Shown here: positions 1 to 64,000 of the stretch, piece after piece
How the letters are laid out: every line of letters starts with the position of its first letter
Numbering within the stretch: position 1 is the first letter of the stretch
Notes under the pieces: generated by a model
What the model was told of the DNA's origin: nothing
Seen by the model: only the letters and a program-made list of their open reading frames with translations
Database searches by the model: none
Made by a program: the position numbers and the translations under genes
DNA from: Polyangiaceae bacterium
GTDB lineage: Bacteria > Myxococcota_A > Polyangia > Polyangiales > Polyangiaceae
Direction: 5' to 3'
DNA: 64,000 bases
NCBI GenBank assembly: GCA_019637295.1
Contig: JAHBVX010000011.1
Span: 17,735 to 81,734, forward strand

Positions 1-45
1 GGATTGCGCGCCGGTCCGCCCGGAAGTGTGCTACCGGACGCGCCC

Positions 46-1485
46 ATGCCGGGTCCGCGCGTCCGCTTTGCCCCGTCGCCCAGCGGCTACCTCCACATCG
101 GTGGCGCGCGCACGGCGCTGTTCAACTGGCTCTGGGCCAGGAGCCAGGGGGGCACCTTCGTGCTGCGCATCGAGGACTCGGACCAAGAGCGCTCCAGCCT
201 CGACTCGGTGCGCGCGATCCTGGACGCCATGCGCTGGCTGGGGCTCGACTGGGACGAGGGGCCCGAGGTGGGCGGAGGCTCGGGTCCCTATTTTCAGAGC
301 GAGCGCAAGGCGCGCTATCGCGAAGCGGCCGACACGCTGATCCGCTCGGGCCACGCCTTCCGCTGCTACTGCACCAAGGACGAGCTGGACCGAGCCCGCG
401 CCGACCTCAAGGCGCGGGATCCCAAGGCCCAGTTCGTCTACCCGGGCACTTGCCGGGACCGCCAGGGCGAGCCTGACCTGCCGTTCGTGGTGCGATTCCG
501 CGCTCCTCGCAGCGGCGCCACGGAGTTCGTCGACAAGGTGTTCGGCCCCGTCAGCACCCCGAACGACGTCCAGCAAGACTTCGTGATCGTGCGCAGTGAC
601 GGCTTCCCGCTCTACAACCTGGGCTGCGTGGTGGATGACCACGACATGGGCATCACCCTGGTGGCCCGCGGGCGAGACCACATCGGCAACACGCCCCAGC
701 AGGTCCTCCTGTACCAAGCCTTCGGCTGGAGCGTGCCCGAGCTGGCCCACCTGCCCATGATGCTCTCGCCGAAGGGCGAGAAGCTGAGCAAGCGTCACGC
801 CTCGGTCAGCGTCTCGGACTATCGGCAGCGGGGTTACACACCGATGGGCGTGCTCAACTATCTGGTGCGTTTCGGCTGGTCCCACGGGGATCAGGAGATC
901 TTCACTCGAGACGAGCTGGTGCGGCTCTTTTCCTGGGAGCGAGTGAACAAGAGCGACGGCAAGTTCGACGAGAAGAAGTTCGCGGACGTGGCCTTCGAGC
1001 AGCTCAAGCAGCCGCGCCTCATGCCGGACGACGAGTATCGTGCCGCGGTTCGCCCGTTCCTGGGCGAGCGTGGGCTCGACCCGGTGGACGACGAGCGCCT
1101 CGCGCGGGCGCTGCCTACCATCCGGGAGCGCGCCCACACGCTGGTCGAGGCCGCCCACGCGCTCGACTACTACTTCCGTGACCCACCCGAGCTCGACGAG
1201 GCCGCCCGGAGCAAGTGCCTGACCCCTCAGGCCGCCCCCCACCTGCAGGCTGTCGCCGAGTGGCTAGCGGCGGTGGAGCCCTTCGACGTGCCGACCCTCG
1301 ACGCGGGCTTCGCCGCCCTCGTCAAGCAGCGCGGGCTCGAGATGAAGCACGTGGCTCAGCCCGTCCGAGTCGCGCTCACCGGTCGCACCGCCAGCCCGCC
1401 CCTGTTCGAGGTGGCAGCGGTGCTCGGACGCCAATCGACCGTAGACCGCCTGCTTCGCGCCGCGGAGATCGCCCGCTCGGGCTAG
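46..1485 (+). CDS. gltX: glutamate--tRNA ligase
   Basis: ORF 4..1485. It has the class I aaRS HIGH motif (PSPSGYLHIGGART) and a KMSKS-type KLSKR, and looks GluRS-like along its whole length. I prefer the ATG at 46 over the in-frame TTG at 4. Confidence 0.93.
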   Translation: MPGPRVRFAPSPSGYLHIGGARTALFNWLWARSQGGTFVLRIEDSDQERSSLDSVRAILDAMRWLGLDWDEGPEVGGGSGPYFQSERKARYREAADTLIRSGHAFRCYCTKDELDRARADLKARDPKAQFVYPGTCRDRQGEPDLPFVVRFRAPRSGATEFVDKVFGPVSTPNDVQQDFVIVRSDGFPLYNLGCVVDDHDMGITLVARGRDHIGNTPQQVLLYQAFGWSVPELAHLPMMLSPKGEKLSKRHASVSVSDYRQRGYTPMGVLNYLVRFGWSHGDQEIFTRDELVRLFSWERVNKSDGKFDEKKFADVAFEQLKQPRLMPDDEYRAAVRPFLGERGLDPVDDERLARALPTIRERAHTLVEAAHALDYYFRDPPELDEAARSKCLTPQAAPHLQAVAEWLAAVEPFDVPTLDAGFAALVKQRGLEMKHVAQPVRVALTGRTASPPLFEVAAVLGRQSTVDRLLRAAEIARSG

Positions 1486-1497
1486 CCACCAGCCGCC

Positions 1498-2472
1498 ATG
1501 GACACGTGGACGTGGGCGAGCGCGCCGGAGCTTCTGCTCCCGCTGATGCGCCTGAAGAGCATCTCCTGGTTCGACTCCCTGCTCGGCTATCCGCCAATCA
1601 AGGCGCTGCTCCCGATCCCGATCCTGCTGGCGCTCGCGCCCGCCGTGTACTGGTTCTTCAAGGACACTTGGCGGGAGCTGGACCGGGAGGCGGCGGCCGC
1701 CCGGGCCGCGCGGGCCGACAGCGGCGAGCTCGATCTTCGGCCGGCGGCCTGCCTGACGATCGTGGCCGTGGTGCTCACTCTGCAGGAGTACTACGGGGGC
1801 CGGCAGTTCTACGACACCACCCTGAGGCCCTGGCTGGTAGAGCTGGATCGCGGGGGCGCGACGTGGCTGAAGCTCGATCGCTACGACGAGCTGTACGGCT
1901 ACAGCTGGTGGGCCTTCTCCCGCGCCCTCGGCTACGTGCTGGTGCCCCTGCCGCTGTGGAAGCTGATGTTTCCGAAGGACAGCCTGCTGGACATGGGCTT
2001 CCGGTTCAAAGGCCTGCTCAGCCACTTGTGGATCTACGGGCTGTGCCTGGCCGTCGTGGTCCCGGCGATGCTGATCGTCGCCTCCCAGCCGGACTTCGGC
2101 GGCTACTACCCGTTCTACAAGAACAGCTCGCGCAGCTGGTTCGATCTCATTTCCTGGGAAGTCGTGTACTTCATTCAGTTTTTGACACTGGAGATGTTCT
2201 TCCGGGGTTGGATGGTCGGCGCCCTGCGCAAGAGCCTCGGCTCGGGAGCCATCTTCGCCATGGCCGTTCCCTACTGCATGATCCACTACGGCAAGCCGTA
2301 CCTCGAGGCTCACGGCGCCATCGTCGCCGGCGTCGTGCTCGGCTCCCTCGCCATGAGGACCCGCAGCATCTACTCCGGCTTCCTGGTCCACATCACAGTC
2401 GCGCTGCTGATGGATCTGCTCGCCCTCTGGAAGCGGGACGCCCTGCCCACGACGTTTTGGGCGGCGAGCTGA
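1498..2472 (+). CDS. CPBP-family (CAAX/Abi-type) intramembrane protease, polytopic membrane protein
   Basis: 324-aa ORF with its ATG 12 nt after the gltX stop. It has several hydrophobic helices. CPBP-like motifs are LEMFFRGW (ExxxR with only one Glu), YCMIHYG (FxxxH-like) and FLVHITVALLMD (third His motif). Confidence 0.7.
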   Translation: MDTWTWASAPELLLPLMRLKSISWFDSLLGYPPIKALLPIPILLALAPAVYWFFKDTWRELDREAAAARAARADSGELDLRPAACLTIVAVVLTLQEYYGGRQFYDTTLRPWLVELDRGGATWLKLDRYDELYGYSWWAFSRALGYVLVPLPLWKLMFPKDSLLDMGFRFKGLLSHLWIYGLCLAVVVPAMLIVASQPDFGGYYPFYKNSSRSWFDLISWEVVYFIQFLTLEMFFRGWMVGALRKSLGSGAIFAMAVPYCMIHYGKPYLEAHGAIVAGVVLGSLAMRTRSIYSGFLVHITVALLMDLLALWKRDALPTTFWAAS

Positions 2473-2551
2473 AGTTTTTTCTCCGTTTCCCAGGCCGCGC
2501 GCGCTATTTCAGCGCCAGCCTTCGTCCCGGTGACCGAAAAAGGAGCGAGCG

Positions 2552-4474
2552 TTGAACGACTCGAACGACAGCGAACCGCTGTGGTCCGTCCAGAGGAGCG
2601 TGCAGCTCTACCAGATCAGCGGCTGGGGTGATCCGTACTTCACGGTCAACCTCGACGGCCAGGTCGTGGTGCGACCGGATCCGACCCGAGACACCACCGT
2701 CAACTTGTACGACCTCACGCAGGGGCTCAAGGATCGCGGTCTGGACTTGCCGCTGCTGATTCGCTTCTCCGACATCGTGGGCCACCGCATCCGCTGTCTG
2801 AACGAGGCGTTCCAGCAGGCGATCAAGGAGCATGACTACGCCGGCACCTACCGCGGCGTGTTTCCGGTCAAGGTCAATCAGCAGCGTCACCTCGTCGAGT
2901 CCATCGTGGAGGCCGGCCGGCCCTGGCAGTACGGGCTCGAGGCGGGCTCCAAGCCCGAGCTCTTGATCGCGCTCGCGGCGATGCAAGACGTCGGCGGCCT
3001 GATCATCTGCAACGGCTACAAGGATCAGCACTACATCGAGACCGCGCTCGTCGCGCAGAAGTTCGACAAGACGGTGATCGTGGTGCTCGAGCGCGCGGAC
3101 GAGCTCGACACGGTGCTGCGGGCCAGCGAGAAGCTCGGCATCAAGCCGATGCTCGGCGTACGCGCCAAGCTCACCGCCAAGGGCGTGGGGCGCTGGGCGG
3201 ACTCGGCCGGAGACCGCGCCAAGTTCGGACTATCCACCAGCGAGATGGTGGAGCTCGTGGATCGCCTGGCCGAGTGCGACATGCTCGACTCCCTGGTGCT
3301 GCTGCACTTCCACATCGGCAGCCAGATCTCGAGCATCATCCCGCTGAAGAACGCCATCCAAGAGGCCGCGAACATTTACGTGGAGCTGGCCAAGATGGGC
3401 TGCCGCATGGGCTACCTGGACGTGGGCGGGGGACTCGCCATCGACTATGACGGCTCCAAGACCGACTTCCACGCCTCCAAGAACTACGGCCTGCACGAGT
3501 ACGCCGCAGACATCGTCTCGCACGTACACGCGGCGTGCACCAAGTCCGACGTCGCCGTGCCCACGCTCGTGAGCGAGAGTGGGCGCGCGGTCGCTGCTCA
3601 CCACTCGGTGTTGGTCTTCGAGGTGGTGGGCACGAGCGAGGTGCGCTTCGGCGTGCCCCAGGAGCCTCCGCCCGAGGCGCATCGCCTGCTGAAGGACATG
3701 TTCGAGACCTACAAGGGCATCAGCAGCAAGAACGTGCAGGAGTCGTGGCACGACGCGAGCCAGGCCAAAGAGGAAGCGCAGAACCTCTTCAAGTACGGTT
3801 ACCTGGGGTTGCGCGAGCGCGCGCAGGCCGAGCGGCTGTTCTGGGCCTGCTGCGAGAAGATCCAGGAGCGGCTGCGCAAGCTCAAGTTCGTCCCCGAGGA
3901 GCTGTGGCACCTCGAGCAGACGCTGTCGGCCATCTACTACTGCAACTTCAGTCTGTTCCAGTCCGCCCCCGACATCTGGGCCATCGACCAGCTCTTCCCC
4001 ATCATCCCCATTCATCGCCTGACCGAGGAGCCGACGGTCACCGCGCGGCTGGCGGATCTGACCTGCGACAGTGACGGTATCATCGACCGCTTCATCGACG
4101 TCGAGGACGACAAGCACGTGCTCGAGGTCCACGAGTGGAAGAGGGGTGAGCGCTATTACCTAGGGATGTTCCTGAACGGCGCGTATCAGGAGATCCTCGG
4201 GGACTTGCACAACCTGTTCGGCGACACCAACGCGGTGCACCTGCGCCTGACGGACGACGACAACTACGAGGTGCGCCACGTCATCAAGGGTGACAGCATC
4301 GCCGAGGTCCTGCGCTACGTGGAGTACATCCCCGAAGACATGATCGAGGCGGTGCGACGCCAAGCGGAACGCGCGGTGTCCAGCGGGCGGCTGACCAACG
4401 AGCAGATGCGCACCATGATGGCCCACTACGAGTCCGCACTCCGGAGCTACACGTATCTGACCGAGAGCGAGTGA
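2552..4474 (+). CDS. speA: biosynthetic arginine decarboxylase
   Basis: 640-aa ORF with a SpeA-type sequence (YRGVFPVKVNQQRHLVESIV, HFHIGSQI, GYLDVGGGLAIDYDG). The TTG start at 2552 follows a strong AAAGGAG Shine-Dalgarno at a 6-nt spacer. Confidence 0.92.
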   Translation: MNDSNDSEPLWSVQRSVQLYQISGWGDPYFTVNLDGQVVVRPDPTRDTTVNLYDLTQGLKDRGLDLPLLIRFSDIVGHRIRCLNEAFQQAIKEHDYAGTYRGVFPVKVNQQRHLVESIVEAGRPWQYGLEAGSKPELLIALAAMQDVGGLIICNGYKDQHYIETALVAQKFDKTVIVVLERADELDTVLRASEKLGIKPMLGVRAKLTAKGVGRWADSAGDRAKFGLSTSEMVELVDRLAECDMLDSLVLLHFHIGSQISSIIPLKNAIQEAANIYVELAKMGCRMGYLDVGGGLAIDYDGSKTDFHASKNYGLHEYAADIVSHVHAACTKSDVAVPTLVSESGRAVAAHHSVLVFEVVGTSEVRFGVPQEPPPEAHRLLKDMFETYKGISSKNVQESWHDASQAKEEAQNLFKYGYLGLRERAQAERLFWACCEKIQERLRKLKFVPEELWHLEQTLSAIYYCNFSLFQSAPDIWAIDQLFPIIPIHRLTEEPTVTARLADLTCDSDGIIDRFIDVEDDKHVLEVHEWKRGERYYLGMFLNGAYQEILGDLHNLFGDTNAVHLRLTDDDNYEVRHVIKGDSIAEVLRYVEYIPEDMIEAVRRQAERAVSSGRLTNEQMRTMMAHYESALRSYTYLTESE

Positions 4475-4538
4475 GGGGCGCGTCTTCGGTGTTGGCCCGG
4501 CGCGGGAGCGACAGCGGTCCGCAGCCCGGGTGGGGGCG

Positions 4539-5978
4539 TCACTCCACGACGAACTCGACTCGCCGATTCTTGGACCGCGCCTCGTCGCTCGTGTCCTTCA
4601 CCAGTGGGCGGTCCGGTCCGTAGCCCTCGGCGCTCAGGCGGTTGGGCGCCACGCGGCCACGGTCGATCAAGTACTGACGGACGGCCTGCGCGCGCTGGCG
4701 AGAGAGCCTGCGGTTGACCTCCTTCGGGCCGGTATCGTCCGTGTGGCCTTCGACTCGTACCTTCACGTCCGCGTTGGCCTTGATCATCAGGGCCACCTGG
4801 TCGAGCAGCGAGTGGGACTCTTCCTTGATCTCGGCTTTGCCGTGCTCGAACGTGACCGCGTCCAGGATCTTGAACTGGCCATCTTCGTAGATCACGCGGG
4901 GATCGCCGCTGTCTGGGCAGCCGTCGTGGTCGTCCACGCCGTTGATGGTCTCCTTGGCATCCGGGCACAGATCGTAGCGATCCGGTACCCCGTCCCCGTC
5001 GCTGTCCAGGTCCTCCTCGGGGCAGCCGTCGGTGTCTCGGTCGCCGTCGCGGTCCTCGGGCACATCAGGACACTGGTCTTCGTCGTCGGGAATGCCATCG
5101 TTGTCGCGGTCATGGGCCGTGGGCCTGAAGCGTACGCCCGCGAACACACGGAAGGTGGGGACGCCGTAGCCCGGGATCAAGCCGACACCAGGGCCCGCGG
5201 TGAGCTCCCACTCGGGGGTCGGAGCGTGGCGCAGATAAGCGAAGCCCTCGAGCGGTAGCTCTTCCGCATCGCTCGAACGCAGGCCCACCCCGCCGTTGAG
5301 CTCCAAGCCGATCTCGGTGTTGCCGGTGATCCCCCCGAAGCGATAGCCGACCGCTGCTGCGTACGCCAGCTCGCTCCCGGCCTGGACGTTGCCAAAGTCC
5401 GCGTCTTCTCGGAACAGCACGCCGAGGTTGAAGCCGACGCGGATCCCGTTGATGAAGCGGTGGTCGAGGATGGCCTTGGGCAAGAGCTCGAAGCCGTCTC
5501 CCGTCCCGGAGAAGTCTCCGGTGTGCGTGGGAACGCGCACCTCCGCGGCCAAGGCGAGGCCAACGCTCTCCCGATCGTCGAGTAGTCGCAGCTTGGGTAC
5601 GACCCGCAGCTTGCCCAGTCCGGTGCTCGATGGATCCGCGTCCCCGCTCTGGAGCACGAACGCGGGCAGTCCGACGCCGATCGCCAAGGGACCGGTGAGC
5701 GTCACGGAGCCGAGGACGTCGACGCCCAGGCGACCGCCGACGAAGCTCGCGACGTAGTCGCCCGAACCGTCGACGACGACGAGGGGTCGGTAGGCGTAGT
5801 TGAGGAACAGCCCGAGCTCGAGCGGGTCCTGGCCGGGCCGCACCGCCGAGCCTTCTGCGTTCACGAACCCGTCGTGCGTGACGGCGGGCTGAAAACGTTC
5901 GGCGCTGACTTGCGCCATGGCGGGCGCGGAGAGCCCGAACAGCGATAGGAACAGGAGCGTCGCGTTGATGGGGCGCAT
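4539..5978 (-). CDS. OmpA-family outer-membrane protein with thrombospondin type-3-like Ca-binding repeats (TraB-like architecture)
   Basis: Signal peptide MRPINATLLFLSLFGLSAPAMAQ, followed by a beta-rich N-terminal half. Asp-rich repeats DRDNDGIPDDEDQCPDVPEDRDGDRDTDGCPEEDLDSDGDGVPDRYDLCPD come next. The C-terminal OmpA domain reads VRVEGHTDDTGPKEVNRRLSRQRAQAV...NRRVEFVV. Its start lies 16 nt downstream of the stop of the preceding gene. Confidence 0.88.
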   Translation of the reverse strand: MRPINATLLFLSLFGLSAPAMAQVSAERFQPAVTHDGFVNAEGSAVRPGQDPLELGLFLNYAYRPLVVVDGSGDYVASFVGGRLGVDVLGSVTLTGPLAIGVGLPAFVLQSGDADPSSTGLGKLRVVPKLRLLDDRESVGLALAAEVRVPTHTGDFSGTGDGFELLPKAILDHRFINGIRVGFNLGVLFREDADFGNVQAGSELAYAAAVGYRFGGITGNTEIGLELNGGVGLRSSDAEELPLEGFAYLRHAPTPEWELTAGPGVGLIPGYGVPTFRVFAGVRFRPTAHDRDNDGIPDDEDQCPDVPEDRDGDRDTDGCPEEDLDSDGDGVPDRYDLCPDAKETINGVDDHDGCPDSGDPRVIYEDGQFKILDAVTFEHGKAEIKEESHSLLDQVALMIKANADVKVRVEGHTDDTGPKEVNRRLSRQRAQAVRQYLIDRGRVAPNRLSAEGYGPDRPLVKDTSDEARSKNRRVEFVVE

Positions 5979-5994
5979 GGATCCTCGACCAGGT

Positions 5995-6116
5995 TCAGCG
6001 ACGGCGCGCGCGAGTGCGGCGACGCACCACGAGCGCCAGCCCCAACGCGACCATCAGCCCGAGGTGGCGGGCGGGTAGCCACGGAGCCTGCGCCGCACGG
6101 CAGGCGCACGCGCCTC
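5995..6116 (-). other. MYXO-CTERM-type C-terminal sorting tag (tag 1 of 5 in window)
   Basis: GGACACRAAQAPWLPARHLGLMVALGLALVVRRRTRARRR-stop. This is a Gly/Cys motif, a hydrophobic helix and an Arg cluster. Confidence 0.8.
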
Positions 6117-7194
6117 CCTGGATCTCGTCCTCGGGCCCGAGCGAGAGCCCGGCGCTGCCGGCGCTGCCGGTGCTGCCAATACAGCGGCCGTCGGGTCCAC
6201 AGCGCCGGCCAGCGCCGCACGAATCGTCGCTGTCGCAGTTGGCGCACTGTCCGCCGGCGCAGTAGCGCGTGGCGCAGTCGGCGCCTTCACTACAGGTGCC
6301 GCTCGGCACCAGCAGGCAGCGCCCCTCGCTGCAACGATGCCCGCTCGGGCAATCCGTGTCCAAGGCGCATGGCGGCGTCAGCACGCACTTGCCAGAGACG
6401 CATCGGCCGCCGTTCGGACACTGGGCATCACTGGAGCACGAGCCTGGTGGAACCGACAGGTCCGGTATCCCGTCCTTGTTCGAGTCGGCGGGAACGCACG
6501 GGCCAACCGTGCCCACCTCGAGATCCCCAGCGCCGAGGGCAGCGGTCTCGTTCGTGGTACGAAAGTACAGGTTGACGTCGCACGCCGGCGTGACCCCGAC
6601 TTGGGAAAGCGTCACCGAGAGCTGGATGTACCCGTGCGCATCCTCGCCAACCCGGATGGGGTCGAGGTGACTGCCGCTCTCGCCGCCGATCTGCGCCGGC
6701 GGCACGTTGACCGTCTGGAATCCGCCGGCCTGCCATGCCCACACGTTGGAGATGGAGCCATTGCCGCGGGCCGCGAGCACGTACTCGTAGCCCCCGTTGG
6801 AGGCGTCGGCGACGAACCGTGCGTCGATGTCCGTGGCCGCGGCGCTGCCGCCGGTCGAGGGGTTACGGTCGTTGTCGAGGAACACGTACGCCGTCACGTT
6901 GCCACCGGGACCGTTGGTGTCCGAGACGTACACGCGGGCCCAGAAGCGCGCGTTGTCAGCCATGGCGTAGGCGGTACGTATGTCGATCGCGCGTTCGGGG
7001 GGATTGAACTCGGCGAGGCCGTCGCCGGCGACGTCCTCCGCGCCCCAGGGCCAGCCTGGCTCCCCGGTCTTGTCGATGGCGACGAGCTCGGCCAGCGACG
7101 GCCCCTGCCGCCCCGGGCCCCAGGTCTGCCCCGAGGCCGGCGCGACTGCCAGGAGCAGCGTCGCAGCCGCGTACTTCGTGATCCCGAACCGCAT
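5995..7194 (-). CDS. secreted surface protein: N-terminal beta-rich domain, Cys-rich repeats, MYXO-CTERM tag (TraA-like architecture)
   Basis: Signal peptide MRFGITKYAAATLLLAVAPASGQ, then an uncharacterised domain of about 230 aa. Repeated C-x-x-D-x-x-C-P-x-G-x-x-C-x-x-G-x-C units follow (SSDAQCPNGGRCVSGKC, LDTDCPSGHRCSEGRC, EGADCATRYCAGGQC, DSDDSCGAGRRCGPDGRC). The C-terminus is GGACACRAAQ, a hydrophobic helix, then RRRTRARRR. Confidence 0.85.
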   Translation of the reverse strand: MRFGITKYAAATLLLAVAPASGQTWGPGRQGPSLAELVAIDKTGEPGWPWGAEDVAGDGLAEFNPPERAIDIRTAYAMADNARFWARVYVSDTNGPGGNVTAYVFLDNDRNPSTGGSAAATDIDARFVADASNGGYEYVLAARGNGSISNVWAWQAGGFQTVNVPPAQIGGESGSHLDPIRVGEDAHGYIQLSVTLSQVGVTPACDVNLYFRTTNETAALGAGDLEVGTVGPCVPADSNKDGIPDLSVPPGSCSSDAQCPNGGRCVSGKCVLTPPCALDTDCPSGHRCSEGRCLLVPSGTCSEGADCATRYCAGGQCANCDSDDSCGAGRRCGPDGRCIGSTGSAGSAGLSLGPEDEIQGGACACRAAQAPWLPARHLGLMVALGLALVVRRRTRARRR

Positions 7195-7324
7195 GCGGCG
7201 TCAGTGGCGTCTAGTCTGGCTCGTTATGACGGTCGGTCGAAAGCCGCCGCATCCCTCAGGCGTTTGCTGGACGTGGCCCGGACAAGCCCGTACGATCATC
7301 TACCGGGCTCTGGTCCCCCGTCCG

Positions 7325-7951
7325 ATGGTTCGCCGCTTCGCTCTCCGTCTGCTCGTCCCCGCTGGGGTCCTGGCGCTCATGAGCCAGAGCTCTACCGGTC
7401 GGGCCGACATCTACAAGACCGTGGACGCGGACGGCGTCATTTCCTTCACGAGCGCGCCCAAGGGCAAGGGAAGTGTGCTCGTCGCCAAGGGTCAGAAGAA
7501 GGACAAGCTGCCCGCGTTCATGCCCCAAGACACGTCCCCGGAGCGCTTCACGCGCTACGACGTGCACATCCGGCAGGCGGCCACGCTCTACCAGATACCC
7601 GAGGAGCTGGTGCGTGCCGTCATCAAGGTCGAGAGCGACTTCGACCCGCGCGCGGTGTCGAAGGCCAACGCGCGTGGGTTGATGCAGATGATCCCGGCCA
7701 CGGCGGAGCGCATGATGGTGACGGACGTGTTCGACCCAAGGCAGAACGTGTTCGGCGGCGTGCGCTATCTGCGCGTGCTCGCGAACTTGTTCAACGGCGA
7801 TCTCGAGCTGACGATCGCCGCCTACAACGCGGGTGAGGGTGCCGTCATGCGGCACGGCGGCATCCCACCCTACGAAGAGACACGCATGTACGTGGCCAAG
7901 GTGCTGACGTACTACCGGCACTACCGCGCGGTGAGCCTGACGGCTCGCTGA
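7325..7951 (+). CDS. lytic transglycosylase (DUF4124-like N-terminus plus SLT domain)
   Basis: In-frame ATG at 7325 within ORF 6980..7951 gives the signal-like MVRRFALRLLVPAGVLALMS. Next come IYKTVDADGVISFTS and the SLT catalytic region VIKVESDFDPRAVSKANARGLMQMIP...AAYNAGEGAV. Confidence 0.87.
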   Translation: MVRRFALRLLVPAGVLALMSQSSTGRADIYKTVDADGVISFTSAPKGKGSVLVAKGQKKDKLPAFMPQDTSPERFTRYDVHIRQAATLYQIPEELVRAVIKVESDFDPRAVSKANARGLMQMIPATAERMMVTDVFDPRQNVFGGVRYLRVLANLFNGDLELTIAAYNAGEGAVMRHGGIPPYEETRMYVAKVLTYYRHYRAVSLTAR

Positions 7952-7964
7952 GCGGCCTGGCGCG

Positions 7965-9014
7965 CTACCTCTTCGCCGGCGTGCGGGAGCGCCTCTTGGC
8001 GTAGCCCGCCAGGGCCTGCTCGAGTTCGTGCTGGACCCGCTCGACGAGCTCCGGCGGCTCGATGACCCGCGCCCGCGCTCCCCACTCGAGCACCCAGCTC
8101 GCGACGGGGTTGAGGTTGCCCACCGTCATCGTCAAGCGCACGCCGCCGCCGGCCACGGACGCCAGCTTCTGGGTCGCGTGCACCTTCCGCATGCGTACGT
8201 ACTCGGCGGCCTGGGCGTCGAAATCCACCACCACCTTGCGCTTCTTCTCGCTCTTCCACACCCCGAGCTCGCCCTGGAAGTACTCGCCCACGTCGAAGCT
8301 GGCGGGGAGCTCGAACCGCTCGGTGACGGAGCACTCGGTGTCGCGCATGCGGTCGAGGACGAACGTGCGGACTTCGCCCCGGGCGACGTGGTGACCGACG
8401 CAATAGATGGCATCCCGATGCAGCACCATCGCGTAGGGATGGAGCGTGATCCGCTCCTCCTGGGCGCGGCTGCTGCTGCGGTACGAGAGGGTGAGCGGGC
8501 GCAGATCGCTCACGGCCTGGAACAGGTCGTCGAGCTCCTCGGTCTTGTCGCCGTAGTTCTTGGGCGCGAAGGGCAGGTACAAGAAGCGGTCCTCGAGCCT
8601 GGCGTCCGCGAGCCCCGCGTTCGGCCCGCGGCCCGGGCGCTGCGCGAACGCGAGCAGCTTCTTGGTGGCCAGGTCGATCTCGTCGAACAGCGCCGAGCCT
8701 CGCATGGGCTCGAACAGCCGCCGAGCGGCGAGGATGGCATAGGCCTGGGTGCGCCTCAGCTCGACCTTGCGCGGGATCTCGCTCGCGCGGATGCGCCAGA
8801 GCAGCGCCCCGCCAGCGCGGGAGGGGGAGCTCTCGAGGTCCAGCTCCCGCTCCACCTCTTTGAGGTAGCGCCGCATCGTCCGGGGGCTGACCGAGATCGC
8901 GTCGGCCAGCTCGTACAGGGACACGCCCCTGGGGTGCTTGGTGAGCAGCTCGCGCAGTCGATCCAGGCGACGATGCTGCGTGAACCGACCTCGGGGCCGC
9001 CCAACCTTGGCCAT
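7965..9014 (-). CDS. WYL-domain transcriptional regulator (HTH + WYL + WCX, YafY/PafBC-like)
   Basis: Only the last 349 codons of the 1487-aa ORF 7965..12428 look real, starting at ATG 9014 (MAKVGRPRG...). HTH: VSLYELADAISVSPRTMRRYLKEVE. WYL core: ITLHPYAMVLHRDAIYCVGHHVARGEVRTFVLDRM. C-terminal WCX-like segment: VASWVLEWGARARVIEPPELVERV. Confidence 0.87.
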   Translation of the reverse strand: MAKVGRPRGRFTQHRRLDRLRELLTKHPRGVSLYELADAISVSPRTMRRYLKEVERELDLESSPSRAGGALLWRIRASEIPRKVELRRTQAYAILAARRLFEPMRGSALFDEIDLATKKLLAFAQRPGRGPNAGLADARLEDRFLYLPFAPKNYGDKTEELDDLFQAVSDLRPLTLSYRSSSRAQEERITLHPYAMVLHRDAIYCVGHHVARGEVRTFVLDRMRDTECSVTERFELPASFDVGEYFQGELGVWKSEKKRKVVVDFDAQAAEYVRMRKVHATQKLASVAGGGVRLTMTVGNLNPVASWVLEWGARARVIEPPELVERVQHELEQALAGYAKRRSRTPAKR

Positions 9015-9209
9015 CAGACGACTCGCTACGGTCGATCCCCGGCCCGAGTCAAGTCGGTGGGGCTCGGTGGCAAGGGCAGGCCCCCGAAGCTCCTTGAGGG
9101 CGCCCCGGTGGAGGTGTAGTCTTGATGGCGTGTGTGCTCGGGCCACCTTCCCTCGCGGACGGCTGGACGCCCACATGTGCGTGACGGCGGTCGCGCGGGA
9201 GCCTAGCCA
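9015..9209. promoter_or_regulatory. divergent intergenic region between the WYL regulator and the giant surface-protein cassette (presumed promoters/operator)
   Basis: 195-nt non-coding gap between two divergently oriented starts (9014 minus, 9210 plus). A GGGAG Shine-Dalgarno-like element sits about 9 nt before ATG 9210. No promoter hexamers could be assigned confidently. Confidence 0.35.
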
Positions 9210-12200
9210 ATGAACGAGAACCCATTCCTTCTCAGCCGGCTCGCAGCGCGTGCGGGCGCCGCAGCGTTGGTTGGTCTTGCCGCTCTTGCGGTAGCGGCGC
9301 GCCCCGCCTTGGCCCAGCCCTACGACTGCAACTCGCCCAACCCCGCGATGTGGCCGCCCCCGGCCAAGCCCTACTTCATGGTCGTGGTGGACACCTCGGG
9401 GAGCATGGCGGCGTGTACCAACCCACAGACGGCCTGGCCCCAGACCTGCGCGGACGTCGGCGGTGGCGTCAACAACTCGTGCGGCTGGCAGCCCTTGCGG
9501 GTGAACGACGCCAAGTGCGCGCTGCGGAACACCCTCTGGGCCTTCGCGGGCGAGGCGAACTTCGGGTTGGCGTCCTTCTCTCGCACCCTCACGGGCTGCC
9601 CCTCCGCGTGCAACTGGGGCCAGGTCTGGAACAGCACCTTCTGGTATCGCTACGCCTACAACGGCTGCGGCTTCGGGGGCACCGCCTGCGGCGGCGCCAA
9701 CATGCTGGTCGGCATGCAGCTGGATGCGACGCCGACGCCGCCCAGCAACGTCCCCTCCATGGTCGAGTACATGGATCACAACTGCGGCGACAACAAGGAG
9801 CTGTTCGCCTACGACGCCACGCCCATCGGCGCGTCGCTGCAGAACGTTCGGACCTATTTCCAGAGCGGGCTCCCCGGCTTCCCGTCGCCCCTCAACGCCC
9901 AAGATCCCGCCTGCCGCTCCCTGAACGTCATCCTGATGACGGACGGCGGCGAGACCTGCAGCGGTGACCCGGTCACCGCGGCTCAGCAGCTCTACACCGG
10001 CTTCACCAAGGACGGGATCTTCAGGCGCATTTACACTCACGTCATCGCCTTCAACGTGGATGCTCCAGCGGATCAAACCCTGCTGAACAACGTGCACAAG
10101 ATGGGCCAGTGCGGGACCACGACCGGGGCCTGCGCGAACGCCGTGAGCGCCATTCAGGCCAGCGACGAGGTGTCTCTGTCGCAGGCCTTCGCCACGATCA
10201 TCTCCGGCGCGGTGAAGCCGGAGACCTGCAACAACGCGGACGACAACTGCAACGGCTGCATCGACGAGGGCTACGCGCGGTACTGCAACGTGAAGCCCGC
10301 AGGGCAGTGCTGTACGTGGGGCAACCCGACGCAGCGCAACACCTGCCTGACGAACTACCAGAACTCGATCACGCCGAGCAACCCGCAGGGGAACGTGGCG
10401 CTCTTGCCGTGCACGACGGTGGCGCAGTCGCAGAACCCGGCGACGTGGCTGTGCTTCAACCCGGGCGAGCTGTGCGACGACGCGGACAACAACTGCAACG
10501 GGCAGACGGACGAGACCTTCAACAAGTGCGGCAACCCGCTGAAGTGCCCCGGTCCGGAGCTGTGCAACGGCGAGGACGACGACTGCGACGGCATCATCGA
10601 CAACGCGGCGGGCAGCGGCGTCCCCTACAGCGCGTGTCCCAACCAGTGCCAGCCGAGCGCGGAGATCTGCGACGGCTGCGACAACAACTGCAACGGGATC
10701 GCGGACGACGGGGTGGCGGACATCCCGTGCGGCTTCTCGCCGCCGGGCAACTGCGCGGGCGTGCGCACGTGCGTGAGCAAGGGGGTGGCGGTGCCGGTGG
10801 GCGGGTGCGTCGGGCCAACCGCGCCGAAGGGCTTCGGAGCGTGCTCGAACACGCCGCAGCCGGAGATCTGCGACGGGCTGGACAACAACTGTAACGGCAC
10901 GGTGGACGAGGGGATCGCGCCTGGGGCGTGCGAGATCCCTGGTCAGCCCGGGCTGAAGTACCAGGAAGACGGCTTCCCGCTGAGCCAGTGCAAGAAGGGG
11001 ATCTTGCCGTGCAACGGGACGTGCAGCGGTTGGACGGGACCGAGCGCGGAGATTTGCGACGGCATCGACAACGACTGCGACGGGATCGTGGACAACAACA
11101 TCCCGGGTCTGGGTCAGGAGTGCGGGCTGGCGACGGGCCAGTGCAGCAAGGGTCAGACGGCGTGCGTGGGCGGAGTGATCGTGTGCCAGGGCGGGACGCA
11201 GCCGCAGCCGGAGATCTGCGACGGCCTGGACAACGACTGCGACGGGACGACGGACAACGCGCCGATGGTGGACCAGCCGAGCAACCCGGGTTGCTGGAGC
11301 CTGCCGGCGACGGGGTGCAGTCCGACCTGCAGCCACCAGAACGTGTCGTGGTGTCCGCCGGCGGGCGGGACGTGCACGGGGACGGGTACGCTGAGCACGC
11401 CGTGCCAGACGGGTACGCTGGTGTGCGACGGAGCAAACCAGTGGAAGTGCCAGGGCGGAGTGGTGCCGACGGCGGAGGTGTGCGACGGGGTGGACAACAA
11501 CTGCAACAGCCAGGTGGACGAGAGCCTGGGCGCGCCGGTGGGCCAGTCCTGCGGGTCGAGCGTTGGGGAGTGCTCTCCGGGCGTGAACGTGTGCGTGAGC
11601 GGAGTGATCCAGTGCCAGGGCGGGCAAGGTCCGACGCCGGAGGTGTGTGACGGACTGGACAACGACTGCGATGGCGACATCGACAACGGCATCCCGCTGG
11701 GTGGGGCGTGCACGCCGGTGTACGACACGAACCTGTACCCCGGGGATCGGACGAAGGGCGTGTGCAAGCCGGGGGTGCTGGCGTGCGACGGGCAGGGCGG
11801 GACGGTGTGCGTTGGCGGCGTGGGCCCGAGCGCGGAGATCTGCGACGGAGTGGACAACGACTGCGACGGCCAGGTGGACGAGCCCGGGCCTGCCCCGGAC
11901 GGGATCAACGGGACGGAGGACCCGCTGCAGCCCGGGGTGAAGATCGGGGACGCTTGCGGGACGAGCGTTGGGGAGTGCAAGCCCGGGCAGTACGCCTGCG
12001 CGGGCGGGAAGTTCGTGTGCCTGGGCGGAGTGGGTCCGAACCCCGAGGTGTGCGACTGCCTGGACAACGACTGCGACGGCCAGGTGGACAACGAGCCGGC
12101 GGCGGGTTCGCTGTGCAGCACGGGCAAGACGTGTGTGGCGGTGGCTGGAGGGAACTGCCAGTGCGCGGAGCCGTGCGCGGGCGGAGAGTTCCCGTGCCCG

Positions 12201-13196
12201 ACGAGCTTCGAGTGCAAGAACGTGACGAAGAGCGGGACGGGTCAGGCCCTCGGTGACTACTGCGTGAACGACGGCTGCGGGGACTGCACGACGAAGACGG
12301 TGAAGGACCAGCAGACGGGGGTGACGCTGTGTGGTCCGGAGGGAACGGCGGGCAGCAAGCCCGAGTGCGTGTGCAAGGCGAACAAGTGCCAGCACCCGTG
12401 CGCGAACATCCAGTGCCCGACGGGTCAAGAGTGCGCGCTGCAGGGGTCGAGCGCTGGGACGTGCCAGCCGACGGGCAACTGCTTCTTCTTCGGCTGCGAC
12501 GCGGGCGAGGTGTGCAACGGCGGGGTGTGCGTGGCCGACCCGTGCACGCCGAACCCGTGCCAGGCGGACGAGGTGTGCAAGCCGAACGCGACCTTCAGCG
12601 AGCCACGCTGCGTGGGGTCGTGCGCGAGCGTGACGTGTCCGACTGGGCAGCAGTGCGTGGAGGGACAGTGCGAGGAGACGGGCTGCGCGCAGGGCTGCGC
12701 GCCGGGCGAGGTGTGCCAGCCCACGGGTGATGGCGGCTACGCTTGCGGCCCGAACCAGTGCGCGACGGACGCGGGTCAGCCGTGCAGCAACGGCGCGTGG
12801 TGCAACCCGGCGACGGGCGCGTGCGGCAACGAGCCCTGCGAGGGTGTGGTTTGCCCGGTCGCGCAGCTGTGCGCCGAGGGTCAGTGCATCTGGGCGCCCG
12901 AGGGCGGCGCGGGCACCGGCGGCAGCGGCACCGGCGGCAGCGGCACCGGCGGCAGCGGCACCGGCGGCGCCGGACCGGACGCGGGCCTGGGCGGCGGAAG
13001 TGGCGGAAACATCAGCGTTCCGACCACCGACCCCGAGCGCGGGGTCTGGGGCCTGGCCACCGGCGGCGGCGGCTGCGCCTGCCGCGCGGCCGGGACCGAC
13101 CGGCGCACGCCGCTCGGCGCGGCCTTGGCATTCGGCGCTCTGGCGGTCGCTCTTGGCTTCCGCCGGCGACGCCGAGGTGCTCTTCTAGGAGGCTGA
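9210..13196 (+). CDS. giant secreted surface protein, paralog A: VWA/MIDAS-like head, 11 CDGxDNDCDGxxDE metal-binding-type repeats, Cys-rich EGF-like stalk, (GTGGS)n linker, MYXO-CTERM
   Basis: 1328 aa with signal peptide ...LAALAVAARPALAQ. The head carries PYFMVVVDTSGSM (a DxSGS MIDAS motif) and NVILMTDGGETCSGD. The repeats include EICDGIDNDCDGIVDN and EVCDGLDNDCDGDIDNG. The C-terminus is GGGGCACRAAG...ALAVALGFRRRRRG. Confidence 0.9.
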   Translation: MNENPFLLSRLAARAGAAALVGLAALAVAARPALAQPYDCNSPNPAMWPPPAKPYFMVVVDTSGSMAACTNPQTAWPQTCADVGGGVNNSCGWQPLRVNDAKCALRNTLWAFAGEANFGLASFSRTLTGCPSACNWGQVWNSTFWYRYAYNGCGFGGTACGGANMLVGMQLDATPTPPSNVPSMVEYMDHNCGDNKELFAYDATPIGASLQNVRTYFQSGLPGFPSPLNAQDPACRSLNVILMTDGGETCSGDPVTAAQQLYTGFTKDGIFRRIYTHVIAFNVDAPADQTLLNNVHKMGQCGTTTGACANAVSAIQASDEVSLSQAFATIISGAVKPETCNNADDNCNGCIDEGYARYCNVKPAGQCCTWGNPTQRNTCLTNYQNSITPSNPQGNVALLPCTTVAQSQNPATWLCFNPGELCDDADNNCNGQTDETFNKCGNPLKCPGPELCNGEDDDCDGIIDNAAGSGVPYSACPNQCQPSAEICDGCDNNCNGIADDGVADIPCGFSPPGNCAGVRTCVSKGVAVPVGGCVGPTAPKGFGACSNTPQPEICDGLDNNCNGTVDEGIAPGACEIPGQPGLKYQEDGFPLSQCKKGILPCNGTCSGWTGPSAEICDGIDNDCDGIVDNNIPGLGQECGLATGQCSKGQTACVGGVIVCQGGTQPQPEICDGLDNDCDGTTDNAPMVDQPSNPGCWSLPATGCSPTCSHQNVSWCPPAGGTCTGTGTLSTPCQTGTLVCDGANQWKCQGGVVPTAEVCDGVDNNCNSQVDESLGAPVGQSCGSSVGECSPGVNVCVSGVIQCQGGQGPTPEVCDGLDNDCDGDIDNGIPLGGACTPVYDTNLYPGDRTKGVCKPGVLACDGQGGTVCVGGVGPSAEICDGVDNDCDGQVDEPGPAPDGINGTEDPLQPGVKIGDACGTSVGECKPGQYACAGGKFVCLGGVGPNPEVCDCLDNDCDGQVDNEPAAGSLCSTGKTCVAVAGGNCQCAEPCAGGEFPCPTSFECKNVTKSGTGQALGDYCVNDGCGDCTTKTVKDQQTGVTLCGPEGTAGSKPECVCKANKCQHPCANIQCPTGQECALQGSSAGTCQPTGNCFFFGCDAGEVCNGGVCVADPCTPNPCQADEVCKPNATFSEPRCVGSCASVTCPTGQQCVEGQCEETGCAQGCAPGEVCQPTGDGGYACGPNQCATDAGQPCSNGAWCNPATGACGNEPCEGVVCPVAQLCAEGQCIWAPEGGAGTGGSGTGGSGTGGSGTGGAGPDAGLGGGSGGNISVPTTDPERGVWGLATGGGGCACRAAGTDRRTPLGAALAFGALAVALGFRRRRRGALLGG
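10207..13177 (+). repeat. direct repeat copy 1 (about 2.97 kb, near-identical to 14367..17337)
   Basis: Line-by-line comparison at a constant 4160-nt offset. I saw substitutions only at 10226, 10268, 10271, 10314, 10466, 10637, 10640, 10644, 10646 and 13160. Alternate-frame ORFs in the track are identical between copies (for example 11153..12217 versus 15313..16377). Confidence 0.95.
12912..12968 (+). repeat. in-frame 15-nt tandem repeat ggcaccggcggcagc (about 3.8 units) encoding a (GTGGS)n linker
   Basis: Read directly: ggcaccggcggcagc x3, then ggcaccggcggcgcc. It translates to GTGGSGTGGSGTGGSGTGGA. Confidence 0.9.
13062..13196 (+). other. MYXO-CTERM-type sorting tag (tag 2 of 5)
   Basis: GGGGCACRAAGTDRRTPLGAALAFGALAVALGFRRRRRGALLGG-stop. 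Confidence 0.8.
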
Positions 13197-13216
13197 GGCT
13201 CTTTCTCGAACGGGAC

Positions 13217-16200
13217 ATGATGCAGAAGCACACAGTGCGAGCGACCAGTCGGCGCAGGCTCGGGTTCTGGGCGGCAGCAGCGGCCAGCGGGGTGGCAGCC
13301 TTGGCCCTGTGCAGCCCACGATCGGCCGCAGCGCAACCCTACGACTGCAACTCGCCCAACCCTGCGATGTGGCCGCCGCCGGCGAAGCCCTACTTCATGC
13401 TCCTGGTCGACACGTCGGGCAGCATGGTGGGGTGCACCAACCCCTCCACCTCGAACTACCAGTTTCCGAACTCGTGTCCCAGCACCGCGCCGCAGAACTC
13501 CTGCGGCATGGAGCCTACCCGCATCAACGACGCCAAGTGTGCGCTCCGGCAGACCGTGCAGGCGTTCGCCGGCGAGGTGAACTTCGGCCTGGCGACCTTC
13601 CCGGTCAACCTCGCGGGCTGCGGGAACGGAGCGTGCGTGGACACCTGCACGGCGGCCAGTGGCTCGTGCACGCTCTCCGGCGGCGTGGGTACCTCCGGCG
13701 AGTACCACGCCGGCAACGGCTGCTCGGTCACCGGCTACACGAACACGAGCGATGGCGCGAGCTGCGGCAACTTCCCGAGCTGCGGTCCCGCCGGTCCCGC
13801 CGCCCCCAACTTGGCCAAGGGCACCTGGCGCAACGGCGGCAAGATCGTGGTCGACATGCTGCGCGACACCACCCCCCCCGGAGCCAGCAACGTGGCCACC
13901 CTGCTCGAGTGGTTCGACGGCAACTGCAACAACAGCCGAGAGCTGTTCGCGATCGGGGGCACGCCCATCGGCGGGTCCCTGCGCACCATTCACCAGTACT
14001 TCCTCGCCGGTTGGAACTCCGGCTGGCACACGACGAACTACTGCGCCAGCGGGCTGTCCTACACGAGCCCCACCCCCATGGACCCCGCGGACCCGCAGTG
14101 CCGCAACTTGAACGTCATCCTGGTGACGGACGGCGACCCGAGCTGCGGAGACACCGTGGCCTCGTCCGTCAGCGCGGCGCAGGCGCTCTTCCAGCAGGGA
14201 GTCACCTTTGGGGGCAAGAACTTCCCCGTGCGGACCCACGTCATCAACTTCGCTGGTGGCGTCCAGTCCACCACGGACCAGATCGCGGCGGCGGGCGGCA
14301 CGGTGGCGTCACTCTCGGCCAACAACGAGGTCACCCTCGCGCAGGCGCTCTCGACGATCATCGCGAGCGCGGTGAAGCCGGAGACGTGCAACAACGCGGA
14401 CGACAACTGCAACGGCTGCATCGACGAAGGTTACGCGCGGTACTGCAACGTGAAGCCCGCAGGGCAGTGCTGTGCGTGGGGCAACCCGACGCAGCGCAAC
14501 ACCTGCCTGACGAACTACCAGAACTCGATCACGCCGAGCAACCCGCAGGGGAACGTGGCGCTCTTGCCGTGCACGACGGTGGCGCAGTCGCAGAACCCGG
14601 CGACGTGGCTGTGCTTCAACCCGGGGGAGCTGTGCGACGACGCGGACAACAACTGCAACGGGCAGACGGACGAGACCTTCAACAAGTGCGGCAACCCGCT
14701 GAAGTGCCCCGGTCCGGAGCTGTGCAACGGCGAGGACGACGACTGCGACGGCATCATCGACAACGCGGCGGGCAGCGGCGTCCCCTACAGCGCGTGCCCA
14801 AACAATTGCCAGCCGAGCGCGGAGATCTGCGACGGCTGCGACAACAACTGCAACGGGATCGCGGACGACGGGGTGGCGGACATCCCGTGCGGCTTCTCGC
14901 CGCCGGGCAACTGCGCGGGCGTGCGCACGTGCGTGAGCAAGGGGGTGGCGGTGCCGGTGGGCGGGTGCGTCGGGCCAACCGCGCCGAAGGGCTTCGGAGC
15001 GTGCTCGAACACGCCGCAGCCGGAGATCTGCGACGGGCTGGACAACAACTGTAACGGCACGGTGGACGAGGGGATCGCGCCTGGGGCGTGCGAGATCCCT
15101 GGTCAGCCCGGGCTGAAGTACCAGGAAGACGGCTTCCCGCTGAGCCAGTGCAAGAAGGGGATCTTGCCGTGCAACGGGACGTGCAGCGGTTGGACGGGAC
15201 CGAGCGCGGAGATTTGCGACGGCATCGACAACGACTGCGACGGGATCGTGGACAACAACATCCCGGGTCTGGGTCAGGAGTGCGGGCTGGCGACGGGCCA
15301 GTGCAGCAAGGGTCAGACGGCGTGCGTGGGCGGAGTGATCGTGTGCCAGGGCGGGACGCAGCCGCAGCCGGAGATCTGCGACGGCCTGGACAACGACTGC
15401 GACGGGACGACGGACAACGCGCCGATGGTGGACCAGCCGAGCAACCCGGGTTGCTGGAGCCTGCCGGCGACGGGGTGCAGTCCGACCTGCAGCCACCAGA
15501 ACGTGTCGTGGTGTCCGCCGGCGGGCGGGACGTGCACGGGGACGGGTACGCTGAGCACGCCGTGCCAGACGGGTACGCTGGTGTGCGACGGAGCAAACCA
15601 GTGGAAGTGCCAGGGCGGAGTGGTGCCGACGGCGGAGGTGTGCGACGGGGTGGACAACAACTGCAACAGCCAGGTGGACGAGAGCCTGGGCGCGCCGGTG
15701 GGCCAGTCCTGCGGGTCGAGCGTTGGGGAGTGCTCTCCGGGCGTGAACGTGTGCGTGAGCGGAGTGATCCAGTGCCAGGGCGGGCAAGGTCCGACGCCGG
15801 AGGTGTGTGACGGACTGGACAACGACTGCGATGGCGACATCGACAACGGCATCCCGCTGGGTGGGGCGTGCACGCCGGTGTACGACACGAACCTGTACCC
15901 CGGGGATCGGACGAAGGGCGTGTGCAAGCCGGGGGTGCTGGCGTGCGACGGGCAGGGCGGGACGGTGTGCGTTGGCGGCGTGGGCCCGAGCGCGGAGATC
16001 TGCGACGGAGTGGACAACGACTGCGACGGCCAGGTGGACGAGCCCGGGCCTGCCCCGGACGGGATCAACGGGACGGAGGACCCGCTGCAGCCCGGGGTGA
16101 AGATCGGGGACGCTTGCGGGACGAGCGTTGGGGAGTGCAAGCCCGGGCAGTACGCCTGCGCGGGCGGGAAGTTCGTGTGCCTGGGCGGAGTGGGTCCGAA

Positions 16201-17389
16201 CCCCGAGGTGTGCGACTGCCTGGACAACGACTGCGACGGCCAGGTGGACAACGAGCCGGCGGCGGGTTCGCTGTGCAGCACGGGCAAGACGTGTGTGGCG
16301 GTGGCTGGAGGGAACTGCCAGTGCGCGGAGCCGTGCGCGGGCGGAGAGTTCCCGTGCCCGACGAGCTTCGAGTGCAAGAACGTGACGAAGAGCGGGACGG
16401 GTCAGGCCCTCGGTGACTACTGCGTGAACGACGGCTGCGGGGACTGCACGACGAAGACGGTGAAGGACCAGCAGACGGGGGTGACGCTGTGTGGTCCGGA
16501 GGGAACGGCGGGCAGCAAGCCCGAGTGCGTGTGCAAGGCGAACAAGTGCCAGCACCCGTGCGCGAACATCCAGTGCCCGACGGGTCAAGAGTGCGCGCTG
16601 CAGGGGTCGAGCGCTGGGACGTGCCAGCCGACGGGCAACTGCTTCTTCTTCGGCTGCGACGCGGGCGAGGTGTGCAACGGCGGGGTGTGCGTGGCCGACC
16701 CGTGCACGCCGAACCCGTGCCAGGCGGACGAGGTGTGCAAGCCGAACGCGACCTTCAGCGAGCCACGCTGCGTGGGGTCGTGCGCGAGCGTGACGTGTCC
16801 GACTGGGCAGCAGTGCGTGGAGGGACAGTGCGAGGAGACGGGCTGCGCGCAGGGCTGCGCGCCGGGCGAGGTGTGCCAGCCCACGGGTGATGGCGGCTAC
16901 GCTTGCGGCCCGAACCAGTGCGCGACGGACGCGGGTCAGCCGTGCAGCAACGGCGCGTGGTGCAACCCGGCGACGGGCGCGTGCGGCAACGAGCCCTGCG
17001 AGGGTGTGGTTTGCCCGGTCGCGCAGCTGTGCGCCGAGGGTCAGTGCATCTGGGCGCCCGAGGGCGGCGCGGGCACCGGCGGCAGCGGCACCGGCGGCAG
17101 CGGCACCGGCGGCAGCGGCACCGGCGGCGCCGGACCGGACGCGGGCCTGGGCGGCGGAAGTGGCGGAAACATCAGCGTTCCGACCACCGACCCCGAGCGC
17201 GGGGTCTGGGGCCTGGCCACCGGCGGCGGCGGCTGCGCCTGCCGCGCGGCCGGGACCGACCGGCGCACGCCGCTCGGCGCGGCCTTGGCATTCGGCGCTC
17301 TGGCGGTCGCTCTTGGCTTGCGCCGGCGACGCCGAGGCCCCTCGAGAGACGAAACGGTCGACGGCATGACTGAAGGAGACGCGCGATGA
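13217..17389 (+). CDS. giant secreted surface protein, paralog B: divergent VWA/MIDAS-like head, with stalk and MYXO-CTERM almost identical to paralog A
   Basis: In-frame ATG at 13217 (MMQKHTVRATSRRRLGFWAAAAASGVAALALC...AAAQ) within ORF 12743..17389, giving 1390 aa. The head has PYFMLLVDTSGSM and NVILVTDGDPSCGD. From AVKPETCNNADDNCNG onward it matches paralog A. The C-terminus is GGGGCACRAAG...ALGLRRRRRG plus a 16-aa tail. Confidence 0.9.
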   Translation: MMQKHTVRATSRRRLGFWAAAAASGVAALALCSPRSAAAQPYDCNSPNPAMWPPPAKPYFMLLVDTSGSMVGCTNPSTSNYQFPNSCPSTAPQNSCGMEPTRINDAKCALRQTVQAFAGEVNFGLATFPVNLAGCGNGACVDTCTAASGSCTLSGGVGTSGEYHAGNGCSVTGYTNTSDGASCGNFPSCGPAGPAAPNLAKGTWRNGGKIVVDMLRDTTPPGASNVATLLEWFDGNCNNSRELFAIGGTPIGGSLRTIHQYFLAGWNSGWHTTNYCASGLSYTSPTPMDPADPQCRNLNVILVTDGDPSCGDTVASSVSAAQALFQQGVTFGGKNFPVRTHVINFAGGVQSTTDQIAAAGGTVASLSANNEVTLAQALSTIIASAVKPETCNNADDNCNGCIDEGYARYCNVKPAGQCCAWGNPTQRNTCLTNYQNSITPSNPQGNVALLPCTTVAQSQNPATWLCFNPGELCDDADNNCNGQTDETFNKCGNPLKCPGPELCNGEDDDCDGIIDNAAGSGVPYSACPNNCQPSAEICDGCDNNCNGIADDGVADIPCGFSPPGNCAGVRTCVSKGVAVPVGGCVGPTAPKGFGACSNTPQPEICDGLDNNCNGTVDEGIAPGACEIPGQPGLKYQEDGFPLSQCKKGILPCNGTCSGWTGPSAEICDGIDNDCDGIVDNNIPGLGQECGLATGQCSKGQTACVGGVIVCQGGTQPQPEICDGLDNDCDGTTDNAPMVDQPSNPGCWSLPATGCSPTCSHQNVSWCPPAGGTCTGTGTLSTPCQTGTLVCDGANQWKCQGGVVPTAEVCDGVDNNCNSQVDESLGAPVGQSCGSSVGECSPGVNVCVSGVIQCQGGQGPTPEVCDGLDNDCDGDIDNGIPLGGACTPVYDTNLYPGDRTKGVCKPGVLACDGQGGTVCVGGVGPSAEICDGVDNDCDGQVDEPGPAPDGINGTEDPLQPGVKIGDACGTSVGECKPGQYACAGGKFVCLGGVGPNPEVCDCLDNDCDGQVDNEPAAGSLCSTGKTCVAVAGGNCQCAEPCAGGEFPCPTSFECKNVTKSGTGQALGDYCVNDGCGDCTTKTVKDQQTGVTLCGPEGTAGSKPECVCKANKCQHPCANIQCPTGQECALQGSSAGTCQPTGNCFFFGCDAGEVCNGGVCVADPCTPNPCQADEVCKPNATFSEPRCVGSCASVTCPTGQQCVEGQCEETGCAQGCAPGEVCQPTGDGGYACGPNQCATDAGQPCSNGAWCNPATGACGNEPCEGVVCPVAQLCAEGQCIWAPEGGAGTGGSGTGGSGTGGSGTGGAGPDAGLGGGSGGNISVPTTDPERGVWGLATGGGGCACRAAGTDRRTPLGAALAFGALAVALGLRRRRRGPSRDETVDGMTEGDAR
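14367..17337 (+). repeat. direct repeat copy 2 (about 2.97 kb, near-identical to 10207..13177)
   Basis: Same comparison as copy 1. Identity begins at gcgcggtgaagccggagac and ends after gccgagg (17337). Confidence 0.95.
17072..17128 (+). repeat. same 15-nt tandem repeat in paralog B
   Basis: Identical sequence at a +4160 nt offset. Confidence 0.9.
17222..17389 (+). other. MYXO-CTERM-type sorting tag (tag 3 of 5) with an extra acidic tail
   Basis: GGGGCACRAAGTDRRTPLGAALAFGALAVALGLRRRRRGPSRDETVDGMTEGDAR-stop. Confidence 0.75.
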
Positions 17390-20300
17390 AGTGGCTAACA
17401 GCAGCCCTGGTCTCGAGTACGGTGCTCGCGTTGGCGGTAGCGCCGGCCTGCACGACCTCGAGCTTCTGCTTCGAGGATTGTGACGGTGACGGCGGCAAGG
17501 GGACCGGCGGCACAGGCGACGGAGGTCTGTGGGACGGCCAGGTCATCGACGGCGCGTCAGGCGACACGGGCGTCATCGGCATCGACACCGGCACGGGCGA
17601 CGCGTGCGTCGCGACGAACAACGGCGTCGAGATTTGTGATGGTATCGACAACGACTGCAACGGAGTCATCGACGACGGGTTCGACTTCACCAAGACCCAG
17701 AGCTGCGGCACCTGCGACAACAACTGCGCCCTGGGCGCGAGCGCCCCGGTGAACGTCGTGAACCCGAGCTGCGACCCACCGTCGACCACGGACGGCACCG
17801 TCGCGGGCACCTGCAAGTGGGAGAAGTGTGCCCAGGATTTCTACGATATCGACAAAGGCAAGCCGGGAGAGATCCTGGGCTGCGAGTATCAGTGCCCCTG
17901 GAACCCGGACGGTACGGTCACCGTGGACACCGGCGGGTCGGAGGGCTGCGGACGGGACGACGACTGCGACGGCTTGATCGACGAGGACCTGAACACCTGC
18001 GACGACATCGACAACTGCGGCAAGTGCGGCAAGCCCTGCGTCATCCCCAACGGGACGGCCAAGTGCACGACGACCGCGCAGCAGGGGCAGCAGTGTACCG
18101 AGGCCAACACCAAGTGCGAGATCGCGTCGTGTGACGCGGGCTACCACGACGCCGACAAGGCGGCGGGCAACGGCTGCGAGTACCAGTGCACACCCACCGG
18201 TCCCGAGATCTGCGACGGCATCGACAACGACTGCGACGGTAAGATCGACAACACCGACGACAGCCTCGAGGTCGACGACCCCAACGTCGGCCAGACCTGC
18301 CAGGGTGGGGTCAACGGCATCTGCGCCGACCCGGCCAACGCCGGCGTCAAGAAGTGCATCGGGGGCCAGATCAGCTGCTGCGACGTGGGCTCGAACAACG
18401 TCAGCTCCACCAACCCCAACCTGCCGGTCACCGGCCTCCGCAACGGCGTGTGTAGCGCTCCGACTGGCCCCAAGGTCATCAAGCCCGGGGACGTGCAGGA
18501 GACCTGCAACAACAAGGACGACGACTGCGACGGGGTCGTGGACGACTCACCCATCGACCAGGGCGGAACTTGTGGCAGCACCGTCGGCAGCTGCCAGGCC
18601 GGTACCCAGCAGTGTCAGAGTGGCGCGCTGGTGTGCGTGGGCAACACCGTTCCCGCTGCCGAAATCTGCAACGGCCAGGACAACAACTGCGACGGCGTGA
18701 TCGACGGCATCATGGTGACCCCGGTGGTCGCGTGCACCCAGGACGCGCAGTGTTCGGGCAGCGCCAGGTGCATGATCCGCTCGGGTCCCACGGACCGCGT
18801 GTGTGCGCTGCGGCCCACGGACGTGGGCACCACCTGCGACACCTTCCCACCGCCGCCCGCGGGTTACACCTCGCCCTGCCAGGCGGGCACGCTGGCCTGC
18901 GTGGGTGGCGTGAAGGTGTGTCAGGGCTCGATCAAGCCGAACGCCGTCTCCGACACCTGCGGCCAGGACACCAACTGCAACGGCGTGTACGAGGGACCGA
19001 CGCCGCAGCAGATGCAGACGGACGTCAAGAACTGCGGGAGTTGCGGCAACGACTGCGGCCAGATCTCGCCCGGCGGCCACGGCGTGTGGGCGTGTCAGGC
19101 CGGCCAGTGCGTGCGCACCGGCTGCGAGGCGAACTACATCAACTGCGACGGCAACAACAACGACTGCGAGCGCTTCTGCACCTTCGTGTCGGCGAACGAG
19201 CAGTGCAACGGCATCGACGACAACTGCAACTGCCAGGTGGACGAGAACATCACCGCCGTGCCCAGCCCGGTGTCCGTCTGCGGCGTCGCGGCGGCCGCGA
19301 ATGATCCTGGGTGCCTGCCCCGCCACCCCACGACCAACCCCACGGGTGTACAGGTCAGCTGCAACAACGGCGGTTGGCAGTGCTCGTTCACCAGCGGGTA
19401 CTGCTCGGGCAGTCCGCCGGACTGCTCCACCACCGTGGACACCTGCGACAACAAGGACAACAACTGCAACGGCGCCACGGACGAGAGCTTCAAGCCTCCG
19501 ATCTTGAATCAAGGTTACGTGGGCCAACAGTGCGCGAGCGACGACGGCCTCCCCGCGCCCGGCCACGGTCAGTGCCGGACTCAGGGACAGTTCGTGTGCA
19601 CGAGCGCTACCACGACCGGGTGCAACGCTACGAAGAACAACGCCGCCGCGGGCACGGAGCTGTGCGACGGAGTGGACAACGACTGCGACGGCCTAGTGGA
19701 CGAGCCCTTCACCAACAAGGGCACCAACACCACGCACTTCGTGCGGCCCGCGGTGACTCAGCTCGCGACCAACCTGTGGATGACGCAGTACGAGGTCAGC
19801 CGCCCGGGGGCCACCAACGTCAATCCGGGTAACGGCAACGGCTACCAGACCGCGGCACCGACGGGCGTCACGCTGGACCGGGTGCAGGGCTGCTCGGTCG
19901 CGGGTGTCATCCCCTGGTTCAACGTCACGCCGGTCGAGGCTCAACAGGTCTGCGCGGCGCGCGGAGGCCGGTTGTGCTCCACCGGGGAGTGGCAGACCGC
20001 GTGCCGGACGCCCAGCAACGCCTGCACCTGGGGCTACAACCCGCGCACGGGCTCTCCGGCTCCATGTACGCTGGCTGGGACGTATACAGCGGGCACGGGC
20101 CGAGTGTGCAACATCGGGCCCTTCGACTTCGACGGCAACCCGGTCAACGGAGTCACCAACGGCCTGTTGCCGACGGCGTCGGCGTCGCTGCAAAACTGCT
20201 GGGCGGACTGGGCCGGCAGCACCGGCAACACGGCGGCGTTCAACAACATCCGCGACATCACCGGCAACCTCGGCGAGATCGTCCAACACTCGGGCACGAA

Positions 20301-20469
20301 CTGCGGCGCCGTGAACAACACCTGCGTCTACAAGGTGATGGGTGGTGGGTTCAACACGGCGGCGGAGAGCGGCGCGACCTGCAACTTCACGTTCTACAGC
20401 GTCGACAAGGACTTCAAGCTCTACGACGCCGGCTTCCGCTGCTGCTTCACCAGCAACCCGACCCTCTGA
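17386..20469 (+). CDS. Cys-rich probable lipoprotein with about 10 CDGxDNDCDG-type repeats and a C-terminal FGE/SUMF1-like (C-type-lectin fold) domain
   Basis: 1027 aa. ATG 17386 overlaps the paralog B stop as ATGA. N-terminus MKWLTAALVSSTVLALAVAPAC. Repeats include EICDGIDNDCNGVIDDG, EICDGIDNDCDGKIDN and ELCDGVDNDCDGLVDEP. The last roughly 250 aa are FGE-sulfatase-like (LWMTQYEVSRPGA, VPWFNVTPVEAQQVCAARGGRLCSTGEWQTAC, ITGNLGEIV, GGGFN, DAGFRCCF). Confidence 0.85.
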   Translation: MKWLTAALVSSTVLALAVAPACTTSSFCFEDCDGDGGKGTGGTGDGGLWDGQVIDGASGDTGVIGIDTGTGDACVATNNGVEICDGIDNDCNGVIDDGFDFTKTQSCGTCDNNCALGASAPVNVVNPSCDPPSTTDGTVAGTCKWEKCAQDFYDIDKGKPGEILGCEYQCPWNPDGTVTVDTGGSEGCGRDDDCDGLIDEDLNTCDDIDNCGKCGKPCVIPNGTAKCTTTAQQGQQCTEANTKCEIASCDAGYHDADKAAGNGCEYQCTPTGPEICDGIDNDCDGKIDNTDDSLEVDDPNVGQTCQGGVNGICADPANAGVKKCIGGQISCCDVGSNNVSSTNPNLPVTGLRNGVCSAPTGPKVIKPGDVQETCNNKDDDCDGVVDDSPIDQGGTCGSTVGSCQAGTQQCQSGALVCVGNTVPAAEICNGQDNNCDGVIDGIMVTPVVACTQDAQCSGSARCMIRSGPTDRVCALRPTDVGTTCDTFPPPPAGYTSPCQAGTLACVGGVKVCQGSIKPNAVSDTCGQDTNCNGVYEGPTPQQMQTDVKNCGSCGNDCGQISPGGHGVWACQAGQCVRTGCEANYINCDGNNNDCERFCTFVSANEQCNGIDDNCNCQVDENITAVPSPVSVCGVAAAANDPGCLPRHPTTNPTGVQVSCNNGGWQCSFTSGYCSGSPPDCSTTVDTCDNKDNNCNGATDESFKPPILNQGYVGQQCASDDGLPAPGHGQCRTQGQFVCTSATTTGCNATKNNAAAGTELCDGVDNDCDGLVDEPFTNKGTNTTHFVRPAVTQLATNLWMTQYEVSRPGATNVNPGNGNGYQTAAPTGVTLDRVQGCSVAGVIPWFNVTPVEAQQVCAARGGRLCSTGEWQTACRTPSNACTWGYNPRTGSPAPCTLAGTYTAGTGRVCNIGPFDFDGNPVNGVTNGLLPTASASLQNCWADWAGSTGNTAAFNNIRDITGNLGEIVQHSGTNCGAVNNTCVYKVMGGGFNTAAESGATCNFTFYSVDKDFKLYDAGFRCCFTSNPTL

Positions 20470-20533
20470 CCCGATCGGGTCGAGCCTGCGGCACGAGTCC
20501 GGGGGGTTTCGCTCCCCGGCTCGCTCGGGCACC

Positions 20534-21568
20534 ATGGCGAGGATGTCGAAGCCGCGGAGGTCCGGATACCGGGTGCTGGCCCCAAAGGAGGTCCGCTCGG
20601 ACGACCGCGAGCTCGCGTACGAGGTGTTGGTGGGGCTGTCCGAGCACCCCAAGCGCTTACCGTCGCGGCTCTTCTATGACGACGAGGGTAGCCGACTGTT
20701 TCAGCGCATCATGGCGCTCGGCGAGTACTACCTGACGGACTGCGAGCGCGAGATCCTGGAAGCACACAAGGGAGACCTGGCGGACGTGGTCGCGGCCGAG
20801 CCCGTCAACGTGGTCGATCTCGGCGCCGGCGACGGAGAGAAGACCTTCATCCTGCTCGACCACCTGGGCAAGCGCAGCATCGAGCATCGCTACGTACCCA
20901 TCGACATCTCCGAGGGAGCGATGAGTGCGCTGGTGGAGCGCGTGACGGCGCGGCTGCCGCACCTGGACGTCGAGGGCATCATCGCGGAGTACTCGGATGG
21001 CCTCGAGGCGCTGGCCCAGGCCGAGTCCAGCCGTCGCAACTTGGTGCTGTTCTTGGGGTCCAACATCGGCAACTTCGATCGTGCCCGATCGCGCGCGTTC
21101 TTGCGCCGGCTGTGGAACGCGCTGAACCCCGGCGACTTGCTGCTGATCGGCTTCGATCTGAAGAAGGACATCGACCTGTTGCTCCGCGCGTACAACGACC
21201 GCGAGGGCGTGACCGCCGCGTTCAATCTGAACCTGCTCACGCGCCTGAACCGAACTCTGGGAGCGCAGTTCGACATCGACAAGTTTCGACACTTCGGCAC
21301 CTACGACGTGTTCAGCGGTGCCATGCAGAGCTATCTGGTGAGCCTCGAGCGCCAGTTGATCGAGATCAGCCAGCTGTCGCTGGCGTTCCAGTTCGAGCCT
21401 TGGGAGCCCATTCACACCGAGTACTCGTACAAGTACCTGCGCTCGGACGTGACCACCCTGGCCAAGGACACGGGTTTCTCGATCCAGGCGGAGTTCTTGG
21501 ATGACAAGCGCTGGTTTCTCGACTCGCTCTGGCGGGTGGAGAAGGCGCCCACGGCGATGCCGAGCTAG
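20534..21568 (+). CDS. EgtD-family SAM-dependent (histidine N-alpha-type) methyltransferase
   Basis: In-frame ATG at 20534 within ORF 20342..21568, giving 344 aa. Family motifs seen: LPSRLFYDDEGSRLFQRIMALGEYYLTDCEREIL, VDLGAGDGEKT, YVPIDISEGAM, FLGSNIGNF and IHTEYSYKY. Confidence 0.82.
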   Translation: MARMSKPRRSGYRVLAPKEVRSDDRELAYEVLVGLSEHPKRLPSRLFYDDEGSRLFQRIMALGEYYLTDCEREILEAHKGDLADVVAAEPVNVVDLGAGDGEKTFILLDHLGKRSIEHRYVPIDISEGAMSALVERVTARLPHLDVEGIIAEYSDGLEALAQAESSRRNLVLFLGSNIGNFDRARSRAFLRRLWNALNPGDLLLIGFDLKKDIDLLLRAYNDREGVTAAFNLNLLTRLNRTLGAQFDIDKFRHFGTYDVFSGAMQSYLVSLERQLIEISQLSLAFQFEPWEPIHTEYSYKYLRSDVTTLAKDTGFSIQAEFLDDKRWFLDSLWRVEKAPTAMPS

Positions 21569-21673
21569 TCGAGCCTCGGAGTACGGGCTTGCCGGTCCGA
21601 CGCGGCGGCGGTGAGGGGCGAATTCGGGCCGATCCTGGGCTCCCTTGGCCGCCATCGCTGCTAGGCTCGGCCA

Positions 21674-23473
21674 ATGGCACGGAAACTCGGCTCGGTTCTC
21701 GCGGCATCTTGCCTGACTCTGCTCGCTGGCAGCGCCAGCGCCCAGCAGCTTCGCTTCACCAAGACGACCACCGGAGGGCTCGCGGTCACCGGCAACACCC
21801 TCGGGCTCAGCAAGGCGCTCGACCAGAACGGCCCTGGCACGCGGGACTCCATCGGGACCTTCATCGCGCTCGATCCCACCAGCGTGGACAACGTCCCGCT
21901 GAGCTCATCCAACCCCTGGCCCGCGGGCACCACCTGGGACTGGACCAAGAACGGCTCGACCAACACGCTGTCCCTGCCTGCCGGCGCCACGGTCGAGTAC
22001 GCCGAGCTGATCTGGGCTGGGAGCTATCAGTACGTGACCGACGTCAGCGCGCACCTGGGCACAGCGGTGACGCTACGCGCGGGCGGCGCGTCGGTGTCGG
22101 TCCCCCCGAGCACTGCCACCGCGCTGACCATCGCCCAGCAGTCCACCACCGGGTTCTTCGCGAACTACTACATGCGCTCGGCGGATGTGACCAGCTTCGT
22201 CGCGTCTCAGGGAGCCGGGGCCTACACCGTCTCCGGCGTGCCCGCGACGGAGGACACCACCATCAACAGCCTCAACGCCGCGGGTTGGACGTTGGTCGTC
22301 GCCTACACCGCGAGCGCGTCGCCCGCGCGCAACATCAGCATCTTCGTGGGCGGCAGCTTCGTGGACGAGAACTCGCAGCAGGACTACACCTTCAGCGGCT
22401 TCTGCACTCCACCCGCTGGGCCGGTGGAGGGGACCGCGATCGTCACCGCCCTGGAGGGCGACGCGAACCTGACCGGGGATCAGCTGCTGATCGGCCAGAC
22501 CACCGGCGGCAGCTTCGTGAACCTCTCGGCCCCGAACAACCCGGCGAACAATTTCTTCGCGTCACAGATCAACGGAGCGAGCGGCCAGCTGGACACTGGC
22601 GGCAGCTTCGGCACCGTGAATCACGACGCCGCGGGCGGCGTGAACGTGTCCGGCGCTCGGCAGGGTTGGGACTTGACCACGGTGCAGCTCAGCTCTGCGG
22701 ACGGCAAGCTCGCCAACGGCCAGACGAGCGCCGTGCTGCGCAACATCACCACCGGTGACTCCTACGTGCCGGTGCTCGGCGCGTTCACCATCGACGTGAC
22801 CGCTCCCGACTTCTCCGACGGATCGTCGCTCCTCACCAGCACCCAAGTGGTCACGGACGGCGATACGTTCACCGTCACCGCGGTGATCAAGAACTCTGGC
22901 GACGTCCCCGCGGACATCGAGTTCGTGATGCCGCTCGACTCGGGCCTCTCGCTGGCGGGCTACACCACCGACGGCAACAGCGGTGACATCGGCGGTCAAG
23001 CGGTCAGCGGCGGGATGCTCTCCACGGGCGTCGCCGCCGGGACGATCGCCTCCGGCCAGTCGCGCACGGTGGTGCTCACCCTCGACGTCGTCGGGCCGCC
23101 CGCGACGGGCTCGGACTTCCCGGTGGAGGTATCCTGGAACTACAGCTACGTCAGCTGCGTCGGCCAGCCGGCGATCAGCGCGGTGTGGCCCATGCCGTCC
23201 GCCACGGTGAGCTACGAAGCAGCGGCTCCGGACGCGGGGGCTGGCGGCGCCGGCAACGCGGGCGGCGCCGGCGGCAGCGCCGGCGCGGGTGCGAGCGCGG
23301 CCAGCGGCGGCGCCGCCGCCACCGGCGGCGGCGGCAAGGGCGTCCCCGACTCGGGTGACGACGGCAGCTGCGCGTGCAGCGCGCCCGGCGCGGGTCGCTC
23401 GACCGGCGCGTCGCTCCTGGCAGGCTTGGGGATGTTGCTCGGCCTGTGGCGCACGCGCCGTCGTCGCGGGTGA
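21674..23473 (+). CDS. secreted surface protein with a DUF11-like repeat domain and MYXO-CTERM tag
   Basis: 599 aa with signal peptide MARKLGSVLAASCLTLLAGSASAQ. It has a DUF11-like segment (VTDGDTFTVTAVIKNSGDVPADIEFVMPLDSGLSL), an Ala/Gly-rich linker and the C-terminus DDGSCACSAPG...LLGLWRTRRRRG. Confidence 0.8.
   Translation: MARKLGSVLAASCLTLLAGSASAQQLRFTKTTTGGLAVTGNTLGLSKALDQNGPGTRDSIGTFIALDPTSVDNVPLSSSNPWPAGTTWDWTKNGSTNTLSLPAGATVEYAELIWAGSYQYVTDVSAHLGTAVTLRAGGASVSVPPSTATALTIAQQSTTGFFANYYMRSADVTSFVASQGAGAYTVSGVPATEDTTINSLNAAGWTLVVAYTASASPARNISIFVGGSFVDENSQQDYTFSGFCTPPAGPVEGTAIVTALEGDANLTGDQLLIGQTTGGSFVNLSAPNNPANNFFASQINGASGQLDTGGSFGTVNHDAAGGVNVSGARQGWDLTTVQLSSADGKLANGQTSAVLRNITTGDSYVPVLGAFTIDVTAPDFSDGSSLLTSTQVVTDGDTFTVTAVIKNSGDVPADIEFVMPLDSGLSLAGYTTDGNSGDIGGQAVSGGMLSTGVAAGTIASGQSRTVVLTLDVVGPPATGSDFPVEVSWNYSYVSCVGQPAISAVWPMPSATVSYEAAAPDAGAGGAGNAGGAGGSAGAGASAASGGAAATGGGGKGVPDSGDDGSCACSAPGAGRSTGASLLAGLGMLLGLWRTRRRRG
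23357..23473 (+). other. MYXO-CTERM-type sorting tag (tag 4 of 5)
   Basis: DDGSCACSAPGAGRSTGASLLAGLGMLLGLWRTRRRRG-stop. Confidence 0.8.
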
Positions 23474-23537
23474 GCGGCAGTCGCTCGGCGAGGCCTGCGC
23501 CTGTCCGAGGCGAGGGTAGCTGAGCCCGAGCGTCCGC

Positions 23538-24854
23538 TCAGCGGACGATGCGCTCGAGGAGCAGCGGACTGGGCTTCGGAGCGGTCTTGCCCAGACTGAA
23601 GCACGAGCGCACGCGCTCCACGAGCTTCGCGCCGTCCTTCTTGCTCTGCACGTGCAGCCACGCCAGGACCTCGCCGCGCTTCACGCGGTCCCCGGGCTTC
23701 TTGTCGAGCACGATGCCGACCCGGTGGTCGACCGCGTCTTCGGCGCGCAGGCGCCCCGCGCCCATGGCCACGCTGGTCAGGCCGAGCTCGAGCGCGTCGC
23801 AGCGGCTGACGTAGCCGCTCCCGGTCGCGGGGACGGGCACGCACAGCTTGGCGCTGGGCAGCCGAGTCGGATCCATCACGACCCGGGGATCGCCCCCTTG
23901 AGCCTCGACCATGCGGGCGAAGCGCCGAAGGCCCCGGCCGCTGGTGAGGGCCGCCTCGAGCATCCGCCTGGCCTCCGCTGCCCGTCGCGTCACGCCACCG
24001 ACCAGGAGCATCTCGGTTCCGAGCACCAGCGTCAGCTCGCGGGTGTCCTCTGGTCCCTCGTTCATGAGCACCTCGATGGCTTCGCGCGTCTCGAGGGCGT
24101 TGCCGATGGTGCGTCCGATGGGGACGTTCATGTCCGTGAGCAACGCGACCACACGCTTGCCGGCGCTCGAGCCGACTCGAACCATGGCGCGAGCCAGCTC
24201 GCGGGCCGCCTGTCGATCCTTCATGAACGCCCCGCGACCAACCTTGACGTCGAGCACGAGTCCGTCGATGCCCTCCGCCAGCTTCTTGCTCAAGATGCTG
24301 GCCACGATGAAGGGGATGAACTCGACCGTCCCGGTGACGTCGCGCAGCGCGTAGATGCGTCGATCCGCCGGCGCCAGCCGGGCGGTCTGCCCGATGATGC
24401 ACAGGCCGAGCTCGCGCACCTGCCTCTCGAAGCGCTTGGCGTCCAGATCCACGCGGTAGCCCGGGATGGCCTCGAGCTTGTCGAGGGTGCCCCCGGTGTG
24501 CCCGAGGCCCCGACCCGAGATCATCGGCACGCTGACGCCGCACTCGGCGACCAAAGGCGCGAGGCACAGGCTGATCTTGTCGCCCACGCCGCCGGTCGAG
24601 TGCTTGTCGACCTTGGGCGCGCGCACCGTCGGGAGGCGGAGAACGTCCCCGGAGTGGAGCATCGTCTCGGTCAGCGCCACGGTCTCCGCGTCCGTCATGC
24701 CGCGCAGGAAGGCCGCCATCAACCAGGCGCTCATCTGGTAGTCCGCCACCTGACCGCTCACATAGCCGTCCACCAGCGCCTGGATCTCCGCGCGGGTGAG
24801 CGCGTGTCCGTCACGCTTCTTGATGATCAGAGCGACCGGGTTGATGCTGGCCAT
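23538..24854 (-). CDS. deoA: thymidine/pyrimidine-nucleoside phosphorylase
   Basis: 438 aa. It has IIKKRDGHALTRAEIQALVDGYVSGQVADYQMSAWLMA, VDKHSTGGVGDK and a phosphorylase-type C-terminal domain. Confidence 0.9.
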   Translation of the reverse strand: MASINPVALIIKKRDGHALTRAEIQALVDGYVSGQVADYQMSAWLMAAFLRGMTDAETVALTETMLHSGDVLRLPTVRAPKVDKHSTGGVGDKISLCLAPLVAECGVSVPMISGRGLGHTGGTLDKLEAIPGYRVDLDAKRFERQVRELGLCIIGQTARLAPADRRIYALRDVTGTVEFIPFIVASILSKKLAEGIDGLVLDVKVGRGAFMKDRQAARELARAMVRVGSSAGKRVVALLTDMNVPIGRTIGNALETREAIEVLMNEGPEDTRELTLVLGTEMLLVGGVTRRAAEARRMLEAALTSGRGLRRFARMVEAQGGDPRVVMDPTRLPSAKLCVPVPATGSGYVSRCDALELGLTSVAMGAGRLRAEDAVDHRVGIVLDKKPGDRVKRGEVLAWLHVQSKKDGAKLVERVRSCFSLGKTAPKPSPLLLERIVR

Positions 24855-24925
24855 GGCGACGCGAGCTTAGCCCGACTCGCCGGGAGCACCCAGACCCGAC
24901 CCGCCGCCGCCGCGCCGGGCCGGCA

Positions 24926-24978
24926 GCACAAAACACGAAGGCCCGAGCCTGTCGGCCCCCCGGGCACCCGAAGGTGCC
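24926..24978 (-). terminator. candidate intrinsic terminator downstream of the metalloprotease gene
   Basis: On the minus strand after the stop at 24993-24995 there is a perfect GGCACC-TTCG-GGTGCC hairpin (24963-24978). A second, imperfect hairpin follows (24940-24957, 6 bp with one bulge) and is followed by TTCGTGTTTTGTG. Confidence 0.35.
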
Positions 24979-24992
24979 GGACGTTGCGCTAC

Positions 24993-27900
24993 CTAGTCGA
25001 GGTCGATGCTGCCCCAGCCGTTGAACGGGCCGTAACCGACCATGTTCGCGAGCTGAACGGAGGCGTCGAGCAGGCCGACGAAGTTGCGGTACTGGTTCAG
25101 GTAGTACGCGCTGCGTAGGATGGGCTGGTCGTTGGCGTCCAGCAGGACGGTGACCTGCCCGAAGCTGTCCAGCGTGGGGTTGTTCGGGCCGCCCTGAACC
25201 TCGTAGGCGCGAGCGAGGATGAGGTTCGCGGTGCGCAGCATGCGCGAGCCGATCCCCTTGTCCACGGTCCTGCCGTCCACCACGTCGTCGCCGTACTTGC
25301 GAGCGATGTAGGTGAAGCCGCTCTCCGGGTTGTAGAAGCGCGCCTGCTGGGCGGTCGGGACGTTGAACTCACCGAACTGGCCGTCGACCCAGATGCGCAT
25401 CTTGTTGGACAGGTTCAGGTCGCCGTTCAGCCGCGCGAAGATGTGCCCGAAGATGAGCGTGCCGACCTGCTGCTTGTAGCCCACGTTCGGGAACAGCAGC
25501 CGGGCGCCCGCCGGGCGGGTCGGGTTGTCGCCGAACAGGTTCGTGATCTGCACCGGCGCCGTCGAGATGGCGCTGCCGCCCTGGACGAAGGGCGCGATGG
25601 TCTCGAAGTCACCCGACAGCACGCCGCCCAGCAGGCGGTCGATGGCATCGGGCATGTCGGTGCGGAAGTTCACGTTCACGTTGCGGCCGTCGAGGTAGTT
25701 CTCGCGCGAGATGGTGAAGAACACCGCTCGGCCGTCGGTCAGGGCGCGGGAGGCGTCCGACTTCTCGAACGTGTAGCCCGCGTGGTTGACGTAGCTCTGG
25801 TAGTCCCAGGAGCCGCCGCCGTAGGGACCCTGCTCGAAGTCGGGGTCGATGTAGCGCCCGGTGGAGGCGTCCACCAACAGGCTCTTGGACCCGGCGTTGC
25901 CGCAGTCCGAGTCGAGCAGCGCCCGAACCTGACCCGGACCGACCTCGCACGGACCGTACGAGCCGATCTGGGGCATGAGGAAGGCCCGAACGATGGCGTT
26001 GAAGATGTCGTTCGAGGCCATGGCCTGAGGACGGTTCCAGTCGTCCGAGTCACCCAGGATCTTGTAGATGCCGCGGTTGATCTCGTCCACCTGCTTGGGC
26101 GAGTAGCCCTGGCTGACCGCGAAGGGCTCGTCCGGCGACACCAGGGCGCCGAGGCGGCCCACGTCGATGGCCATGCTCCAGTGGAACGCGCGCAGGCGCT
26201 CGTAGAAACCACGCGAGATGCGCGAGGGGATGCTGAAGTACGCCCAGTCGCGGCTCTGGCGCCGGAAGTAGGTGAAGGGGTACTGGTAGTCGAACTTCTC
26301 GATGGTCGACTTGGTGACCTCGTAGATGTCCGCGCCGGCGTCGGACGGGTTCGTGTGGGGGTACGAGTTGCTCGTCACACCCCAGCGGTAGGGCCAGCGA
26401 ACCGCGCCGGGAGCCGTGCGGGCGTCGGGACGCACGCGCCACTTGAGCAGATCATCGGACACGCTGGCGGTGCCCGGCTTGCCGTTCTCGAAGTCGTACC
26501 AGGACGCGTAGTCCTTGGGCGGGGCCGCGCACACCTTGCCGTGCACGATGCGCCACTGCGCCGTCTCGCGCTCGTCTCCGGTCGCGTCACGGCAGCGGGC
26601 GGGATCGAACGCCTTGAGGCGACGGGCCTGCTCCGTGTAGTGCATGCCCTGCAGGAAGGCGTTCTGGAAGCCGAGCGCCGAGGCGGGCACGGTTGGACCG
26701 CCGGTGACCGGGATGGGCTTGTTCAGATCAGGGTTGGCCCACACCACCAAGTTGTCCTCGGTCAGCTGAGTCCAGTTGCGGTACGCGAACGGCAACGTCT
26801 CGGCGTCGGAATAGTGGTCCGGATCGAACACCTGCAGGACGCGGCCATACAGCACGTTCATGGCGAGCATGTCGTACTGACCCAGACCCACGGTCTCGAA
26901 GAACCGCTCGTTCTGGTACTCCATGGTGGAGGTGTGGGCGAAGTAGCTGATGCCGGGGCGCGACTCGGCGCCCTGGCCGAGTTCGTCGTCCGTCTCCGGA
27001 TCGAGGTAGCGCGGGCCCATGCAGTTGTTGCCGTCTGCCTGCGGGTTGCCCTGGCAGTTCTGCGCCGAGCCGCCGGTGCCCTCGCCCGTCAGCGCCGACT
27101 CGTTCGTGCGGAGCTGCCAGTACTGGGGCAGGAAGTTCAGGCTGTCGTAGGACGACGCGAACTGGTGGAGCATACCCAGGGAGTGACCGACCTCGTGCAG
27201 CTGGATGCCCTTGTAGGTCTCCTTCCAGAGCTCGGTGTAGATGAGCTCGGCGCGCTTTTTCGACAGCGTGAGGGCGTCCGCCTCGCCGTACTCCGGCATG
27301 TTCGCCTTGATGTTCGCGTCGCTGTACTTCTCGTAGAAGAAGCGGGACACGCCCTGCACGTCGATGTTGCCCACGTTCTCCGCGTAGATGTCCGGGAAGC
27401 ACACGCCCCGGGCCGCCATGCGCAGATCGATGAGCTGCTGCAGGTACTCCGTGCGGGCGTGATCCATGCCGCGCAGCGGCGAGACCACGTCCATCACCTC
27501 GCTCAGGTCGGTAGTCTTCGGGTTCATGCCGGCGGCGTCCAGCACCCAGTTCGGGGTGACCATCTGCGCCTCGTACACCGAGCCCCGCACCTTCTCGGCG
27601 ATGGCGTCGTACTCGAGATGGGAGGTCGAGGCCGGACCGAGGCCCGCCATCGTCTGCGACGCCATGCGCGTCAGCTCCTCGAGCTTCTGCGAGGGCTTGT
27701 CACCCTTGAGGGGAGCGCCCGCGACCTGCTGAGCGGCGTGGGTCGGGTTGATCGAGTCCACCCGGCGGTTCAGCTCCTCCTTCGTGAAGGTGTCAGGTAC
27801 CCGCCCGTCCTGCAGCCGGCGCTGATACAGCTCGGCGGGGGTGCCGTTGGTGATGTCCTCGAAGGTCAGCTCGCCGTTGGCGACCATGATGATGTCGCGC

Positions 27901-29723
27901 ACCATGGCGGCGGCGTAGGTGGCGGAGCGGCCCATGGTGGTGGCCGACGCGCCCACGATCATGCCGCTGAGGGGATCGGCGTTCCAGTTGGCGATGCCGC
28001 CCCAGGGAGCGCGGGAGGCGTAGGGCCAGTAGTACAGGAAGTTGTGGCGCAGATCGCCAACGCGAGCCTTGTACCCAGGCTTGCCGCAACTAGGGTGATC
28101 GTAGTCGCGCACGGGGTTGTGGCAGGCGACCAGGACGTCGTCCTCGAGGCCGTCGGGGCCGCCGAGCTTGGGCTTCTCGATCAGCCAGGCGCCGTAGGAG
28201 ACCATCTCGTGGCTCTGGCTCAGGTCGCCGGCCTCGAAGTACAGCGACTTGCACTGCTCGCGATTGCCGAACTCGGTGCGCCGGCACTCGACCTCACGGG
28301 CCTTGGCCACGCTGAAGCGCATGAGCTGGTTCCAGCTCTCGATCATGTCCTCGGTGGTGCCTGACGAGATGCGCTGGCCGTTGCCGTCCACCGGATCGGT
28401 GAGCTCGGCGGGCGTCTCGCCGTTCATCCAGTAGCCCACCGTCTTGATGCGGCGGTTGCGCACTGGAATGGTGCACCAGCTCTTGGCGCTGCACTGCGCG
28501 CCGTTGGTGAGCGCGCGCTCGGTGACCCGGCCGTCCTGGCCGACCACAGAGCTGAGGGCCGAGCACTGCACGTTCGTGCCCGGTCGGTCCCCGATCTCCG
28601 AGGTGATCTCCGGATTGCACGGAATGGTGCAGGACTTGGCGCCCCCGCCGTTGGGCACCAGGATGCAAGCGCCGCCGCCGCACTGGTCGTCGCTCTGGCA
28701 CGAGCCACGCAGCTGGTGGGCCTGCTGCCAAATGTTGTGGGCGTGCGCCTTGCGGCTCATGCCGGGATCCGTGTAGCCGTACTGCGGGTCCCACTCCACC
28801 CGGGGCGGCGTGACGATGCCCATCGTGTAGCTGCTGCCGAGACCGCCGGGGTTGCCGATGATGTCGAGGTTCGCGTAGGTGTTCTCGAGGGGCTCGTAGT
28901 CGTCCGCCGAGGGGACGCTCTGCACCTTCCAGAATGAGCTGCGCACCACGGCCTCCTGCTTGTCGCAGGAGTTGACCGCGGAGCCGGTGTACAGGCCCAT
29001 GATCAAGCAGGTGGGTACGTTCATGCCCCACATGCGCATGGAGTCGGGCTCGACCCAGAACTTGTTCGTGATGTCGAAGTAGCCCTGCTCCGGCACGAAG
29101 TTCGGTCGATCCGGGTGGTTCGGATCGTTCACGTAGTAGGCGACGGGGGTGACCTTGATGTCGCCGAAGATGCGACCGAGGAACATGTCGAACCACAGCG
29201 GGCTGTCGACGATGTTGATCGACCAGTCCACGCGGAAGTGGGTACGCTGGTTCCACACGCGGTCGGAGGTGTTCTCTTCGATGATGTTCAGGTCTTCGCC
29301 GGTCTGCGGGTTGTACGCCCGCTTGACGTCGAAATGCTTGGTGATGGGGTAGGCGGCCACGATCAAGCCGTCCGGCGCCTTCTTGCCGACGGGACCCTTG
29401 CCATCCGCGCCGTCGGAGACCTCGTAGGCGCGACGCGCCACGAGCAGGTTCTCGGTGATCTCGAAGCGGATGCGATCGACCGCGCTCCAGGAGCCGATGC
29501 CGACCATGGACTGCGCCTCGGAGCCGTCCACCACGAAGTTCCTCCAGAAGAACTCGGGGTCGTCGGACGGATCGGCGAGCTTGCCGACGAAGAAGTCCTT
29601 GGACAGCGCGTCGGACTGGACGCGGTTGATCGGGTCGCGCTCTTCGGCGCAGCCCACCGCATTCAGCGCGATGAGTGAAAGGCCCATGCCCAGCCTTCTC
29701 GTCCACTTCAGGTCCATGCCCAT
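24993..29723 (-). CDS. giant (1576 aa) secreted zinc metalloprotease, probable lipoprotein
   Basis: ATG 29723 follows AAGGAG. N-terminus MGMDLKWTRRLGMGLSLIALNAVGCAEE (lipobox-like). The zinc site is IQLHEVGHSLGMLHQF (HExxH). The rest is a long, non-repetitive, coding-like sequence. Confidence 0.82.
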   Translation of the reverse strand: MGMDLKWTRRLGMGLSLIALNAVGCAEERDPINRVQSDALSKDFFVGKLADPSDDPEFFWRNFVVDGSEAQSMVGIGSWSAVDRIRFEITENLLVARRAYEVSDGADGKGPVGKKAPDGLIVAAYPITKHFDVKRAYNPQTGEDLNIIEENTSDRVWNQRTHFRVDWSINIVDSPLWFDMFLGRIFGDIKVTPVAYYVNDPNHPDRPNFVPEQGYFDITNKFWVEPDSMRMWGMNVPTCLIMGLYTGSAVNSCDKQEAVVRSSFWKVQSVPSADDYEPLENTYANLDIIGNPGGLGSSYTMGIVTPPRVEWDPQYGYTDPGMSRKAHAHNIWQQAHQLRGSCQSDDQCGGGACILVPNGGGAKSCTIPCNPEITSEIGDRPGTNVQCSALSSVVGQDGRVTERALTNGAQCSAKSWCTIPVRNRRIKTVGYWMNGETPAELTDPVDGNGQRISSGTTEDMIESWNQLMRFSVAKAREVECRRTEFGNREQCKSLYFEAGDLSQSHEMVSYGAWLIEKPKLGGPDGLEDDVLVACHNPVRDYDHPSCGKPGYKARVGDLRHNFLYYWPYASRAPWGGIANWNADPLSGMIVGASATTMGRSATYAAAMVRDIIMVANGELTFEDITNGTPAELYQRRLQDGRVPDTFTKEELNRRVDSINPTHAAQQVAGAPLKGDKPSQKLEELTRMASQTMAGLGPASTSHLEYDAIAEKVRGSVYEAQMVTPNWVLDAAGMNPKTTDLSEVMDVVSPLRGMDHARTEYLQQLIDLRMAARGVCFPDIYAENVGNIDVQGVSRFFYEKYSDANIKANMPEYGEADALTLSKKRAELIYTELWKETYKGIQLHEVGHSLGMLHQFASSYDSLNFLPQYWQLRTNESALTGEGTGGSAQNCQGNPQADGNNCMGPRYLDPETDDELGQGAESRPGISYFAHTSTMEYQNERFFETVGLGQYDMLAMNVLYGRVLQVFDPDHYSDAETLPFAYRNWTQLTEDNLVVWANPDLNKPIPVTGGPTVPASALGFQNAFLQGMHYTEQARRLKAFDPARCRDATGDERETAQWRIVHGKVCAAPPKDYASWYDFENGKPGTASVSDDLLKWRVRPDARTAPGAVRWPYRWGVTSNSYPHTNPSDAGADIYEVTKSTIEKFDYQYPFTYFRRQSRDWAYFSIPSRISRGFYERLRAFHWSMAIDVGRLGALVSPDEPFAVSQGYSPKQVDEINRGIYKILGDSDDWNRPQAMASNDIFNAIVRAFLMPQIGSYGPCEVGPGQVRALLDSDCGNAGSKSLLVDASTGRYIDPDFEQGPYGGGSWDYQSYVNHAGYTFEKSDASRALTDGRAVFFTISRENYLDGRNVNVNFRTDMPDAIDRLLGGVLSGDFETIAPFVQGGSAISTAPVQITNLFGDNPTRPAGARLLFPNVGYKQQVGTLIFGHIFARLNGDLNLSNKMRIWVDGQFGEFNVPTAQQARFYNPESGFTYIARKYGDDVVDGRTVDKGIGSRMLRTANLILARAYEVQGGPNNPTLDSFGQVTVLLDANDQPILRSAYYLNQYRNFVGLLDASVQLANMVGYGPFNGWGSIDLD

Positions 29724-29954
29724 CTCCTTACCTCTCACTTTCTCACCGCTGTTTCGAAGCGCGCGCCCCCGCTGCGCGCGCTCCTCGACAAAAGTCTGAA
29801 CCGACGCCACTCAAGCAAGAGCCGAGCCAGGGAGTTGCGAGCGCTAAACCTGCAACAAATGGCGTGGGCCGTGCCGGGTGGGAAGGCGGCGCGGACGGTA
29901 ACCGTTAGAAGGCTAACTCGCAACGACAATGTAGCCGCGCGATGACGCGACGCG

Positions 29955-31244
29955 TTATCGGCTCGTGCGCGTGCTGACTGCTCGGGCGTGAGCCTCGAGA
30001 CCCTCGGCGCGGGCGAAGGCCTCGATGGCGGGCCCCTGAGCCGCGAGCGCCTGGGCCGAGTACTCGATGACCGAGCTCCGAGACACGAAGTCGTACACGC
30101 CCAACGGAGACGCATAGCGCGCGGCCCCGCCCGTGGGCAGGACGTGGGACGGGCCGGCGACGTAGTCTCCGGCAGCCTCGGGGGTGCAGGGCCCGACGAA
30201 CACCGCCCCGGCCCGCAACACCCGCCCCGCGAGTTCCCGCGGCTCGCCGACATGCAGGGCGACGTGCTCGGCCGCGAGCTGGTTGGCCAGCTGGACCAAG
30301 CGCGCTCGGTCGGCGACCAGCAGGGCCAGCCCGCGCTCGCGAAGCGAGGTCTCCGCGATGGCGTGGCGCGGCAACGTCGCCAGCTGCTGGCCGAGCGCCA
30401 CGACCACGCGCTCGACCAGGCTCGGATCCGTCGAGAGCAAGATGGGGTAGGCGGCCTCGTCGTGCTCCGCTTGGGACAGCAGATCGGCGGCCACCCAGTC
30501 GCCGCGGGCGGTGTGGTCCGCGATCACGAGGATCTCGCTCGGACCGGCGATGCTGTCGATGTCGACCTCTCCGAACACCAGCCGCTTGGCCGCCGCCACG
30601 TAGAGGTTGCCGGGCCCCACGATCTTGTCGACGCGTGCCACCGACTCGGTCCCGTAGGCCAGCGCGGCGATCGCCTGCGCGCCCCCCGCGTTCAAGAGCT
30701 CCGTGACGCCGGACAGGTGACAGGCCGCGCGCACCTCGGGCGAGGCGTCCGGCGTGGCCACGACAATCTGCTCCACGCCGGCGACCCGGGCGACCAGCGC
30801 GCTCATCAGCACGCTCGAGGGGTAGCGCGCCTTGCCGCCGGGCACGTACACGCCGACTCGGCCAAGGGGTAGCACGCGGCTCGCCAGCCGCACGCCCTCG
30901 GCGTCCAGCTCGAAGCCCTCGAGTCCCACTCGCTGCGCCTCATGGTAGCGCGTGATGCGATCCCGAGCCAAAACCAGGGCTTCATGCACCTCGGGCGGCA
31001 GCTCGGCCAGCGCCGCCTCGCCGCCGTAGTCGCGCTCGACGAGCGGGTCCGGGGAGCGGCCCTCGAAGCGCTGCACCAGCTCTCGAACCGCCCGGTCGCC
31101 GCCCTGACGAACCGCCGCCAGGATCTGCCGGACGGCGGGCTCGACCTGGCTGTGGTCGCTGTCGCCGCGGCGGACGAGGCCAGCGAGGGCCGCCTCGAAG
31201 TCGCGTGACCCGTCAGTGAAGACGCGCAGCAGGGGCTCGGTCAC
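29955..31244 (-). CDS. hisD: histidinol dehydrogenase
   Basis: GTG 31244 overlaps the upstream gene's stop as GTGA, giving 429 aa. HisD-type sequence: GVYVPGGKARYPSSVLM, PSEILVIAD, SQAEHDE and the C-terminal LEAHARAV. Confidence 0.9.
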   Translation of the reverse strand: MTEPLLRVFTDGSRDFEAALAGLVRRGDSDHSQVEPAVRQILAAVRQGGDRAVRELVQRFEGRSPDPLVERDYGGEAALAELPPEVHEALVLARDRITRYHEAQRVGLEGFELDAEGVRLASRVLPLGRVGVYVPGGKARYPSSVLMSALVARVAGVEQIVVATPDASPEVRAACHLSGVTELLNAGGAQAIAALAYGTESVARVDKIVGPGNLYVAAAKRLVFGEVDIDSIAGPSEILVIADHTARGDWVAADLLSQAEHDEAAYPILLSTDPSLVERVVVALGQQLATLPRHAIAETSLRERGLALLVADRARLVQLANQLAAEHVALHVGEPRELAGRVLRAGAVFVGPCTPEAAGDYVAGPSHVLPTGGAARYASPLGVYDFVSRSSVIEYSAQALAAQGPAIEAFARAEGLEAHARAVSTRTSR

Positions 31245-31849
31245 GTCCAGTGTCCGGCCTTCAGCGCTGCCGGGTCGTACTGTCGGATCTTGGGACCGAA
31301 GGTGTCTCGGAAGACTTGCTCGTCGTCCATGTCGAGATCCTCCTCCGCGAAGCCGTCGGCGACTTCCATGCCCAGCGCCAGAATCCGGATGAACAACGCG
31401 AAGCTCGACGCGCACAGGCGAGGCTTCCAGTTGTCCGTGCCGCTCATGGCGGAATACACCGGACAGTCCCCCTCGGCGTCCGGGCTCGAGACGTCCAGAA
31501 AGTACGGGTCGCCCAGCAGGGCGCTGTGCCCAACGATGATCCAGCTCGGTCTCCAGCCCGGCGCCGTTGGCTTTTGGACCAACGCCCCCGCGTCATCGAG
31601 GCAAAACCCGCGTTGCTCGTCCAGCAGCCTGGCCGACGGCACCAGCCTCACGCGCTCCGACGGGGTGCGGGTCTCCACGTCCACGGGATCCGCGTGGAGC
31701 AAGAACTCTCGATACCGCCGCGGGATGCGCAGGCTGGCCTTGAGCCTGTCCACGAGCTCCGGGTCGGCCTTGCCGAACGTCACCGGCACGGCGCGCTGCT
31801 CGAAGACACCCTTCAGGGAAGACACCGCTTCGGCCAGATCGCTATCCAC
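31241..31849 (-). CDS. SMI1/KNR4 (SUKH-1) family protein
   Basis: ORF 31241..31897. I prefer GTG 31849, which follows GGAGG at a 7-nt spacer, over the TTG at 31897. SUKH-like LRIPRRYREFLLHADP and a C-terminal Trp/Cys region are present. The family call is tentative. Confidence 0.55.
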   Translation of the reverse strand: MDSDLAEAVSSLKGVFEQRAVPVTFGKADPELVDRLKASLRIPRRYREFLLHADPVDVETRTPSERVRLVPSARLLDEQRGFCLDDAGALVQKPTAPGWRPSWIIVGHSALLGDPYFLDVSSPDAEGDCPVYSAMSGTDNWKPRLCASSFALFIRILALGMEVADGFAEEDLDMDDEQVFRDTFGPKIRQYDPAALKAGHWT

Positions 31850-31963
31850 GTCGCTACCTCCGCCCGAGCCCTTGGCGGGCCGGCACGTCAAGTCCAAGTA
31901 GGCCGGCCGAGCTTAGCCCAAGCGAGGCGCCACGCGAGCCCCGATCTGTCGGTTCGAGCCGGT

Positions 31964-32989
31964 TCAAGCTCGGGCATCGCGGCGACGCCGGTTGCGTCCG
32001 GCTCGGTGTCGCGCCGCCAGCGCCACGTAGTCCGGGGCGGGGGCCGCGGGGTGCGGGGTCGGGACGGCGCTCGCGACCGCCTCGGCCAACAGCGGACCGA
32101 GCCGGGAGAGCTCCGAGGGCGCGACCGAGCGGCCCTCGCGCAACATCTGGTCCGAGGCGGCGGCCAGCTCCGCCACCAGAGCCCCCCGGGCGTGGCCCCG
32201 GCGGACCAGGTCCCGGTAGCTGCGCGCCAGGGCGTCGGCGTCGAAGCGGTGCTCACGGACCAGCTCGGAGGCCACTCGCAGGATGCTCTCCGGACTGACC
32301 AGGCCGTCCTCGCCGAGCACCAGCGCGGCTTGGAAGTAGTTGAAGAACGGCACCACTCGGGCGCCGTACTCGTCGAAGCGGCTCGGCGGTGACTGTCGGT
32401 CGAGGTGGATCAGGATGCGGCGCACGATCGGGGCCCGCACCAGTCGATCGAACGCATCCAGGCAAAGGCGCGCCTGATCCGCATACAGGTGTCCCTTGTG
32501 GAGCACGCGCACGAGCTCGGAGCGAGTCACGTTGCCGGCGCACACGTCCGCGTACAAGGAGTACACGAAGGCGTCCGCCTCGGCGTCGTCTCCCACCAGG
32601 ATTTCGCTGCAGCTCACCGCGCCGTCCCGCCGTTGATCCGCCACGCGGGCTGCGAGCAGCATGGGCAGCTTGTAGCCGAGCTGGTCCTTCAGCGCGCGGA
32701 AACGCAGGCGCACGATGTTGCTCAGGTTCGGCTTGAGCGTGAGCTCGTCCCAACGCACGCGATCGATGAGCAGCTTCTCTTCCAACCGTCCCCGCATCTG
32801 GCGCGGACTGCCGCTCAGGATGTGGACCCGGGCGCCGGCTTGGGACAACTCCCGGAGCAGGGCCGCCGCGCCGGGCACGCTGCGCTTGCGGTCAGGGCGC
32901 TCGACGGCGGTGCGCACGAGATCGCGCAACGTATCGAACTCGGTGCGCAAATAGGTCTTGTCCAAGTCCCACCGCGCGATGAGCTTCAC
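31964..32989 (-). CDS. HAD-superfamily hydrolase-like protein
   Basis: ORF 31964..33034. The start at GTG 32989 places the DxDxT motif (WDLDKTYL) about 8 residues from the N-terminus, as is typical for HAD enzymes, and removes the overlap with the kinase gene. The alternative start is GTG 33034. Confidence 0.55.
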   Translation of the reverse strand: MKLIARWDLDKTYLRTEFDTLRDLVRTAVERPDRKRSVPGAAALLRELSQAGARVHILSGSPRQMRGRLEEKLLIDRVRWDELTLKPNLSNIVRLRFRALKDQLGYKLPMLLAARVADQRRDGAVSCSEILVGDDAEADAFVYSLYADVCAGNVTRSELVRVLHKGHLYADQARLCLDAFDRLVRAPIVRRILIHLDRQSPPSRFDEYGARVVPFFNYFQAALVLGEDGLVSPESILRVASELVREHRFDADALARSYRDLVRRGHARGALVAELAAASDQMLREGRSVAPSELSRLGPLLAEAVASAVPTPHPAAPAPDYVALAARHRAGRNRRRRDARA

Positions 32990-33017
32990 GCTGGCAGACC
33001 TCGACTCGCCGCTCGGA

Positions 33018-35687
33018 TCAGGAGGCCCAGGCACGGCGCGTGTCCGTCAGCGTGTCGACCAGATCATGCGCGCCGGACTCGCGAGCCGTCTCGATGGCTT
33101 GCTCGATGTAGCCCAGGGCCTCTCGCTCGCGGTGACGCCCGTGAGCGATGTCGGCCAACCCGCCCAGCACCTTGGCCCGATCCGTACCGCTCGGGCCGGC
33201 GTAGTCGAGCGCCTCGCGGAGCACTCCCTCGGCGTCCGCGAAGTTCCCGGCGCGGGTCAGGGCCGTCCCCAGCTTGCGCGCGAAGATGAGCACGGCGCGC
33301 ATGGGATCGTCGAGCTCGCCCCGCGCGATCTCGCGCCGCGCGATCTCGAGCCCACGGCGCAGCGACTCGACTTCGGTGAGCACGTCCCCGCGGCTCGCCG
33401 CGCGGTCCGCGACCTGCTCCAGCAGCAGCAGCGCTTGAAAGGAGTCCTGCGCCTCGTAGGCGTGGTGAGCCTTGGCCTCGAGGGGTGCGCCGACGTCATC
33501 GCACACGCGCAAGGCCTTGGCGTGCAGCTCGCGCCGAACTGCGGCAGGCAACCCCGCGAGTACGAGCTCGCGCAGCAACGGGTGTGACGTGGACACGCCG
33601 TCTCCCTCGAGCCGGACCATCCCCGCAGCCTCCAGGGCATCGAGCGCGCTGGGCACGTCCGTGTTGGCGGGCAAGAGCTCGCCGATGATGCCCGGCCGGG
33701 TCTTGTCGCCCAGCACCGCCAACGCCTGCAGCACGCGCCGTGGTTCCGGCTCGAGCATGTCGAGCCGCAGCGCGACGAGGTCGCCGAGGCGAGCGGGCGC
33801 GTCGTTGCCGCCGTCGATGGCGAAGCGGGTGAGCTGCTCCACGTAGAGCGGCAAGACGCCGCGACCGGAGTCTTCGTCGTCCACCACGGGCGCACCCGGG
33901 ACCCGGCGCAAGAGCCGCGAGAGGGCTGGGGGCGGGAGCCCAGCGAGCATCCTCGCGGCGTGGCTGGCGCCCCAACCCGACTCGAAGCCCGGCACGTGGC
34001 TACACACCATCAGCAGGGGTACCTCGGGTGGCTCGCCGATGGCGTCCGCGAACGCGAAGCGACTCGGCGGATCGACCCGATGCAGCTCGTCGATCGCCAG
34101 GATGATTCGGTGGGCAGCGTGGTCCTCGCTCGCACGGCGGATGGCGTGACGTAGCGCCTCCGCCACCGAGTAGCGTCGCTCCGTCGGGCTGCGCTCGCCG
34201 TTCTTCTTGCCGCCGCTCGACACGTCGTCGAGGCCTTGCTTCGCGTCGGCCGAAGCGCTCGCGAATCGGAGGGCCGCCTCCTTGCCGTCCGCGACGCCGA
34301 GCAGCGCGAAGATGGCCTGGCGCACGCTGTGGTACGCGGCCTCCGACCAGTACGGATCCGGTTGGACCCAGACGAAGACGTCTCCGTCGGTGACCGCCCG
34401 ATTGGCGAACTCTTGCAGCAGCCTGGACTTGCCGCTGCCCAGCTCGCCGACGATCCGCGCGCCCGCCGCGGTGGTGCCGCCCACCTGCTGGCGTCGGTCC
34501 TCGAGCCACGCCAGGTCGTCGTCCCGGCCCAGGAAGGGCAGCGGAAACTGCGAGGCGTCGGGCGCTTGGGTGACCGCGGGCAGGCGCGCCCCGCACTCGC
34601 AACAGAACCGAGCTTGGGGCACGACCATGCTGCAGCTACCGCACACCGTGGTGGCGCCGGGCACGAGCGACATGGGTGGCAGCGAGCTCGAGCGCTCGGG
34701 GGGCAGACTGACAGCGAGCTCGAGCGCGTGCTTGAGCGCGTCTGCGAACTCGAGCGCGTCCTGGTAGCGCGCTGCTGCGTCCTTCTGCAGCGCCTTCAGG
34801 CACACCTCCGCGATCGAGTCGGGGATGTTTCGCTCCGGCGCGACCTGCCTCGGGTCGGGCACCGGAATGGACAGGTGCATCATCACCACCTGGGTGGGAT
34901 TGTCTGCTTCGAACGGCAGCCGGCTGGTGAGGAGCTGAAACAGCATCACGCCCACGGCGTACAGGTCGCTGCGCCCATCGATGGGATCGCCGCGGCCCTG
35001 CTCGGGCGCCATGTAGTCTGGCGTGCCGCACACGATGCCGGGGCTGGTCACGTTCGTGGCTTGTTCGTCCTGCTTCAGCTTGGCTAGGCCGAAGTCCACC
35101 ACCTTGACGAAGTCGCCCCCTCGCCGCAGCGGCTCGATGATCACGTTCTCGGGCTTGAGATCCCGATGCACGATGCCCAGGTCGTGCGCTTCCCCGAGGG
35201 CCGCGAGCACCTGCCTGAGGACGTCGACGATGCGGGTGAACGGAAGCGGCCCTTCCTCCCAGGCGACCCGGGCCAAGTCCTGCCCCCGCAGGAACTCCAT
35301 CACCAAGTAGGGCTGGCCGTCGTCCGTGCGCCCGAAGTCGAACACGGAGATGGAGTTGGGGTGATTGAGCTGGCTGGCCGCCCGCGCCTCGGTCATGAAG
35401 CGAACCGCGGAGTTCTCGTCCGCGAGCAGGTGCGGGTGGATCACCTTCACGGCGACGGTGCGGCCCAGCACGCTCTGCTCGGCGCGATAGACCCTGCCCA
35501 TGCCGCCGACGCTGATCAGGTCCAGGACGTGGTAGCCGCCCGGCAGGGAGCGGCCGATCAGCTTGTCCTCGGTCGCGCGGCCCACCGTACCGACGGGAAA
35601 ACCACACGCGGGACAATAGTGGTGTTCCGTCGAGCAGCTCGTCTCGCACTGCGGACACGGGCGCATGATGGGGGCGGAGCTGGCCAT
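33018..35687 (-). CDS. Ser/Thr protein kinase fused to a P-loop ATPase and TPR-like C-terminus, with an N-terminal zinc ribbon
   Basis: Zinc ribbon CPQCETSCSTEHHYCPACG. Kinase motifs GGMGRVYRAEQ, VAVKVI, HRDLKPENV, DFGLA and YMAPEQ. A second Cys cluster is CGSCSMVVPQARFCCECG. Walker A is GELGSGKSRLL, followed by a helical repeat C-terminus. The start is uncertain (ATG 35687, 35708 or 35666). Confidence 0.88.
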   Translation of the reverse strand: MASSAPIMRPCPQCETSCSTEHHYCPACGFPVGTVGRATEDKLIGRSLPGGYHVLDLISVGGMGRVYRAEQSVLGRTVAVKVIHPHLLADENSAVRFMTEARAASQLNHPNSISVFDFGRTDDGQPYLVMEFLRGQDLARVAWEEGPLPFTRIVDVLRQVLAALGEAHDLGIVHRDLKPENVIIEPLRRGGDFVKVVDFGLAKLKQDEQATNVTSPGIVCGTPDYMAPEQGRGDPIDGRSDLYAVGVMLFQLLTSRLPFEADNPTQVVMMHLSIPVPDPRQVAPERNIPDSIAEVCLKALQKDAAARYQDALEFADALKHALELAVSLPPERSSSLPPMSLVPGATTVCGSCSMVVPQARFCCECGARLPAVTQAPDASQFPLPFLGRDDDLAWLEDRRQQVGGTTAAGARIVGELGSGKSRLLQEFANRAVTDGDVFVWVQPDPYWSEAAYHSVRQAIFALLGVADGKEAALRFASASADAKQGLDDVSSGGKKNGERSPTERRYSVAEALRHAIRRASEDHAAHRIILAIDELHRVDPPSRFAFADAIGEPPEVPLLMVCSHVPGFESGWGASHAARMLAGLPPPALSRLLRRVPGAPVVDDEDSGRGVLPLYVEQLTRFAIDGGNDAPARLGDLVALRLDMLEPEPRRVLQALAVLGDKTRPGIIGELLPANTDVPSALDALEAAGMVRLEGDGVSTSHPLLRELVLAGLPAAVRRELHAKALRVCDDVGAPLEAKAHHAYEAQDSFQALLLLEQVADRAASRGDVLTEVESLRRGLEIARREIARGELDDPMRAVLIFARKLGTALTRAGNFADAEGVLREALDYAGPSGTDRAKVLGGLADIAHGRHREREALGYIEQAIETARESGAHDLVDTLTDTRRAWAS

Positions 35688-35839
35688 CGGGGAGTCTCGC
35701 CGGCCCATGGGCCAGCGGGGCACAGTATCGGCCGCTTCTGCGCCAAAGGGAAGGCCCGCTGCAGGGGGCGGGGCGAGGCCGCGGTGGCGAGCCTCACGCA
35801 CTTAGCCCAAATCGAGCGCTTGCATTAGACTGCCCCGTG

Positions 35840-36853
35840 ATGTCTGCGGTGCGCGTCCCCCTAGGCGAAATGTTGGTCGCCGCGCAGGTGATCACGCGCG
35901 AGCAGCTCGAGGAGGTTCTCGGCCTGCAGAAGCAGGATGGACGACGCCTCGGCACCCTGCTCGTGGAGTCGGGAGTGGTGACGGAGACGCAGGTGACGCA
36001 GATTCTGAGTCAGCAGCTCAGCGTCCCCTGGGTATCCCTCTATCACATCGACTTCTCTCGACAATTGCTGGACCTCGTGCCGCGCGAGCTGGCCGAGCGA
36101 CACTGTCTGGTGCCCATCTTCGTGCGCCGAGTCCGGGGTCAGGGCAACACGCTGTACGTGGCGATGGACGATCCCGCCAACCTGCAGGCTCAAGAGGAGG
36201 TCTCTGGCTACGCCGGGCTGCCTGTGCGCGCGATGATCGCGCCGCCTTCGGACGTTCGCTCGGCCATCCGGGTCTACTATGGTGGGGTCGAGGCCGAGGT
36301 GGAGCTCGCCGAGCCGCCCGGCGCGCCCGAGCCGCCCGCGCCGCGATCCGAGCCACCGGCGGCGGCCCCGGCCTCGTCAGCGGAGGCCGCGCCCATCGCT
36401 CCCGCGTCGGGCCAGACCGCCGTCGCGCCGGCGAGCGCCGCGCCCGCGCCCGCCCTCGAGGTGTCCGACTCGGAGCCGCAGCAGGCCGCGACTCGAGTGC
36501 GCCGGGAGACGCCACCGCCCGAGAGCGGACCGATCTCGGCTCACGAGGTGCGCATGCCTCGACCCATCAAGGGCGGAGCCAAGCGGCTCGTCACCTTGAC
36601 GCTGCTCGACGGGACGCAGATCAACCTGCCCGCGCGCGGCAGCGCCGCTCCCAAGCCGGCGAGCGAGGGCGACCCCCTCACCGCGCGAGACATGGTCGCC
36701 GCCCTGCGCGCGGTAGCGCACGGCGCGGACGCGACGGAGGTGCTTGGCGAAAACGTGCGCTGGGAGGCCATGTTCGCCGCCCTGCTCAGCCTCCTGCTCA
36801 AGAAGCACTTGATCGCCGACTGGGAGTTCGTGGACGAGTACAAGAAGTTCTGA
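35840..36853 (+). CDS. stand-alone MshEN/T2SSE_N-domain protein (predicted c-di-GMP receptor) with a Pro/Ala-rich linker and a small C-terminal domain
   Basis: 337 aa from ATG 35840 (GTG at 35837 is also possible). The N-terminal about 110 aa match the GspE/PilB N-terminal domain (LYHIDFSRQLLDLVPRELAERHCLVPIF...LYVAMDDPAN). No ATPase domain follows. Confidence 0.8.
   Translation: MSAVRVPLGEMLVAAQVITREQLEEVLGLQKQDGRRLGTLLVESGVVTETQVTQILSQQLSVPWVSLYHIDFSRQLLDLVPRELAERHCLVPIFVRRVRGQGNTLYVAMDDPANLQAQEEVSGYAGLPVRAMIAPPSDVRSAIRVYYGGVEAEVELAEPPGAPEPPAPRSEPPAAAPASSAEAAPIAPASGQTAVAPASAAPAPALEVSDSEPQQAATRVRRETPPPESGPISAHEVRMPRPIKGGAKRLVTLTLLDGTQINLPARGSAAPKPASEGDPLTARDMVAALRAVAHGADATEVLGENVRWEAMFAALLSLLLKKHLIADWEFVDEYKKF
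35858..36016 (+). other. tandem 24-residue MshEN-type c-di-GMP-binding motifs separated by a 5-residue spacer
   Basis: PLGEMLVAAQVITREQLEEVLGLQ - KQDGR - RLGTLLVESGVVTETQVTQILSQQ. The second copy fits RLGxx(L/V/I)(L/V/I)xxG(L/V/I)(L/V/I)xxxxLxxxLxxQ with one conservative change (V for L). Confidence 0.7.
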
Positions 36854-36858
36854 CCGGG

Positions 36859-38016
36859 TCAGCGGATGGCACCGGCGCTTCGCAAGGCCGCGATCTGCTC
36901 CGGCGTGAAGTCTGCGCCTCGCAGGATCGCGTCGCTGTGCTGCCCGTGGGTGGGGGCACCGGTGGCATCGATCGCGGCATCCGTGACCGGCGTTCGGTAG
37001 TAGCTGACGCGTCGACCATCGACGTCGCCGTCGAAGAACGCTCCCCGCGCGACCAGGTGCGCATCATCGCGCAGCTCCTCGGGGCGGAGGACCGGCTCCA
37101 CGCAGCAATCGTGCTCCCGGTTGAAGGCCTCCCACTCGGCGCGGGTACGCGAGCGAAACACCTCGCGATAGCGCGCGACCAGCTCGGCTTGGTGCGGCCC
37201 CGGCATCAGCGACGTCAGGTCGGCGGGGAGGCCCGTGGCCTCGCACAGCCGCAGCAAGAACTTGGGTTCGAGCGACCCTACGGTCACGAACTCGCCGTCC
37301 CGCGTCTCGTACGTGCCATAGGGTGCGATGCCCCCCGTGAGCAGCTCGCCGCCTCGCGTTGGTAGCTCGCCGCCGAGCAGCTTGGACAGCGCCACCGTCG
37401 CGAACGGGATCACCGAGTCGACCATGGCGATGTCCAAGATCTTCCCGCGCCCCGTGCGCTCGCGCTCCATCAACGCCCCGAGGATGGCCACCACCGACCA
37501 CAAGCCACCCGACACGTCGGCGAGCTGGAAGGCAGGGACGGCGGGCGGGCCGTCGGCGGGGCCCTGCAAGCCCAGCACACCCGCGCGTGCGAGGTAGTTC
37601 AGATCATGTCCGGCGCGATCCCGCAGCGGTCCCGTCTGGCCGTAGCCCGTGAGGGCGCACACCACCAGGCGTGGGTTCTCAGCGAGCAGCGCATCGTGTC
37701 CCAAGCCGAGTCGAGCCAGCACTCCAGGTCGGAACTGCTCGAACACCACGTCGTAGCTGCGGACCAACTTGCGGAAGGCGTCGGCGCCGGCGGGGTTCTT
37801 CAGGTCCAGTCCCAGGCTGCGTTTGCCGCGGTTGAGCGCGTGAAACGCCGCGCTCTGGTCATGGACCAGCGGAGGGGTGTGCCGGAGGTAGTCCCCCATG
37901 CCGAGGTCCTCCACCTTGTCCACGCTCGCGCCGAGGTCCGCGAGCACCAAGGTCGCGAAGGGGCCTGGCAGGAGGCGCGTCAGATCGAGGACGCGCACTC
38001 CGCCGAGCGCGCTCAC
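36859..38016 (-). CDS. CaiB/BaiF family III CoA-transferase (alpha-methylacyl-CoA racemase-like)
   Basis: GTG 38016 overlaps the accC-like stop as GTGA, giving 385 aa. N-terminus LGGVRVLDLTRLLPGPFATLVLADLGASVDKVE, and the sequence is family III CoA-transferase-like throughout. Confidence 0.85.
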   Translation of the reverse strand: MSALGGVRVLDLTRLLPGPFATLVLADLGASVDKVEDLGMGDYLRHTPPLVHDQSAAFHALNRGKRSLGLDLKNPAGADAFRKLVRSYDVVFEQFRPGVLARLGLGHDALLAENPRLVVCALTGYGQTGPLRDRAGHDLNYLARAGVLGLQGPADGPPAVPAFQLADVSGGLWSVVAILGALMERERTGRGKILDIAMVDSVIPFATVALSKLLGGELPTRGGELLTGGIAPYGTYETRDGEFVTVGSLEPKFLLRLCEATGLPADLTSLMPGPHQAELVARYREVFRSRTRAEWEAFNREHDCCVEPVLRPEELRDDAHLVARGAFFDGDVDGRRVSYYRTPVTDAAIDATGAPTHGQHSDAILRGADFTPEQIAALRSAGAIR

Positions 38017-39533
38017 GCTCCACCTCGGCTCGCGCGCCCGAGACGCGCCCGGTGGGCATGGACCCAGGGCGCGAGCGCGTGACCGTTCGCTGCCGGCGCC
38101 GCCGGCTGTGAGCTCACCGCGCGGTGGTGGGCGAGGGCGGCCAGCGCCGAGGCGAGCTGCTCCTTGCTCGGCTCGTGGCCGGAGGCGGCGGAGAGCAGCT
38201 CGTCCTTGTGACGGTCGATGAACCCCGTATCGTAGCGGCCCGCCGCGAACTCGGGCTGCGTCATCAGTCGCTCGTGGAACGCGAGGTTGGTCCGGATCCC
38301 GCCCACGACGTACTCGCCGAGGGCGCGTCGCATCCGAGCCAGCGCCAGCGCGCGCGTGGGCGCCCAGGTGGAGAGCTTCGAGACGAGCGGGTCGTAGTAG
38401 CTCGAGATCGTGCAGCCGGCGTAGGCGCCGCCGTCGTCCCGCACTCCGGGCCCGCTCGGGGTGCGCAGGGTGTGGATGACGCCGGGGCTCGGCAAGAACC
38501 CAGTGGCGGGGTCCTCGGCGTAGATCCGACACTCGATGGCTGCACCACGGCGGACGACGTCCGATTGTCCATAGCCCAGGGCTTCCCCGTTCGCGATCCG
38601 CACCATCTCGCGCACCAAGTCGATGCCCGTGACGAGCTCCGTGATCGGATGCTCGACCTGCAAGCGCGTATTCATCTCCAGGAAGTAGAAGGACTGGTCC
38701 TCTGCGAGCAGGAACTCGAAGGTACCGGCGGAGAAGTAGCCGACCGCTTGGGCGCCTTTGACCGCGAGCTCGCCCATCTTGCGCACGGTCTCGTCATCGA
38801 TGGCCGGGCAAGGGGTCTCCTCGACGACCTTCTGATGGCGACGCTGGATGCTGCAGTCGCGCTCGAACAGGTGGACGACGTTGCCCTGACGATCTCCGAG
38901 CACCTGGATCTCGACGTGACGAGGCTTGAGGATCGCCTTCTCGATGTACACCGTCTCGTCGCCAAAGCTCTTCCGGGCCTCGCTGCGCGCGCGGTCGAGG
39001 GCGGCTTCGAGCTCCGCCGCGGCTTGCACCAGTCGCATGCCCTTGCCCCCGCCGCCGGCGGTCGCCTTGAGCATGACGGGATAGCCGATGCGGGCCGCCG
39101 TCGCGCGTGCCTCGTCGAGGGTGCCAGCGCCGCCTCCGGGCACGACGGGCACGCCGGCCGCCGCCATCTTCTCGCGGGCGGCGGTCTTGAGGCCCATCGC
39201 CCGCATGGCGCTCGCGGGGGGCCCGATGAAGGTGATCCCCGCGGCCTCGCAGGCTTCGGGCAACGCCGGGTTCTCGGACAGGAAACCGTAGCCTGGGTGC
39301 AGCGCGTCACAGCCCGAGCGGCGCGCCACGTCGATCAGCCGCTCGACCCGCAGGTAACTCTCCGCCGCCGGCGCCGGGCCGATCTCGTACGCCTCGTCGG
39401 CCACCCTCACGTGCAGGGCGTCGCGATCCGCCTCGCTGTAGACCGCGACTGGCGAGACATCCATCTCGCGCAGCGTCCGCGCGACGCGCACCGCGATCTC
39501 TCCTCGATTGGCGATCAGCACCTTCTTGAACAT
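38013..39533 (-). CDS. accC: biotin carboxylase (acetyl/acyl-CoA carboxylase subunit) with a C-terminal extension of about 55 aa
   Basis: ATG 39533 gives MFKKVLIANRGEIAVRVARTLREMDV. It has an ATP-grasp region (MLKATAGGGGKGMRLV) and EMNTRLQVEHPITE. Length is 506 aa. Confidence 0.88.
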   Translation of the reverse strand: MFKKVLIANRGEIAVRVARTLREMDVSPVAVYSEADRDALHVRVADEAYEIGPAPAAESYLRVERLIDVARRSGCDALHPGYGFLSENPALPEACEAAGITFIGPPASAMRAMGLKTAAREKMAAAGVPVVPGGGAGTLDEARATAARIGYPVMLKATAGGGGKGMRLVQAAAELEAALDRARSEARKSFGDETVYIEKAILKPRHVEIQVLGDRQGNVVHLFERDCSIQRRHQKVVEETPCPAIDDETVRKMGELAVKGAQAVGYFSAGTFEFLLAEDQSFYFLEMNTRLQVEHPITELVTGIDLVREMVRIANGEALGYGQSDVVRRGAAIECRIYAEDPATGFLPSPGVIHTLRTPSGPGVRDDGGAYAGCTISSYYDPLVSKLSTWAPTRALALARMRRALGEYVVGGIRTNLAFHERLMTQPEFAAGRYDTGFIDRHKDELLSAASGHEPSKEQLASALAALAHHRAVSSQPAAPAANGHALAPWVHAHRARLGRASRGGA

Positions 39534-39622
39534 CGACGGCGGCCATAGCCCGAGACGGGTGCAGCGGGAAGGGAGCGGGCCCCGAGTTGCCTCCGGCGCG
39601 CGGACCGGACACAATCCCTGCC

Positions 39623-40381
39623 ATGCGTCCCGTTCTTTTCTTGGGGTTGTGCGTGCTCACGGCTTGTGGCGGCGACACCGGTGGTGCCGCGTCCGGCGGG
39701 GGAGGCAGCGGAGGCGGCGGGACCGACGGCGGAAGTGTCGGGGGCGCTGGTAGCGGCGGAGCAGGGGGTGGCAGCGGGGGCAGCGCCGCGGGAGCCGGTG
39801 CAGGCGGAAGCGCGGGAGCTGCCTCTGGAGGCAGCGCCGGCACAGCCGGTTCCGGCGGCGCAGGGAGCTCGCCGGAGTGCACCCAGGCCTCCGACTGCAA
39901 GCTGTTTCAGGACTGCTGCTCCTGCCAGGCGGTGCCCAGCGCCGAGCAGCCGCCCATGTGCAAGATGGCGTGCACCACCGAACGCTGCGACGCCCTCGGC
40001 GCCTCGGCCAAGGACGTCACCTGCGTCGCCGGGCGTTGCGTCATGGGCTTCGAGTGTGATCCGAAGGACGTGACGTGCAAGATCGCGGTGCCCCAGTGCC
40101 CGCCGGGCCAGGTGCCCGAAGTGTCGGGCAGTTGTTACACGCAGCAGTGTGTACCGGCAGACGAGTGCCGTAGCGTCGCCAGCTGCGCGGATTGCGCTCA
40201 GACCGATGCGTGCGTCTCCTACGTGGCGCAGCTCGGTCCGCAGCATCACTGCGTCAGCGTGCCGTCGTGCGGAGCCGCGAGCTGTGCGTGCTTGGGTCCG
40301 ACGGTTTGCGTAGGCGTGTTCAATGCGTGCAGCGACCAGTCGGGCGTCGAGGGCGTCACTTGCGGCTGCCCGACCTGTTGA
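39623..40381 (+). CDS. lipoprotein with a Gly/Ser/Ala-rich linker and a Cys-rich C-terminal domain
   Basis: ATG 39623 gives MRPVLFLGLCVLTACGG (canonical lipobox LTAC). A low-complexity G/S/A linker of about 75 aa follows, then about 150 aa with many Cys residues. Confidence 0.75.
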   Translation: MRPVLFLGLCVLTACGGDTGGAASGGGGSGGGGTDGGSVGGAGSGGAGGGSGGSAAGAGAGGSAGAASGGSAGTAGSGGAGSSPECTQASDCKLFQDCCSCQAVPSAEQPPMCKMACTTERCDALGASAKDVTCVAGRCVMGFECDPKDVTCKIAVPQCPPGQVPEVSGSCYTQQCVPADECRSVASCADCAQTDACVSYVAQLGPQHHCVSVPSCGAASCACLGPTVCVGVFNACSDQSGVEGVTCGCPTC

Positions 40382-40411
40382 TGCGTCGCGGGCGTTGGCC
40401 CTGAAGCCGAG

Positions 40412-41338
40412 TCAAGCAGTCAGTGCGCGGAACAGCGTCGTCGACGCGTAGCGTTCTCCCGTGTCGCAGAGCACGACCACCACGCGTTTGCCGGCGAACT
40501 CGCCCCGCTGGCACACGTCGATGGTCGCCGCCAGCGCGGCTCCGCTCGAAATGCCCGCCAGGATCCCTTCGCTTCGGGCCAGCCGCCGCGCGGCGCCGAG
40601 CGCCGCTTGCTCGTCGATCACACACAGCTCGTCGATCAGCGAGGTGTCGAGCACTCGCGGCACGAAGCCGGCCCCGATGCCCTGGATGTTGTGGCCCCGC
40701 GCGGCGCCACCCGAGAGTACGGCCGCGCCCTCGGGCTCGACGCCGATCACGCGCACATGAGGCGCGCGAGCCTTGAGCACACGGCCGACGCCCGTGATCG
40801 TCCCGCCGGTGCCGATGCCCGCCACGAAGGCATCGACGCGACCGTCCAGATCCCGCCACAGCTCCTCGGCGGTCGTGCGCTCGTGCACGCGGGGGTTCTC
40901 GGGATTGTCGAACTGTCTCAGCAAGACTGCGCCCGGAGTCGAAGCTCCCAGCACCTCGGCTTGTTCCACGGCGCTTCGCATCAGCGTGCCCGGGGTGAGC
41001 AGCACCTCTGCGCCGTACGCGCGCAGCAGCGCCACCCGCTCCTGGCTCATGGCCTCGGGCATCGTGAGGATCAGGCGGTAGCCCCGCGCCGCGGCCAGCA
41101 TCGCCAGCGCGATGCCCGTGTTGCCGCTGGTGGGCTCGATCAGCGTGGCGCCCGGGGCGAGCTGGCCCGAGCGTTCGGCCTCCTCGACCATGGCTCGTGC
41201 GATGCGATCCTTGACGCTACCGGCGGGATTCTGGCTCTCGAGCTTGGCGAGCAGCTCCACGCCCAGCTCGCGCGACAAGCGTTCGAGCTTCACGAGCGGG
41301 GTCTCGCCGATGACGTCTACGATGCCGGAGTAGAGCAT
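40412..41338 (-). CDS. cysK: cysteine synthase (O-acetylserine sulfhydrylase)
   Basis: ATG 41338 gives MLYSGIVDVIGETPLVKL. The PLP-lysine motif is NPAGSVKDR, and TSGNTGIALAM is present. Length is 308 aa. Confidence 0.9.
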   Translation of the reverse strand: MLYSGIVDVIGETPLVKLERLSRELGVELLAKLESQNPAGSVKDRIARAMVEEAERSGQLAPGATLIEPTSGNTGIALAMLAAARGYRLILTMPEAMSQERVALLRAYGAEVLLTPGTLMRSAVEQAEVLGASTPGAVLLRQFDNPENPRVHERTTAEELWRDLDGRVDAFVAGIGTGGTITGVGRVLKARAPHVRVIGVEPEGAAVLSGGAARGHNIQGIGAGFVPRVLDTSLIDELCVIDEQAALGAARRLARSEGILAGISSGAALAATIDVCQRGEFAGKRVVVVLCDTGERYASTTLFRALTA

Positions 41339-41394
41339 CACACCTGCCGCCTCTGTACCACGACTGGATGGTGGGGGGGGCCGGCCGCCGGTCC

Positions 41395-42267
41395 TCACCC
41401 GAACTGGCGCAGCAGGTCGTAGAGGATGGCCAGCACCGTGACCGCGATGAGCAGGAAGAGGCCGCTGCGGAGCCACCTGGCAGGCAGTCGCGCCGTCGCC
41501 AGGGCACCGAGCTGCGCGCTGACGCTCGCGCCGATGGCGAGCACCATCGCAGCGCCGAGGTGGACGTGGCCTTGGCGCGCGTGGGCGTAGGTCGCGGTGG
41601 CACTGGTCACCAGCAACACGAGCAGGCCGGTTCCCGCGGCTTGACGGATCGGGAATCCGAAGCCGTAGAGCAGGGCGGGCATCAAGGCGACTCCGCCGCC
41701 GACGCCGAGCAAACCGCTCAGGTAGCCGAGCCCGAGCCCGACGTAGGCGACGACCGGCGCCGAGACCCGTGAGAGCGGCACCGCCGGGAGGTCCACGTAG
41801 GGCGGGAGCCGAACGCGCGCGAGGGGTCCGCGTCGTACGTAGCCGAGCACCTCGACGCCGTCCTTGGCGCGCTTGCCGAGGCCAAGCGCCGAGCCGACCA
41901 GGAACACGATGTACGCGGTGTAGAGCACGACGACGACCAGCGGGAGCCGGCGACCGAGCAGTTCGACGTCTCCGTGCAGCGCAAGCACCTGCACCGTGCG
42001 CGCGCCCGCCACGGCTCCGAGCGCGCTCGGCACGAGCATCAGCAGGTCGAAGCGGAGCTCGCCTTGTTTCAGCCGGCGGTGGCGGAGCAGGCTGACCGTA
42101 GCCGTGCCGACCATCTGACAGAGTCCGCAGCCGATGGCGACGGGCAACGGGAAGCCGAGCACGACGGTGAGCAACGGCGTGAGGAGAAACCCGCCGCCCA
42201 CGCCGAACAGACCCGCCACGAAGCCCACGCCGACGCCAAACAGCGCCAGGGCCAGCAGACTCACCAT
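41395..42267 (-). CDS. TauE/SafE (DUF81) family sulfite/anion exporter-like membrane protein
   Basis: ATG 42267 gives MVSLLALALFGVGVGFVAGLFGVGGGFLLTPLL. A second GVGGG repeat lies in the C-terminal half, and the protein is polytopic. A TTG at 42285 is an alternative start. Confidence 0.8.
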   Translation of the reverse strand: MVSLLALALFGVGVGFVAGLFGVGGGFLLTPLLTVVLGFPLPVAIGCGLCQMVGTATVSLLRHRRLKQGELRFDLLMLVPSALGAVAGARTVQVLALHGDVELLGRRLPLVVVVLYTAYIVFLVGSALGLGKRAKDGVEVLGYVRRGPLARVRLPPYVDLPAVPLSRVSAPVVAYVGLGLGYLSGLLGVGGGVALMPALLYGFGFPIRQAAGTGLLVLLVTSATATYAHARQGHVHLGAAMVLAIGASVSAQLGALATARLPARWLRSGLFLLIAVTVLAILYDLLRQFG

Positions 42268-42294
42268 GTGTCCGTCGACGTCCAACGTCTTGGC

Positions 42295-42444
42295 TCAGAT
42301 CGAGTAGTCAATCGGAGGCGGAACCGCCTGCGACGCTCGCCGCCGCAGGCGCGCTTGCCACCAGTCGAAGGCGCGAAACATCAGCACGCCCCAGCCGAAC
42401 GGGACGAGCACGCAGGCGAGCGCGTACGCGACTGTCGAGCTCAT
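42295..42444 (-). CDS. possible 49-aa small membrane protein upstream of the TauE-like gene (too short for the ORF track)
   Basis: My own translation is MSSTVAYALACVLVPFGWGVLMFRAFDWWQARLRRRASQAVPPPIDYSI. It has a strong G/C bias at third positions, a GGGGGAG Shine-Dalgarno a few nt before the ATG, and one hydrophobic helix. Confidence 0.45.
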   Translation of the reverse strand: MSSTVAYALACVLVPFGWGVLMFRAFDWWQARLRRRASQAVPPPIDYSI

Positions 42445-42551
42445 GGCTCCCCCTGCCGAGCGGCCTCGAGGTGCTGCATTCTGCTCGGAGTTTACGCGCG
42501 GACGAGGCCCGGGCGAAATCCCGCGCCAGCTTTGCTATAAGCCGCGCCGAA

Positions 42552-43901
42552 ATGTCCCAGGAGGTCGTGATTGGCGTCGCGGAGCTCGACCGCCGCCTCA
42601 GGCGGGCGGTGGAGCAAGCCTCCGGCCGAGAGTGGGTCGAGGGCGAGGTGGGTTCGCTCCGGCTCGCGCCCAGCGGTCACGCCTACTTCACCCTGAAGGA
42701 CGAGGCCGAGGACGCGGTGATCGACTGCGTGGCGTACCGCAACACGGCGTTAGGCGTCCGGCGCCACCTCTCGGACGGCGCCAAGGTCCAGGTGTTCGGT
42801 CGAGCGACGGTCTGGGCCCCGCGCGGCAGGCTCCAGCTCGTCGTCGATCGCGTCCGCCCGGTCGGCCGCGGCGCCTTGCTCGAGGCGCTCGAGCGCCTGA
42901 AGCAGCAGCTCGCCCAGGAAGGTTTGTTCGACACGGCGCGGAAGCGTCCGCTGCCGGCGTCGCCACGGGTCGTCGGCGTGGTCACCAGCGGTCATGGCGC
43001 GGCCTTCGCGGACGTGCGGACGGTCGCGTTCCGTCGCGGCGGGGTTCGGCTCGTGCTCGCGCCGGCGCTCGTGCAAGGCGAGGGCGCCGCCGAGAGCATC
43101 GTCCGCGCGCTCGATCTGATCGAGCGCTACCCAGGACTCGACGTGCTCATCGTCGGGCGCGGCGGAGGGTCCACGGAGGACCTGATGGCGTTCAACGACG
43201 AACGAGTGGTGCGGCGTGTGGCCGGCGCCACGGTCCCGGTGGTCAGCGCCGTGGGCCACGAAATCGACGTCACGCTCTGTGATCTCGTCGCTGACGTGCG
43301 CGCGGCGACGCCGTCGCAGGCTGCCGAGCTCGTGATACCCGACGCGTCGTCGCGACTCGCGGCGCTGAAGGTCGCGCGTGGGCAGCTGCTGCGCGCCTGG
43401 CTGGCGGGCCTCGGCGTTCGCCGCTCCACGCTGGTGAACTTGCGCCTGAGGCTCTCGGACCCGCGCTTCCTGCTGGCCGAGCGGCAACAGTCACTGGACG
43501 AATTCCGTCATCGCCTCGAACGCGCTCACCGGGCTGGGCTCGCTCGCCGCCGCGGGCGGCTCTCGGCAGCAGAGTCGAAGCTCCTCGCTCGTCACCCGCG
43601 TACCGTGCTGGCTGCGGGACGGGGACGCATCGGTCCCCTCGCAGAGCGGTTGCGGTCACTCATGACCTTGCACCTGGCCGGGCACGGTGCGCGGCTGAGG
43701 GAGCGCCGGGTTGGACTCGAAGCGCTCTCTCCGCTCGCCATCCTGGAGCGCGGCTACGCCATCGTGACTCGGTCCGATGGTCGAGCGCTCACCCGCAGCG
43801 ACGACGCGCGCTCGGGCGAGCGGCTCGGTGTGCGCTTGCACCAAGGTCACCTCGGTGTCGAGGTAGTCGAGGTGCTCGTCGACGACGAGGGCGGCACGTG
43901 A
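42552..43901 (+). CDS. xseA: exodeoxyribonuclease VII large subunit
   Basis: ATG 42552 gives MSQEVVIGVAELDRRLRRAVE. It has an OB-fold with SGHAYFTLKD and the catalytic region VVTSGHGAAFADV...RGGGSTEDLMAFNDE. Length is 449 aa. Confidence 0.9.
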   Translation: MSQEVVIGVAELDRRLRRAVEQASGREWVEGEVGSLRLAPSGHAYFTLKDEAEDAVIDCVAYRNTALGVRRHLSDGAKVQVFGRATVWAPRGRLQLVVDRVRPVGRGALLEALERLKQQLAQEGLFDTARKRPLPASPRVVGVVTSGHGAAFADVRTVAFRRGGVRLVLAPALVQGEGAAESIVRALDLIERYPGLDVLIVGRGGGSTEDLMAFNDERVVRRVAGATVPVVSAVGHEIDVTLCDLVADVRAATPSQAAELVIPDASSRLAALKVARGQLLRAWLAGLGVRRSTLVNLRLRLSDPRFLLAERQQSLDEFRHRLERAHRAGLARRRGRLSAAESKLLARHPRTVLAAGRGRIGPLAERLRSLMTLHLAGHGARLRERRVGLEALSPLAILERGYAIVTRSDGRALTRSDDARSGERLGVRLHQGHLGVEVVEVLVDDEGGT

Positions 43902-44743
43902 GCTGCGACCGAGTGGCGCTGATCGGGCATCCGGTTGCGCATTCACTTTCCCCCGCGCTACATGCCGCGGCCTACGAGGCGCTCGGGCTTCACATGCACT
44001 ACGAGCTCGTGGACTGTCCCGACGAGGCGTCGGTGCACGCGGCGGTCGACGCGCTGCGCGGCGGCCACTACCTCGGGCTGAACGTCACGCTGCCCTGGAA
44101 ACGAACCGCGCTCTCTCTCGCTGACGAGCTTGGACCGTCGGCCCGTCGCGTGGGCGCCGCCAACGTGCTGGCACGAGACGGTGAGCGCGTGCTGGCGCAC
44201 AACACGGATCTGCTGGCGCTGGTCGAGCGCCTGCGGGTCCACGGCATCGGCCGCGGACCCGCGCTCGTGCTCGGCGGCGGCGGGGCGGCGCTGGCGGCCA
44301 CGGCGGCCCTGACGGAGCTGGGAGCCACGCCCTGGGTGCTCGCGCGGCGCTTCGTCGAGCGCGGCGCGCGCGCTCTCTTCGCGCCGCTCGGAGCCAGCGC
44401 GATCGCGCCAGGCGCGGCGCTCGACCCCGGGGCGCCGTTTCGGGTCGTCGTTCAGGCCACCAGCGCCGGAATGTCCGGAAGGAGCCCGGGCGAGGACATT
44501 CTGGGCTGGATCGACTGGGACCAGGTGGAGCCCGACGCATTGTGCCTGGACGTGGTGTATGTTCCCGCGCGTACCCCGTTCCTGGAGGTGGCACGGGGGC
44601 GCGGGAGGCGCAGCGAAGGTGGGCTCGAGATGTTGATCGGTCAGGCAGCGCATTCCGTCGCGCTCTGGACGGGGCGGACGCCGCCCGTCGAGGCCATGCG
44701 CCGCGCCGCGCACGTCGCCCTGGGCCCGGAGGCCGAGTCGTGA
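43898..44743 (+). CDS. aroE: shikimate dehydrogenase
   Basis: GTG 43898 overlaps the xseA stop as GTGA. Motifs are VALIGHPVAHSLSPALHAAAY, GLNVTLPWK and GGGGAALA (Rossmann). Confidence 0.85.
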   Translation: MSCDRVALIGHPVAHSLSPALHAAAYEALGLHMHYELVDCPDEASVHAAVDALRGGHYLGLNVTLPWKRTALSLADELGPSARRVGAANVLARDGERVLAHNTDLLALVERLRVHGIGRGPALVLGGGGAALAATAALTELGATPWVLARRFVERGARALFAPLGASAIAPGAALDPGAPFRVVVQATSAGMSGRSPGEDILGWIDWDQVEPDALCLDVVYVPARTPFLEVARGRGRRSEGGLEMLIGQAAHSVALWTGRTPPVEAMRRAAHVALGPEAES

Positions 44744-46725
44744 GCGAGTCGACGGACCGCATCGAGCCGTGGCCCGTGGTGCACACGGCTGGCGATCTGG
44801 ACCGCTCGCTGCGGGAGTGGCTGCACACCAACGGCACCGGGGCGTACGCGATGAGCACCCTCGCCTTGATGCACACCCGCCGTGAGCACGGCATGCTGGT
44901 CGTGACGCTCGAGCCGCCGCTCGGTCGCTACGTCGTGCTCAGTCACGCGGAGACCCAAGTGACCATCGGCGCACGAACCCATCGTTTGTCGACCCACCAG
45001 TTCCCCGACGTCGCCCCCACTCCGGGCTATCGACTGCTCCACAGCTATGCCCAAGATCCATTGCCACGCTGGCGTTTCAAGCTGGGCAAGCACTTCTTCG
45101 ACCGCACGATCTGCCTCGCGCGCAACAAGAACGTCCTCGTGATCCGCTACGAGTGGCACGGCAAGGCCCCTGTGCTCTTGAACGTGAGACCCTTGTTGCC
45201 GGTTCGGCGCGCCTGCGAGCTCACGCACGAGCACGGCGCCATGGTACAGCGCGTGACGCTGCGCTCCGGTGAGGTGGAGATCCAACCGGTGCCTCACGTG
45301 CCACCCGTCGTGTTCGGTCATCGTGGCATGTTCATGGGTTCGCCGGACTGGTGGCGGCGGTTCGAGTACACCCACGACCGCGCGCAGTTTCGCGAGTGTG
45401 AGGAGGACCTGTGGACCCCGGGTACCTTCGAGCTGCGCGTTCGCCCCGGTGAGCCCTGCTACTTGGTCACGGCGCTCGGTGAGCTGCCGGAGGAGTCCCC
45501 CTCGGAGCTGATGGCGGAGGCCCGGGAGCACCTGCTCTCCCTCGATCCCGGGCCCGCGCACGCCCCGGTGGTGCGGCAGCTCTCGGTGGCGGCGGACTCG
45601 TTCTTGGCCCGGAGCGAGTCAGGCACGTACGTGATCGCCGGCTACCCCGCGCTCGAGGTTCCGACGCGGGATCACCTGATCAGCCTGCCCGGGCTGACGC
45701 TCTGCCGCGGGCGCACCCAGGACGCAGCGGCGCTGCTCTGCACCGCCGCCAGCGAGCTCCACGCTGGCCTGTTGCCGAACTTCCTGCGCACGTCGAGCGC
45801 AGCGCTGCATCCCTGCCCGGACGCCACCTTGTGGCTGTTCGAGGCCACCAAGCAGTTCGTTGCCCACGCCGGGGTCGATCACCCCGCGCTGAGAGCGACG
45901 CTGCTTCCTGCGCTCGTGCGCGCGTTCGTCCGCATGTCCAGACCCCGCGGGCAGTGGGCGTGGTGTACCCGCGAGGGACTGCTCGTCACCGACCATCCCG
46001 ACCAGCCCGCAACCTGGATGGACGCCGTGTATGAAGGGCGGGCCGTCACGCCGCGTCGCGGCGTCGCCGTCGAACACCAAGCGCTGTGGTGCAGCGCCGG
46101 CGCGCTGCTGGCCCAGCTCGCCGACGCATACGAGATGGGCGCCCTGGCGGACACGGCACGGCAGGTCGCGGACCTCGCGGCCGAGGCCTTCCGGGGGCGC
46201 TTCTGGTGTAACGAAACCGAGTATCCCTTCGACTGCATCAGCCCGGAGGGCGACACCGCCGAAGCTTGGGCCGATCCGGCCATTCGACCCAACGCGCTCG
46301 TAGCCGTCGCCGTGGCGCCCGCGCTGTTCGAGCCCTGGCAGGCCCGCTCGATCCTGACGCGAGCCCGGGACGAGCTGGTGACGCCGCGAGGCCTGCGCAG
46401 TCTGTCGCCGAGGGATCCAGGCTACCAGGGCGTCTACTCGGGCACGCCCGAGGAGCTCGAGACTCAATACCACCAGGGTACCGTGTGGAGCTTCCTGCTC
46501 GGGTCCTATGCGCGCGCGGCGGCCGCTCAGCACTCGGACGACAGCGCGCTGCTGCGCGAGCTGAGCGAGCTGCTCACGTCACTGGTAGCGGACTCCCCGA
46601 GCCTCGGACACGTGGCGCAGCTGAGCGATGGCGAGCCGCCTTACCGCACGCGCGGGGCTCCCGCGCAGGCGTGGAGCGTGGCAGAGCTGTTGCGCGGGCT
46701 CACTTGGGAACTCGGAGTGACGTAG
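44740..46725 (+). CDS. glycogen debranching enzyme-like protein (bacterial GDE N-terminal domain plus amylo-alpha-1,6-glucosidase)
   Basis: GTG 44740 overlaps the aroE stop as GTGA, giving 661 aa. It has REWLHTNGTGAYAMSTLALMHTRREHGMLV and the C-terminal (alpha/alpha)6-type TWMDAVYEGRAVTPRRG...YHQGTVWSFLLG. Confidence 0.8.
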   Translation: MSESTDRIEPWPVVHTAGDLDRSLREWLHTNGTGAYAMSTLALMHTRREHGMLVVTLEPPLGRYVVLSHAETQVTIGARTHRLSTHQFPDVAPTPGYRLLHSYAQDPLPRWRFKLGKHFFDRTICLARNKNVLVIRYEWHGKAPVLLNVRPLLPVRRACELTHEHGAMVQRVTLRSGEVEIQPVPHVPPVVFGHRGMFMGSPDWWRRFEYTHDRAQFRECEEDLWTPGTFELRVRPGEPCYLVTALGELPEESPSELMAEAREHLLSLDPGPAHAPVVRQLSVAADSFLARSESGTYVIAGYPALEVPTRDHLISLPGLTLCRGRTQDAAALLCTAASELHAGLLPNFLRTSSAALHPCPDATLWLFEATKQFVAHAGVDHPALRATLLPALVRAFVRMSRPRGQWAWCTREGLLVTDHPDQPATWMDAVYEGRAVTPRRGVAVEHQALWCSAGALLAQLADAYEMGALADTARQVADLAAEAFRGRFWCNETEYPFDCISPEGDTAEAWADPAIRPNALVAVAVAPALFEPWQARSILTRARDELVTPRGLRSLSPRDPGYQGVYSGTPEELETQYHQGTVWSFLLGSYARAAAAQHSDDSALLRELSELLTSLVADSPSLGHVAQLSDGEPPYRTRGAPAQAWSVAELLRGLTWELGVT

Positions 46726-47655
46726 ATGGCGTCGCGTGACCTGTCGATGCTCGGCTACCGGCGCATCGTCATGCTGCTCGTGGCGTTGGTCATCGTGCCG
46801 ACGGCGCTGATGCTTGCCGCAGGCGCCGTGCTGCTCATCCTGGGCGAAGCGAAGGTCAACCTGCTCATGGGGATCCTGATCATCGCGCTGTCCGGGGCTT
46901 CCGTCACCGGCGTCATCTTGGTGTGGGTCTTCGTGCGGCGTGAGGCCAACCTCTCTCGCCTGCAGAGCGACTTCGTGTCGAAGGTCAGCCACGAGCTCCG
47001 AACGCCGCTGACCTCGATCCGACTGTTCACCGAGACCCTCGCGCTACGTCGGGGCGACACCGCGGCGGAGGACAAGTGCATCGAAGGGCTCGCCAAGGAG
47101 AGCGTGCGCCTTCAGGAGCTCATCGACCGGCTGCTGGACTGGGGGCGCATGGAGAGCGGCCACCGTGAGTTTCGTCTCACCCCGGTCGACGCGCGCCGGG
47201 TGGTGGAGGACGCCGCCGACGCGTTCGCCCCCGTGGGCGAGCGCCGTCGAACCGAGCTGACCGTGGACCTACCGAGCGACCCGGCCATGATCCGGGCAGA
47301 TCGGGCCGCGCTGCTCGACGCCCTGTTCAACCTGCTCACCAACGCCCACAAGTACGGCGGGGATCCGCCGCGCATCCGGGTCACCGTGACGAGCACGCCC
47401 CAAGCGGTTCGGATCGCCGTCTCCGACGACGGGCCGGGCATCGCGCCCGCGGAACACCAGCGGATATTCCAGAAGTTCTACCGCGTGGATGACCGCTTGT
47501 CGCGGGAACGCGAGGGGTCCGGTCTCGGCCTCGCCATCGTCAACCACGTGGTGCGCGCACACCGTGGCCACGTCGAACTGGACAGCGCGCCGGGCGAGGG
47601 TAGTACCTTCACCCTGGTGCTTCCCCGCCATACGGAGGAGGGCGAGGATGACTGA
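46726..47655 (+). CDS. sensor histidine kinase with two TM helices and essentially no extracytoplasmic loop (intramembrane-sensing type)
   Basis: The ATG follows the preceding TAG directly. TM helices are IVMLLVALVIVPTALMLAAGAVLLILG and LLMGILIIALSGASVTGVILVWVFV. The H-box is FVSKVSHELRTPLTSI, with N/G boxes LLTNAHKYG, DDGPGI and GSGLGLAIV. Confidence 0.88.
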   Translation: MASRDLSMLGYRRIVMLLVALVIVPTALMLAAGAVLLILGEAKVNLLMGILIIALSGASVTGVILVWVFVRREANLSRLQSDFVSKVSHELRTPLTSIRLFTETLALRRGDTAAEDKCIEGLAKESVRLQELIDRLLDWGRMESGHREFRLTPVDARRVVEDAADAFAPVGERRRTELTVDLPSDPAMIRADRAALLDALFNLLTNAHKYGGDPPRIRVTVTSTPQAVRIAVSDDGPGIAPAEHQRIFQKFYRVDDRLSREREGSGLGLAIVNHVVRAHRGHVELDSAPGEGSTFTLVLPRHTEEGEDD

Positions 47656-48349
47656 GGTCAAGCGTCGCATCCTGATCGTCGAAGACGACGAGAGCATCAC
47701 CCTGGGTCTGCAGATGAACCTGGAGGCCGAGGGCTACGAGGTCGTGGTCGCCGCGGACGGCGACGCAGGGCTCGAGGCGGCGCAGGCGCACGACTTCGCG
47801 CTGGTAGTGCTCGACGTCATGCTGCCCCGGATGAACGGCTTCGAGGTCGTTCGTCGACTTCGCGCCGAGGGGCATCGGGTGCCCGTCGTCATGCTCAGCG
47901 CGCGAGGGGCCGAGATGGACAAGGTCATGGGTCTCGAACTCGGCGCGGAGGACTACATCACCAAGCCCTTCAGCTTGGCGGAGTTCTTGGCGCGCGTCCG
48001 CGCCGTGCTGCGGCGTGACGCCATCGCGCGCTCACCGGAGGCGCGGGTGATCGCCGCCGGGGCTCTGCAGATCGACGCCGAGACCCGCGAGGTGCGACGC
48101 AACGGCGAGTTGGTGGACTTGACAGCCACCGAGTTCGACCTGCTGATGTGCCTGGCCAGAGCGGGAGGCAAGGTGCTCTCGCGTGACGAGATCCTGTCGC
48201 AGGTGTGGGGGCCGGGGCATCACGGTACGCTGCGGACGATCGACAACTTCGTGCTGCAGCTCCGCAGCAAGCTCGAGGTAGACCCGAGCGCGCCGCGCCA
48301 CCTGGTCACGGTGCGCGGCGTCGGGTATCGGTTCTTGCCGTCGTCGTGA
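47648..48349 (+). CDS. OmpR-family response regulator
   Basis: ATG 47648 overlaps the kinase 3' end by 8 nt. The receiver domain has RILIVEDDES...LDVMLPRMNGF, and a winged-helix C-terminus has LTATEFDLLMCLA...VRGVGYRF. Confidence 0.9.
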   Translation: MTEVKRRILIVEDDESITLGLQMNLEAEGYEVVVAADGDAGLEAAQAHDFALVVLDVMLPRMNGFEVVRRLRAEGHRVPVVMLSARGAEMDKVMGLELGAEDYITKPFSLAEFLARVRAVLRRDAIARSPEARVIAAGALQIDAETREVRRNGELVDLTATEFDLLMCLARAGGKVLSRDEILSQVWGPGHHGTLRTIDNFVLQLRSKLEVDPSAPRHLVTVRGVGYRFLPSS

Positions 48350-48352
48350 GGT

Positions 48353-49207
48353 TCAGTTGTACCAGGTGCACTGACCGGAGACACAACCGCAACCCTTGAC
48401 GGCGGGCGCGCTGCACTCGCAGGTGCTGATGCCGCTGGATACCGCGGGATTGAAGCAGAGCTCTCCGCCGCAGCCGCCGGACGTGCAGTCCGCGTCGGAG
48501 CTGCAGGCGTCGTTGCTGTTCTTGACGCACGCGCCGCTGGCGGGGACGCGCTCGTCATCGCCGCAGGCGAGCTCGATGCAAGCGCCGCCGGGCTCCGTAC
48601 AAATTCCGCAGCTCGCGTTGCAGCACTCCTGCCCGGCGGTACACACGTTCTTTCCGCAGACCTCGCCCGCGCTCTCACACTGAGCGTACGCCTTCTGACA
48701 GTCTTCGAGGCTGGCGAACAGGCTGGGGCAGTCACTGCCTGCGCAGGAGCAGCCGCCGAGGGGTTCGCAGGTCTCGCCGGTCCAGCGATAGCCGAGCATC
48801 ATGTCGCACTGGCCCATCGCCCTGGCGTTTTGTCCCTCACAAGCGTCGCTGCACTCGACCTGGATGCAGGCGCCGCCCGGGTCGACGCAGATCCCGCAGC
48901 TCGCGTTGCAGCACTCCTGACCGACTCCGCAGGTGACGCTGCCGCACGCCACGCCTGCGCCGCCGCCGTCCTGGGCTGGCTCGCACACCAGCTCGATGCA
49001 AGCGCCGCCCTTGGGCGCGCAGATGCCGCAGCTCTCGTTGCAGCAGAACTCGCCTGCCTGGCAGCTGTTGCTGCCGCACGGCTGGCTATCCGAGCCGATG
49101 GGGACCTCGCTCGACGAGCAGCCACCGCCCTTGGCGCCGGCCAGGAGCGGGACCGCGAACATCACACCGAGACCGAGAGATCGCTTGAAGAAAGCTGCTA
49201 GTCGCAT
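48353..49207 (-). CDS. secreted Cys-rich modular protein (three 8-Cys modules plus two further Cys-rich domains)
   Basis: Signal-like MRLAAFFKRSLGLGVMFAVPLLAGA. The three modules are CGSNSCQAGEFCCNESCGICAPKGGACIELVC, CGSVTCGVGQECCNASCGICVDPGGACIQVEC and CGKNVCTAGQECCNASCGICTEPGGACIELAC. The C-terminal Cys cluster is CSSDADCTSGGCGGELCF...CECS...GCGCVSGQCTWY. Confidence 0.78.
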   Translation of the reverse strand: MRLAAFFKRSLGLGVMFAVPLLAGAKGGGCSSSEVPIGSDSQPCGSNSCQAGEFCCNESCGICAPKGGACIELVCEPAQDGGGAGVACGSVTCGVGQECCNASCGICVDPGGACIQVECSDACEGQNARAMGQCDMMLGYRWTGETCEPLGGCSCAGSDCPSLFASLEDCQKAYAQCESAGEVCGKNVCTAGQECCNASCGICTEPGGACIELACGDDERVPASGACVKNSNDACSSDADCTSGGCGGELCFNPAVSSGISTCECSAPAVKGCGCVSGQCTWYN

Positions 49208-49283
49208 CACGAAAGACCCTCCTGCTTGGTCGATGTAGGTGAGTGTCCGAGCGGGTGGCTGTCCGTCACGAAATCGACGCGGC

Positions 49284-50027
49284 TCAGCGACACGAGGCGC
49301 TCACTCGCGCCCGCAGCGGCGAGGAGGGGTGAGCCTCGAGGAACTTCTCCGCCAGCCGTCTCGCCTGATCACGCTGCCCCGCCGCACACGTCCCGAGGAC
49401 GCGGGCTGCCTCGCGCTCGGGTGTCAACGCGCCACCCGGGAAGGTGCGCTCGTGCTGGTCGAGCGCAGCGAGGGCCGTGCCGGGGCGTCCCGCAGCGAGC
49501 TCGCGTTGTGCGTGGCTGAGCAGCTTGGACTCGCGCTCCAGCTCATCCGCCGCGCGCGCGGCGGGTGGGATGGCTGACGCGGTGGAGGCGCGTTGCGGGC
49601 GCCGCTCAGGAGCTCGGGGGGACTGCTCGACAGCAGGGGGAGTGTCCGCGGCTGCCGTCGCCCCGGGAGTGGGGGCCGAGCTGGGCTCTGCGACGGGGAG
49701 CGGAGCCGGGGGAGCGACGTTCGTGGCGGTCGAGCGCGACGGATGCTCCGCCGGCTCGGCTGACATCGCCGCCGGCAGCGCCACCAGCAGCCCTACACCC
49801 ACGCCTCCCGCCAGCCAGGTCAGCAGGCTGCCGACCGTCGCACCGCCCGCGCCCACGCCCGCGCTCGCCGCGGCGCCCGCGGCGGTCGTGCTGGACGCCA
49901 ACACCGCGCTGGTGCCGAGGGCGCTGACCAGGGCGCGGCGGACTCGGGCTCGGTCCGCTGGGCTCGGTCCGTCGTGCTGGCTGCCCAGCTCGATCAGGCT
50001 GCGGGCCGCGTCGCTGAGCTCCTTCAC
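49284..50027 (-). CDS. putative anti-sigma factor (single-pass membrane protein)
   Basis: GTG 50027 overlaps the ECF sigma stop as GTGA. It has a short cytoplasmic N-terminus, a TM segment (LLTWLAGGVGVGLLVALPAAM), a Pro/Ala-rich spacer and a helical C-terminal domain. The call rests on position and topology only. Confidence 0.5.
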   Translation of the reverse strand: MKELSDAARSLIELGSQHDGPSPADRARVRRALVSALGTSAVLASSTTAAGAAASAGVGAGGATVGSLLTWLAGGVGVGLLVALPAAMSAEPAEHPSRSTATNVAPPAPLPVAEPSSAPTPGATAAADTPPAVEQSPRAPERRPQRASTASAIPPAARAADELERESKLLSHAQRELAAGRPGTALAALDQHERTFPGGALTPEREAARVLGTCAAGQRDQARRLAEKFLEAHPSSPLRARVSASCR

Positions 50028-50584
50028 GGTCTGCTCCGAGCGCGCAGGCGCGCTAGCGTGGCGTCGAAGTCTCGTCGCGCCGCCCGCAAGCGCGAGTACA
50101 CCGTGTTCAAGTTGACACCGAGCGCATCGGAGACCTCCGGCGCGCTCATCTGCTCGAGATCCATCATCACGAACACCACGCGACGGTCGTGCTCCAGGGA
50201 CTCGAGGATGGCGTGCAAGAGCCGCACCGCGTGGGCGCGCGCGGTCGCGTCCTCGGGCCCCAGCGCGTCCGGATCCCAGAGGCCTTCGGGCAGGGGCTCG
50301 CCAGCCCGCTTGCCGGCGCTGCGGCGATGGCGCTGCGCCACGCGGAGCGCGATCCCGAACAGCCAGGTCCGCAGCGTGGACCGCGCCTCGAACTCGGCCA
50401 GACGCCGGTGGACGACCACGAACACGTCCTGTGCCGCGTCGTCGAGCGCCGACTCGGGTACGCCCAGCCGCCGCAGGCTGCGCCAGACGAAGTCGAAGTG
50501 GTCGTCATAGAGGACATCGAACGCGGGGACCGGCGAGCAGTCCGGCTGGGGAGGCGCGGGCCTCGCCGCGGCCAGACTGGTCAT
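50024..50584 (-). CDS. ECF (group 4) RNA polymerase sigma factor
   Basis: ATG 50584 within the longer ORF 50024..51511, giving 186 aa. The sigma-70 region 2 is FDFVWRSLRRLGVPESALDDAAQDVFVVVHRRL, and region 4 is LEQMSAPEVSDALGVNLNTVYSRLRAAR. Confidence 0.88.
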   Translation of the reverse strand: MTSLAAARPAPPQPDCSPVPAFDVLYDDHFDFVWRSLRRLGVPESALDDAAQDVFVVVHRRLAEFEARSTLRTWLFGIALRVAQRHRRSAGKRAGEPLPEGLWDPDALGPEDATARAHAVRLLHAILESLEHDRRVVFVMMDLEQMSAPEVSDALGVNLNTVYSRLRAARRDFDATLARLRARSRP

Positions 50585-50616
50585 CTCGGGTGAGTGCCCC
50601 GAGCCCAGGCGTTCCG

Positions 50617-51618
50617 TCACGGAAAGCGTACCTCCGCGCCAATCGCCGCCCGGCCGCCCGCGCGTGCGGGCCGGTGAACGACTCCCACGTTCTCGAGCAC
50701 GAACTCCGGTCGCCCCACGGGGACGACGAGCTCCGCGCCGACCCACACCCCGAGCCCGTCCGTCAGCGCCTCGACCCCGCGCAGCCCGGCCAGCCCGGCG
50801 ACCCAGAGCGCCGACCCGGAGCCGGGCTCCGTTACCCCGAAACCGGCTCCCGACAGCCGTCCCACCTCGACGCCAAGGCAAGGTGCGAGCAGCACCGGCG
50901 CCGCCGCCACGTCGTGGCAAGCCGACAGCCCCCCGGTCGTGAGGGTGAAGGCGCCGCCCCGCCCGCCGCCCACTTCCGTTCGCTGCTCGAGCAGCACGGT
51001 CAATCGCGCCTCCAAGGTCGTGCCCCCCAGCGCGGCTCCCACGCTGCCGGCGATCCCCGGCGCCGGCGTGGGGAGCGCGCCGACATCGCCGGCGACCCCC
51101 AGCCCCAGCCGTGCTGCCCAGCGCGACTCGCGGGCTCCCTCGGCGGGTCGTGGCCCCCGGGGCGGCGCCACGGGCGCCGCGGGCGCCGCGGCCGGTGGTG
51201 TGCTGTCCAAGGCGGCAGGCTCGGGCGTCGGCTCCGGGGGAGCGGGCTCCGGCGCTGTCACTGCGGGGTTGACGGCGAGGGCCAACAGCAGGGCAGCCGG
51301 CTGCGCGAGCTCCTCGCACTGCCCGGCGCGCAGGCGCCTCCGCCCAGTCCCGTCGCTCGTCACCGTCTCCAGCTCCAGCTCGAACTCCCCCTCGGCCGCT
51401 CGGATGCGTCCGCGCGCGAGGATGCGCTGTTCCGACTCCGTCTGACCCAGCAGCGCGGCCGCCCGGGACAGCACGTCCTGTCGGGTCGGGCAGCCGTCCG
51501 GCGCCGACCACTCGAGCTCGATGGGCTCACCGGCGCGAGCGGGCCCGGCGGTCAGCCACGCGCCCGCTAGCAGCCCAAAGCAGCGAGTGAGACGGTGCAT
51601 GTCGGCTCGTCGAAGCAT
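50617..51618 (-). CDS. secreted hypothetical protein, first gene of the ECF sigma operon
   Basis: 333-aa ORF with good GC3 bias. The signal-like N-terminus is MHRLTRCFGLLAGAWLTAGPARAGE (ATG 51600 is an alternative start). A Pro/Ala linker is followed by a Gly/Ala/Val-rich C-terminal half. No family recognised. Confidence 0.6.
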   Translation of the reverse strand: MLRRADMHRLTRCFGLLAGAWLTAGPARAGEPIELEWSAPDGCPTRQDVLSRAAALLGQTESEQRILARGRIRAAEGEFELELETVTSDGTGRRRLRAGQCEELAQPAALLLALAVNPAVTAPEPAPPEPTPEPAALDSTPPAAAPAAPVAPPRGPRPAEGARESRWAARLGLGVAGDVGALPTPAPGIAGSVGAALGGTTLEARLTVLLEQRTEVGGGRGGAFTLTTGGLSACHDVAAAPVLLAPCLGVEVGRLSGAGFGVTEPGSGSALWVAGLAGLRGVEALTDGLGVWVGAELVVPVGRPEFVLENVGVVHRPARAGGRAAIGAEVRFP

Positions 51619-51790
51619 GTGCCATGCCGTGGTGTGGGCGACAATGACCTGGCCGATTCCGGGTGGCGAGCCTCACCGCCGTGGCACAGTCCCGGACAGA
51701 GTTGGCGCGGCAACCGCGATCCGCTTGGTGCGCGGCGTTTTGGCCTGCTCCCGGGGTGACCCGCCAAAAAGGTGGTAAGAGGGGCCCGAC

Positions 51791-52258
51791 GTGGACCAGA
51801 ACCTCCTCCGCTCCTACTTCGCGACCGTCTACGAGTTGCCAGTCGAGACGGGTCTGCTGCGCGGCTCGATGGATGGCGAGATCGTGCACGATCCGTCCAA
51901 GCTCCCCGAGCTGTTGCAGAAGAGCTTCGCGGTGCTGACGGCCTACAACCCGCGATCGATGCTCCTACCCCGGCGCGTGAACGAGGGGCGTCACCAGGTG
52001 ATGCGCGACTTGCTCATCCTCGGCTGCTACCGGGTCGAACACTGCGTGGGCTACGACGAAGAGCCCGAGGGGGTGTGGCGTGAGCCCGCCTGGCTCGTGC
52101 ACGGCATCGATCGCGACGAGGCGATCTACTTTGGGCGGACCTTTCGCCAGAACACGATCTTGTACTGCCGCGACGCGCGCCCGGAGCTGATCGTGACCGA
52201 CCCCACCTGTGACGAGGTCGGCAAGACCTACCCCGGAAACTGGCGCGTTCGGCAGTAA
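51791..52258 (+). CDS. DUF3293-like protein
   Basis: 155 aa. The GTG start follows AAGAGGGG. DUF3293-like FAVLTAYNPRS...N...WREPAWLVHGI...FGRTFRQNTILY is present. Confidence 0.55.
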   Translation: MDQNLLRSYFATVYELPVETGLLRGSMDGEIVHDPSKLPELLQKSFAVLTAYNPRSMLLPRRVNEGRHQVMRDLLILGCYRVEHCVGYDEEPEGVWREPAWLVHGIDRDEAIYFGRTFRQNTILYCRDARPELIVTDPTCDEVGKTYPGNWRVRQ

Positions 52259-52330
52259 GCCGGCTGCAAACTCGCGCCGCACCCGATTCGGATTGCGATT
52301 TCGGGCGGCCGGGGCCATGTACTGCCGGCA

Positions 52331-53332
52331 ATGCGTAGTCAGTTCGACGACGACGGACCCCGTCCGGACGTCACAGAGGTCGTGGGTCAGGTCTCCGAGG
52401 CGGTGCGTCGCAACCTCAAGAACCTCGGTCCCATCGTGTTTGGTGTCGTGGTCTTGATCCTCGCGGCGACGGGCATCTACAGCGTCGGCCCAGGCGAGCA
52501 AGGGGTCGTGCGGACCTTCGGTCGGGAGTCGGGCAAGACCGGGCCGGGGCTGCACTACCGCCTCCCGTTCGTACAGAAGGTGGACGTGGTCAACGTCGAG
52601 CAAATCCGCCGCATCGAGGTCGGGTTTCGCGCCGAACAACGCGTCCAGCACGAGGGGCTCATGCTCACCGGCGACGAGAACATCGTGGAGGCGCAGTTCA
52701 TCGTGCAGTACCGCGTGACGGATCCCAGCAAGTTCCTGTTCCGGATCTCGGATCCCGAGGAAGCGTTGCGCGCCACCGCCGAGGTCGCGCTGCGCAGCAT
52801 GGTCGGGCGCACGACCATCGACGAGGTGATCACGGTTGGCCGCGAGAAGGTGCAGAGCGACACGCGCACCTGGCTCCAGCAGTTGATGGACAGCTACGAG
52901 AGTGGCCTGAGCATCACAGAGGTCAAGCTGCAGGCCGTGGACGCGCCGGACGAGGTGAAGGACGCCTTTCACGACGTGGTCCGCGCCCGCGAAGAAAAGG
53001 AGAAGGTCATCAACCAGGCCCGCGGTTACCAGGCCGACCTGATCCCTCGAGCCCGCGGCGAGGCACGCAAGATGGAGCGCGAGGCCGAAGGTTACAAGGA
53101 GCAGCGGGTGCTGCAGGCCAAGGGTGACGCGCAGCGTTTCGACTCGGTCTACGCGGAATACAAGAAGGCGGAACGGGTGACTCGGGAACGCCTATACCTC
53201 GAGACGATGGAGCGGATCCTGAGCAAGATCGACAAGAAGACGGTGGTCGATCGGGATCTCTCCCGGAGCGCGCTGCCGCTCCTGCAACTTGGACCGGCCG
53301 GGCAGGGTCCCGCCGTGGGAGGTGCGCGATGA
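52331..53332 (+). CDS. hflK: FtsH protease modulator HflK (SPFH/band-7)
   Basis: It has an N-terminal TM helix and an SPFH domain (GPGEQGVVRTFGR...LTGDENIVEAQFIVQYRV). It pairs with hflC through an ATGA overlap. Confidence 0.88.
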   Translation: MRSQFDDDGPRPDVTEVVGQVSEAVRRNLKNLGPIVFGVVVLILAATGIYSVGPGEQGVVRTFGRESGKTGPGLHYRLPFVQKVDVVNVEQIRRIEVGFRAEQRVQHEGLMLTGDENIVEAQFIVQYRVTDPSKFLFRISDPEEALRATAEVALRSMVGRTTIDEVITVGREKVQSDTRTWLQQLMDSYESGLSITEVKLQAVDAPDEVKDAFHDVVRAREEKEKVINQARGYQADLIPRARGEARKMEREAEGYKEQRVLQAKGDAQRFDSVYAEYKKAERVTRERLYLETMERILSKIDKKTVVDRDLSRSALPLLQLGPAGQGPAVGGAR

Positions 53333-54180
53333 AATCCAGTATCGTGTTCGGGCTGATACTCGCGCTATTCGTCGGGTTCTCCAGCATCTTCGTCGTGGAC
53401 GAAGGCGAGCTGGCGATCGTGACGCAGTTCGGTGAGTACAAGCGTACGGCGGATTCGCCGGGGCTCTACTTCAAGACGCCCTTCGTACAGACCGTCACCC
53501 GCATGGAACGCCGCATCATGGGCAGCGACACGCCGCCCGCGGAGTACTTGACGCTGGACAAGAAGCGCCTGGTTGCGGACCCCGTCACCCGGTGGCGCGT
53601 GGTCGAACCCCTCAGCTTCTACAAGACGGTGCACGACGAGGTGGGCGCCAAGGCCCGGCTGGACGACATCATCAACTCCGAGATGCGTCGCGAGCTCGCC
53701 AGCCACAACTTCGGCGACATCATCGGCAACGCGCGCGATCCGATGATGCAGCGGGTGGCCGCCGCCGTTCGCGAACAGACCAAGGAGTTCGGCATCGAGG
53801 TCGTGGACGTCCGCATCAAGCGGGCGGACTTGCCGAAAGAGGTGCAAGAGAGCGTGTTTGCTCGCATGCGCGCGGAGCGCGATCGGGTGGCCAAGCAGTA
53901 CCGCTCGGAGGGCGAGGAAGAGGCGCAGAAGATCCGCGCGGACACGGACAAGGAGAAGACCATCCTGATCGCGCAGGCCTACGAGACTGCTCAGAAGGCT
54001 CGCGGCGAGGGCGATGCAGAGAGCACGAGCGTGTACGCGGAGGCGTACGGCAAGGATCCGGAGTTCTACGCCTTCATTCGCAGCCTCGACGCCTATGAGA
54101 AGTCGCTCGGCGACCAGACCTCACTGGTGCTGTCCTCGGGCTCGGATCTGTTCCAGTACCTGTCGAAGGCCCGCAGGTAG
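53329..54180 (+). CDS. hflC: FtsH protease modulator HflC (SPFH/band-7)
   Basis: It has an N-terminal TM helix and an SPFH domain (VDEGELAIVTQFGE...), plus RAERDRVAKQYRSEGEEEAQKIRADTDKE. Confidence 0.88.
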   Translation: MKSSIVFGLILALFVGFSSIFVVDEGELAIVTQFGEYKRTADSPGLYFKTPFVQTVTRMERRIMGSDTPPAEYLTLDKKRLVADPVTRWRVVEPLSFYKTVHDEVGAKARLDDIINSEMRRELASHNFGDIIGNARDPMMQRVAAAVREQTKEFGIEVVDVRIKRADLPKEVQESVFARMRAERDRVAKQYRSEGEEEAQKIRADTDKEKTILIAQAYETAQKARGEGDAESTSVYAEAYGKDPEFYAFIRSLDAYEKSLGDQTSLVLSSGSDLFQYLSKARR

Positions 54181-54214
54181 ACAGCGACCCGGCAGGCGCT
54201 CGCTCGTGCGGGCG

Positions 54215-54838
54215 TCAGATCGCGCCGCGGCGCGCCCTCGCCGGGCGCACGTAGGGCTGCTCGACCACCAGCGAGTACCACTCGCCGCGGCGCCAGAAGC
54301 GGCCCGAGATCTCGGCCGCGCCGCGGGCGCGGGCGCCGATCACCAACCCCACGACCTCGCCCGCGCTGGTGGCGGGCCGTCCGCCGGCGTGGGTCAGGAT
54401 GTCGCCGTCAATCAAGCCGATGCCCAGCGCGCTCACCCCGGTCATCGCCAGCCCGGCCGGGCGCTCCGCGCGGGCCTGCACCGGAATGGCGGCGGGGCGC
54501 ACCCCAGCGCTGGCCAGCGCCAGCACGCGGTCCGCACGCACTCGGATGCCCTTGGTTGGCGCGCTCGGCGCGCCCTTCGGGCGAGGCGTGGTCAGGACCG
54601 TCGGCGGCGGCGTCGAGAGTCCATCCGTCGTCATCGCGCTCGCGGCCGGCTCGGCGCTCGGCTCCACGAAGACGTCCGGCGGCGCTGGCGGTGGCGGCAC
54701 TAGCCAGGCGCTGCTCTTGGCCAGCTCCCGGCCGAGCTGCTGCGCCACGCGCTCCGCGAGAGCAGCGCCGAGCGCGGCTGCCAGCGGCAGCGTGAGCAGC
54801 AGCGGTAGTCCCAGGGCGGCAGCGCGCATCGCGCCCAT
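54215..54838 (-). CDS. membrane-anchored protein with a Pro-rich spacer and a PDZ-like C-terminal region
   Basis: ATG 54838 or 54829 gives MGAMRAAALGLPLLLTLPLAAALGAALA. The PDZ-like segment is GLAMTGVSALGIGLIDGDILTHAGGRPATSAGEVVGLV. The family call is weak. Confidence 0.45.
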   Translation of the reverse strand: MGAMRAAALGLPLLLTLPLAAALGAALAERVAQQLGRELAKSSAWLVPPPPAPPDVFVEPSAEPAASAMTTDGLSTPPPTVLTTPRPKGAPSAPTKGIRVRADRVLALASAGVRPAAIPVQARAERPAGLAMTGVSALGIGLIDGDILTHAGGRPATSAGEVVGLVIGARARGAAEISGRFWRRGEWYSLVVEQPYVRPARARRGAI

Positions 54839-54880
54839 TGTACGCACCCGGCCCGCGACGGGAAGAGGCATACTCGGGTC

Positions 54881-55450
54881 ATGCGCGTGACGCCGACCGC
54901 CATCAAGGATGTCTGGTTGGTGCAGTGCGTCCGCCACGGCGACGAGCGCGGCTACTTCCTGGAGACCTTTCGCCAAGAAGTGCTCGCGGCGGCCGGATTG
55001 GACTTCGGGTTCGTGCAGGACAACGAGTCACTCTCGCCCGAGGTGGGCACGGTCCGCGGACTGCACTTCCAGGTCCCGCCCAGGCCTCAGGGCAAGCTCG
55101 TGCGCGTGGTCCGCGGCGCGGTGCTCGACGTCGCCGTCGACGTGCGCTCTGGCAGCCCCAGCTACGGCCAGCACGTCGCGGTGGAGCTGAGCGCGGAGGC
55201 GTGCAACCAGCTGTGGGTGCCTCCCGGCTTCGCGCACGGCATCTGCACGCTGCTGCCGGACACCATCCTGGCGTACAAGGTGACCAGCTACTGGTCAGCG
55301 GAGCACGAGCGGTTCTTGCGCTGGAACGATCCGGCGCTCGGGATCGACTGGCCGGTCTCGGCTGACCGCGCCGTCCTGAACGCGCGGGATCGAAGCGCCC
55401 CGTGCCTCTCGGAGCTGGAGCCCTGGCCTCAAGCGAACCTGAAGTCGTAG
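54881..55450 (+). CDS. rfbC: dTDP-4-dehydrorhamnose 3,5-epimerase
   Basis: 189 aa with [43 protein letters not shown] and PPGFAHG. The 3' end overlaps the convergent gene by 22 nt. Confidence 0.9.
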
Positions 55451-57684
55451 CGCTTCACCGCGGAGTACTGGGGCGGCCAGTCGCTCGGGAACCCGAGCGC
55501 CGAGGCCGCGTGTCGCGTCCAGTACGGGTCGTACAGGTGAGCGCGGGCGAGCACGCACACGTCGGCGCGCTCGGCAGCGATGATGCTATTGGCGTCCCCG
55601 TAGCTCTGGATGTTGCCTACGGTCATGGTGGGCACCTGGGCCTCCAGCCGCACCAGTTCCGAGAAGGGCGTCTGGAACAGGCGGCCGTAGCGGGGTCGCT
55701 GCTCGGCGACGGTCTGGCCTGCGGAGACGTCCACGATGTCCACGCCGTGCTCGCGAAACGCCCGCGCGATGCCGACGACGTCATCGAGGGTCGTGCCGCC
55801 GTCCAGCCAATCACACGCGGAGATGCGCACGCTCATCGGCCGCTCTGCAGGCCAGATGGCGCGCACGGCGGTGAATACCTCCAGCGGATAGCGCAGTCGG
55901 TTCGCCAGTGAGCCACCGTACTCGTCGTCGCGCTGGTTCGTCAGCGGCGACAAGAAGCTGGCCAGCAGGTAGCCATGGGCGCAGTGCAGCTCGAGCGCGT
56001 CGAAGCCCGCCTCGATGGCCAGCTCCGCGGCGCGTACGTGGTCGTCCAGCACTCGGGCGCGATCGGCGGCGTCCATCGCCTTGGGCACCTGACCGTGTGG
56101 CAAGTAGGGCAGCGGTGAGGCGGAGAGCAGCGGCCAGTTGCCTTCGGCTAGCGGCTGGTCGGGCCCCTCCCACAGTCTCTGAGTGCTGCCCTTGCGTCCC
56201 GCGTGCCCGAGCTGCAGCGCGATCTTGCTGCTCGAGAAGCGGTGTACGAACTCGGTGATCCGCCGCCACGCCGCCACGTGCTCCGGGCGATACATACCGG
56301 CGCATCCCGGGCTGATGCGTCCCTCCGCCGAGACATCGGTCATCTCGGCGATCACCAGCCCCGCGCCGCCCACGGCGCGGCTGCCGAGGTGCACGAGGTG
56401 CCAGTCGTTCACGGTACCATCCTCCGCCGAGTACATGCACATGGGCGAGACCGCGATCCGGTTCTCGAGCACCATGTCCCTCAGCTTGAAGGGAGTGAAG
56501 ATCGGCGGCGGCGCCGGAGCCCGTGGTAGCGCTCGGCCTGACTGCAGCTCGGCCTTGCCCGCCACGTTCTGGTCCACCCGGTCCGCCAGCGCCGGATCCC
56601 TGAGCTTCAGGTTCTCGTGGGTGACCCGCAGGCTGCGAGTCAGCATGCTGAAGGTGAACGTCAGCGCATCCAGCGGCAAATAGCGCTCCGTGTTCTCGAA
56701 CCAGCCGAGGCTCACCTCCGCCGCGCGTTGGATGCTCTCCACCGCCGAGCGCCGCTCTGCTTCGTACGCCGCGAGGGCGTCGGGGACCCTCGGGTGAGCG
56801 AGTAGCGCGTCGCGCAGCGCAATCGAGTCCTCCATGGCGAGCTTGGTCCCGGAGCCGATCGAGAAGTGCGCCGTGTGGGCCGCATCCCCGAGCAGCACGA
56901 CGTTGTCGAAGTGCCAGTGCGCGTTCTTCACGGTCGGAAACTGGCGCCAGATGCTGCGATTGGCGAGCAGGCGATGCCCGCCGAGGCGGTGGGCGAAGAG
57001 GCGCTCGCAGTACTCGAGTGTGTCCTGCTCGCTCGCCGTGTCCAGGCCCGCAGCGCGCCAGGTCTGCTCCGTGCACTCGACGATGAAGGTGCTCGTCCCC
57101 GCCTCGTAGCGGTAGGCGTGAACGCGGAACAAGCCATGCGCGTTCTGCTCGAAGTAGAACGTGAAAGCATCGAAGGGAAACGTCGTTCCCAGCCACACGA
57201 AGCGGTTCGGGCGGAAGTCCACGTCTGGTTCGAAGCGAGCCTGGTGAGCGTCACGTATCGCGGAGTTGACGCCATCGCAGGCGACGATCAAGTCCGCCCC
57301 GCTGAACTCGCCCAGCTCGGGCCCTGCTTCGCGGCCAAACTGCACGTCGACCGAGAGCTCCAGGCAGCGCTCGGTCAAGATCTCGAGCAGCGTGCGCCGG
57401 CTGAGGCCCGAGAATCCGTGGCCCGTCGAGCGGATGACTTCGCCGTGGATGAACGTATCGATGTCGTCCCAGTGGGCGAGCTCGCGCGTGATGCGCGCGT
57501 AGCTCTCGGGGTCTTCCGTCGCCAGGTTGCCCATGGTGGCGTCGCTGAAGACCACGCCGAAGCCGAAGGTCTCACCGCGGCCGTGCCGCTCGTACACTTG
57601 CACCGCCGCGTCGGGACGCGCCTTCTTCATCAGCAGCGCGAAATAGAGGCCTGCGGGTCCGCCGCCGATACACACGATTTTCAT
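55429..57684 (-). CDS. fused FAD-dependent monooxygenase / Old-Yellow-Enzyme-type flavin oxidoreductase (salicylyl-CoA 5-hydroxylase-like)
   Basis: 751 aa. N-terminus [21 protein letters not shown] (GxGxxG) with a monooxygenase body. The C-terminal half is OYE-like ([43 protein letters not shown]). Confidence 0.8.
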
Positions 57685-57876
57685 GGCTCACCTACCGAGG
57701 GGCTGGCGCAGGCGCGCGAGTCCGCGCTCCGTTTTACTCACCGCGCGTCGCCGCGAGCAACGGCGCCGGGCTGGGGAAGCCCGCGAAAAATCCGCGCGGG
57801 GCGGGAAAGACCGGTCGCGCGTCTCGACGCGGCGCGGCTTGACGACGAGCCGCTGCTGTCCCAGAACGAGGGGACC

Positions 57877-58095
57877 ATGCCGTTCTCCAAGCTCATCCCT
57901 TCGGCCCTCGTCGCCTGCGGCCTGCTGCTCTCGGGCCCCGCCTTCGCGGTCGCTTCGGACGCCTCCACCCTGTGCGGTGGCGGCAAGAAGGGCCAAGACG
58001 ACAAGGACAAGGATCGCAAGAATCCTCAGCCCGCCTGCGGCGACATGAAGAAGCCGAAGGACGACGACGACAAGAAGAAGAAGAATCCCGCCTGA
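57877..58095 (+). CDS. small secreted Lys/Asp-rich peptide (72 aa)
   Basis: In-frame ATG 57877 inside the spurious ORF 56866..58095 gives MPFSKLIPSALVACGLLLSGPAFAVA (signal peptide). Two similar units follow: CGGGKKGQDDKDKDRKNPQPA and CGDMKKPKDDDDKKKKNPA. Confidence 0.5.
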   Translation: MPFSKLIPSALVACGLLLSGPAFAVASDASTLCGGGKKGQDDKDKDRKNPQPACGDMKKPKDDDDKKKKNPA

Positions 58096-58126
58096 CGCGG
58101 CGCCGTCATCGACGGCGGGCGTCCCA

Positions 58127-58250
58127 TCACCGAACGCGGGCGCGCCGCCGTCGCCGCGTCGCGCCGACCGCGGTCAGCAACAACACCAGCGTCGCGCTTT
58201 CTCCGCCGCCGCCTCGCGTGCGACAGCCGCACCCGCTGTCCGAGCCACCC
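58127..58250 (-). other. MYXO-CTERM-type sorting tag (tag 5 of 5)
   Basis: GGSDSGCGCRTRGGGGESATLVLLLTAVGATRRRRRARVR-stop. Confidence 0.78.
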
Positions 58251-60439
58251 TTCGCGCCCGCCGCACCAGCTGCGGCGCTCGTGTTGCCGGCGCCGCCCGA
58301 GCTCGAGCCGGCGCCCGACCCGCCAGAGCCGCTCGCCGCTCCGCTCCCCGAGCCGGCCGCGCCGCCGGCGCCGGCGTCCGGCGTGCTCGGTTCGAAGGTG
58401 AGCTCGAGCTTCAGATCGAACGAGAGATCCGACGAAGTGGCGTTTGCTTGTTTGACCAGCGCGGTCACGACGTTCTGTCCGCTCACGAACACGCTGCTCG
58501 GCACGGGCGTGCTCGATAGTTCGTTGTCCTGCGACGCGGCGCTCGCGTAGGTCCCGAACTCGAGGCCAGCCACGTACTTGGAGAGGACCTCGCTGCCATT
58601 GATGAACACGACCACGCCGTCGTCGTGGATGACCTCGAGCGCCGCGCTCTCGATCGCGCCTTGCAGGGAGATCGTCTTGCGAAAGTAGGTGGTCGCGACG
58701 TTGGGTGACCCCTGGTAGATGACCGTCGCTTCGTCGCCGTCGCCATAGCCGAGCTCGGCCTTGCCGGACGCCCAGCCGCTGTCATCGAAGGCCGCGGTGG
58801 TGACCGTCGGCCCGGGGTCAGGACCCTGGTCGAGGTATCTCCACTCGTCCCCGAAGGGGATCACCGTCTGCGGTCCCACGTTGCCGATGGTGAAGCCTGC
58901 GTTGCTCTCGTCTTCGATGCTGGCTTGCGCCGTGGAGCGCACGCGCACGAGCGCGCGATCCGTGGTCACGTTCGGCACCGTCCAGGTGAACTGCCCGGTG
59001 TTGGCGACGCCCGTGGCGATGGTGGCCCAGGAGCTTCCGTCGTTCGCCGAGTACGCGAGGTCGACCTGGGGTATCGTCCCGACCGTCGCCCAGCGGATGT
59101 CGAAGGCCTCCCCCGGCTCGAGCGTCTCGCCGCCGTCGGGCTCGGCGATGACCAGCGCGTTGCCCTTCACCAGCGTGAACCGGTCGGTGATCTGACCGTC
59201 GTGTCGGATGTTGAACAGGCTCAGGCGGTTGTCCTGTACGTCCAGGATGCAGGAGCCATGCTGCTTCTCGCTGAAGTACATCAGCGGGTGGTTCGCCGGC
59301 CCGGAGATGCCAGCGCCGCCGTGTCCAGCGACGACGTAGACCGCGCCCGCGTTCGCCGTCGTGGTCGCGGGCTTCTGGTAGGGACCGCTGCCGAGGGGCC
59401 TGCCGTCGCCGCTGTCCTTGAGCTTGCCGGCCGCCGTGGATGGCGTCTCATAGGCGCCATCGATCAGGTAGGAGCGTTCGTAGATGTGCGAGTGCCCCGC
59501 CAGCACCACATCCACGCCGCCGGCCTCGAGGATGGGCAGCGCGTTCTCGCGCATTTGGCGCAGCTGCGTCTCGGTGTCCGAGTCGTGGCTGCCCTTGGTG
59601 TAGGGCGGGTGGTGCCAAAAAGCCACGACCCAAGGCTGCGTCGTGGCGGCGATGTCGTTCTTGGCCCAAGTCAGCATCGCGCCGTTCGGCGAGCGATCCG
59701 TGTCGTGCGAGTCGAGCACGATGAAGTGTACGTTGGCGAAGTCGAACGAGTAGTAGGCCTCCGTCCCGCTCGGCAAACCTCCGGCCTCGCCGGCCTTGGG
59801 CAGCACGTAGGCCGTGTAGTACGGGCCCGTCTGCGTGCCCGAGTCGGAGGTGGCACCTTCGTGGTTGCCCATCGTGGGCCAAGTGACGGTGTTTCGCAGG
59901 ACGGTCGGGTACACCCCGAAGAAGCGAGCCGTAAACTCGCTGGTCGTCCCGGTGTTGTACGCCATGTCCCCGAGGTGCAGGAACAGGTGTGGGCGGTAGC
60001 GCCCGACATGCGCGAGCATCGCGTTCTGCACGTTGGCTTGCGGTGTTCCTCCCGTGCCAGAGTCCCCCACGACCCAGGCTCGGAACTTCTTCGTGGTACC
60101 GGCCGTAGGTGCCGTCTCGAACCAGTGCTCCGAGTCGCCACCCGCCAGCGTCACGCCGCTCGTGCCCACGCTGTAGTAGTAGCGCGTGTTCGGTGTGAGC
60201 CCGGTGATCTTCACCTCGTGCTGCGTGCCCGCCGCGGCAGTGGCGGTCTGAGTCAGGCTCGTCGGGCTCGAGCCGTAGCGCACCACGCTCTCGCTCGCCT
60301 GCGTCGTGGTCCACACCAGGATCACCGAGCTGGGCGTCGATTGTTGCAGGTAGGGGCTCCGCTCCAAGGTCTGGGCCCACGCCGGGCTCCCGAGCGTCAG
60401 ACCCAGTGCCGTCGCGGCCAGCCAGACCCTGGGCTTCAT
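58127..60439 (-). CDS. purple-acid-phosphatase-like metallophosphoesterase with extra beta-rich domains and a MYXO-CTERM tag
   Basis: ATG 60439 within ORF 58127..61603, giving 770 aa. Signal peptide MKPRVWLAATALGLTLGSPAWAQ, then an FN3-like N-domain (VRYG...HEVKITGLTPNTRYYYSV). Metallophosphoesterase motifs are VVGDSGTG, HLGDMAYN, MGNHE, AFWHHPPY and LAGHSHIYERS. The C-terminus is DSGCGCRTRGGGGESATLVLLLTAVGATRRRRRARVR. Confidence 0.87.
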   Translation of the reverse strand: MKPRVWLAATALGLTLGSPAWAQTLERSPYLQQSTPSSVILVWTTTQASESVVRYGSSPTSLTQTATAAAGTQHEVKITGLTPNTRYYYSVGTSGVTLAGGDSEHWFETAPTAGTTKKFRAWVVGDSGTGGTPQANVQNAMLAHVGRYRPHLFLHLGDMAYNTGTTSEFTARFFGVYPTVLRNTVTWPTMGNHEGATSDSGTQTGPYYTAYVLPKAGEAGGLPSGTEAYYSFDFANVHFIVLDSHDTDRSPNGAMLTWAKNDIAATTQPWVVAFWHHPPYTKGSHDSDTETQLRQMRENALPILEAGGVDVVLAGHSHIYERSYLIDGAYETPSTAAGKLKDSGDGRPLGSGPYQKPATTTANAGAVYVVAGHGGAGISGPANHPLMYFSEKQHGSCILDVQDNRLSLFNIRHDGQITDRFTLVKGNALVIAEPDGGETLEPGEAFDIRWATVGTIPQVDLAYSANDGSSWATIATGVANTGQFTWTVPNVTTDRALVRVRSTAQASIEDESNAGFTIGNVGPQTVIPFGDEWRYLDQGPDPGPTVTTAAFDDSGWASGKAELGYGDGDEATVIYQGSPNVATTYFRKTISLQGAIESAALEVIHDDGVVVFINGSEVLSKYVAGLEFGTYASAASQDNELSSTPVPSSVFVSGQNVVTALVKQANATSSDLSFDLKLELTFEPSTPDAGAGGAAGSGSGAASGSGGSGAGSSSGGAGNTSAAAGAAGAKGGSDSGCGCRTRGGGGESATLVLLLTAVGATRRRRRARVR

Positions 60440-61338
60440 CCGCCACCTTCCGGGCTCGACAGTTCCCGAACGAGCGCTCGGGCGGGTTCGTACTTGGGGC
60501 TGAGCCTCAGCGCGTGGCGCGCGGCCCGCAGCGCCTCGTCGCGGCGCGCGAGCGCGGCGAGCGCGCGTGCGCGTGCGGTGTGGTGCAGGGCCGTGGAGCG
60601 CGCCCGCAGCACCACGTCGAGCTCGGCGAGGGCCGAGCTGCGATCCGCACGCGCGGGCCCTGGCCGACCCGCCTGCTCGTGGATCTCGGCGCGCAGCAAC
60701 AGGTACTCGGCGCGCACGCCGGCGCTGGCGACCAGCGCGCTCGCGTGAGTCAGGGCCGAGTCGAGCTGACCGCGGGCGCGCTCGACGCGAATGAGCGCCA
60801 GGCGGATGACCACCGCTCCGTGAGCTCGCTCCAGGCCGTCCAGATAACCTCGCGCGGCGCGCTCCAGGTTGCCTCGCTGTTCGTCGAGCTGTCCCCGCGC
60901 CAGAATGAGCTCGGGAGACGGCGCCAGCGCGACGGCCCGATCGTAGTCGCGCCACGCCTCCTCCGGGCGCCGAAGCGCAAGCAGGAGCTCCGCGCGAGTG
61001 CGCAGCGCGAGCACGGACGGCGCTCCACTGCTCGAGTAGCGGTCCAGGTCGAGCAGCGCGCGCTTCGCGTCGCCGCGGTCGCGCCAGAGCTGTGCGCGCT
61101 CGAGGTACAGCGCGCGGGATGTGGGCTCGAGTCGCTCCACCGTCTGCAGTTCGCGTGCAGCCTGACCCAGCCTTCCTAGGCGGCGAAGCACCGAGGCCCG
61201 CTCCAGTCGCAGGGCGGGGTCGCTCGGGCGCTCGGCGATGGCGCGCCCGAGCCGCTCGAGATCCGCGCTCGGCCCCGCATGCGCGCTCGCGCCGGCTGCC
61301 AGCGTGATGATCGCGAGCCCGAGCAATGCCGATCGCAC
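60436..61338 (-). CDS. secreted TPR-repeat protein
   Basis: 300 aa with signal peptide MRSALLGLAIITLAAGASAHA. It has repeated 34-residue helical units (RLERASVLRRLGRLGQAARELQTVERLEP, YLERAQLWRDRGDAKRALLDLD and others). Its stop overlaps the phosphoesterase start as ATGA. Confidence 0.8.
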   Translation of the reverse strand: MRSALLGLAIITLAAGASAHAGPSADLERLGRAIAERPSDPALRLERASVLRRLGRLGQAARELQTVERLEPTSRALYLERAQLWRDRGDAKRALLDLDRYSSSGAPSVLALRTRAELLLALRRPEEAWRDYDRAVALAPSPELILARGQLDEQRGNLERAARGYLDGLERAHGAVVIRLALIRVERARGQLDSALTHASALVASAGVRAEYLLLRAEIHEQAGRPGPARADRSSALAELDVVLRARSTALHHTARARALAALARRDEALRAARHALRLSPKYEPARALVRELSSPEGGG

Positions 61339-61410
61339 GAGCGCAGTGTACCAGCGATTCGAGCCTGCGTCTCGGACGGCGATCTGGCGGCATTGGGAGG
61401 GCGCTGGGGC

Positions 61411-64000
61411 TCATGCCATGGGCCCAGCCACCCCCGCGAGCAGGTCCGCTAGCACCCGGCGCTCGTCGGCGTCGGTCACGTGCTCGAGCGCGGCGTTCTT
61501 CTCCGCCACGACCGCCGCCACCAGGAGCGACAGAGCGCCGCGATCCCGAGCGGCGCGCGCCAGCAAGGCTCGCACCTCCACGCTGGCGCCGAAGGTGACG
61601 CATCGGGTCCTCCGATCGTAGGCTATGGCTTCGTTCGACGACTCGAGCCCCAGCTTCACGGCACTCGAGCCGACGCCTCCCAGCGCGACACGCAGCGCGT
61701 CGAGTCCGGCACGCTCATCGTCGCTCGGCCGAGACGCTCGCTCATCTTCCCCGCTGCGACCGAAGAGGCGGCTCAGCCACCCGCGACGCGCCGGGGGCGG
61801 CGCCTCAGCGTGCGCCAGCCCCACTGGATCGGCGCCAAGCTCACGGAGCAACCCGGGAGCCCGCTCCCGCAGCACCTCGACCAGGCTGCCCGTCCGGGGC
61901 AGCACGAAGGTCCCCAGCGCGAGGGGGAACTCGCCGTCGGCGCTGCTGTGCGCGCAGGCCACCCACACGCAGCCGTGCCTGTGGACCTCTTCGATGACCG
62001 CGCTCGCCGGCAGTGAGTGACCGAGCGCGTCGACTGCGTGCAGGTCCGGCGTTGGCGCGCCGAGTAGAGCCAGCGTCCAGTCCATGCGCTCAAGGGCCTC
62101 CGGCGGCGCATGGGGTCGCGCGGCCTCGGTCAGGTTCTGACAGGCGTGCAGCAGGAAGTCGTCCAGCGCGGCGGCATGCGTGGTGACGTCACCGGCGACG
62201 AGCAGGTGGCCGGCGATGGGAATGCGCGCGTCGATCGCGGCATGGACGACCGAGCGACTCGCGGCGTGCAGTTCGGCCTTGCTGCTCGTGTCGACGACCA
62301 GGGAAGCGTCGCCGCCGGGCGCGGGAAGCCACAGCCAGCCGGCGATACGGAGCCCGGTCAGTCGCGCCAGACCGAACTCTGCTGCCAGAGTTGGACCCTC
62401 GGGTGCCAACGCGGTGCGCAGGGCCAGCTCGGCGGCGCTCCAGACGTCGCGCACCGCGCGATCGGCGTGTGGGCGACTCGCTGGCCTCCGGAAGCTCGAG
62501 TCAGGTCGCACCCGCGGGTCGTCGACCGCGGCCAAGAGGGGCCACGGCAGCTCGGGAGTGAGCTGACACAGCGGCCTCCGGCCCACGCTGAGCGCGATGC
62601 TCGAGCCCCGGCCATCGGCCAGCGCTGGGCGGATGATGCCGATCTCGCCCGGCTGCTGCTGGTCGCTCGCGGGCACGACGAGCATGCACTCTGCCCGCTG
62701 CTCGGTCGAGAGCCTGATGTCCTCCAGCGGCGGCTGCTGGCGGCGCTCGTCGTCCTCGCGCTCGCGCAGCAGTTGGCGGGTCGCGCGCGCGAGCTCGACA
62801 GCGCCCTTCAGCGCCTCGGCTTCGCTCTCGGTCAAGCGCAGGACCGGTCGTCGACGCTGGCGCGTGGGGTAGGGCGGTTCGAGCTCCGTCCAGCGCCACT
62901 TGCCGTCGAGCAGAGCCTCGAGCGAGTGCCAGCCGCCCTCGATGTCGGGGAACAGCGGTAGCCCGCTGAGCTTCTTGCCGATTCCTTGTCGGCCCGCGCG
63001 CTGGCTGACCAGCTCACGCAAGGCGGCGCGTGCTCGTTCGGGTGGGTCGGCCTCTTGACGCACGAGGCGCACCAGATGGTCGAGCAGCGAACGAGTGACT
63101 CGCCGCGTCAGCTCTGTACGAAACGCTTCGCCCACATCCGTGGACTCGACCCGCGCGACGATGCTCAGCGCCAGCGGCCCCTGGATTGGAAAGCGCGCGG
63201 AGCCGCCGTCGAGGGTCAGCACGGTCAGCGAAGGCGAGTCGCCTGTCGCTAGTTCGGCCTCACCCTCGGCCTGCTCCTCGCCGAGCTGCGCGAGAGTCCT
63301 CCGCAGTCTCGGATCGATGGCCTCCCCCAGCAAGCGAGCGGGAGCGAGCGGGAGCGAGCCGCCACGCGCGCGTTGAAGGGTGTCGAGGGCGTCGGTCACG
63401 TCGCGCAGGACGAAGCCGAGCGCTGCCAGGAGCCGGCCGAGGGCAGCTCCGACGGGAGAGTCGAGCAAGAGCAGCACGGGCTCGTCCAGATCCGAGCGCA
63501 CCGACCCCGCGCGCCAGCTGTGCCAGCGCATGCGCGAGGTCCACAGCTGCCCGCTCGCGCGGACCAGGGCTGGGAGGGCGCTCGGAGCGCCCTGCGCCGT
63601 TGGCCACGCGAGGGTGGGCGCCTGCAGCTCGACCGCGAGGGTGTGCGCGCCATCGGCGGCGAGCAGCGCGGCGGCCAGTGCGGTCAAGCGGCGGTCGGCG
63701 CTCCAGCCGGCGGGGTCGCGCTTCAGTCCCTGAGAGACCAGCGTGAGGCTCGCCGCCTCGATGACCTTGCGCAAGAAGGGGTAGCCCTCGACGCGCAGCC
63801 CGCCGTTCGCCGCCACTAGCTGCTCATCCGACAGCTCCGCGCGCCCCACGACGTTTCCGGGCAGCTCGGGCCCCTCCAGCAGACACAGCTCGTGACCCTC
63901 GATCTGTACGACGACGCGCGCCGCCTCGGGCGACGCGGCGCTCGGTAGGCGCAGAGAGACGACGACACGAGTGCCATGAGCGGTGCCTGCCTTGCGAGCG
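61411..64000 (-). CDS. large uncharacterised protein, 5'-truncated by the window edge (more than 860 aa visible)
   Basis: The track gives ORF 61411..63849. I checked the same minus frame from 63850 to 64000 and found no stop, so the gene very probably starts beyond the window. GC3 bias is strong and I recognise no motifs. Confidence 0.7.
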   Translation of the reverse strand, partial: ARKAGTAHGTRVVVSLRLPSAASPEAARVVVQIEGHELCLLEGPELPGNVVGRAELSDEQLVAANGGLRVEGYPFLRKVIEAASLTLVSQGLKRDPAGWSADRRLTALAAALLAADGAHTLAVELQAPTLAWPTAQGAPSALPALVRASGQLWTSRMRWHSWRAGSVRSDLDEPVLLLLDSPVGAALGRLLAALGFVLRDVTDALDTLQRARGGSLPLAPARLLGEAIDPRLRRTLAQLGEEQAEGEAELATGDSPSLTVLTLDGGSARFPIQGPLALSIVARVESTDVGEAFRTELTRRVTRSLLDHLVRLVRQEADPPERARAALRELVSQRAGRQGIGKKLSGLPLFPDIEGGWHSLEALLDGKWRWTELEPPYPTRQRRRPVLRLTESEAEALKGAVELARATRQLLREREDDERRQQPPLEDIRLSTEQRAECMLVVPASDQQQPGEIGIIRPALADGRGSSIALSVGRRPLCQLTPELPWPLLAAVDDPRVRPDSSFRRPASRPHADRAVRDVWSAAELALRTALAPEGPTLAAEFGLARLTGLRIAGWLWLPAPGGDASLVVDTSSKAELHAASRSVVHAAIDARIPIAGHLLVAGDVTTHAAALDDFLLHACQNLTEAARPHAPPEALERMDWTLALLGAPTPDLHAVDALGHSLPASAVIEEVHRHGCVWVACAHSSADGEFPLALGTFVLPRTGSLVEVLRERAPGLLRELGADPVGLAHAEAPPPARRGWLSRLFGRSGEDERASRPSDDERAGLDALRVALGGVGSSAVKLGLESSNEAIAYDRRTRCVTFGASVEVRALLARAARDRGALSLLVAAVVAEKNAALEHVTDADERRVLADLLAGVAGPMA

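Follow-up and report, generated by a model that had tools for sequence, protein, structure and literature searches.

To our knowledge, TraAB is the only bacterial machinery known for outer-membrane fusion and kin-selective sharing. In Myxococcus xanthus it consists of TraA (MXAN_6895; model NF033759), a protein of ~700 amino acids with a signal peptide, a polymorphic PA14-like variable domain as its head, more than 10 Cys-rich repeats of the TIGR04201 type and a C-terminal tail (QGGAxC motif, transmembrane helix, Arg-rich end), and of TraB (MXAN_6898; model NF033763), which combines a barrel, thrombospondin type-3 (TSP3) repeats and an OmpA domain. The two proteins have a 1:1 stoichiometry; the published model seats the end of the TraA stalk on the barrel of TraB, and function depends on the OmpA domain (PMC12045341). 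The SCNCCP motif in repeat C5 is invariant in all 90 TraA orthologs (PMC6372800), and the tripartite layout of MYXO-CTERM tails and their processing have been described (PMC11980579). Two other M. xanthus proteins are built from similar parts. MXAN_4924 is a TraA paralog, a surface protein with Cys-rich repeats and a myxosortase-processed MYXO-CTERM tag; its head is of the PA14 type, it is close to TraA (E 4e-101, PMC3325183), and no TraB-type partner has been reported for it. MXAN_5598 joins a large adhesin region, an internal MYXO-CTERM, an outer-membrane barrel and an OmpA domain in one polypeptide (PMC11980579). Sorangium cellulosum is reported to have TraA orthologs that match M. xanthus TraA at E<=1e-145 and are of normal architecture, except that C2 and C3 are missing from the repeats (PMC3325183, PMC6372800).

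We have analyzed a window of 64,000 nucleotides from an uncultured myxobacterium of the Polyangia, which contains two adjacent genes, here called A and B (Table 1). The initial annotation had described them as an operon with the architecture of the TraA/TraB receptor. Both ORFs are present on the minus strand at the positions it gave, the 16-nt spacing is right, and the gene order is that of traAB, with the stalk gene first, the barrel/OmpA gene second and tight coupling between them. A tblastn search with TraA and TraB found no second tra-like locus in the 64-kb window, and a scan of positions 4300-7500 returned no promoter and one terminator-like site, which is at chance level. On balance we read A and B as a two-component cell-surface module, a paralog of TraAB confined to Polyangia, that acts as a general adhesin or receptor with a lectin-like head. 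Since a relative of TraB is paired here with a short TraA-style stalk bearing a conserved tip that resembles carbohydrate-binding modules (CBMs), we place the pair beside TraAB as a sister system, and not among its alleles.

Table 1. Features of the A-B locus, with positions numbered from the first nucleotide of the window.
Feature	Position	Strand	Description
Gene A	5995..7194	-	399 aa, ATG start; secreted, Cys-rich, C-terminally tagged stalk protein; from ORF and translation
Predicted signal peptide of A	7129..7194	-	residues 1-22, MRFGITKYAAATLLLAVAPASG before QTW; read from sequence
Head of A	6499..7128	-	residues 23-232; conserved, modelled as beta-sandwich; many invariant Asp, Glu and aromatic residues
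Stalk of A	6175..6438	-	residues 253-340; four Cys-rich repeats C-x5-C-x5-C-x4-C
MYXO-CTERM-type sorting tail of A	5998..6123	-	residues 358-399; IQGGACAC motif, hydrophobic helix, RRRTRARRR
A-B spacer	5979..5994	-	16 nt; GAGGA ribosome-binding motif at 5982-5986; from sequence
Gene B	4539..5978	-	479 aa, ATG start; TraB-family outer-membrane protein
N-terminal beta-barrel of B	5121..5912	-	residues ~23-286; PF13557 E 1.4e-7
Asp-rich TSP3-like linker of B	4905..5120	-	residues 287-358; DxDxDG..D..C motifs; putative calcium-binding
OmpA-like peptidoglycan-binding domain of B	4542..4904	-	residues 359-479; GHTD and NxxLSxxRAxxV motifs
Candidate accessory CPBP/Rce1-like intramembrane protease	1498..2472	+	possible myxosortase for the A tail

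B has a signal peptide and aligns with Myxococcus TraB from end to end (BLASTP, residues 1-479 of B to 1-504 of TraB, 30% identity, E 1.4e-50); the two families align over 460 columns with an hhalign probability of 100% (E 4.7e-67). The layout claimed for B in the initial annotation, a beta-rich N-terminal half followed by TSP3-like Asp repeats and an OmpA domain, was recovered with PF13557, with PF00691 (80.5 bits, E 1.2e-22, gathering score 27.2) and, below the cutoff, with PF02412, which matches two stretches of the linker (E 1.5e-3) in the region that aligns to the TSP3 repeats of TraB. The best NCBIfam family for B is TraB (NF033763), at 171.4 bits against a cutoff of 700, where a control TraB scored 1023.5 bits. 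When residues 1-276 of B were scanned alone, TraB was the sole NCBIfam match (E 3e-17, profile positions 47-277). Judged by these alignments, B is a full-length TraB-family homolog, with barrel, TSP3 region and OmpA domain all homologous to those of TraB; as its score lies so far under the cutoff, it is a paralog rather than TraB itself. Unlike TraB, it has neither a Pro-rich linker nor a Lys/Pro-rich C-terminal extension. Two other identities were rejected: a gliding-motility (Glt) outer-membrane protein, since no such NCBIfam model matched, and a generic OmpA or MotB-like porin, which is ruled out by the TraB-specific barrel together with the end-to-end alignment.

Homologs of A (n=137, 40-97% identity) are all ~400 amino acids long, and A is, as had been remarked, much shorter than TraA, with four repeats in place of more than 10. 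The signal peptide claimed for A is supported by a signal-peptide-like N-terminus, after which conservation across the family begins at Q23-T24-W25, behind an AxA-type site (family consensus AxAQTW). All 16 Cys residues of the stalk are invariant or nearly so in the family, and two stretches match the Cys-rich repeat model TIGR04201 (26.2 bits, cutoff 25), in agreement with the repeats described earlier. The stalk aligns to that of TraA by BLASTP (E 3e-5). Stalk and tail together align to TraA with an hhalign probability of 97% (E 1.8e-11), and this alignment covers the QGGAxC motif and the helix/Arg tail. The tail, in which G360, G361, A362 and C365 are invariant in the family, corresponds column for column to that of TraA. 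The stalk and the sorting tail of A are, on this evidence, homologous to those of TraA. As to the claimed MYXO-CTERM tag, the tripartite layout, the alignment to the TraA tail and the matches of two ortholog tails to TIGR03901 (22.0 and 25.9 bits, cutoff 20; 20.8 bits for a true TraA tail as control) speak for it, whereas the tail of the copy in the window falls below the threshold of that model.

The head of A differs from that of TraA. A gave no match at E<=1 to either NF033759 (TraA, cutoff 750 bits) or TIGR04566 (myxo_TraA_Nterm), for which the positive control, TraA of M. vastator, scored 1146.6 and 313 bits, and the head profile aligns to the TraA N-terminal profile with an hhalign probability of 0.2%. 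The SCNCCP motif is absent from A and from 78 of 78 aligned family members; each of four TraA sequences from Myxococcus, used as a control, contains it once. The initial annotation had noted that the head does not obviously look like PA14; in agreement with this, no PA14 structure is found among the 50 best Foldseek matches to the head. The Pfam PA14 model was dropped as a discriminator because true TraA does not match it either. At the level of sequence, then, no relation between the head and the TraA variable domain is detectable.

These results bear on whether the pair could be a divergent traAB allele or ortholog, that is, the traAB locus with another recognition domain swapped in. Gene order, coupling, stalk, tag and partner family are indeed held in common, but A and B both score far under the NCBIfam cutoffs for TraA and TraB, and SCNCCP is absent. 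Moreover, the TraA orthologs of S. cellulosum retain the normal architecture and match M. xanthus TraA too closely for the Sorangium orthologs of A, which differ, to be these proteins. Contradicted by the profile scores, the missing motif and the S. cellulosum orthologs alike, this explanation is highly improbable. The A-B family is limited to Polyangia and, to go by the literature, seems to coexist with canonical traAB in Sorangium (PMC3325183, PMC6372800). Cystobacterineae TraB orthologs alone were found among the 120 matches listed in a large homology search with Myxococcus TraB.

In an AlphaFold2 model (pLDDT 88), residues ~37-232 of A are all-beta, which bears out the beta-rich head that had been claimed, and the models that support the head fold have pLDDT values of 88 and 82.7. 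Neither the head sequence nor its profile matched anything in Pfam, NCBIfam or the PDB sequences: the Pfam search with the head alone gave no match at E<=10, and thus no CBM model, and the PDB search with the head profile gave none. Distant relatives of the head (P0330, P0339 and P0342) gave no informative result in PDB and Pfam either. Foldseek returned noise-level matches with the model of full-length A; with the head-only model, CBM9 and CBM74 surfaced. The top matches were CBM9 1i82 (E 1.1e-4, TM 0.36/0.43, a weak match) and the CBM74 of Sas6 (E 7.4e-4), and CBM74 7uww was also matched weakly (E 1.1e-3, TMq 0.50). These modules (1i82 and 7nwo for CBM9, 7uww and 7uwv for CBM74) are beta-sandwiches like the head, with Foldseek probabilities of ~1.0 and E values from 1e-4 to 4e-3, but the TM scores are 0.36-0.50, identity is 10-12%, and there is no Pfam CBM match. 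CBMs are usually attached to enzymes, whereas the head of A is mounted on a stalk with a predicted lipid anchor. The acidic and aromatic invariant residues of the head (D41, E45, W48, E53, D54, E67, D71, R73, Y76, R87, Y89 and D107 are invariant) would be compatible with calcium or sugar binding. We conclude that the head is confidently modelled as a beta-sandwich with CBM9 and CBM74 as its sole structural neighbors, and that this resemblance is weak. The head defines an unannotated domain family, without a Pfam model, that has just 108 representatives among 1.84 billion proteins. The fold comparison proposed in the initial annotation thus places the head near CBM9/CBM74, weakly, and reveals no relation to PA14 or the TraA variable domain. 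The outcome named there as contrary, a head that folds as a known binding module unrelated to TraA, was found in part, because the only structural neighbors are carbohydrate-binding modules.

Such neighbors raise the possibility that the head serves feeding: it would fasten the cell to insoluble polysaccharides of plant or microbial origin, such as cellulose or xylan, and B would be the anchor. The closest folds are a xylanase module that binds cellobiose (CBM9) and a starch-binding module (CBM74), and Sorangium, which is cellulolytic, carries the A-B pair. The match to the CBM fold is weak, however, and across the 10 loci we found no recurrent neighbors of the pair that encode glycoside hydrolases or serve polysaccharide utilisation. 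We regard substrate capture as an unlikely alternative to a general adhesin or receptor.

The initial annotation had also called for an examination of polymorphism in the head. Identity to the query is 0.53 in the head and 0.36-0.47 in the stalk, and in three Sorangium genomes the heads are 72-81% identical, against 75-83% for the neighboring M1 peptidase. The dN/dS ratio of the head is ~0.20. In TraA, taken as a control, the head was more divergent than the rest in 5 of 6 pairs. With a head that is conserved like the stalk or better and a dN/dS of ~0.2, A does not appear polymorphic at its tip, where TraA is. To its nearest relative, A is 97.5% identical, B 99.4% and a neighboring housekeeping gene 99.8%; A therefore evolves faster than both (~10 substitutions), and there may be some surface-driven diversification. 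The conservation of the head, together with its failure to match TIGR04566 or NF033759 and the absence of SCNCCP, runs counter to the proposal of a distinct recognition specificity of TraA. The other proposal of the initial annotation, a separate receptor family built on the same plan, is favored by the full-length TraB homology of B, the TraA-like stalk and tail of A, and the unrelated head.

B carries no more specific database label than "OmpA family protein", and A is listed as "hypothetical"; this would suit a coincidental neighborhood of a generic OmpA-family porin and an unrelated secreted Cys-rich protein with no partnership between them. The order A then B is kept, however, in all 10 Polyangia loci examined, while the flanking genes are unrelated among loci; the gap between the genes ranges from -4 to +19 nt, and outside the window they either share 4 nt or are separated by 11-19 nt. 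At least 18 matches to A and matches to B were found on contigs of equal size. In one representative, P0267, A and B are read as a single ORF, with the sorting tag internal, and the barrel of B is specifically TraB-like. Recurrent adjacency with changing neighbors is not chance, and a merely coincidental neighborhood, contradicted by this synteny, is very unlikely. The lack of conservation in relatives that would have counted against the initial annotation was accordingly not what we found. Other genes do not travel with the pair in the same way. The CPBP protease gene of the window has archaeomyxosortase MrtA as its best NCBIfam match (84 bits, cutoff 200), with weaker matches to MrtS and MrtJ, and PF02517 was found in its counterpart in a near-identical locus, L020. 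In the other loci it does not lie next to the pair, so its linkage is probably incidental. Genes for a CPBP protease, an SLT lytic transglycosylase and DsbA each lie near the pair in some lineages only, and for this reason none is counted in the core module.

Taken by analogy with TraAB, A is most likely a lectin-like adhesin with a lipid anchor, docked on a partner of the TraB type that is itself anchored in the cell wall. A would leave the cytoplasm through Sec and receive a lipid at the conserved Cys in GGACAC; its transmembrane tail would be cut off by a CPBP protease of the myxosortase type, and a type II secretion system would deliver A to the surface of the cell. In that position the membrane-proximal end of A may rest on the barrel of B in a 1:1 complex, as modelled for TraA-TraB, so that the short stalk of four repeats would display the CBM9/CBM74-like head to a conserved ligand, while B would pass the load to the cell wall. 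The ligand is probably a glycan, on neighboring cells, in the matrix or on a substrate. Conservation and purifying selection of the head make a general adhesin or receptor the most likely role of the module, rather than a polymorphic kin-discrimination device. By its published description MXAN_5598 offers a parallel, in that a MYXO-CTERM protein displayed on the cell surface is coupled to a barrel/OmpA anchor, and the fused P0267 has the same single-polypeptide layout; MXAN_5598 differs from the pair in being fused, in its large adhesin region and in its location in a cell-division cluster. MXAN_4924 resembles A in its repeats and tag, but A has a dedicated partner in B and a head of another type.

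It is also conceivable, though we think it improbable, that the pair is a second outer-membrane-exchange (fusogen) system, in which the heads of A bind homotypically, A and B together drive fusion, and specificity is species-wide. B is a full-length TraB homolog, and stalk, tag and operon plan are common to TraAB; moreover, no exchange could be detected with the published traAB of S. cellulosum (PMC6372800), so that there is room in Polyangia for a further system. Set against this are the head, unrelated to the TraA variable domain, a stalk of just four repeats, and the absence from A of the distal TraA repeats and SCNCCP, which are essential for TraA function (PMC6372800). More broadly, and tentatively, TraAB may belong to a larger class of modular surface machines in myxobacteria, in which a lipid-anchored, disulfide-stiffened stalk stands on a TraB-type barrel/OmpA anchor and the heads set the contact function. 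A-B could then be a second, non-polymorphic contact system of the Polyangia, serving cell-cell contact or even membrane exchange through its lectin-like head.

As a sister system, the pair retains the TraB scaffold in full and, from TraA, the chassis of stalk and tag, with the head swapped and the stalk shortened, and thus provides a natural comparison to TraAB. This comparison bears on which features of TraB serve generic anchoring and which are specific to fusion, on whether the identity of the head alone decides between kin recognition and general adhesion, and on the role of TraAB-type proteins in Polyangia, in which no exchange activity was seen for canonical traAB. The finding further suggests names for ~140 gene pairs now listed as "hypothetical" and "OmpA family".

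The window encodes two minus-strand ORFs, A and B, whose ORF calls and translations agree with the initial annotation in coordinates and 16-nt spacing. The sequence GAGGA lies just upstream of the B start, and the G+C content of the window is ~65-73%. The features of both proteins and of the neighbouring genes are collected in the table. The predicted layout of A, with a signal peptide-like start, a beta-rich part and Cys-rich repeats, is corroborated by the sequence, by AlphaFold2 and by the TIGR04201 model, and the Asp-rich stretch and OmpA domain ascribed to B are likewise present.

Features of the A-B gene pair and of adjacent genes (residue numbers are those of protein A)
Feature	Position	Strand	Description
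A	5995-7194	minus	ORF, ATG start, 399 aa
A N-terminus			signal-peptide-like
A all-beta region	up to ~residue 232
A repeats	residues 253-340		four C-x5-C-x5-C-x4-C units
A Gly/Ser spacer	between repeats and tail
A tail			IQGGACAC, then hydrophobic helix, then RRRTRARRR
B	4539-5978	minus	ORF, ATG start, 479 aa
B signal peptide	N-terminal
B N-terminal half			match to PF13557, outer-membrane barrel family
B TSP3-like stretch			Asp-rich
B OmpA domain			PF00691, 80.5 bits (strong)
gltX	4-1485
CPBP/Rce1-like intramembrane protease	1498-2472	plus	324 aa; best NCBIfam match MrtA
Arginine decarboxylase	2552-4474
Secreted SLT-domain lytic transglycosylase	~7325-7951	plus	PF01464 in L020, a near-identical locus; divergent from A
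1328-aa ORF	9210-13196	plus	seven MopE-type putative metal-binding motifs
Long antisense ORF	7965-12428	minus	overlaps the 1328-aa ORF

Control TraA and TraB proteins were obtained from Myxococcus traAB loci, which were located by scanning the genome collection for exact matches to a published traB primer (PMC3325183, Table S3). In M. vastator (L016) traA (1689-3833) overlaps the traB start (3830) by 4 nt; its proteins score 1146.6 bits with NF033759 (TraA), 313 bits with TIGR04566 (TraA N-terminal domain) and 1023.5 bits with NF033763 (TraB), and these models thus work as positive controls. The best NCBIfam family for B is TraB (171.4 bits, E 1.8e-50), followed by a generic OmpA lipoprotein model (110.9 bits), and the TraB model is the sole match to the B barrel alone (residues 1-276, E 3e-17). 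Alignment of B to TraB, a check proposed with the initial annotation, identifies a full-length homologue: blastp aligns B 1-479 with TraB 1-504 at 30% identity (E 1.4e-50), spanning barrel, TSP3 and OmpA regions, and hhalign of 41 B-family against 41 TraB-family sequences gives a probability of 100% over 460 columns (E 4.7e-67). The score of B is far under the curated NF033763 cutoff of 700 bits, and B lacks both the Pro-rich linker and the Lys/Pro-rich tail of TraB; B therefore belongs to a paralogous family and is not TraB itself.

Protein A resembles TraA in its stalk and tail. Among NCBIfam models A matches only the Cys-rich repeat model TIGR04201, with 26.2 bits (cutoff 25), and the repeats are the only part that blastp aligns with TraA (E 3e-5). 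A profile-profile alignment pairs the stalk of A with the TraA repeats and its tail with the TraA tail (probability 97%, E 1.8e-11), including the PGxExQGGAxC motif and the helix/Arg end. The SCNCCP motif, which sits in an essential repeat and is invariant in 90 of 90 TraA orthologues (PMC6372800), is found in none of 78 aligned A-family proteins. The tail has the tripartite organization defined for MYXO-CTERM tags (PMC11980579), with a Gly-Gly-Ala-x-x-Cys core that does not vary among family members, but TIGR03901 does not match the tail of the window copy, in which the spacer between Cys motif and helix is longer. This short model (cutoff 20) is marginal even for true TraA, whose tail scores 20.8 bits; two A-orthologue tails score 22.0 and 25.9 bits. 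Five relatives (P0091, P0033, P0241, P0271 and P0288) carry the same head on much longer stalks (proteins of 500-584 aa, with up to ~45 Cys). The stalk thus varies in length, from 4 to ~10 repeats (P0091, P0033, P0271 and P0288), while the head is retained throughout. Judged by these comparisons, A has the chassis of TraA without its head.

The head of A (residues 23-232) has no detectable relation to the N-terminal domain of TraA (profile probability 0.2%). AlphaFold2, run with the 78-sequence alignment, gives a confident model of A (pLDDT 88, pTM 0.79; head-only model, pLDDT 82.7) in which the head is a beta-sandwich and the repeats behind it are beta-hairpins. The full model has no strong Foldseek match in the PDB. 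With the head alone, carbohydrate-binding modules rank best: the CBM9 structures 1i82 (E 1.1e-4, TM 0.36/0.43) and 7nwo (E 1.3e-3, TM 0.33/0.38), and CBM74 of Sas6 (7uwu, 7uww and 7uwv; E 7.4e-4 to 4e-3, TMq up to 0.50). The next entries, antibody and p53 sandwiches, do not rise above noise, and there is no PA14 structure among the 50 listed matches. CBM9 and CBM74, the best structural matches, resemble the head weakly. A search of 1.84 billion representative proteins with the head profile retrieved only 108, nearly all of the same ~400-aa architecture or fragments of it. Distant relatives (P0330, P0336, P0340, P0339 and P0342), which have no Pfam or PDB assignment, share the segment ND..LY.R...F.D.D.N..TG from the central part of the head, suggesting a wider unclassified family of beta-sandwich domains. 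This segment occurs in 1-3 copies in large secreted proteins with fn3/Ig-like domains or C-terminal membrane anchors. Asp, Glu and aromatics are frequent among the invariant positions of the head (D41, E45, W48, E53, D54, E67, D71, Y76, Y89 and D107), a pattern compatible with a putative calcium or sugar site, without proving one.

Polymorphism of the head among relatives was looked for, and the head proved conserved. Mean identity to the query among 78 family members is 0.53 for the head and 0.47 for the stalk (0.36 without cysteines), and in A-family pairs the conservation of the head usually equals or exceeds that of the remainder; among four Myxococcus TraA alleles, 5 of 6 pairs diverge more in the N-terminal domain than in the rest. 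Identities among three Sorangium genomes are 72-81% for the head, 75-78% for the stalk, 86-89% for B and 75-83% for the adjacent M1 peptidase. Compared with L020, its nearest relative, A has 10 substitutions, with a head dN/dS of ~0.20; B is 99.4% and arginine decarboxylase 99.8% identical. These comparisons give no sign of TraA-like diversification. A evolves somewhat faster than the genes beside it, which is common for surface proteins.

The pair is conserved in relatives. A is directly followed by B in the window, and their orthologues are so arranged in three Sorangium chromosomes (L001, L025 and L026) and in metagenomic contigs (L019, L020/L021, L022, L023, L024 and the JGI contig Cv4CMQpg). 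The two genes overlap by 4 nt at one extreme and lie 19 nt apart at the other, the flanking genes differ from locus to locus, and the pair is thus a conserved, autonomous module. A and B matches also lie on equal-sized contigs in at least 18 cases. Every match with an organism name comes from Sorangium or Polyangiaceae, or is labelled as unclassified "Myxococcales" or "Deltaproteobacteria". In P0267 (888 aa) A and B are read as a single chain, in which the MYXO-CTERM-type tail is internal and is followed by the B signal-peptide region. This layout mirrors that of MXAN_5598, described as a fusion of TraA-like and TraB-like parts that carries its MYXO-CTERM inside the chain (PMC11980579), and P0267 may be a similar natural fusion, or may reflect a lost stop codon or sequencing error. 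One A-B clade (L019, 9176-9862 and 751-1296; Cv4CMQpg, 8587-9306 and 345-2420) has a DsbA-like thioredoxin gene directly after B and a DsbH-like thioredoxin gene upstream, in keeping with a stalk whose 16 Cys would have to be oxidised.

Orthologues of traAB are reported from all three former suborders, including 22 S. cellulosum TraA alleles, which have a polymorphic variable domain and the normal TraA architecture minus repeats C2 and C3 only (PMC6372800); an S. cellulosum orthologue matches at E<=1e-145 over >=89% of TraA (PMC3325183). The Sorangium orthologues of A are ~405-425 aa long and resemble TraA in the stalk only, and on these grounds they cannot be the published traA genes. A-B thus adds a further system, which appears to coexist with canonical traAB in Sorangium, the presence of the latter there being taken from those two reports. 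The TraB homology search gave only Cystobacterineae orthologues among the matches listed, and no second tra-like gene lies within the 64-kb window. Myxococcus-type traA and traB also occur in L002 (BNCN01000005.1, "Comamonas sp. KCTC 72670", ~420-4120) and L011 (JAFAAN010000061.1, "Proteobacteria bacterium OH_PFB_83", 1-2264); because their proteins are 81-92% identical to those of M. vastator, the organism labels look wrong, or the assemblies contaminated.

Two genes downstream of A, between gltX and arginine decarboxylase, is the CPBP protease, which matches archaeomyxosortase MrtA with 84 bits (cutoff 200) and MrtS and MrtJ more weakly. It may be a Polyangia myxosortase, since MrtC has been named for Chondromyces (PMC11980579). 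Its gene order is the same in L020 and L021, and it is not near A-B at the other loci examined. The lytic transglycosylase is probably an incidental neighbour because it is missing beside the pair at the other loci examined. The real gene within the long antisense ORF is confined to its C-terminal part (~7965-8970) and encodes a WYL/WCX/HTH regulator (L020 gene 1273-2322). GC skew is strongly positive (0.16-0.22) across 10.5-13 kb of the window.

By analogy with TraAB and MYXO-CTERM proteins (PMC11980579, PMC12045341), A would be exported by Sec, lipidated at the motif Cys, cleaved by a CPBP myxosortase and brought to the cell surface via type II secretion. Its membrane-proximal end would dock 1:1 on the barrel of B, which would itself be held by a calcium-stiffened TSP3 region and an OmpA domain anchored to peptidoglycan, so that the stalk, short and rigid, would present a lectin-like head. 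Given the conservation of the head, we think it likelier that it binds a conserved ligand, for general adhesion or for the sensing of contact, than that it serves kin discrimination. Participation in membrane exchange is less likely. Of the two readings offered initially, that of another TraA specificity is contradicted by a head that is novel, conserved and unrelated to that of TraA, and by the missing SCNCCP motif. The weaker reading, that the pair is a family of its own with the TraAB layout, is sustained by the homology of B to TraB and of the A stalk and tail to TraA, and by the conserved coupling of the two genes. The pair is unannotated in current databases, and we found no account of it in the literature searched; known here from computation alone, it offers a useful natural comparison for studies of the TraAB mechanism.

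Follow-up and report, generated by a model that had tools for sequence, protein, structure and literature searches.

The window analysed here is the whole 64,000-nt (64-kb) stretch of DNA from a Polyangiaceae bacterium. It contains a run of genes for two giant proteins, A and B, and a Cys-rich lipoprotein, with a WYL regulator divergent from the run on one side and an EgtD-type methyltransferase gene, a gene for a 599-aa protein and a convergent deoA on the other (Table 1). All seven reading frames of the preliminary description were recovered in place, and GC3 is of the coding type (0.85–0.91) across the ORFs of the locus. The spacing it described also holds: besides the divergent intergenic region there is a 20-nt gap between A and B (13197–13216) and an ATGA overlap between B and the lipoprotein gene (17386–17389). 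In the source MAG both giants and the lipoprotein are annotated as ‘hypothetical protein’ (3/3). A TraAB-like pair, separate from the cassette, lies nearby at 4539–7194.

Table 1. Features of the locus, in positions of the 64-kb window
Feature	Coordinates	Strand	Remarks
SLT lytic transglycosylase	7325–7951		SLT + DUF4124 (Pfam)
WYL regulator	7965–9014	-	HTH_11-WYL-WCX; context, outside the module
Divergent intergenic region, WYL/giant A	9015–9209	.	195 nt
Giant A (1328 aa)	9210–13196	+	Sec signal peptide, type A VWA head, MopE stalk, MYXO-CTERM tail
Stalk DNA repeat, copy 1	10192–13182	+	Within giant A
Giant B (1390 aa)	13217–17389	+	Architecture of giant A, type B VWA head
Stalk DNA repeat, copy 2	14352–17342	+	Within giant B
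Partner lipoprotein (1027 aa)	17386–20469	+	Signal peptide, Cys22, MopE stalk, C-terminal FGE-like domain
EgtD-type L-histidine N-alpha-methyltransferase	20534–21568	+	Context, lineage-specific addition
599-aa secreted MYXO-CTERM protein	21674–23473	+	Context, lineage-specific addition
Thymidine phosphorylase deoA	23538–24854	-	Context, far edge of the variable slot

Giant A (9.5% Cys) consists of a head at about aa 36–338 (nt 9315–10223), a stalk of ~950 aa, a Gly/Ser linker and the tail. Its head is ~52% identical to head B of the same locus, which has ~50 residues more, in Cys-rich inserts. Neither Pfam (E ≤ 0.01) nor a PDB sequence search matched a VWA domain in the heads. The AlphaFold model of the head (pLDDT 82.6, pTM 0.86) nevertheless gave 134 Foldseek matches against the PDB at E ≤ 0.001, and the 50 listed are all VWA proteins, among them BatB (1e-7), TFIIH p44, factor B, SpaC, PilB and LapA vWFA, with a target-normalised TM-score of ~0.7. 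The MIDAS residues (DTSGS, T169 and T209-D210-G211) are invariant or nearly so across an alignment of 11 heads and degenerate solely in P0010. Fold and DxSxS...T...D conservation thus bear out the VWA head with a MIDAS that had been proposed, although Pfam is blind to it.

A tripartite tail of Cys, hydrophobic helix and Arg cluster (in the giants GGGGCAC...AALAFGALAVALG...RRRRR) is present in A, B and the 599-aa protein. The MYXO-CTERM assignment made for these proteins fits the tail architecture, but the TIGR03901 scores are borderline: A (19.6) and B (19.1) fall just under the curated cutoff of 20 and the 599-aa protein (20.9) just above. An Rce1-like CPBP protein at 1486–2472, whose best NCBIfam match is MrtA (84 bits against a cutoff of 200), is a candidate myxosortase only. 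Signal peptides, tails and fold together support the earlier picture of the giants as secreted, lipid-anchored, stalked, Cys/Asp-rich proteins bearing a MIDAS-type VWA head.

The stalks are built of MopE-type repeats, matched by PF11617. A regular-expression count of the motif (CxGxDNDCDG in giant A) finds 11 in A, 11 in B and 9 in the lipoprotein; the total of 31 agrees with the ‘about 32’ metal-binding-type repeats reported before. What the preliminary description missed is that A and B are tandem paralogues with a shared stalk. The stalk DNA of the two is 99.2% identical over 3021 nt, and the repeat copies, offset by 4160 nt, differ at 17 positions in 2990 nt. These mismatches cluster at the repeat edges and leave 2513 nt (10647–13159 in copy 1) with none at all. 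Elsewhere the within-genome identity of stalk DNA is 98.9% (L017) and 94.8% (L012); between species it is 71–80%. Heads within one genome are 50–52% identical, type A being 83% identical to its orthologue in L017, and type B 66% and 61% identical to those in L017 and L012, so that between species head A (83%) is better conserved than the stalk (71%). The stalks have undergone concerted evolution, and the head types stay distinct and orthologous. Gene conversion would keep the stalks of A and B identical, and the two giants would then share a stalk but present head specificities that are old and distinct. Alternatively, recombination between tandem repeats could have produced the identity incidentally, with nothing functional behind it.

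The lipoprotein (8.9% Cys) ends in a domain of the FGE/C-type-lectin fold at about aa 741–1027 (nt 19606–20469), the C-terminal end of which reads GFRCC. Its Pfam FGE match (16.2 bits) is under the cutoff, but the label ‘FGE-like’ is justified by homologues, which shade into MopE+PF03781 proteins, by profiles and by fold. With the family profile, pFGE, FGE and CalU17 are all matched at about 1e-7 (3e-7 to 5e-7 for pFGE and FGE), the best matches being the non-catalytic members CalU17 and pFGE. In Foldseek the FGE structure 5nyy was matched at 2.9e-5 with a low TM-score of ~0.4; FGE entries are the most numerous fold matches and EgtB is also present. The same fold is found in the pure binding proteins Mtd, TvpA, PvdO and PorK. 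Between GGGF and GFRCC there is a single Cys (...ESGATCNFTFYSVDKDFKLYDAGFRCC), as there is in the family consensus, and the catalytic, copper-binding Cys pair of FGE (CxxxxC), which we take to be Cys336 and Cys341 of the human enzyme (numbering partly from the PDB names of the C336S and C341S mutants), is absent from the domain. Judging from this one motif, the domain would be non-catalytic. The C-terminus was also considered as a target of a diversity-generating retroelement; this was rejected, as no second copy of more than 40 nt of 20200–20469, such as a template repeat, exists in the 64-kb window.

The pairing of giant and lipoprotein extends well beyond this locus. Of the 20 head-anchored loci that have 9 kb or more of downstream sequence, 16 encode an FGE-like domain on the strand of the head, and the pairing holds down to 25–30% head identity. 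The 4-nt overlap of giant and lipoprotein genes recurs in the five cassette loci inspected (L012, L014, L016, L017 and L073). In three organisms (L129, L138 and L153/L154) head and FGE-like domain are fused in one uninterrupted ORF; because an internal MYXO-CTERM is missing from these fused forms, the two separate chains may have a topology different from theirs. The three giant Cys-rich genes are therefore a conserved, uncharacterised myxobacterial surface-protein module, and the real unit is one or more VWA-stalk-MYXO-CTERM giants plus a MopE-stalk FGE-like lipoprotein. Synteny in relatives, proposed earlier as a check, retains this pairing; it does not retain the WYL, EgtD and 599-aa genes as parts.

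The folds, motifs, co-occurrence, fusions and concerted evolution described above are direct observations. The reading we favour, to which we give somewhat better than an even chance, is a two-component surface module in which the VWA giants work with a translationally coupled FGE-like lipoprotein, most likely as an adhesin or receptor of the cell surface that has two subunits and depends on metal, a new member of the kind to which CglD, CglB and TraA belong. Sec would carry both proteins across the inner membrane. The MYXO-CTERM of the giant would be lipidated and cleaved, the protease being a CPBP member of the myxosortase type, and would end up exposed on the outer surface, a route shown for TraA (PMC11980579), and the lipoprotein would be anchored by its N-terminal Cys. 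Rigid, disulfide-bonded and probably Ca-binding stalks would keep both heads off the membrane. The MIDAS would bind an acidic ligand residue via a divalent cation, and the FGE-fold domain, lacking the copper-binding Cys pair, would be a further binding surface and not an enzyme. Giant and lipoprotein would act jointly as a heterodimer, for which the coupling of the genes and the fusions give indirect support; the two stalks may lie side by side as in an integrin alpha/beta pair.

A close architectural parallel is with CglD, a beta-integrin-like gliding adhesin of Myxococcus xanthus (bioRxiv 10.1101/2023.10.19.562135). By its described architecture CglD, like the giants, is large (about 1100–1400 aa) and lipid-anchored, surface-exposed in the case of CglD, with a VWA domain bearing a DxSxS...T...D MIDAS and a Cys-rich, disulfide-bonded stalk of repeated Asp-rich Ca-type motifs. 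CglD, however, is lipidated at its N-terminus, has its VWA in the C-terminal half and contains 4.1% Cys and DxDxDG repeats that are COMP-like, whereas the giants have an N-terminal VWA, a C-terminal MYXO-CTERM anchor, MopE-type repeats (PF11617), 9.5% Cys and an FGE-like lipoprotein partner. A second M. xanthus protein, CglB, is a VWA outer-membrane lipoprotein adhesin (PMC9946355). It shares with the giants a Cys-rich VWA/MIDAS character in a myxobacterial protein, which in CglB is a surface adhesin. CglB has ~400 aa, is stalkless and N-terminally lipidated, and works within the gliding apparatus Glt; the scan of window ORFs revealed no glt genes. Fusions of vWA and FGS (FGE-fold) domains are known from the MoxR-vWA ternary conflict systems (Kaur et al., eLife 2020, PMC7159879). 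[quoted passage not shown] The MoxR-vWA systems are cytoplasmic and tied to MoxR AAA+ ATPases, often also to diversity-generating retroelements, whereas giant and lipoprotein are secreted proteins rich in disulfides; the scan of window ORFs revealed no MoxR gene.

All three domains of the HTH-WYL-WCX architecture ascribed to the regulator are matched in Pfam (HTH_11, 6e-7; WYL, 2e-17; WCX, 9e-17). It shares that architecture with PafBC, YafY, DriD and BrxR-CapW but differs in its conserved partners, which are deoA and the SLT transglycosylase. The regulator does not stand beside a defence system, because no neighbour matches a defence model in PADLOC: giants, lipoprotein, SLT and the 599-aa protein give no match, EgtD gives a weak methyltransferase match only and the regulator itself matches generic WYL models. 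A defence-associated WYL of the BrxR/CapW type was rejected on this ground. WYL orthologues (65–88% identity) occur in 80/80 species-level genomes retrieved, and the WYL gene belongs to the conserved core of Polyangiaceae genes, with deoA as its usual divergent neighbour (38 of 74 species genomes, against 11 with a VWA giant). Where no cassette is present it lies a few tens of nt from deoA or beside other inserts (pst operon, metG).

The preliminary description counted the regulator, EgtD and the fifth, MYXO-CTERM gene of the run as parts of the system, and on that account WYL would act via the 195-nt region as the dedicated switch of a surface system of 11–14 kb, with the giants, EgtD and the 599-aa protein among its members. 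Such a switch is consistent with the divergent layout and short spacer, in which 9015–9209 presumably holds both promoters. It is consistent too with the VWA giants that have a WYL orthologue 266–440 nt upstream, a layout present in 11 species genomes, two looked-up loci and at least nine metagenome loci. Over two scans this adjacency was seen at no fewer than 20 loci with WYL identities of 47–100%, and its persistence to 47% makes some regulatory link possible. This account is nevertheless unlikely. More than 80% of orthologue-bearing genomes have WYL without the cassette, and of 40 head-anchored metagenome loci with enough upstream DNA only nine have WYL and 31 have the module without it. 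Giant and lipoprotein stay paired without WYL in L007, L008, L095, L096, L103, L116 and others. All linked cases share a syntenic SLT-WYL-cassette-deoA neighbourhood, so that a single vertically inherited chromosomal site explains the adjacency. The 19 WYL-giant intergenic regions compared have no conserved block and no detectable conserved operator, and no 8-mer is common to more than five; local co-regulation via the 195-nt region is possible, with nothing found in its support. EgtD and the 599-aa protein were found in none of ~150 related loci from other species, and adjoin the module in this lineage alone. What places WYL, EgtD and the 599-aa protein beside the module is chromosomal position; none of the three is a conserved component of it. 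The same comparative data effectively refute an ergothioneine-type pathway in which the FGE-like domain would partner EgtD as a sulfoxide synthase of the EgtB type. EgtD does pass its equivalog model as first assigned (TIGR03438, 304.5 bits against a cutoff of 290.9; Methyltransf_33, 3e-100), EgtB has an FGE-fold domain and the two genes are only 64 nt apart. The FGE-like domain, however, ends a secreted, Cys-rich lipoprotein with no DinB domain, a GC-rich hairpin lies 3' of the lipoprotein gene in that gap, and no EgtB-like gene (DinB plus FGE-like) was found among the 24 window ORFs scanned. Related cassettes lack EgtD, and in most cassette-bearing relatives a co-directional deoA directly follows the lipoprotein gene (at least nine loci).

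The favoured two-component adhesin or receptor must also be set against readings of the module itself. MopE scavenges copper in methanotrophs and FGE is a copper enzyme, so the lipoprotein might be an active copper oxidase that modifies Cys residues in the giants or in other surface proteins, or the repeats might collect copper. The name of PF11617, taken from the copper-binding MopE, the dominance of FGE entries among the fold matches and the many ~480-aa MopE+PF03781 proteins of Myxococcota would suit this. We consider it quite improbable, given one Cys where catalytic FGE has two, top profile matches to non-catalytic proteins, a fold common to pure binding proteins and a DNDCDG motif that resembles the Ca-binding loops of thrombospondin or LDL-A type. 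There is little chance that the giants are TraA-like polymorphic kin-recognition receptors, with variable VWA heads as allele-specific homotypic surfaces, even though several head types exist and a TraAB-like pair adjoins. TraA, with TraB the outer-membrane exchange receptor (PMC3325183, PMC11980579), has the same layout of head, Cys-rich stalk and MYXO-CTERM and is co-transcribed with a partner, as giant and lipoprotein presumably are; myxosortase sorting is presumed for both. TraA, however, combines a hypervariable, PA14-like head and TIGR04201 repeats with an OmpA-domain partner, whereas the giants have a conserved VWA head, MopE-type repeats and an FGE-fold lipoprotein partner. No TIGR04201 match was found in A, B or the lipoprotein, and membership of the TraA family was rejected on these differences. 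Head A exceeds the stalk in conservation between species, the opposite of a hypervariable domain, and is 100% identical in the five listed contigs that reach giant A, out of 11 contigs with an identical WYL protein, all of which were read. Finally, the A/B duplication could have been created by assembly, as the long exact identity and the same-species short-read contigs that end precisely at the stalk repeat start might suggest. This is extremely improbable, since the independent MAGs L017 and L012, of other species, share the two-giant layout with their own homogenised stalks and orthologous heads, and heads, flanks and the 17 edge mismatches are unique sequence.

The 599-aa protein had been called DUF11-like, a label that has to be dropped: it gives no Pfam match to DUF11 (PF01345) even at E ≤ 10, and a weak Ig-like hint is all that appears. 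Both it and EgtD occur in sister strains, where the near-identical protein has a weak DUF3344 match only.

The real unit of this region is a pair of genes, one for a giant protein with a VWA head, a MopE-type stalk and a MYXO-CTERM tail, and one for a lipoprotein in which a similar stalk precedes a C-terminal domain with the FGE fold. The link between the partners is well supported: they occur together, their genes are translationally coupled, and in some organisms they are fused. The FGE-like domain is encoded on the strand of the head in 16 of the 20 head-anchored loci that extend 9 kb or more downstream, lying downstream of the head in 15 and upstream in one, with head identity falling as low as 25-30%. 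The stop codon of the last giant and the start codon of the lipoprotein overlap by 4 nt in the window and in L012, L014, L016, L017 and L073 (L-numbers denote related loci from species genomes or metagenome contigs). In L129, L138 and L153/L154 the two components are naturally fused, the frame running uninterrupted from head to FGE-like domain over 1645-2790 codons. The pair is also found far from any WYL gene (e.g. L007, L008, L095, L096, L103, L116 and L137). A recurrent two-gene module is thus defined in Myxococcota metagenomes, the link between its two parts being a concrete hypothesis open to test. A full-text literature search of incomplete coverage found no description of the pair.

Coordinates of features in the window and in related loci
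Sequence	Feature	Position	Strand	Remarks
Window	CPBP/Rce1-like intramembrane protease	1486-2472	+	between gltX and speA
Window	TraAB-like gene pair	4539-7194	-	just past the SLT gene
Window	479-aa OmpA-domain protein	4539-5978	-	16 nt downstream of the 399-aa gene
Window	399-aa protein	5995-7194	-	signal peptide, ~230-aa N-terminal domain, MYXO-CTERM tail
Window	transglycosylase	7325-7951		SLT, DUF4124
Window	WYL regulator	7965-9014	-	HTH_11, WYL, WCX
Window	giant A	9210-13196	+	VWA head, MopE stalk, MYXO-CTERM
Window	stretch identical in A and B	10647-13159		no mismatch between copies
Window	giant B	13217-17389	+	VWA head, MopE stalk, MYXO-CTERM
Window	lipoprotein	17386-20469	+	MopE stalk, FGE-like domain
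Window	EgtD	20534-21568	+	
Window	599-aa protein	21674-23473	+	
Window	deoA	23538-24854	-	thymidine phosphorylase
Window	1605-aa ORF	24993-29810	-	GC3 0.93
Window	SUKH-1/SMI1_KNR4 family protein	31241-31912	-	downstream of hisD
Window	927-aa Ser/Thr kinase	33018-35801	-	AAA_16 and TPR domains; downstream of hisD
L129	VWA head, MopE stalk and FGE-like domain in single ORF	9923-14887		
L138	VWA head, MopE stalk and FGE-like domain in single ORF	9881-18781		~160 extra residues beyond FGE-like domain
L153	VWA head, MopE stalk and FGE-like domain in single ORF	9908-16672		same as L154
L023	WYL/deoA divergent arrangement	near 9940-10001		
L033	cargo of WYL-deoA slot	1173-9896		
L050	cargo of WYL-deoA slot	7874-9925		
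L012	identical antisense ORFs	3562-4128; 7692-8258		one in each giant
L017	identical antisense ORFs	1910-2443; 6081-6614		one in each giant

The preliminary description, made by reading the sequence, was largely right in what it observed; the boundaries that it drew for the system and its account of regulation are without support. Every ORF was found where it had been placed, with GC3 of 0.85-0.91, a range typical of genuine genes in this genome (the G+C of the 64-kb window is ~69%), and the 195-nt divergent spacer, the 20-nt gap between A and B and the ATGA overlap are all correct. The five plus-strand proteins match KF718_27970 to KF718_27990 (exactly or at >=90% identity) on a 241-kb contig of a Polyangiaceae bacterium MAG, where all three giants (A, B and the lipoprotein) are annotated ‘hypothetical protein’. 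Housekeeping genes flank the region (gltX, the CPBP/Rce1-like protease, speA, deoA and hisD). Family searches confirmed the three domains proposed for the regulator and identified those of the transglycosylase and the downstream thymidine phosphorylase; the EgtD assignment exceeds the equivalog cutoff. The MopE-type repeats were recognized as PF11617 in all three giants, and the estimate of about 32 was close, a regular expression giving 11 + 11 + 9 = 31 motifs in A, B and the lipoprotein, whose cysteine contents are 9.5, 9.3 and 8.9%. ‘DUF11-like’ has no support as a label for the 599-aa protein, the homolog of which in a sister strain shows a weak DUF3344 match and nothing more. An Rfam search of 7000-25000 gave no match and PADLOC found no defense system.

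That the giants are VWA-headed, as first proposed, is borne out by structure. Sequence searches of Pfam, NCBIfam and the PDB gave no VWA match for head A or B, so a structure model was needed. For the AlphaFold model from an 11-sequence alignment (pLDDT 82.6, pTM 0.86), the matches listed by Foldseek are exclusively VWA domains, e.g. BatB at 1e-7, TFIIH p44, factor B, and the pilus adhesins SpaC, PilB and LapA vWFA; the MIDAS signature (DxSxS, T and D) is conserved in the alignment of the head family. Only 11 proteins, many truncated or frameshifted, came from a word-indexed homolog search with head A, and much more was learned from pattern scans run on genome and metagenome contigs. The head profile matched 347 clusters at E<=1e-30 among 1.84 billion representatives, an inflated count, as the profile took in the first MopE repeats, and a rough estimate of family size only.

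The FGE-like character of the lipoprotein was likewise upheld. Its last 287 residues match FGE-sulfatase below threshold, but homologs of this C-terminus grade into MopE+PF03781 proteins, a 41-sequence profile matches CalU17, pFGE and FGE at ~1e-7, and the predicted structure (pLDDT 83.7) resembles FGE-fold proteins, some of which are not enzymes (Mtd, TvpA, PvdO and PorK). FGE has two copper-binding cysteines in the region that lies here between the GGGF and GFRCC motifs. The lipoprotein has a single cysteine there, which suggests that the domain may be a binding module rather than an FGE.

Giants A and B are tandem paralogs, a point absent from the preliminary description. Their stalk DNA is 99.2% identical over ~3 kb at an offset of 4160 nt, and the proteins are 100% identical in the stalks and 52% identical in the heads. 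Short-read contigs of the same species all stop where the stalk repeat starts. An assembly artefact was considered as the origin of the repeat and rejected, as two giants with their own homogenized stalks are also present in L017 (98.9% DNA identity within the genome) and L012 (94.8%), whereas stalk DNA from different genomes is only 71-80% identical. The heads behave in the opposite manner: within one genome they share 50-52% of residues, whereas between the window and L017 head A is 83% and head B 66% identical. The duplication is therefore older than speciation, and gene conversion has homogenized the stalks repeatedly, a clear case of concerted evolution. The heads persist as separate lineages of ancient origin, making this locus a clean natural case of mosaic evolution within one gene pair. 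As head A is better conserved between species than the stalk (71% in protein), a hypervariable recognition head of the TraA kind is argued against. Spurious antisense ORFs with identical translations in both giants of L012 and L017 are a quick marker of homogenized stalks. In L012 the reading frame of the second giant is disrupted (21 stops in a one-frame translation), probably through assembly errors or because the gene is a pseudogene.

The preliminary description made the divergent WYL protein the regulator of a system that also included EgtD and the 599-aa protein. A scan anchored on WYL, with one genome per species, gave 80 loci, all from Polyangiaceae, Sorangium or Minicystis and at 64-85% identity; the orthologue group has >1000 members in a large protein collection. 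In the 74 of these whose upstream DNA was long enough, the divergent neighbor is deoA within 400 nt in 38, a VWA giant in 11, other DNA and then deoA in five (e.g. a pst operon in L033) and neither giant nor deoA in 20. Conversely, the head-anchored metagenome scan (by head profile) gave 74 loci; 40 extend 1.5 kb or more upstream, and a WYL orthologue is present in nine of these and missing from 31. The proposed synteny of WYL with VWA-stalk genes is thus confined to a minority in both directions, deoA is the commoner neighbor, and the model of a dedicated switch is not supported by these counts. WYL is instead a core gene, and the slot next to it is variable, being filled by giants in a minority of lineages. 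All WYL-linked head loci have SLT and/or deoA as expected and so represent one and the same chromosomal site; on the opposite flank of WYL, SLT is conserved almost without exception. In many of the deoA-type loci (L020-L065, e.g. L023) the WYL and deoA start codons are merely tens of nucleotides apart, and a GCGTACTACTTT-type block is conserved in a subclade of divergent WYL/deoA loci, which suggests that the ancestral target of the regulator may be deoA or its own gene. An 8-mer comparison across 19 WYL-giant spacers, a crude method that does not prove the absence of an operator, found no common conserved block, and an uninformative scan gave no sigma-70 promoters and intrinsic terminators at chance level. 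The cassette of giant(s) and lipoprotein occurs in at least five clusters of a neighbor-joining tree of WYL proteins, a distribution that would fit an old insertion with repeated loss, although a single-gene tree cannot separate this from repeated gains. Cargo between WYL and deoA differs by species, a pstSCAB-like operon and metG among it (L033, L050, L070, L074 and L093), and the slot looks like a hot spot of recombination or insertion. In the window lineage and L011 deoA points the opposite way from the usual co-directional arrangement.

EgtD and the 599-aa protein fare no better as members of the system. Searched by tblastn, ~150 related loci of other species yielded no match to either; deoA comes immediately after the lipoprotein gene in at least nine of the loci that bear the cassette, and the order lipoprotein, EgtD, 600-aa protein, deoA is seen only in near-identical sister strains. 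A pathway of EgtD with EgtB, for which the FGE fold might be taken as a sign, was rejected since EgtD is missing from the loci of other species and no EgtB-like gene is among the 24 scanned ORFs of the window; on this comparison the placing of EgtD beside an FGE-fold domain is coincidence. A divergent regulator or a fold-sharing neighboring enzyme can mislead as part of a system unless comparative evidence is at hand. A GC-rich hairpin 3' of the lipoprotein gene, at ~20484-20530, is only marginally better than shuffles (z = -1.9). The G+C of 20001-22000, where EgtD lies, is 0.657, slightly under most of the window.

Folds and motifs are established by the analysis, as are the coupling of the two genes, their fusions and the concerted evolution of the stalks; exposure at the surface, pairing of the subunits and binding of a ligand are inferred. 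On this proposal the module would be a two-subunit adhesin or receptor exposed on the cell surface. One subunit would present a MIDAS/VWA head on a stalk rich in disulfides and Asp, with its anchor provided by MYXO-CTERM, presumably by the sorting route described for TraA and MrtX (PMC11980579), and the other, the lipoprotein, a similar stalk with a non-catalytic FGE-fold head; the two are predicted to pair and to bind a ligand. A bolder proposal, which we hold to be rather unlikely, is a bacterial integrin analog in which the MYXO-CTERM-anchored MIDAS/VWA chain pairs with an N-terminally lipid-anchored chain of the FGE/C-type-lectin fold, the MopE stalks lying parallel. The VWA subunits (A-type, B-type and others) would be interchangeable and compete for one partner, and selection would maintain gene conversion of the stalks so that each head variant fits that partner.

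The closest functional analogs are CglD, CglB and TraA. The module falls outside TraA, differing in head type, repeat type and partner, and its topology, anchor and partner set it apart from CglD and CglB. Combinations of vWA and FGS domains occur in MoxR-linked conflict systems (PMC7159879). No MoxR gene was found among the scanned ORFs of the window, nor did the window contain a DGR template repeat matching the FGE-fold C-terminus. The MoxR-linked systems are cytoplasmic, whereas the module is predicted to be secreted. It remains an undescribed yet recognizable variant of the myxobacterial stalked VWA surface proteins. Social behavior, gliding and predation in myxobacteria rest on a few characterized surface proteins (TraA, CglB and CglD), with dozens of further MYXO-CTERM proteins per genome having no assigned role.

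Several other genes of the window deserve mention. In the TraAB-like pair, the 399-aa protein has TIGR04201 Myxo_Cys_RPT repeats (26.2 bits, cutoff 25) and gave no tblastn match in the loci of other species, and the best NCBIfam match of the OmpA-domain protein is TraB (171 bits, far under the cutoff of 700). The CPBP protease, best matched in NCBIfam by the archaeomyxosortase MrtA (84 bits against a cutoff of 200), may be the myxosortase that processes the window's four MYXO-CTERM proteins, for which it is a candidate; the order gltX, CPBP, speA is kept in many relatives. SUKH-1/SMI1_KNR4 proteins, of which one is encoded here, are often immunity proteins, and a large Ser/Thr kinase is also encoded downstream of hisD. 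The 1605-aa ORF has no Pfam or NCBIfam match; it has a counterpart of 47% identity in L047 and a 1574-aa form in a sister strain (L168), adjoining deoA and hisD.

Follow-up and report, generated by a model that had tools for sequence, protein, structure and literature searches.

The locus described here raises the question of why two adjacent genes encode proteins with near-identical stalks and different N-terminal heads, and what those heads may bind. The window (the whole 64,000-nucleotide stretch of Polyangiaceae DNA that was analysed) contains the two genes, designated A and B, next to a divergently transcribed regulator and a third gene:

7965..9008, minus strand: HTH-WYL-WCX regulator, divergently transcribed (Pfam WYL E 2e-17, WCX E 9e-17)
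9210..13196, plus strand: gene A, 1328 aa, an open reading frame with a GC3 of 0.91
13217..17389, plus strand: gene B, 1390 aa, with the same architecture as gene A
17386..20469, plus strand: gene C, 1027 aa, co-oriented with B and overlapping it
9210..9314, plus strand: signal peptide of A (MNENPF...ARPALA followed by QPYDC), as read from the sequence

The stop codon of A is separated from the start of B by a 20-nt gap, the stop of B overlaps the start of C by 4 nt (ATGA), and A and B are probably co-transcribed tandem paralogues. Gene A encodes, in order, a signal peptide, a predicted VWA/MIDAS head, a Cys-rich stalk of MopE repeats, a Gly-rich linker and a MYXO-CTERM-like tail. The presumed cleavage site of the A signal peptide was placed by the AxA motif together with the family-wide conservation that starts at Q/E-P-x-x-C.

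The earlier note had described the heads as divergent domains framed by conserved ends, and these ends are present in both proteins. The common mature N-terminus, QPYDCNSPNPAMWPPPAKPYFM, begins at residue 36 in A and residue 40 in B, stands directly after AxA-type signal-peptide ends, is identical over 22 residues, and leads into VVVDTSGSM (A) or LLVDTSGSM (B). The later NVIL(M/V)TDG motif is likewise kept (NVILMTDG at A239, NVILVTDG at B299), as is the junction AVKPETCNN (A334 and B385). The resemblance of the two genes is not a matter of chance. Since the shared N-terminal 31 codons have a dN of 0.028 against a dS of 0.48, the protein identity at this end is due to purifying selection and not to recent copying. 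Between the anchors, the proposed extensive divergence was borne out by a pairwise alignment, in which the heads are ~50% identical with several large indels and thus are not uniformly similar. The head of B is indeed the longer one, but by a net 51 residues and not by the roughly 60 first estimated; B carries ~70 extra residues over three loops, and A carries ~16 extra in another. The 49-residue string that had been cited as an example of extra sequence corresponds to B149-197, within the insertion between strands B and C of head B. Because the head length of B is near the median of 92 family members, A is better described as a shortened head.

9315..10235, plus strand: head A, 307 aa, predicted divergent VWA domain, head type T1
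13334..14395, plus strand: head B, 354 aa, predicted divergent VWA domain, head type T9
9579..9695, plus strand: strand B-strand C insertion of head A, 39 aa, aromatic-rich (CNWGQVWNSTFWYRYAYNGC)
13598..13834, plus strand: strand B-strand C insertion of head B, 79 aa, Cys-rich

The VWA fold is a six-stranded alpha/beta sheet with one antiparallel edge strand and flanking helices. The proposal that both heads adopt this fold agrees with their predicted structures, for which the top Foldseek matches in the PDB were all VWA domains. The AF2 models are of moderate confidence (mean pLDDT 65, with variable loops <50), with a pLDDT of 64.9 and pTM of 0.72 for head A and 65.4 and 0.74 for head B, and both have the strand and helix order bA-a1-bB-bC-a2-a3-bD-a4-bE-a5-bF-a6. 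At E<=1e-3, head A gave 141 PDB matches (best E 5e-8) and head B gave 48 (best E 6e-7; including BatB, Rpn10, TFIIH p44 and the anthrax receptor), and the target-normalised TM of the top matches ranged from 0.6 to 0.76 across the two heads. Pfam made no VWA call on the heads (PF13519 VWA_2 at 16.0 bits, E 0.02, and 16.5 bits, E 0.013; cutoff 27), a profile search of PDB sequences with the heads returned no match, and PF11617 was the sole significant match in a Pfam scan of full-length A and B. A distant family member (P0154) contains PF00092 at 25.8 bits, above the cutoff of 23.8, inside the stretch homologous to the heads. The MIDAS residues were located as follows:

Head A, plus strand: D26 (9390-9392), S28 (9396-9398), S30 (9402-9404), T169 (9819-9821) and D210 (9942-9944)
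Head B, plus strand: D26 (13409-13411), S28 (13415-13417), S30 (13421-13423), T210 (13961-13963) and D266 (14129-14131)

Across 79 Polyangiaceae loci, these residues (D-x-S-x-S, T, D) are the same in all 92 heads, and 8 Cys are equally invariant. In the predicted structures the MIDAS residues take the canonical positions, with D-x-S-x-S at the end of strand A, T at the start of helix 3 and the last D at the end of strand D. The large variable loops either follow the DxSxS loop or join strands B and C; with loop positions relative to the MIDAS taken solely from VWA topology, the strand B-strand C insertion of head A would lie on the MIDAS face.

Comparison across Polyangiaceae indicates how the two heads are related. 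Within a genome, heads A and B are 51-55% identical, whereas A-type orthologues in other species are 82-87% identical and B-type orthologues 67-83%. Where the types differ in their loops, conservation within a type is 54-85%, and it does not extend between types (e.g., the strand B-strand C insertion of head A has 61% identity among A-type orthologues and 24% to the B type). The dN/dS of orthologous heads is 0.08-0.23, values that are rough because orthologue dS is near saturation (~1.1). Judged by this conservation, the heads represent old orthologous types, each conserved on its own under purifying selection, and are not hypervariable, and the cell would therefore display two binding specificities on one scaffold. 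The earlier suggestion of selection for two specificities is thus favored, indirectly, by the orthologues of each type in other species, the purifying selection and the type-specific loops. The parallel that had been drawn with polymorphic recognition receptors holds as an architectural analogy, since the heads are not hypervariable, and gains some weight from the replacement of head cassettes. About 20 head types were counted across Polyangiaceae, and by synteny the locus holds one or two VWA genes, with only one in many genomes. The pairings observed at the locus are T1+T9, T1+T12, T15+T9 and T15+T7. DNA homology is missing only in the interior of head 1 when locus L005 is compared with either L001 or the window, and only in head 2 when the window is compared with L003; the aligned loci show that head cassettes have been replaced between related species at one syntenic site. 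The family is widespread, with 1,208 cluster representatives and members in Polyangium, Chondromyces and Byssovorax.

The stalks present the opposite pattern to the heads. PF11617 (Cu-binding_MopE), with the repeat motif C-x-G-x-D-[ND]-[ND]-C-[DN]-G, exceeds the Pfam cutoff in both proteins (E 7e-43 in A, 2.8e-39 in B; 7 stretches each), a regular-expression search of A found 11 copies of the MopE-type motif, and Cys makes up 11% of the stalk, where Asp and Asn are also abundant. That the stalks are homogenised, as had been noted from A and B, was seen in four species, where a paralogue identity of 98-99% has arisen independently.

10207..13177, plus strand: gene-conversion tract copy 1, stalk of A (core 10647-13159 identical to copy 2)
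14367..17337, plus strand: gene-conversion tract copy 2, stalk of B

Positions 10157-13177 and 14317-17337 are 99.2% identical without gaps, all but 10 of the mismatches fall before nucleotide 10207, and 10647-13159 is 100% identical to 14807-17319 over 2,513 nt. The dS between the stalks of A and B is 0.014. Stalk mismatches number 8 within the first 450 nt and 1 over the next 2,492 nt, a gradient that fits nested conversion tracts. Paralogous stalks are 99, 99, 98 and 98% identical within the genomes of the window, L001, L005 and L006, respectively, and 58-85% identical between species; the tract starts 23-78 nt upstream of the head/stalk junction in all four species, and L005 and L006 have mosaic mismatch profiles. 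As read from these alignments, the pattern is one of recurrent intergenic gene conversion of the stalks, delimited at the head/stalk junction, and the homogenisation followed speciation because head orthologues are found across species whereas the stalks of each genome group together. Each tract comes to a stop with the DNA homology, exactly at the domain junction. Paralogous stalks have no more than 70-73% identity in Polyangium species, so a homogenised stalk is not needed for function, and homogenisation may be a neutral by-product of tandem homology.

The C-terminus of each protein bears on where the heads would be displayed:

13065..13196, plus strand: MYXO-CTERM-like sorting signal of A (GGGCACRAAG, TM helix, RRRRRG)

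TIGR03901 (MYXO-CTERM) scores 19.6 bits in A and 19.1 bits in B against a cutoff of 20, and the three-part motif of invariant Cys, TM helix and Arg-rich tail is readable in the sequence as GGGCAC...LGAALAFGALAVALG...RRRRRG. An NCBIfam scan of A and B at E<=1 returned nothing beyond MYXO-CTERM, and the stalk repeats of TIGR04201 were not found, whereas the same library detected TIGR04201 in the neighbouring gene at 5995-7194. In M. xanthus, TraA is sorted to the surface through its MYXO-CTERM by the myxosortase MrtX (PMC11980579). We infer surface anchoring, an adhesin function, distinct ligands and an outward loop orientation for A and B, which would be exported by their signal peptides and probably lipid-anchored on the outer surface through a myxosortase-processed C-terminal MYXO-CTERM. 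A disulfide-rich stalk of ~990 residues (11 CxGxDNDCDG-type motifs, a further Cys-rich region and the Gly-rich linker) would carry the N-terminal VWA domain at its tip, and a divalent cation in the MIDAS site would make the contact with a carboxylate or glycan of the ligand. Since the head would have both its N-terminal arm and its C-terminal helix on the face opposite the MIDAS, the metal site and large variable loops would point away from the stalk. A and B are likely a pair of surface-anchored, integrin-like adhesins or receptors, and it is reasonably probable that they are tandem surface proteins of this kind, in which two old MIDAS head types are carried on a conversion-homogenised stalk scaffold. 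A wider version, possible but rather unlikely, is a modular surface-recognition system of Polyangiaceae in which recombination between the conserved N-terminal arm and the homogenised stalk exchanges or sorts ~20 VWA/MIDAS head cassettes, giving species- or strain-specific sets of one or two heads for cell-cell (kin), prey or matrix recognition; such a system would be TraA-like in function but with an integrin-like, metal-dependent head.

The difference between the heads could instead be without meaning for function, with A and B being redundant structural or matrix proteins whose heads have drifted beyond recombination and whose stalk identity is neutral. A conversion boundary at the end of DNA homology is expected without selection, Polyangium species do well with diverged stalks, and in many genomes the locus has just one gene; this explanation is nevertheless unlikely given the retention of each head type across species at the dN/dS values above, the within-type conservation of loops that vary between types, and the invariant MIDAS residues. 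An integrin-like A-B heterodimer, with the stalks paired side by side, a composite binding site formed from the two heads and homogenisation under selection, appears quite unlikely in view of the many single-gene genomes, the inconstant partner head type and the diverged stalks of the Polyangium pairs. It does draw on the tandem, co-oriented and probably co-expressed genes, the near-identical stalks in four species, the placement of the largest variable insertion between strands B and C (as for the specificity-determining loop of integrin beta I), and the FG-GAP repeats of some family relatives (e.g., P0066).

A perfect 2.5-kb repeat is difficult to assemble, no record of the window's proteins exists, and a very recent duplication, or an assembly error doubling one stalk, might be suspected in place of gene conversion. 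This is scarcely credible for a pattern that recurs in four independently assembled, species-level genomes (L005 and L006 on contigs of 3.5 Mb and 0.9 Mb), with mismatch mosaics that are not alike among genomes, heads orthologous across species, stalks grouped by genome, and a mismatch gradient that fits nested tracts. It is also very improbable that A and B are mainly metal-handling or matrix-scaffold proteins with a VWA head serving assembly and not external ligand recognition. The sole significant Pfam match ('MopE copper-binding') and the Cys-, Asp- and Asn-rich stalk suit that role, but PF11617 is merely a 'putative metal-binding motif', the strictly conserved MIDAS suggests ligand binding, and the combination of N-terminal binding domain, Cys-rich stalk and MYXO-CTERM tail resembles the surface receptors TraA (PMC3325183) and CglD (10.1101/2023.10.19.562135).

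Read as tandem surface adhesins or receptors, A and B share their overall architecture with TraA, the outer-membrane-exchange kin-recognition receptor of Myxococcus xanthus, which has a signal peptide, a specificity-setting N-terminal domain, a long Cys-rich repeat stalk and a MYXO-CTERM anchor (PMC3325183, PMC11980579). In both systems the head is variable and the stalk conserved. However, the TraA head is a PA14 domain, for which Pfam scans of A and B gave no match, whereas the head of A and B is predicted to be VWA/MIDAS; the stalk repeats are TIGR04201 in TraA and MopE-type (PF11617) in A and B; TraA is one highly polymorphic gene, whereas A and B are two tandem copies with old head types; and the A/B operon has no adjacent TraB partner. 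The gliding-motility adhesins CglB and CglD of M. xanthus are also myxobacterial surface proteins with a MIDAS-bearing VWA domain, likened to A and B by predicted architecture, and CglD in addition has a Cys-rich stalk and has been described as beta-integrin-like (10.1101/2023.10.19.562135; PMC9946355). Lipoproteins with an N-terminal lipid, CglB and CglD are linked to the Glt machinery, whereas A and B have a C-terminal MYXO-CTERM-like anchor; the VWA domain of CglD is C-terminal (residues 644-1111) with an EGF-like stalk, whereas that of A and B is N-terminal; and the A/B locus is a different one, in a host of a different suborder.

Integrin beta I domains carry a specificity-determining loop between strands B and C, and the heads of A and B have a large lineage-specific insertion at the same place. 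Their predicted fold and DxSxS...T...D MIDAS are common to integrin I domains (alpha I and beta I), the anthrax toxin receptor, SpaC, and PilB of S. sanguinis, although identity to integrin I and other VWA adhesins is 9-16%, the heads have four Cys-rich insertions with the 8 invariant Cys, and their Pfam VWA scores are sub-threshold. Partial concerted evolution of adhesin paralogues is known for babA/babB of Helicobacter pylori and the yeast FLO genes, where, as in A and B, conversion homogenises one part, the ligand-binding part stays distinct and recombination yields chimeras. In contrast to these cases (see also PMC3512402, PMC4552749), A and B are adjacent paralogues, the tract covers the whole 3-kb stalk, and several free-living soil species have the boundary at the same place. 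The A/B locus thus offers an unusually clean example of domain-delimited concerted evolution.

Among bacteria, myxobacteria serve as the main model of multicellular behaviour and, to our knowledge, Myxococcus is the source of all the surface recognition and adhesion proteins known from them (TraA, CglB, CglD). An uncharacterised family, missed by current Pfam models, is defined by the locus; its apparently integrin-like members combine a MIDAS head with a Cys-rich stalk. Should binding specificity be set by the heads, the family would constitute a natural panel of ~20 head types on an interchangeable scaffold, usable for studying how bacteria diversify surface recognition. The neighbourhood is conserved as well: in 38 of the loci fetched the HTH-WYL-WCX regulator adjoins the one or two VWA genes, and gene C, which combines MopE-type repeats with a weak FGE-sulfatase/C-type-lectin-like C-terminal domain, keeps its position downstream of them across the family locus.

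The tandem paralogues A and B are co-oriented and separated by 20 nt within sequence of 69% G+C, with gene C directly downstream:

9210-13196, + strand, gene A, 1328 aa
13217-17389, + strand, gene B, 1390 aa, N-terminus MMQKHT
17386-20469, + strand, gene C, start overlapped by the stop of B

All of the sequence strings that the earlier note quoted occur in A and B where it had placed them, and its description of the heads as divergent is borne out by a global alignment of A versus B (~50% identity in the heads, with several indels, and near identity over the remainder). A scan for promoters and terminators covering 8.8-21.8 kb of the window yielded nothing informative. By inspection, the signal peptide of B (13217-13333) includes a loosely twin-arginine-like stretch, TSRRRLGFW, and the signal peptide of A is without it; the Tat route would be odd for B because the protein contains more than 120 cysteines.

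Scans of the heads with Pfam and NCBIfam models gave no significant VWA match (VWA_2 from Pfam reached 16 bits on the isolated heads, with E = 0.02 and 0.013), the full-length proteins matched only PF11617 (the stalk repeat) in Pfam, and the family profile returned only noise (E>1) against PDB sequences. A VWA fold with a complete MIDAS motif in both heads is supported by predicted models, their structural matches, invariant residues, and one Pfam-passing relative. AlphaFold2 models built from an input alignment of 10 sequences (pTM 0.72 and 0.74 for heads A and B, mean pLDDT 65) place strands and helices in the canonical VWA order, and their top Foldseek matches in the PDB are VWA domains only (E down to 5e-8), including TFIIH p44/Ssl1, BatB, the integrin alpha2 I domain, factor B, Rpn10, anthrax toxin receptor, SpaC, and PilB. 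Amongst 92 intact heads called by tblastn from 79 loci, D26, S28, S30, T169, and D210 (mature head A numbering) are invariant (92/92), as are eight cysteines. The five residues take the positions expected in a VWA domain: D26/S28/S30 follow strand A, T169 precedes helix 3, and D210 follows strand D. Additionally, a single distant family member exceeds the Pfam VWA threshold within the stretch homologous to the heads. The predicted fold and the five invariant MIDAS residues uphold the earlier assignment of VWA/MIDAS heads, with the Pfam models staying sub-threshold.

The stalk (~990 aa, 11% Cys) contains 11 motifs of the form C-x-G-x-D-[ND]-[ND]-C-[DN]-G, followed by more Cys-rich sequence and a linker of (GTGGS)n, and both proteins end with GGGCAC, a hydrophobic helix, and RRRRRG; the MYXO-CTERM model scores 19.6 bits on the tail of A and 19.1 bits on that of B (cutoff 20). 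This architecture parallels those of TraA, with its PA14 head, Cys-rich stalk, and MYXO-CTERM (PMC3325183), and of the beta-integrin-like CglD (10.1101/2023.10.19.562135). TraA is brought to the cell surface by myxosortase via MYXO-CTERM (PMC11980579). Membership of A and B in the TraA family fails on both the head domain (VWA, not PA14) and the repeat type. The best-supported reading is that A and B are a pair of putative surface-anchored, integrin-like adhesins or receptors with one kind of stalk and two different MIDAS heads. In loci with complete genes, stalk length stays within a narrow 956-1000 aa across species although identity drops to 50%, which suggests that length may be under constraint.

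The paralogues align without gaps at 99.2% DNA identity between 10157-13177 and 14317-17337, with mismatches dense through nt 10206, sparse at 10207-10646 (10 sites), and absent from 10647-13159, a perfect run of 2,513 nt. Identity changes where the head ends, at codon 1 of AVKPETCNN. Homogenised stalks, as the earlier note proposed, were confirmed in four genomes, with pair identities of 99% in the window, 99% in L001, 98% in L005, and 98% in L006 (related Polyangiaceae loci) versus 58-85% across species. Heads are 51-55% identical within one genome, and across genomes reach 82-87% for the A type and 67-83% for the B type. Each of the four species has a near-identical tract that begins 23-78 nt upstream of the head/stalk junction and finishes ~20 nt short of the first gene's stop, and the mismatch profiles of L005 and L006 are mosaic. 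Since stalks group by genome, heads group by type, and tract edges are alike in four species, the homogenisation requires repeated gene conversion after speciation; a single recent duplication and an assembly artefact are ruled out as general explanations by the recurrence of the same pattern in all four. Homogenisation is lineage-specific and not obligatory, since the stalks of pairs from four Polyangium species (L017, L023, L025, L062) are only 70-73% identical and group by position. Adhesin paralogues elsewhere also show partial concerted evolution, H. pylori bab and yeast FLO being examples. A published precedent for partial concerted evolution in adhesin paralogues exists (PMC3512402). 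At L003 (10001-13900), the stalk frame of the first gene is broken after 142 aa and later stalk segments lie in other frames, which points to a pseudogene or to indel errors of the long-read MAG.

The core strands, MIDAS loops, N-terminal arm (19/19 identical), and junction (8/8) are conserved between heads A and B, and the differences cluster at four sites. Compared with heads of the family, head A is a shortened form and head B is near the median.

Table. Sites of difference between heads A and B, with loop identities within and between head types
Site 1, Cys-rich loop directly after DxSxSM: identity 85% within A type, 67% within B type, 43% between types
Site 2, strand B to C insertion: 39 aa (A), 79 aa (B); identity 61% within A type, 54% within B type, 24% between types
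Site 3, loop before strand D: 18 aa (A), 33 aa (B)
Site 4, around helix 5: 33 aa (A), 20 aa (B), 3/20 aligned positions identical; identity 82-83% within A type, 71-80% within B type, 11-20% between types

From VWA topology, the loop after DxSxSM and the strand B-C insertion probably lie on the MIDAS face (loops modelled at pLDDT <50), and the N-terminal arm and last helix would occupy the opposite face, where the stalk starts. A-type heads keep an aromatic-rich loop, CNWG.(V/F)W...FWYRYAYNGC, and B-type heads retain CNPPNALGTEGEFY. Because each type keeps its own version of the loops that set A and B apart, the pattern suggests two maintained functions rather than drift or hypervariation.

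Collections contain no same-species sequence (protein A of the window is itself not on record), and dN/dS was therefore estimated between species by NG86 (window versus L001), giving values that are rough because dS is near saturation: 0.08 for head A, 0.23 for head B, and 0.19 for the stalk. For the window's lineage, these low values (0.08-0.23) and the loops kept within type rule out diversifying selection or hypervariability of the heads, so that the earlier note's comparison to polymorphic receptors is one of architecture. The sole Polyangium species pair computed (L017 versus L025) has higher dN/dS in heads (0.43-0.60) than in stalks (0.24-0.26), which hints at relaxed or positive selection in that clade. 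The shared N-terminal 31 codons of A and B in the window have a dS of 0.48 and a dN of 0.03, indicating that they are kept by selection and not by copying; a second recent conversion tract there is ruled out, as this dS resembles that of the rest of the head.

About 20 head types emerge when heads are clustered at 60% identity, head A being T1 and head B T9. The locus is syntenic in the order SLT transglycosylase, divergent HTH-WYL-WCX regulator, one or two VWA-stalk genes, gene C, and often thymidine phosphorylase, and species whose regulators resemble that of the window (75-85% identity) hold differing head sets at the WYL-adjacent site.

Table. Head sets by locus
T1+T9: window, L001
T15+T9: L005
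T1+T12: L003
T12 alone: L050, L053, L063, L077, L078
T9 alone: L012, L021

DNA identity is continuous across the locus at 72-84% apart from clean gaps in head interiors, over head 1 in L001 versus L005 and window versus L005, and over head 2 in window versus L003. Two mechanisms would fit: a swap of heads, with recombination between the conserved N-terminal arm and the stalk, or differential pruning of an older multi-gene array through unequal crossing-over between homogenised stalks. That the locus is a recognition system with exchanged head cassettes seems rather unlikely.

A word-indexed protein search gave 8 matches, mostly fragments and all from Myxococcales or Polyangiaceae MAGs, so that the family is visible only through exhaustive profile search (1,208 cluster representatives at E<=1e-3). 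A genome scan found 78 loci, every one in Polyangia (including Polyangium, Chondromyces, and Byssovorax), the nearest with 87% identity to head A, and the 4 loci from a metagenome scan do not exceed 79% identity. In distant representatives (P0066, P0099, P0105, P0139, P0051), the head family is positioned internally in other architectures, after FG-GAP (integrin-alpha-like), disintegrin-like, or DUF4215 Cys-rich repeats.

Two kb upstream (4539-7194, - strand) is a gene pair distantly resembling TraAB, no counterpart of which was seen in the flanks of the related loci:

5995-7194, - strand, TraA-like gene, 399 aa, with a signal peptide, ~230-aa beta-rich domain, and MYXO-CTERM-like tail
4539-6053, - strand, TraB-like gene, 504 aa, overlapping the former, with an OmpA C-terminal domain

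Myxo_Cys_RPT repeats (TIGR04201) are called in the first at 26.2 bits (cutoff 25). The second matches exchanger_TraB best amongst NCBIfam models (E 2.5e-50), and its 171 bits fall far short of the cutoff of 700. Gene C, which keeps its place after the VWA genes, carries MopE repeats and a C-terminal domain of ~250 aa with a weak, below-cutoff FGE-sulfatase/C-type-lectin-like match (E 8e-4). This domain, the fastest-evolving piece of the locus (40-47% identity to orthologues in L001, L003, and L005), is a candidate partner or ligand. Two + strand genes at 20534-23473 separate gene C from thymidine phosphorylase (23538-24854, - strand), one for an EgtD-type histidine methyltransferase (PF10017, E 3e-100), the other for a MYXO-CTERM protein of 599 aa that passes the TIGR03901 cutoff (20.9 bits, cutoff 20). 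Both appear to have been inserted in the window's lineage, since at many related loci the distance from the matched part of gene C to thymidine phosphorylase is ~1 kb.
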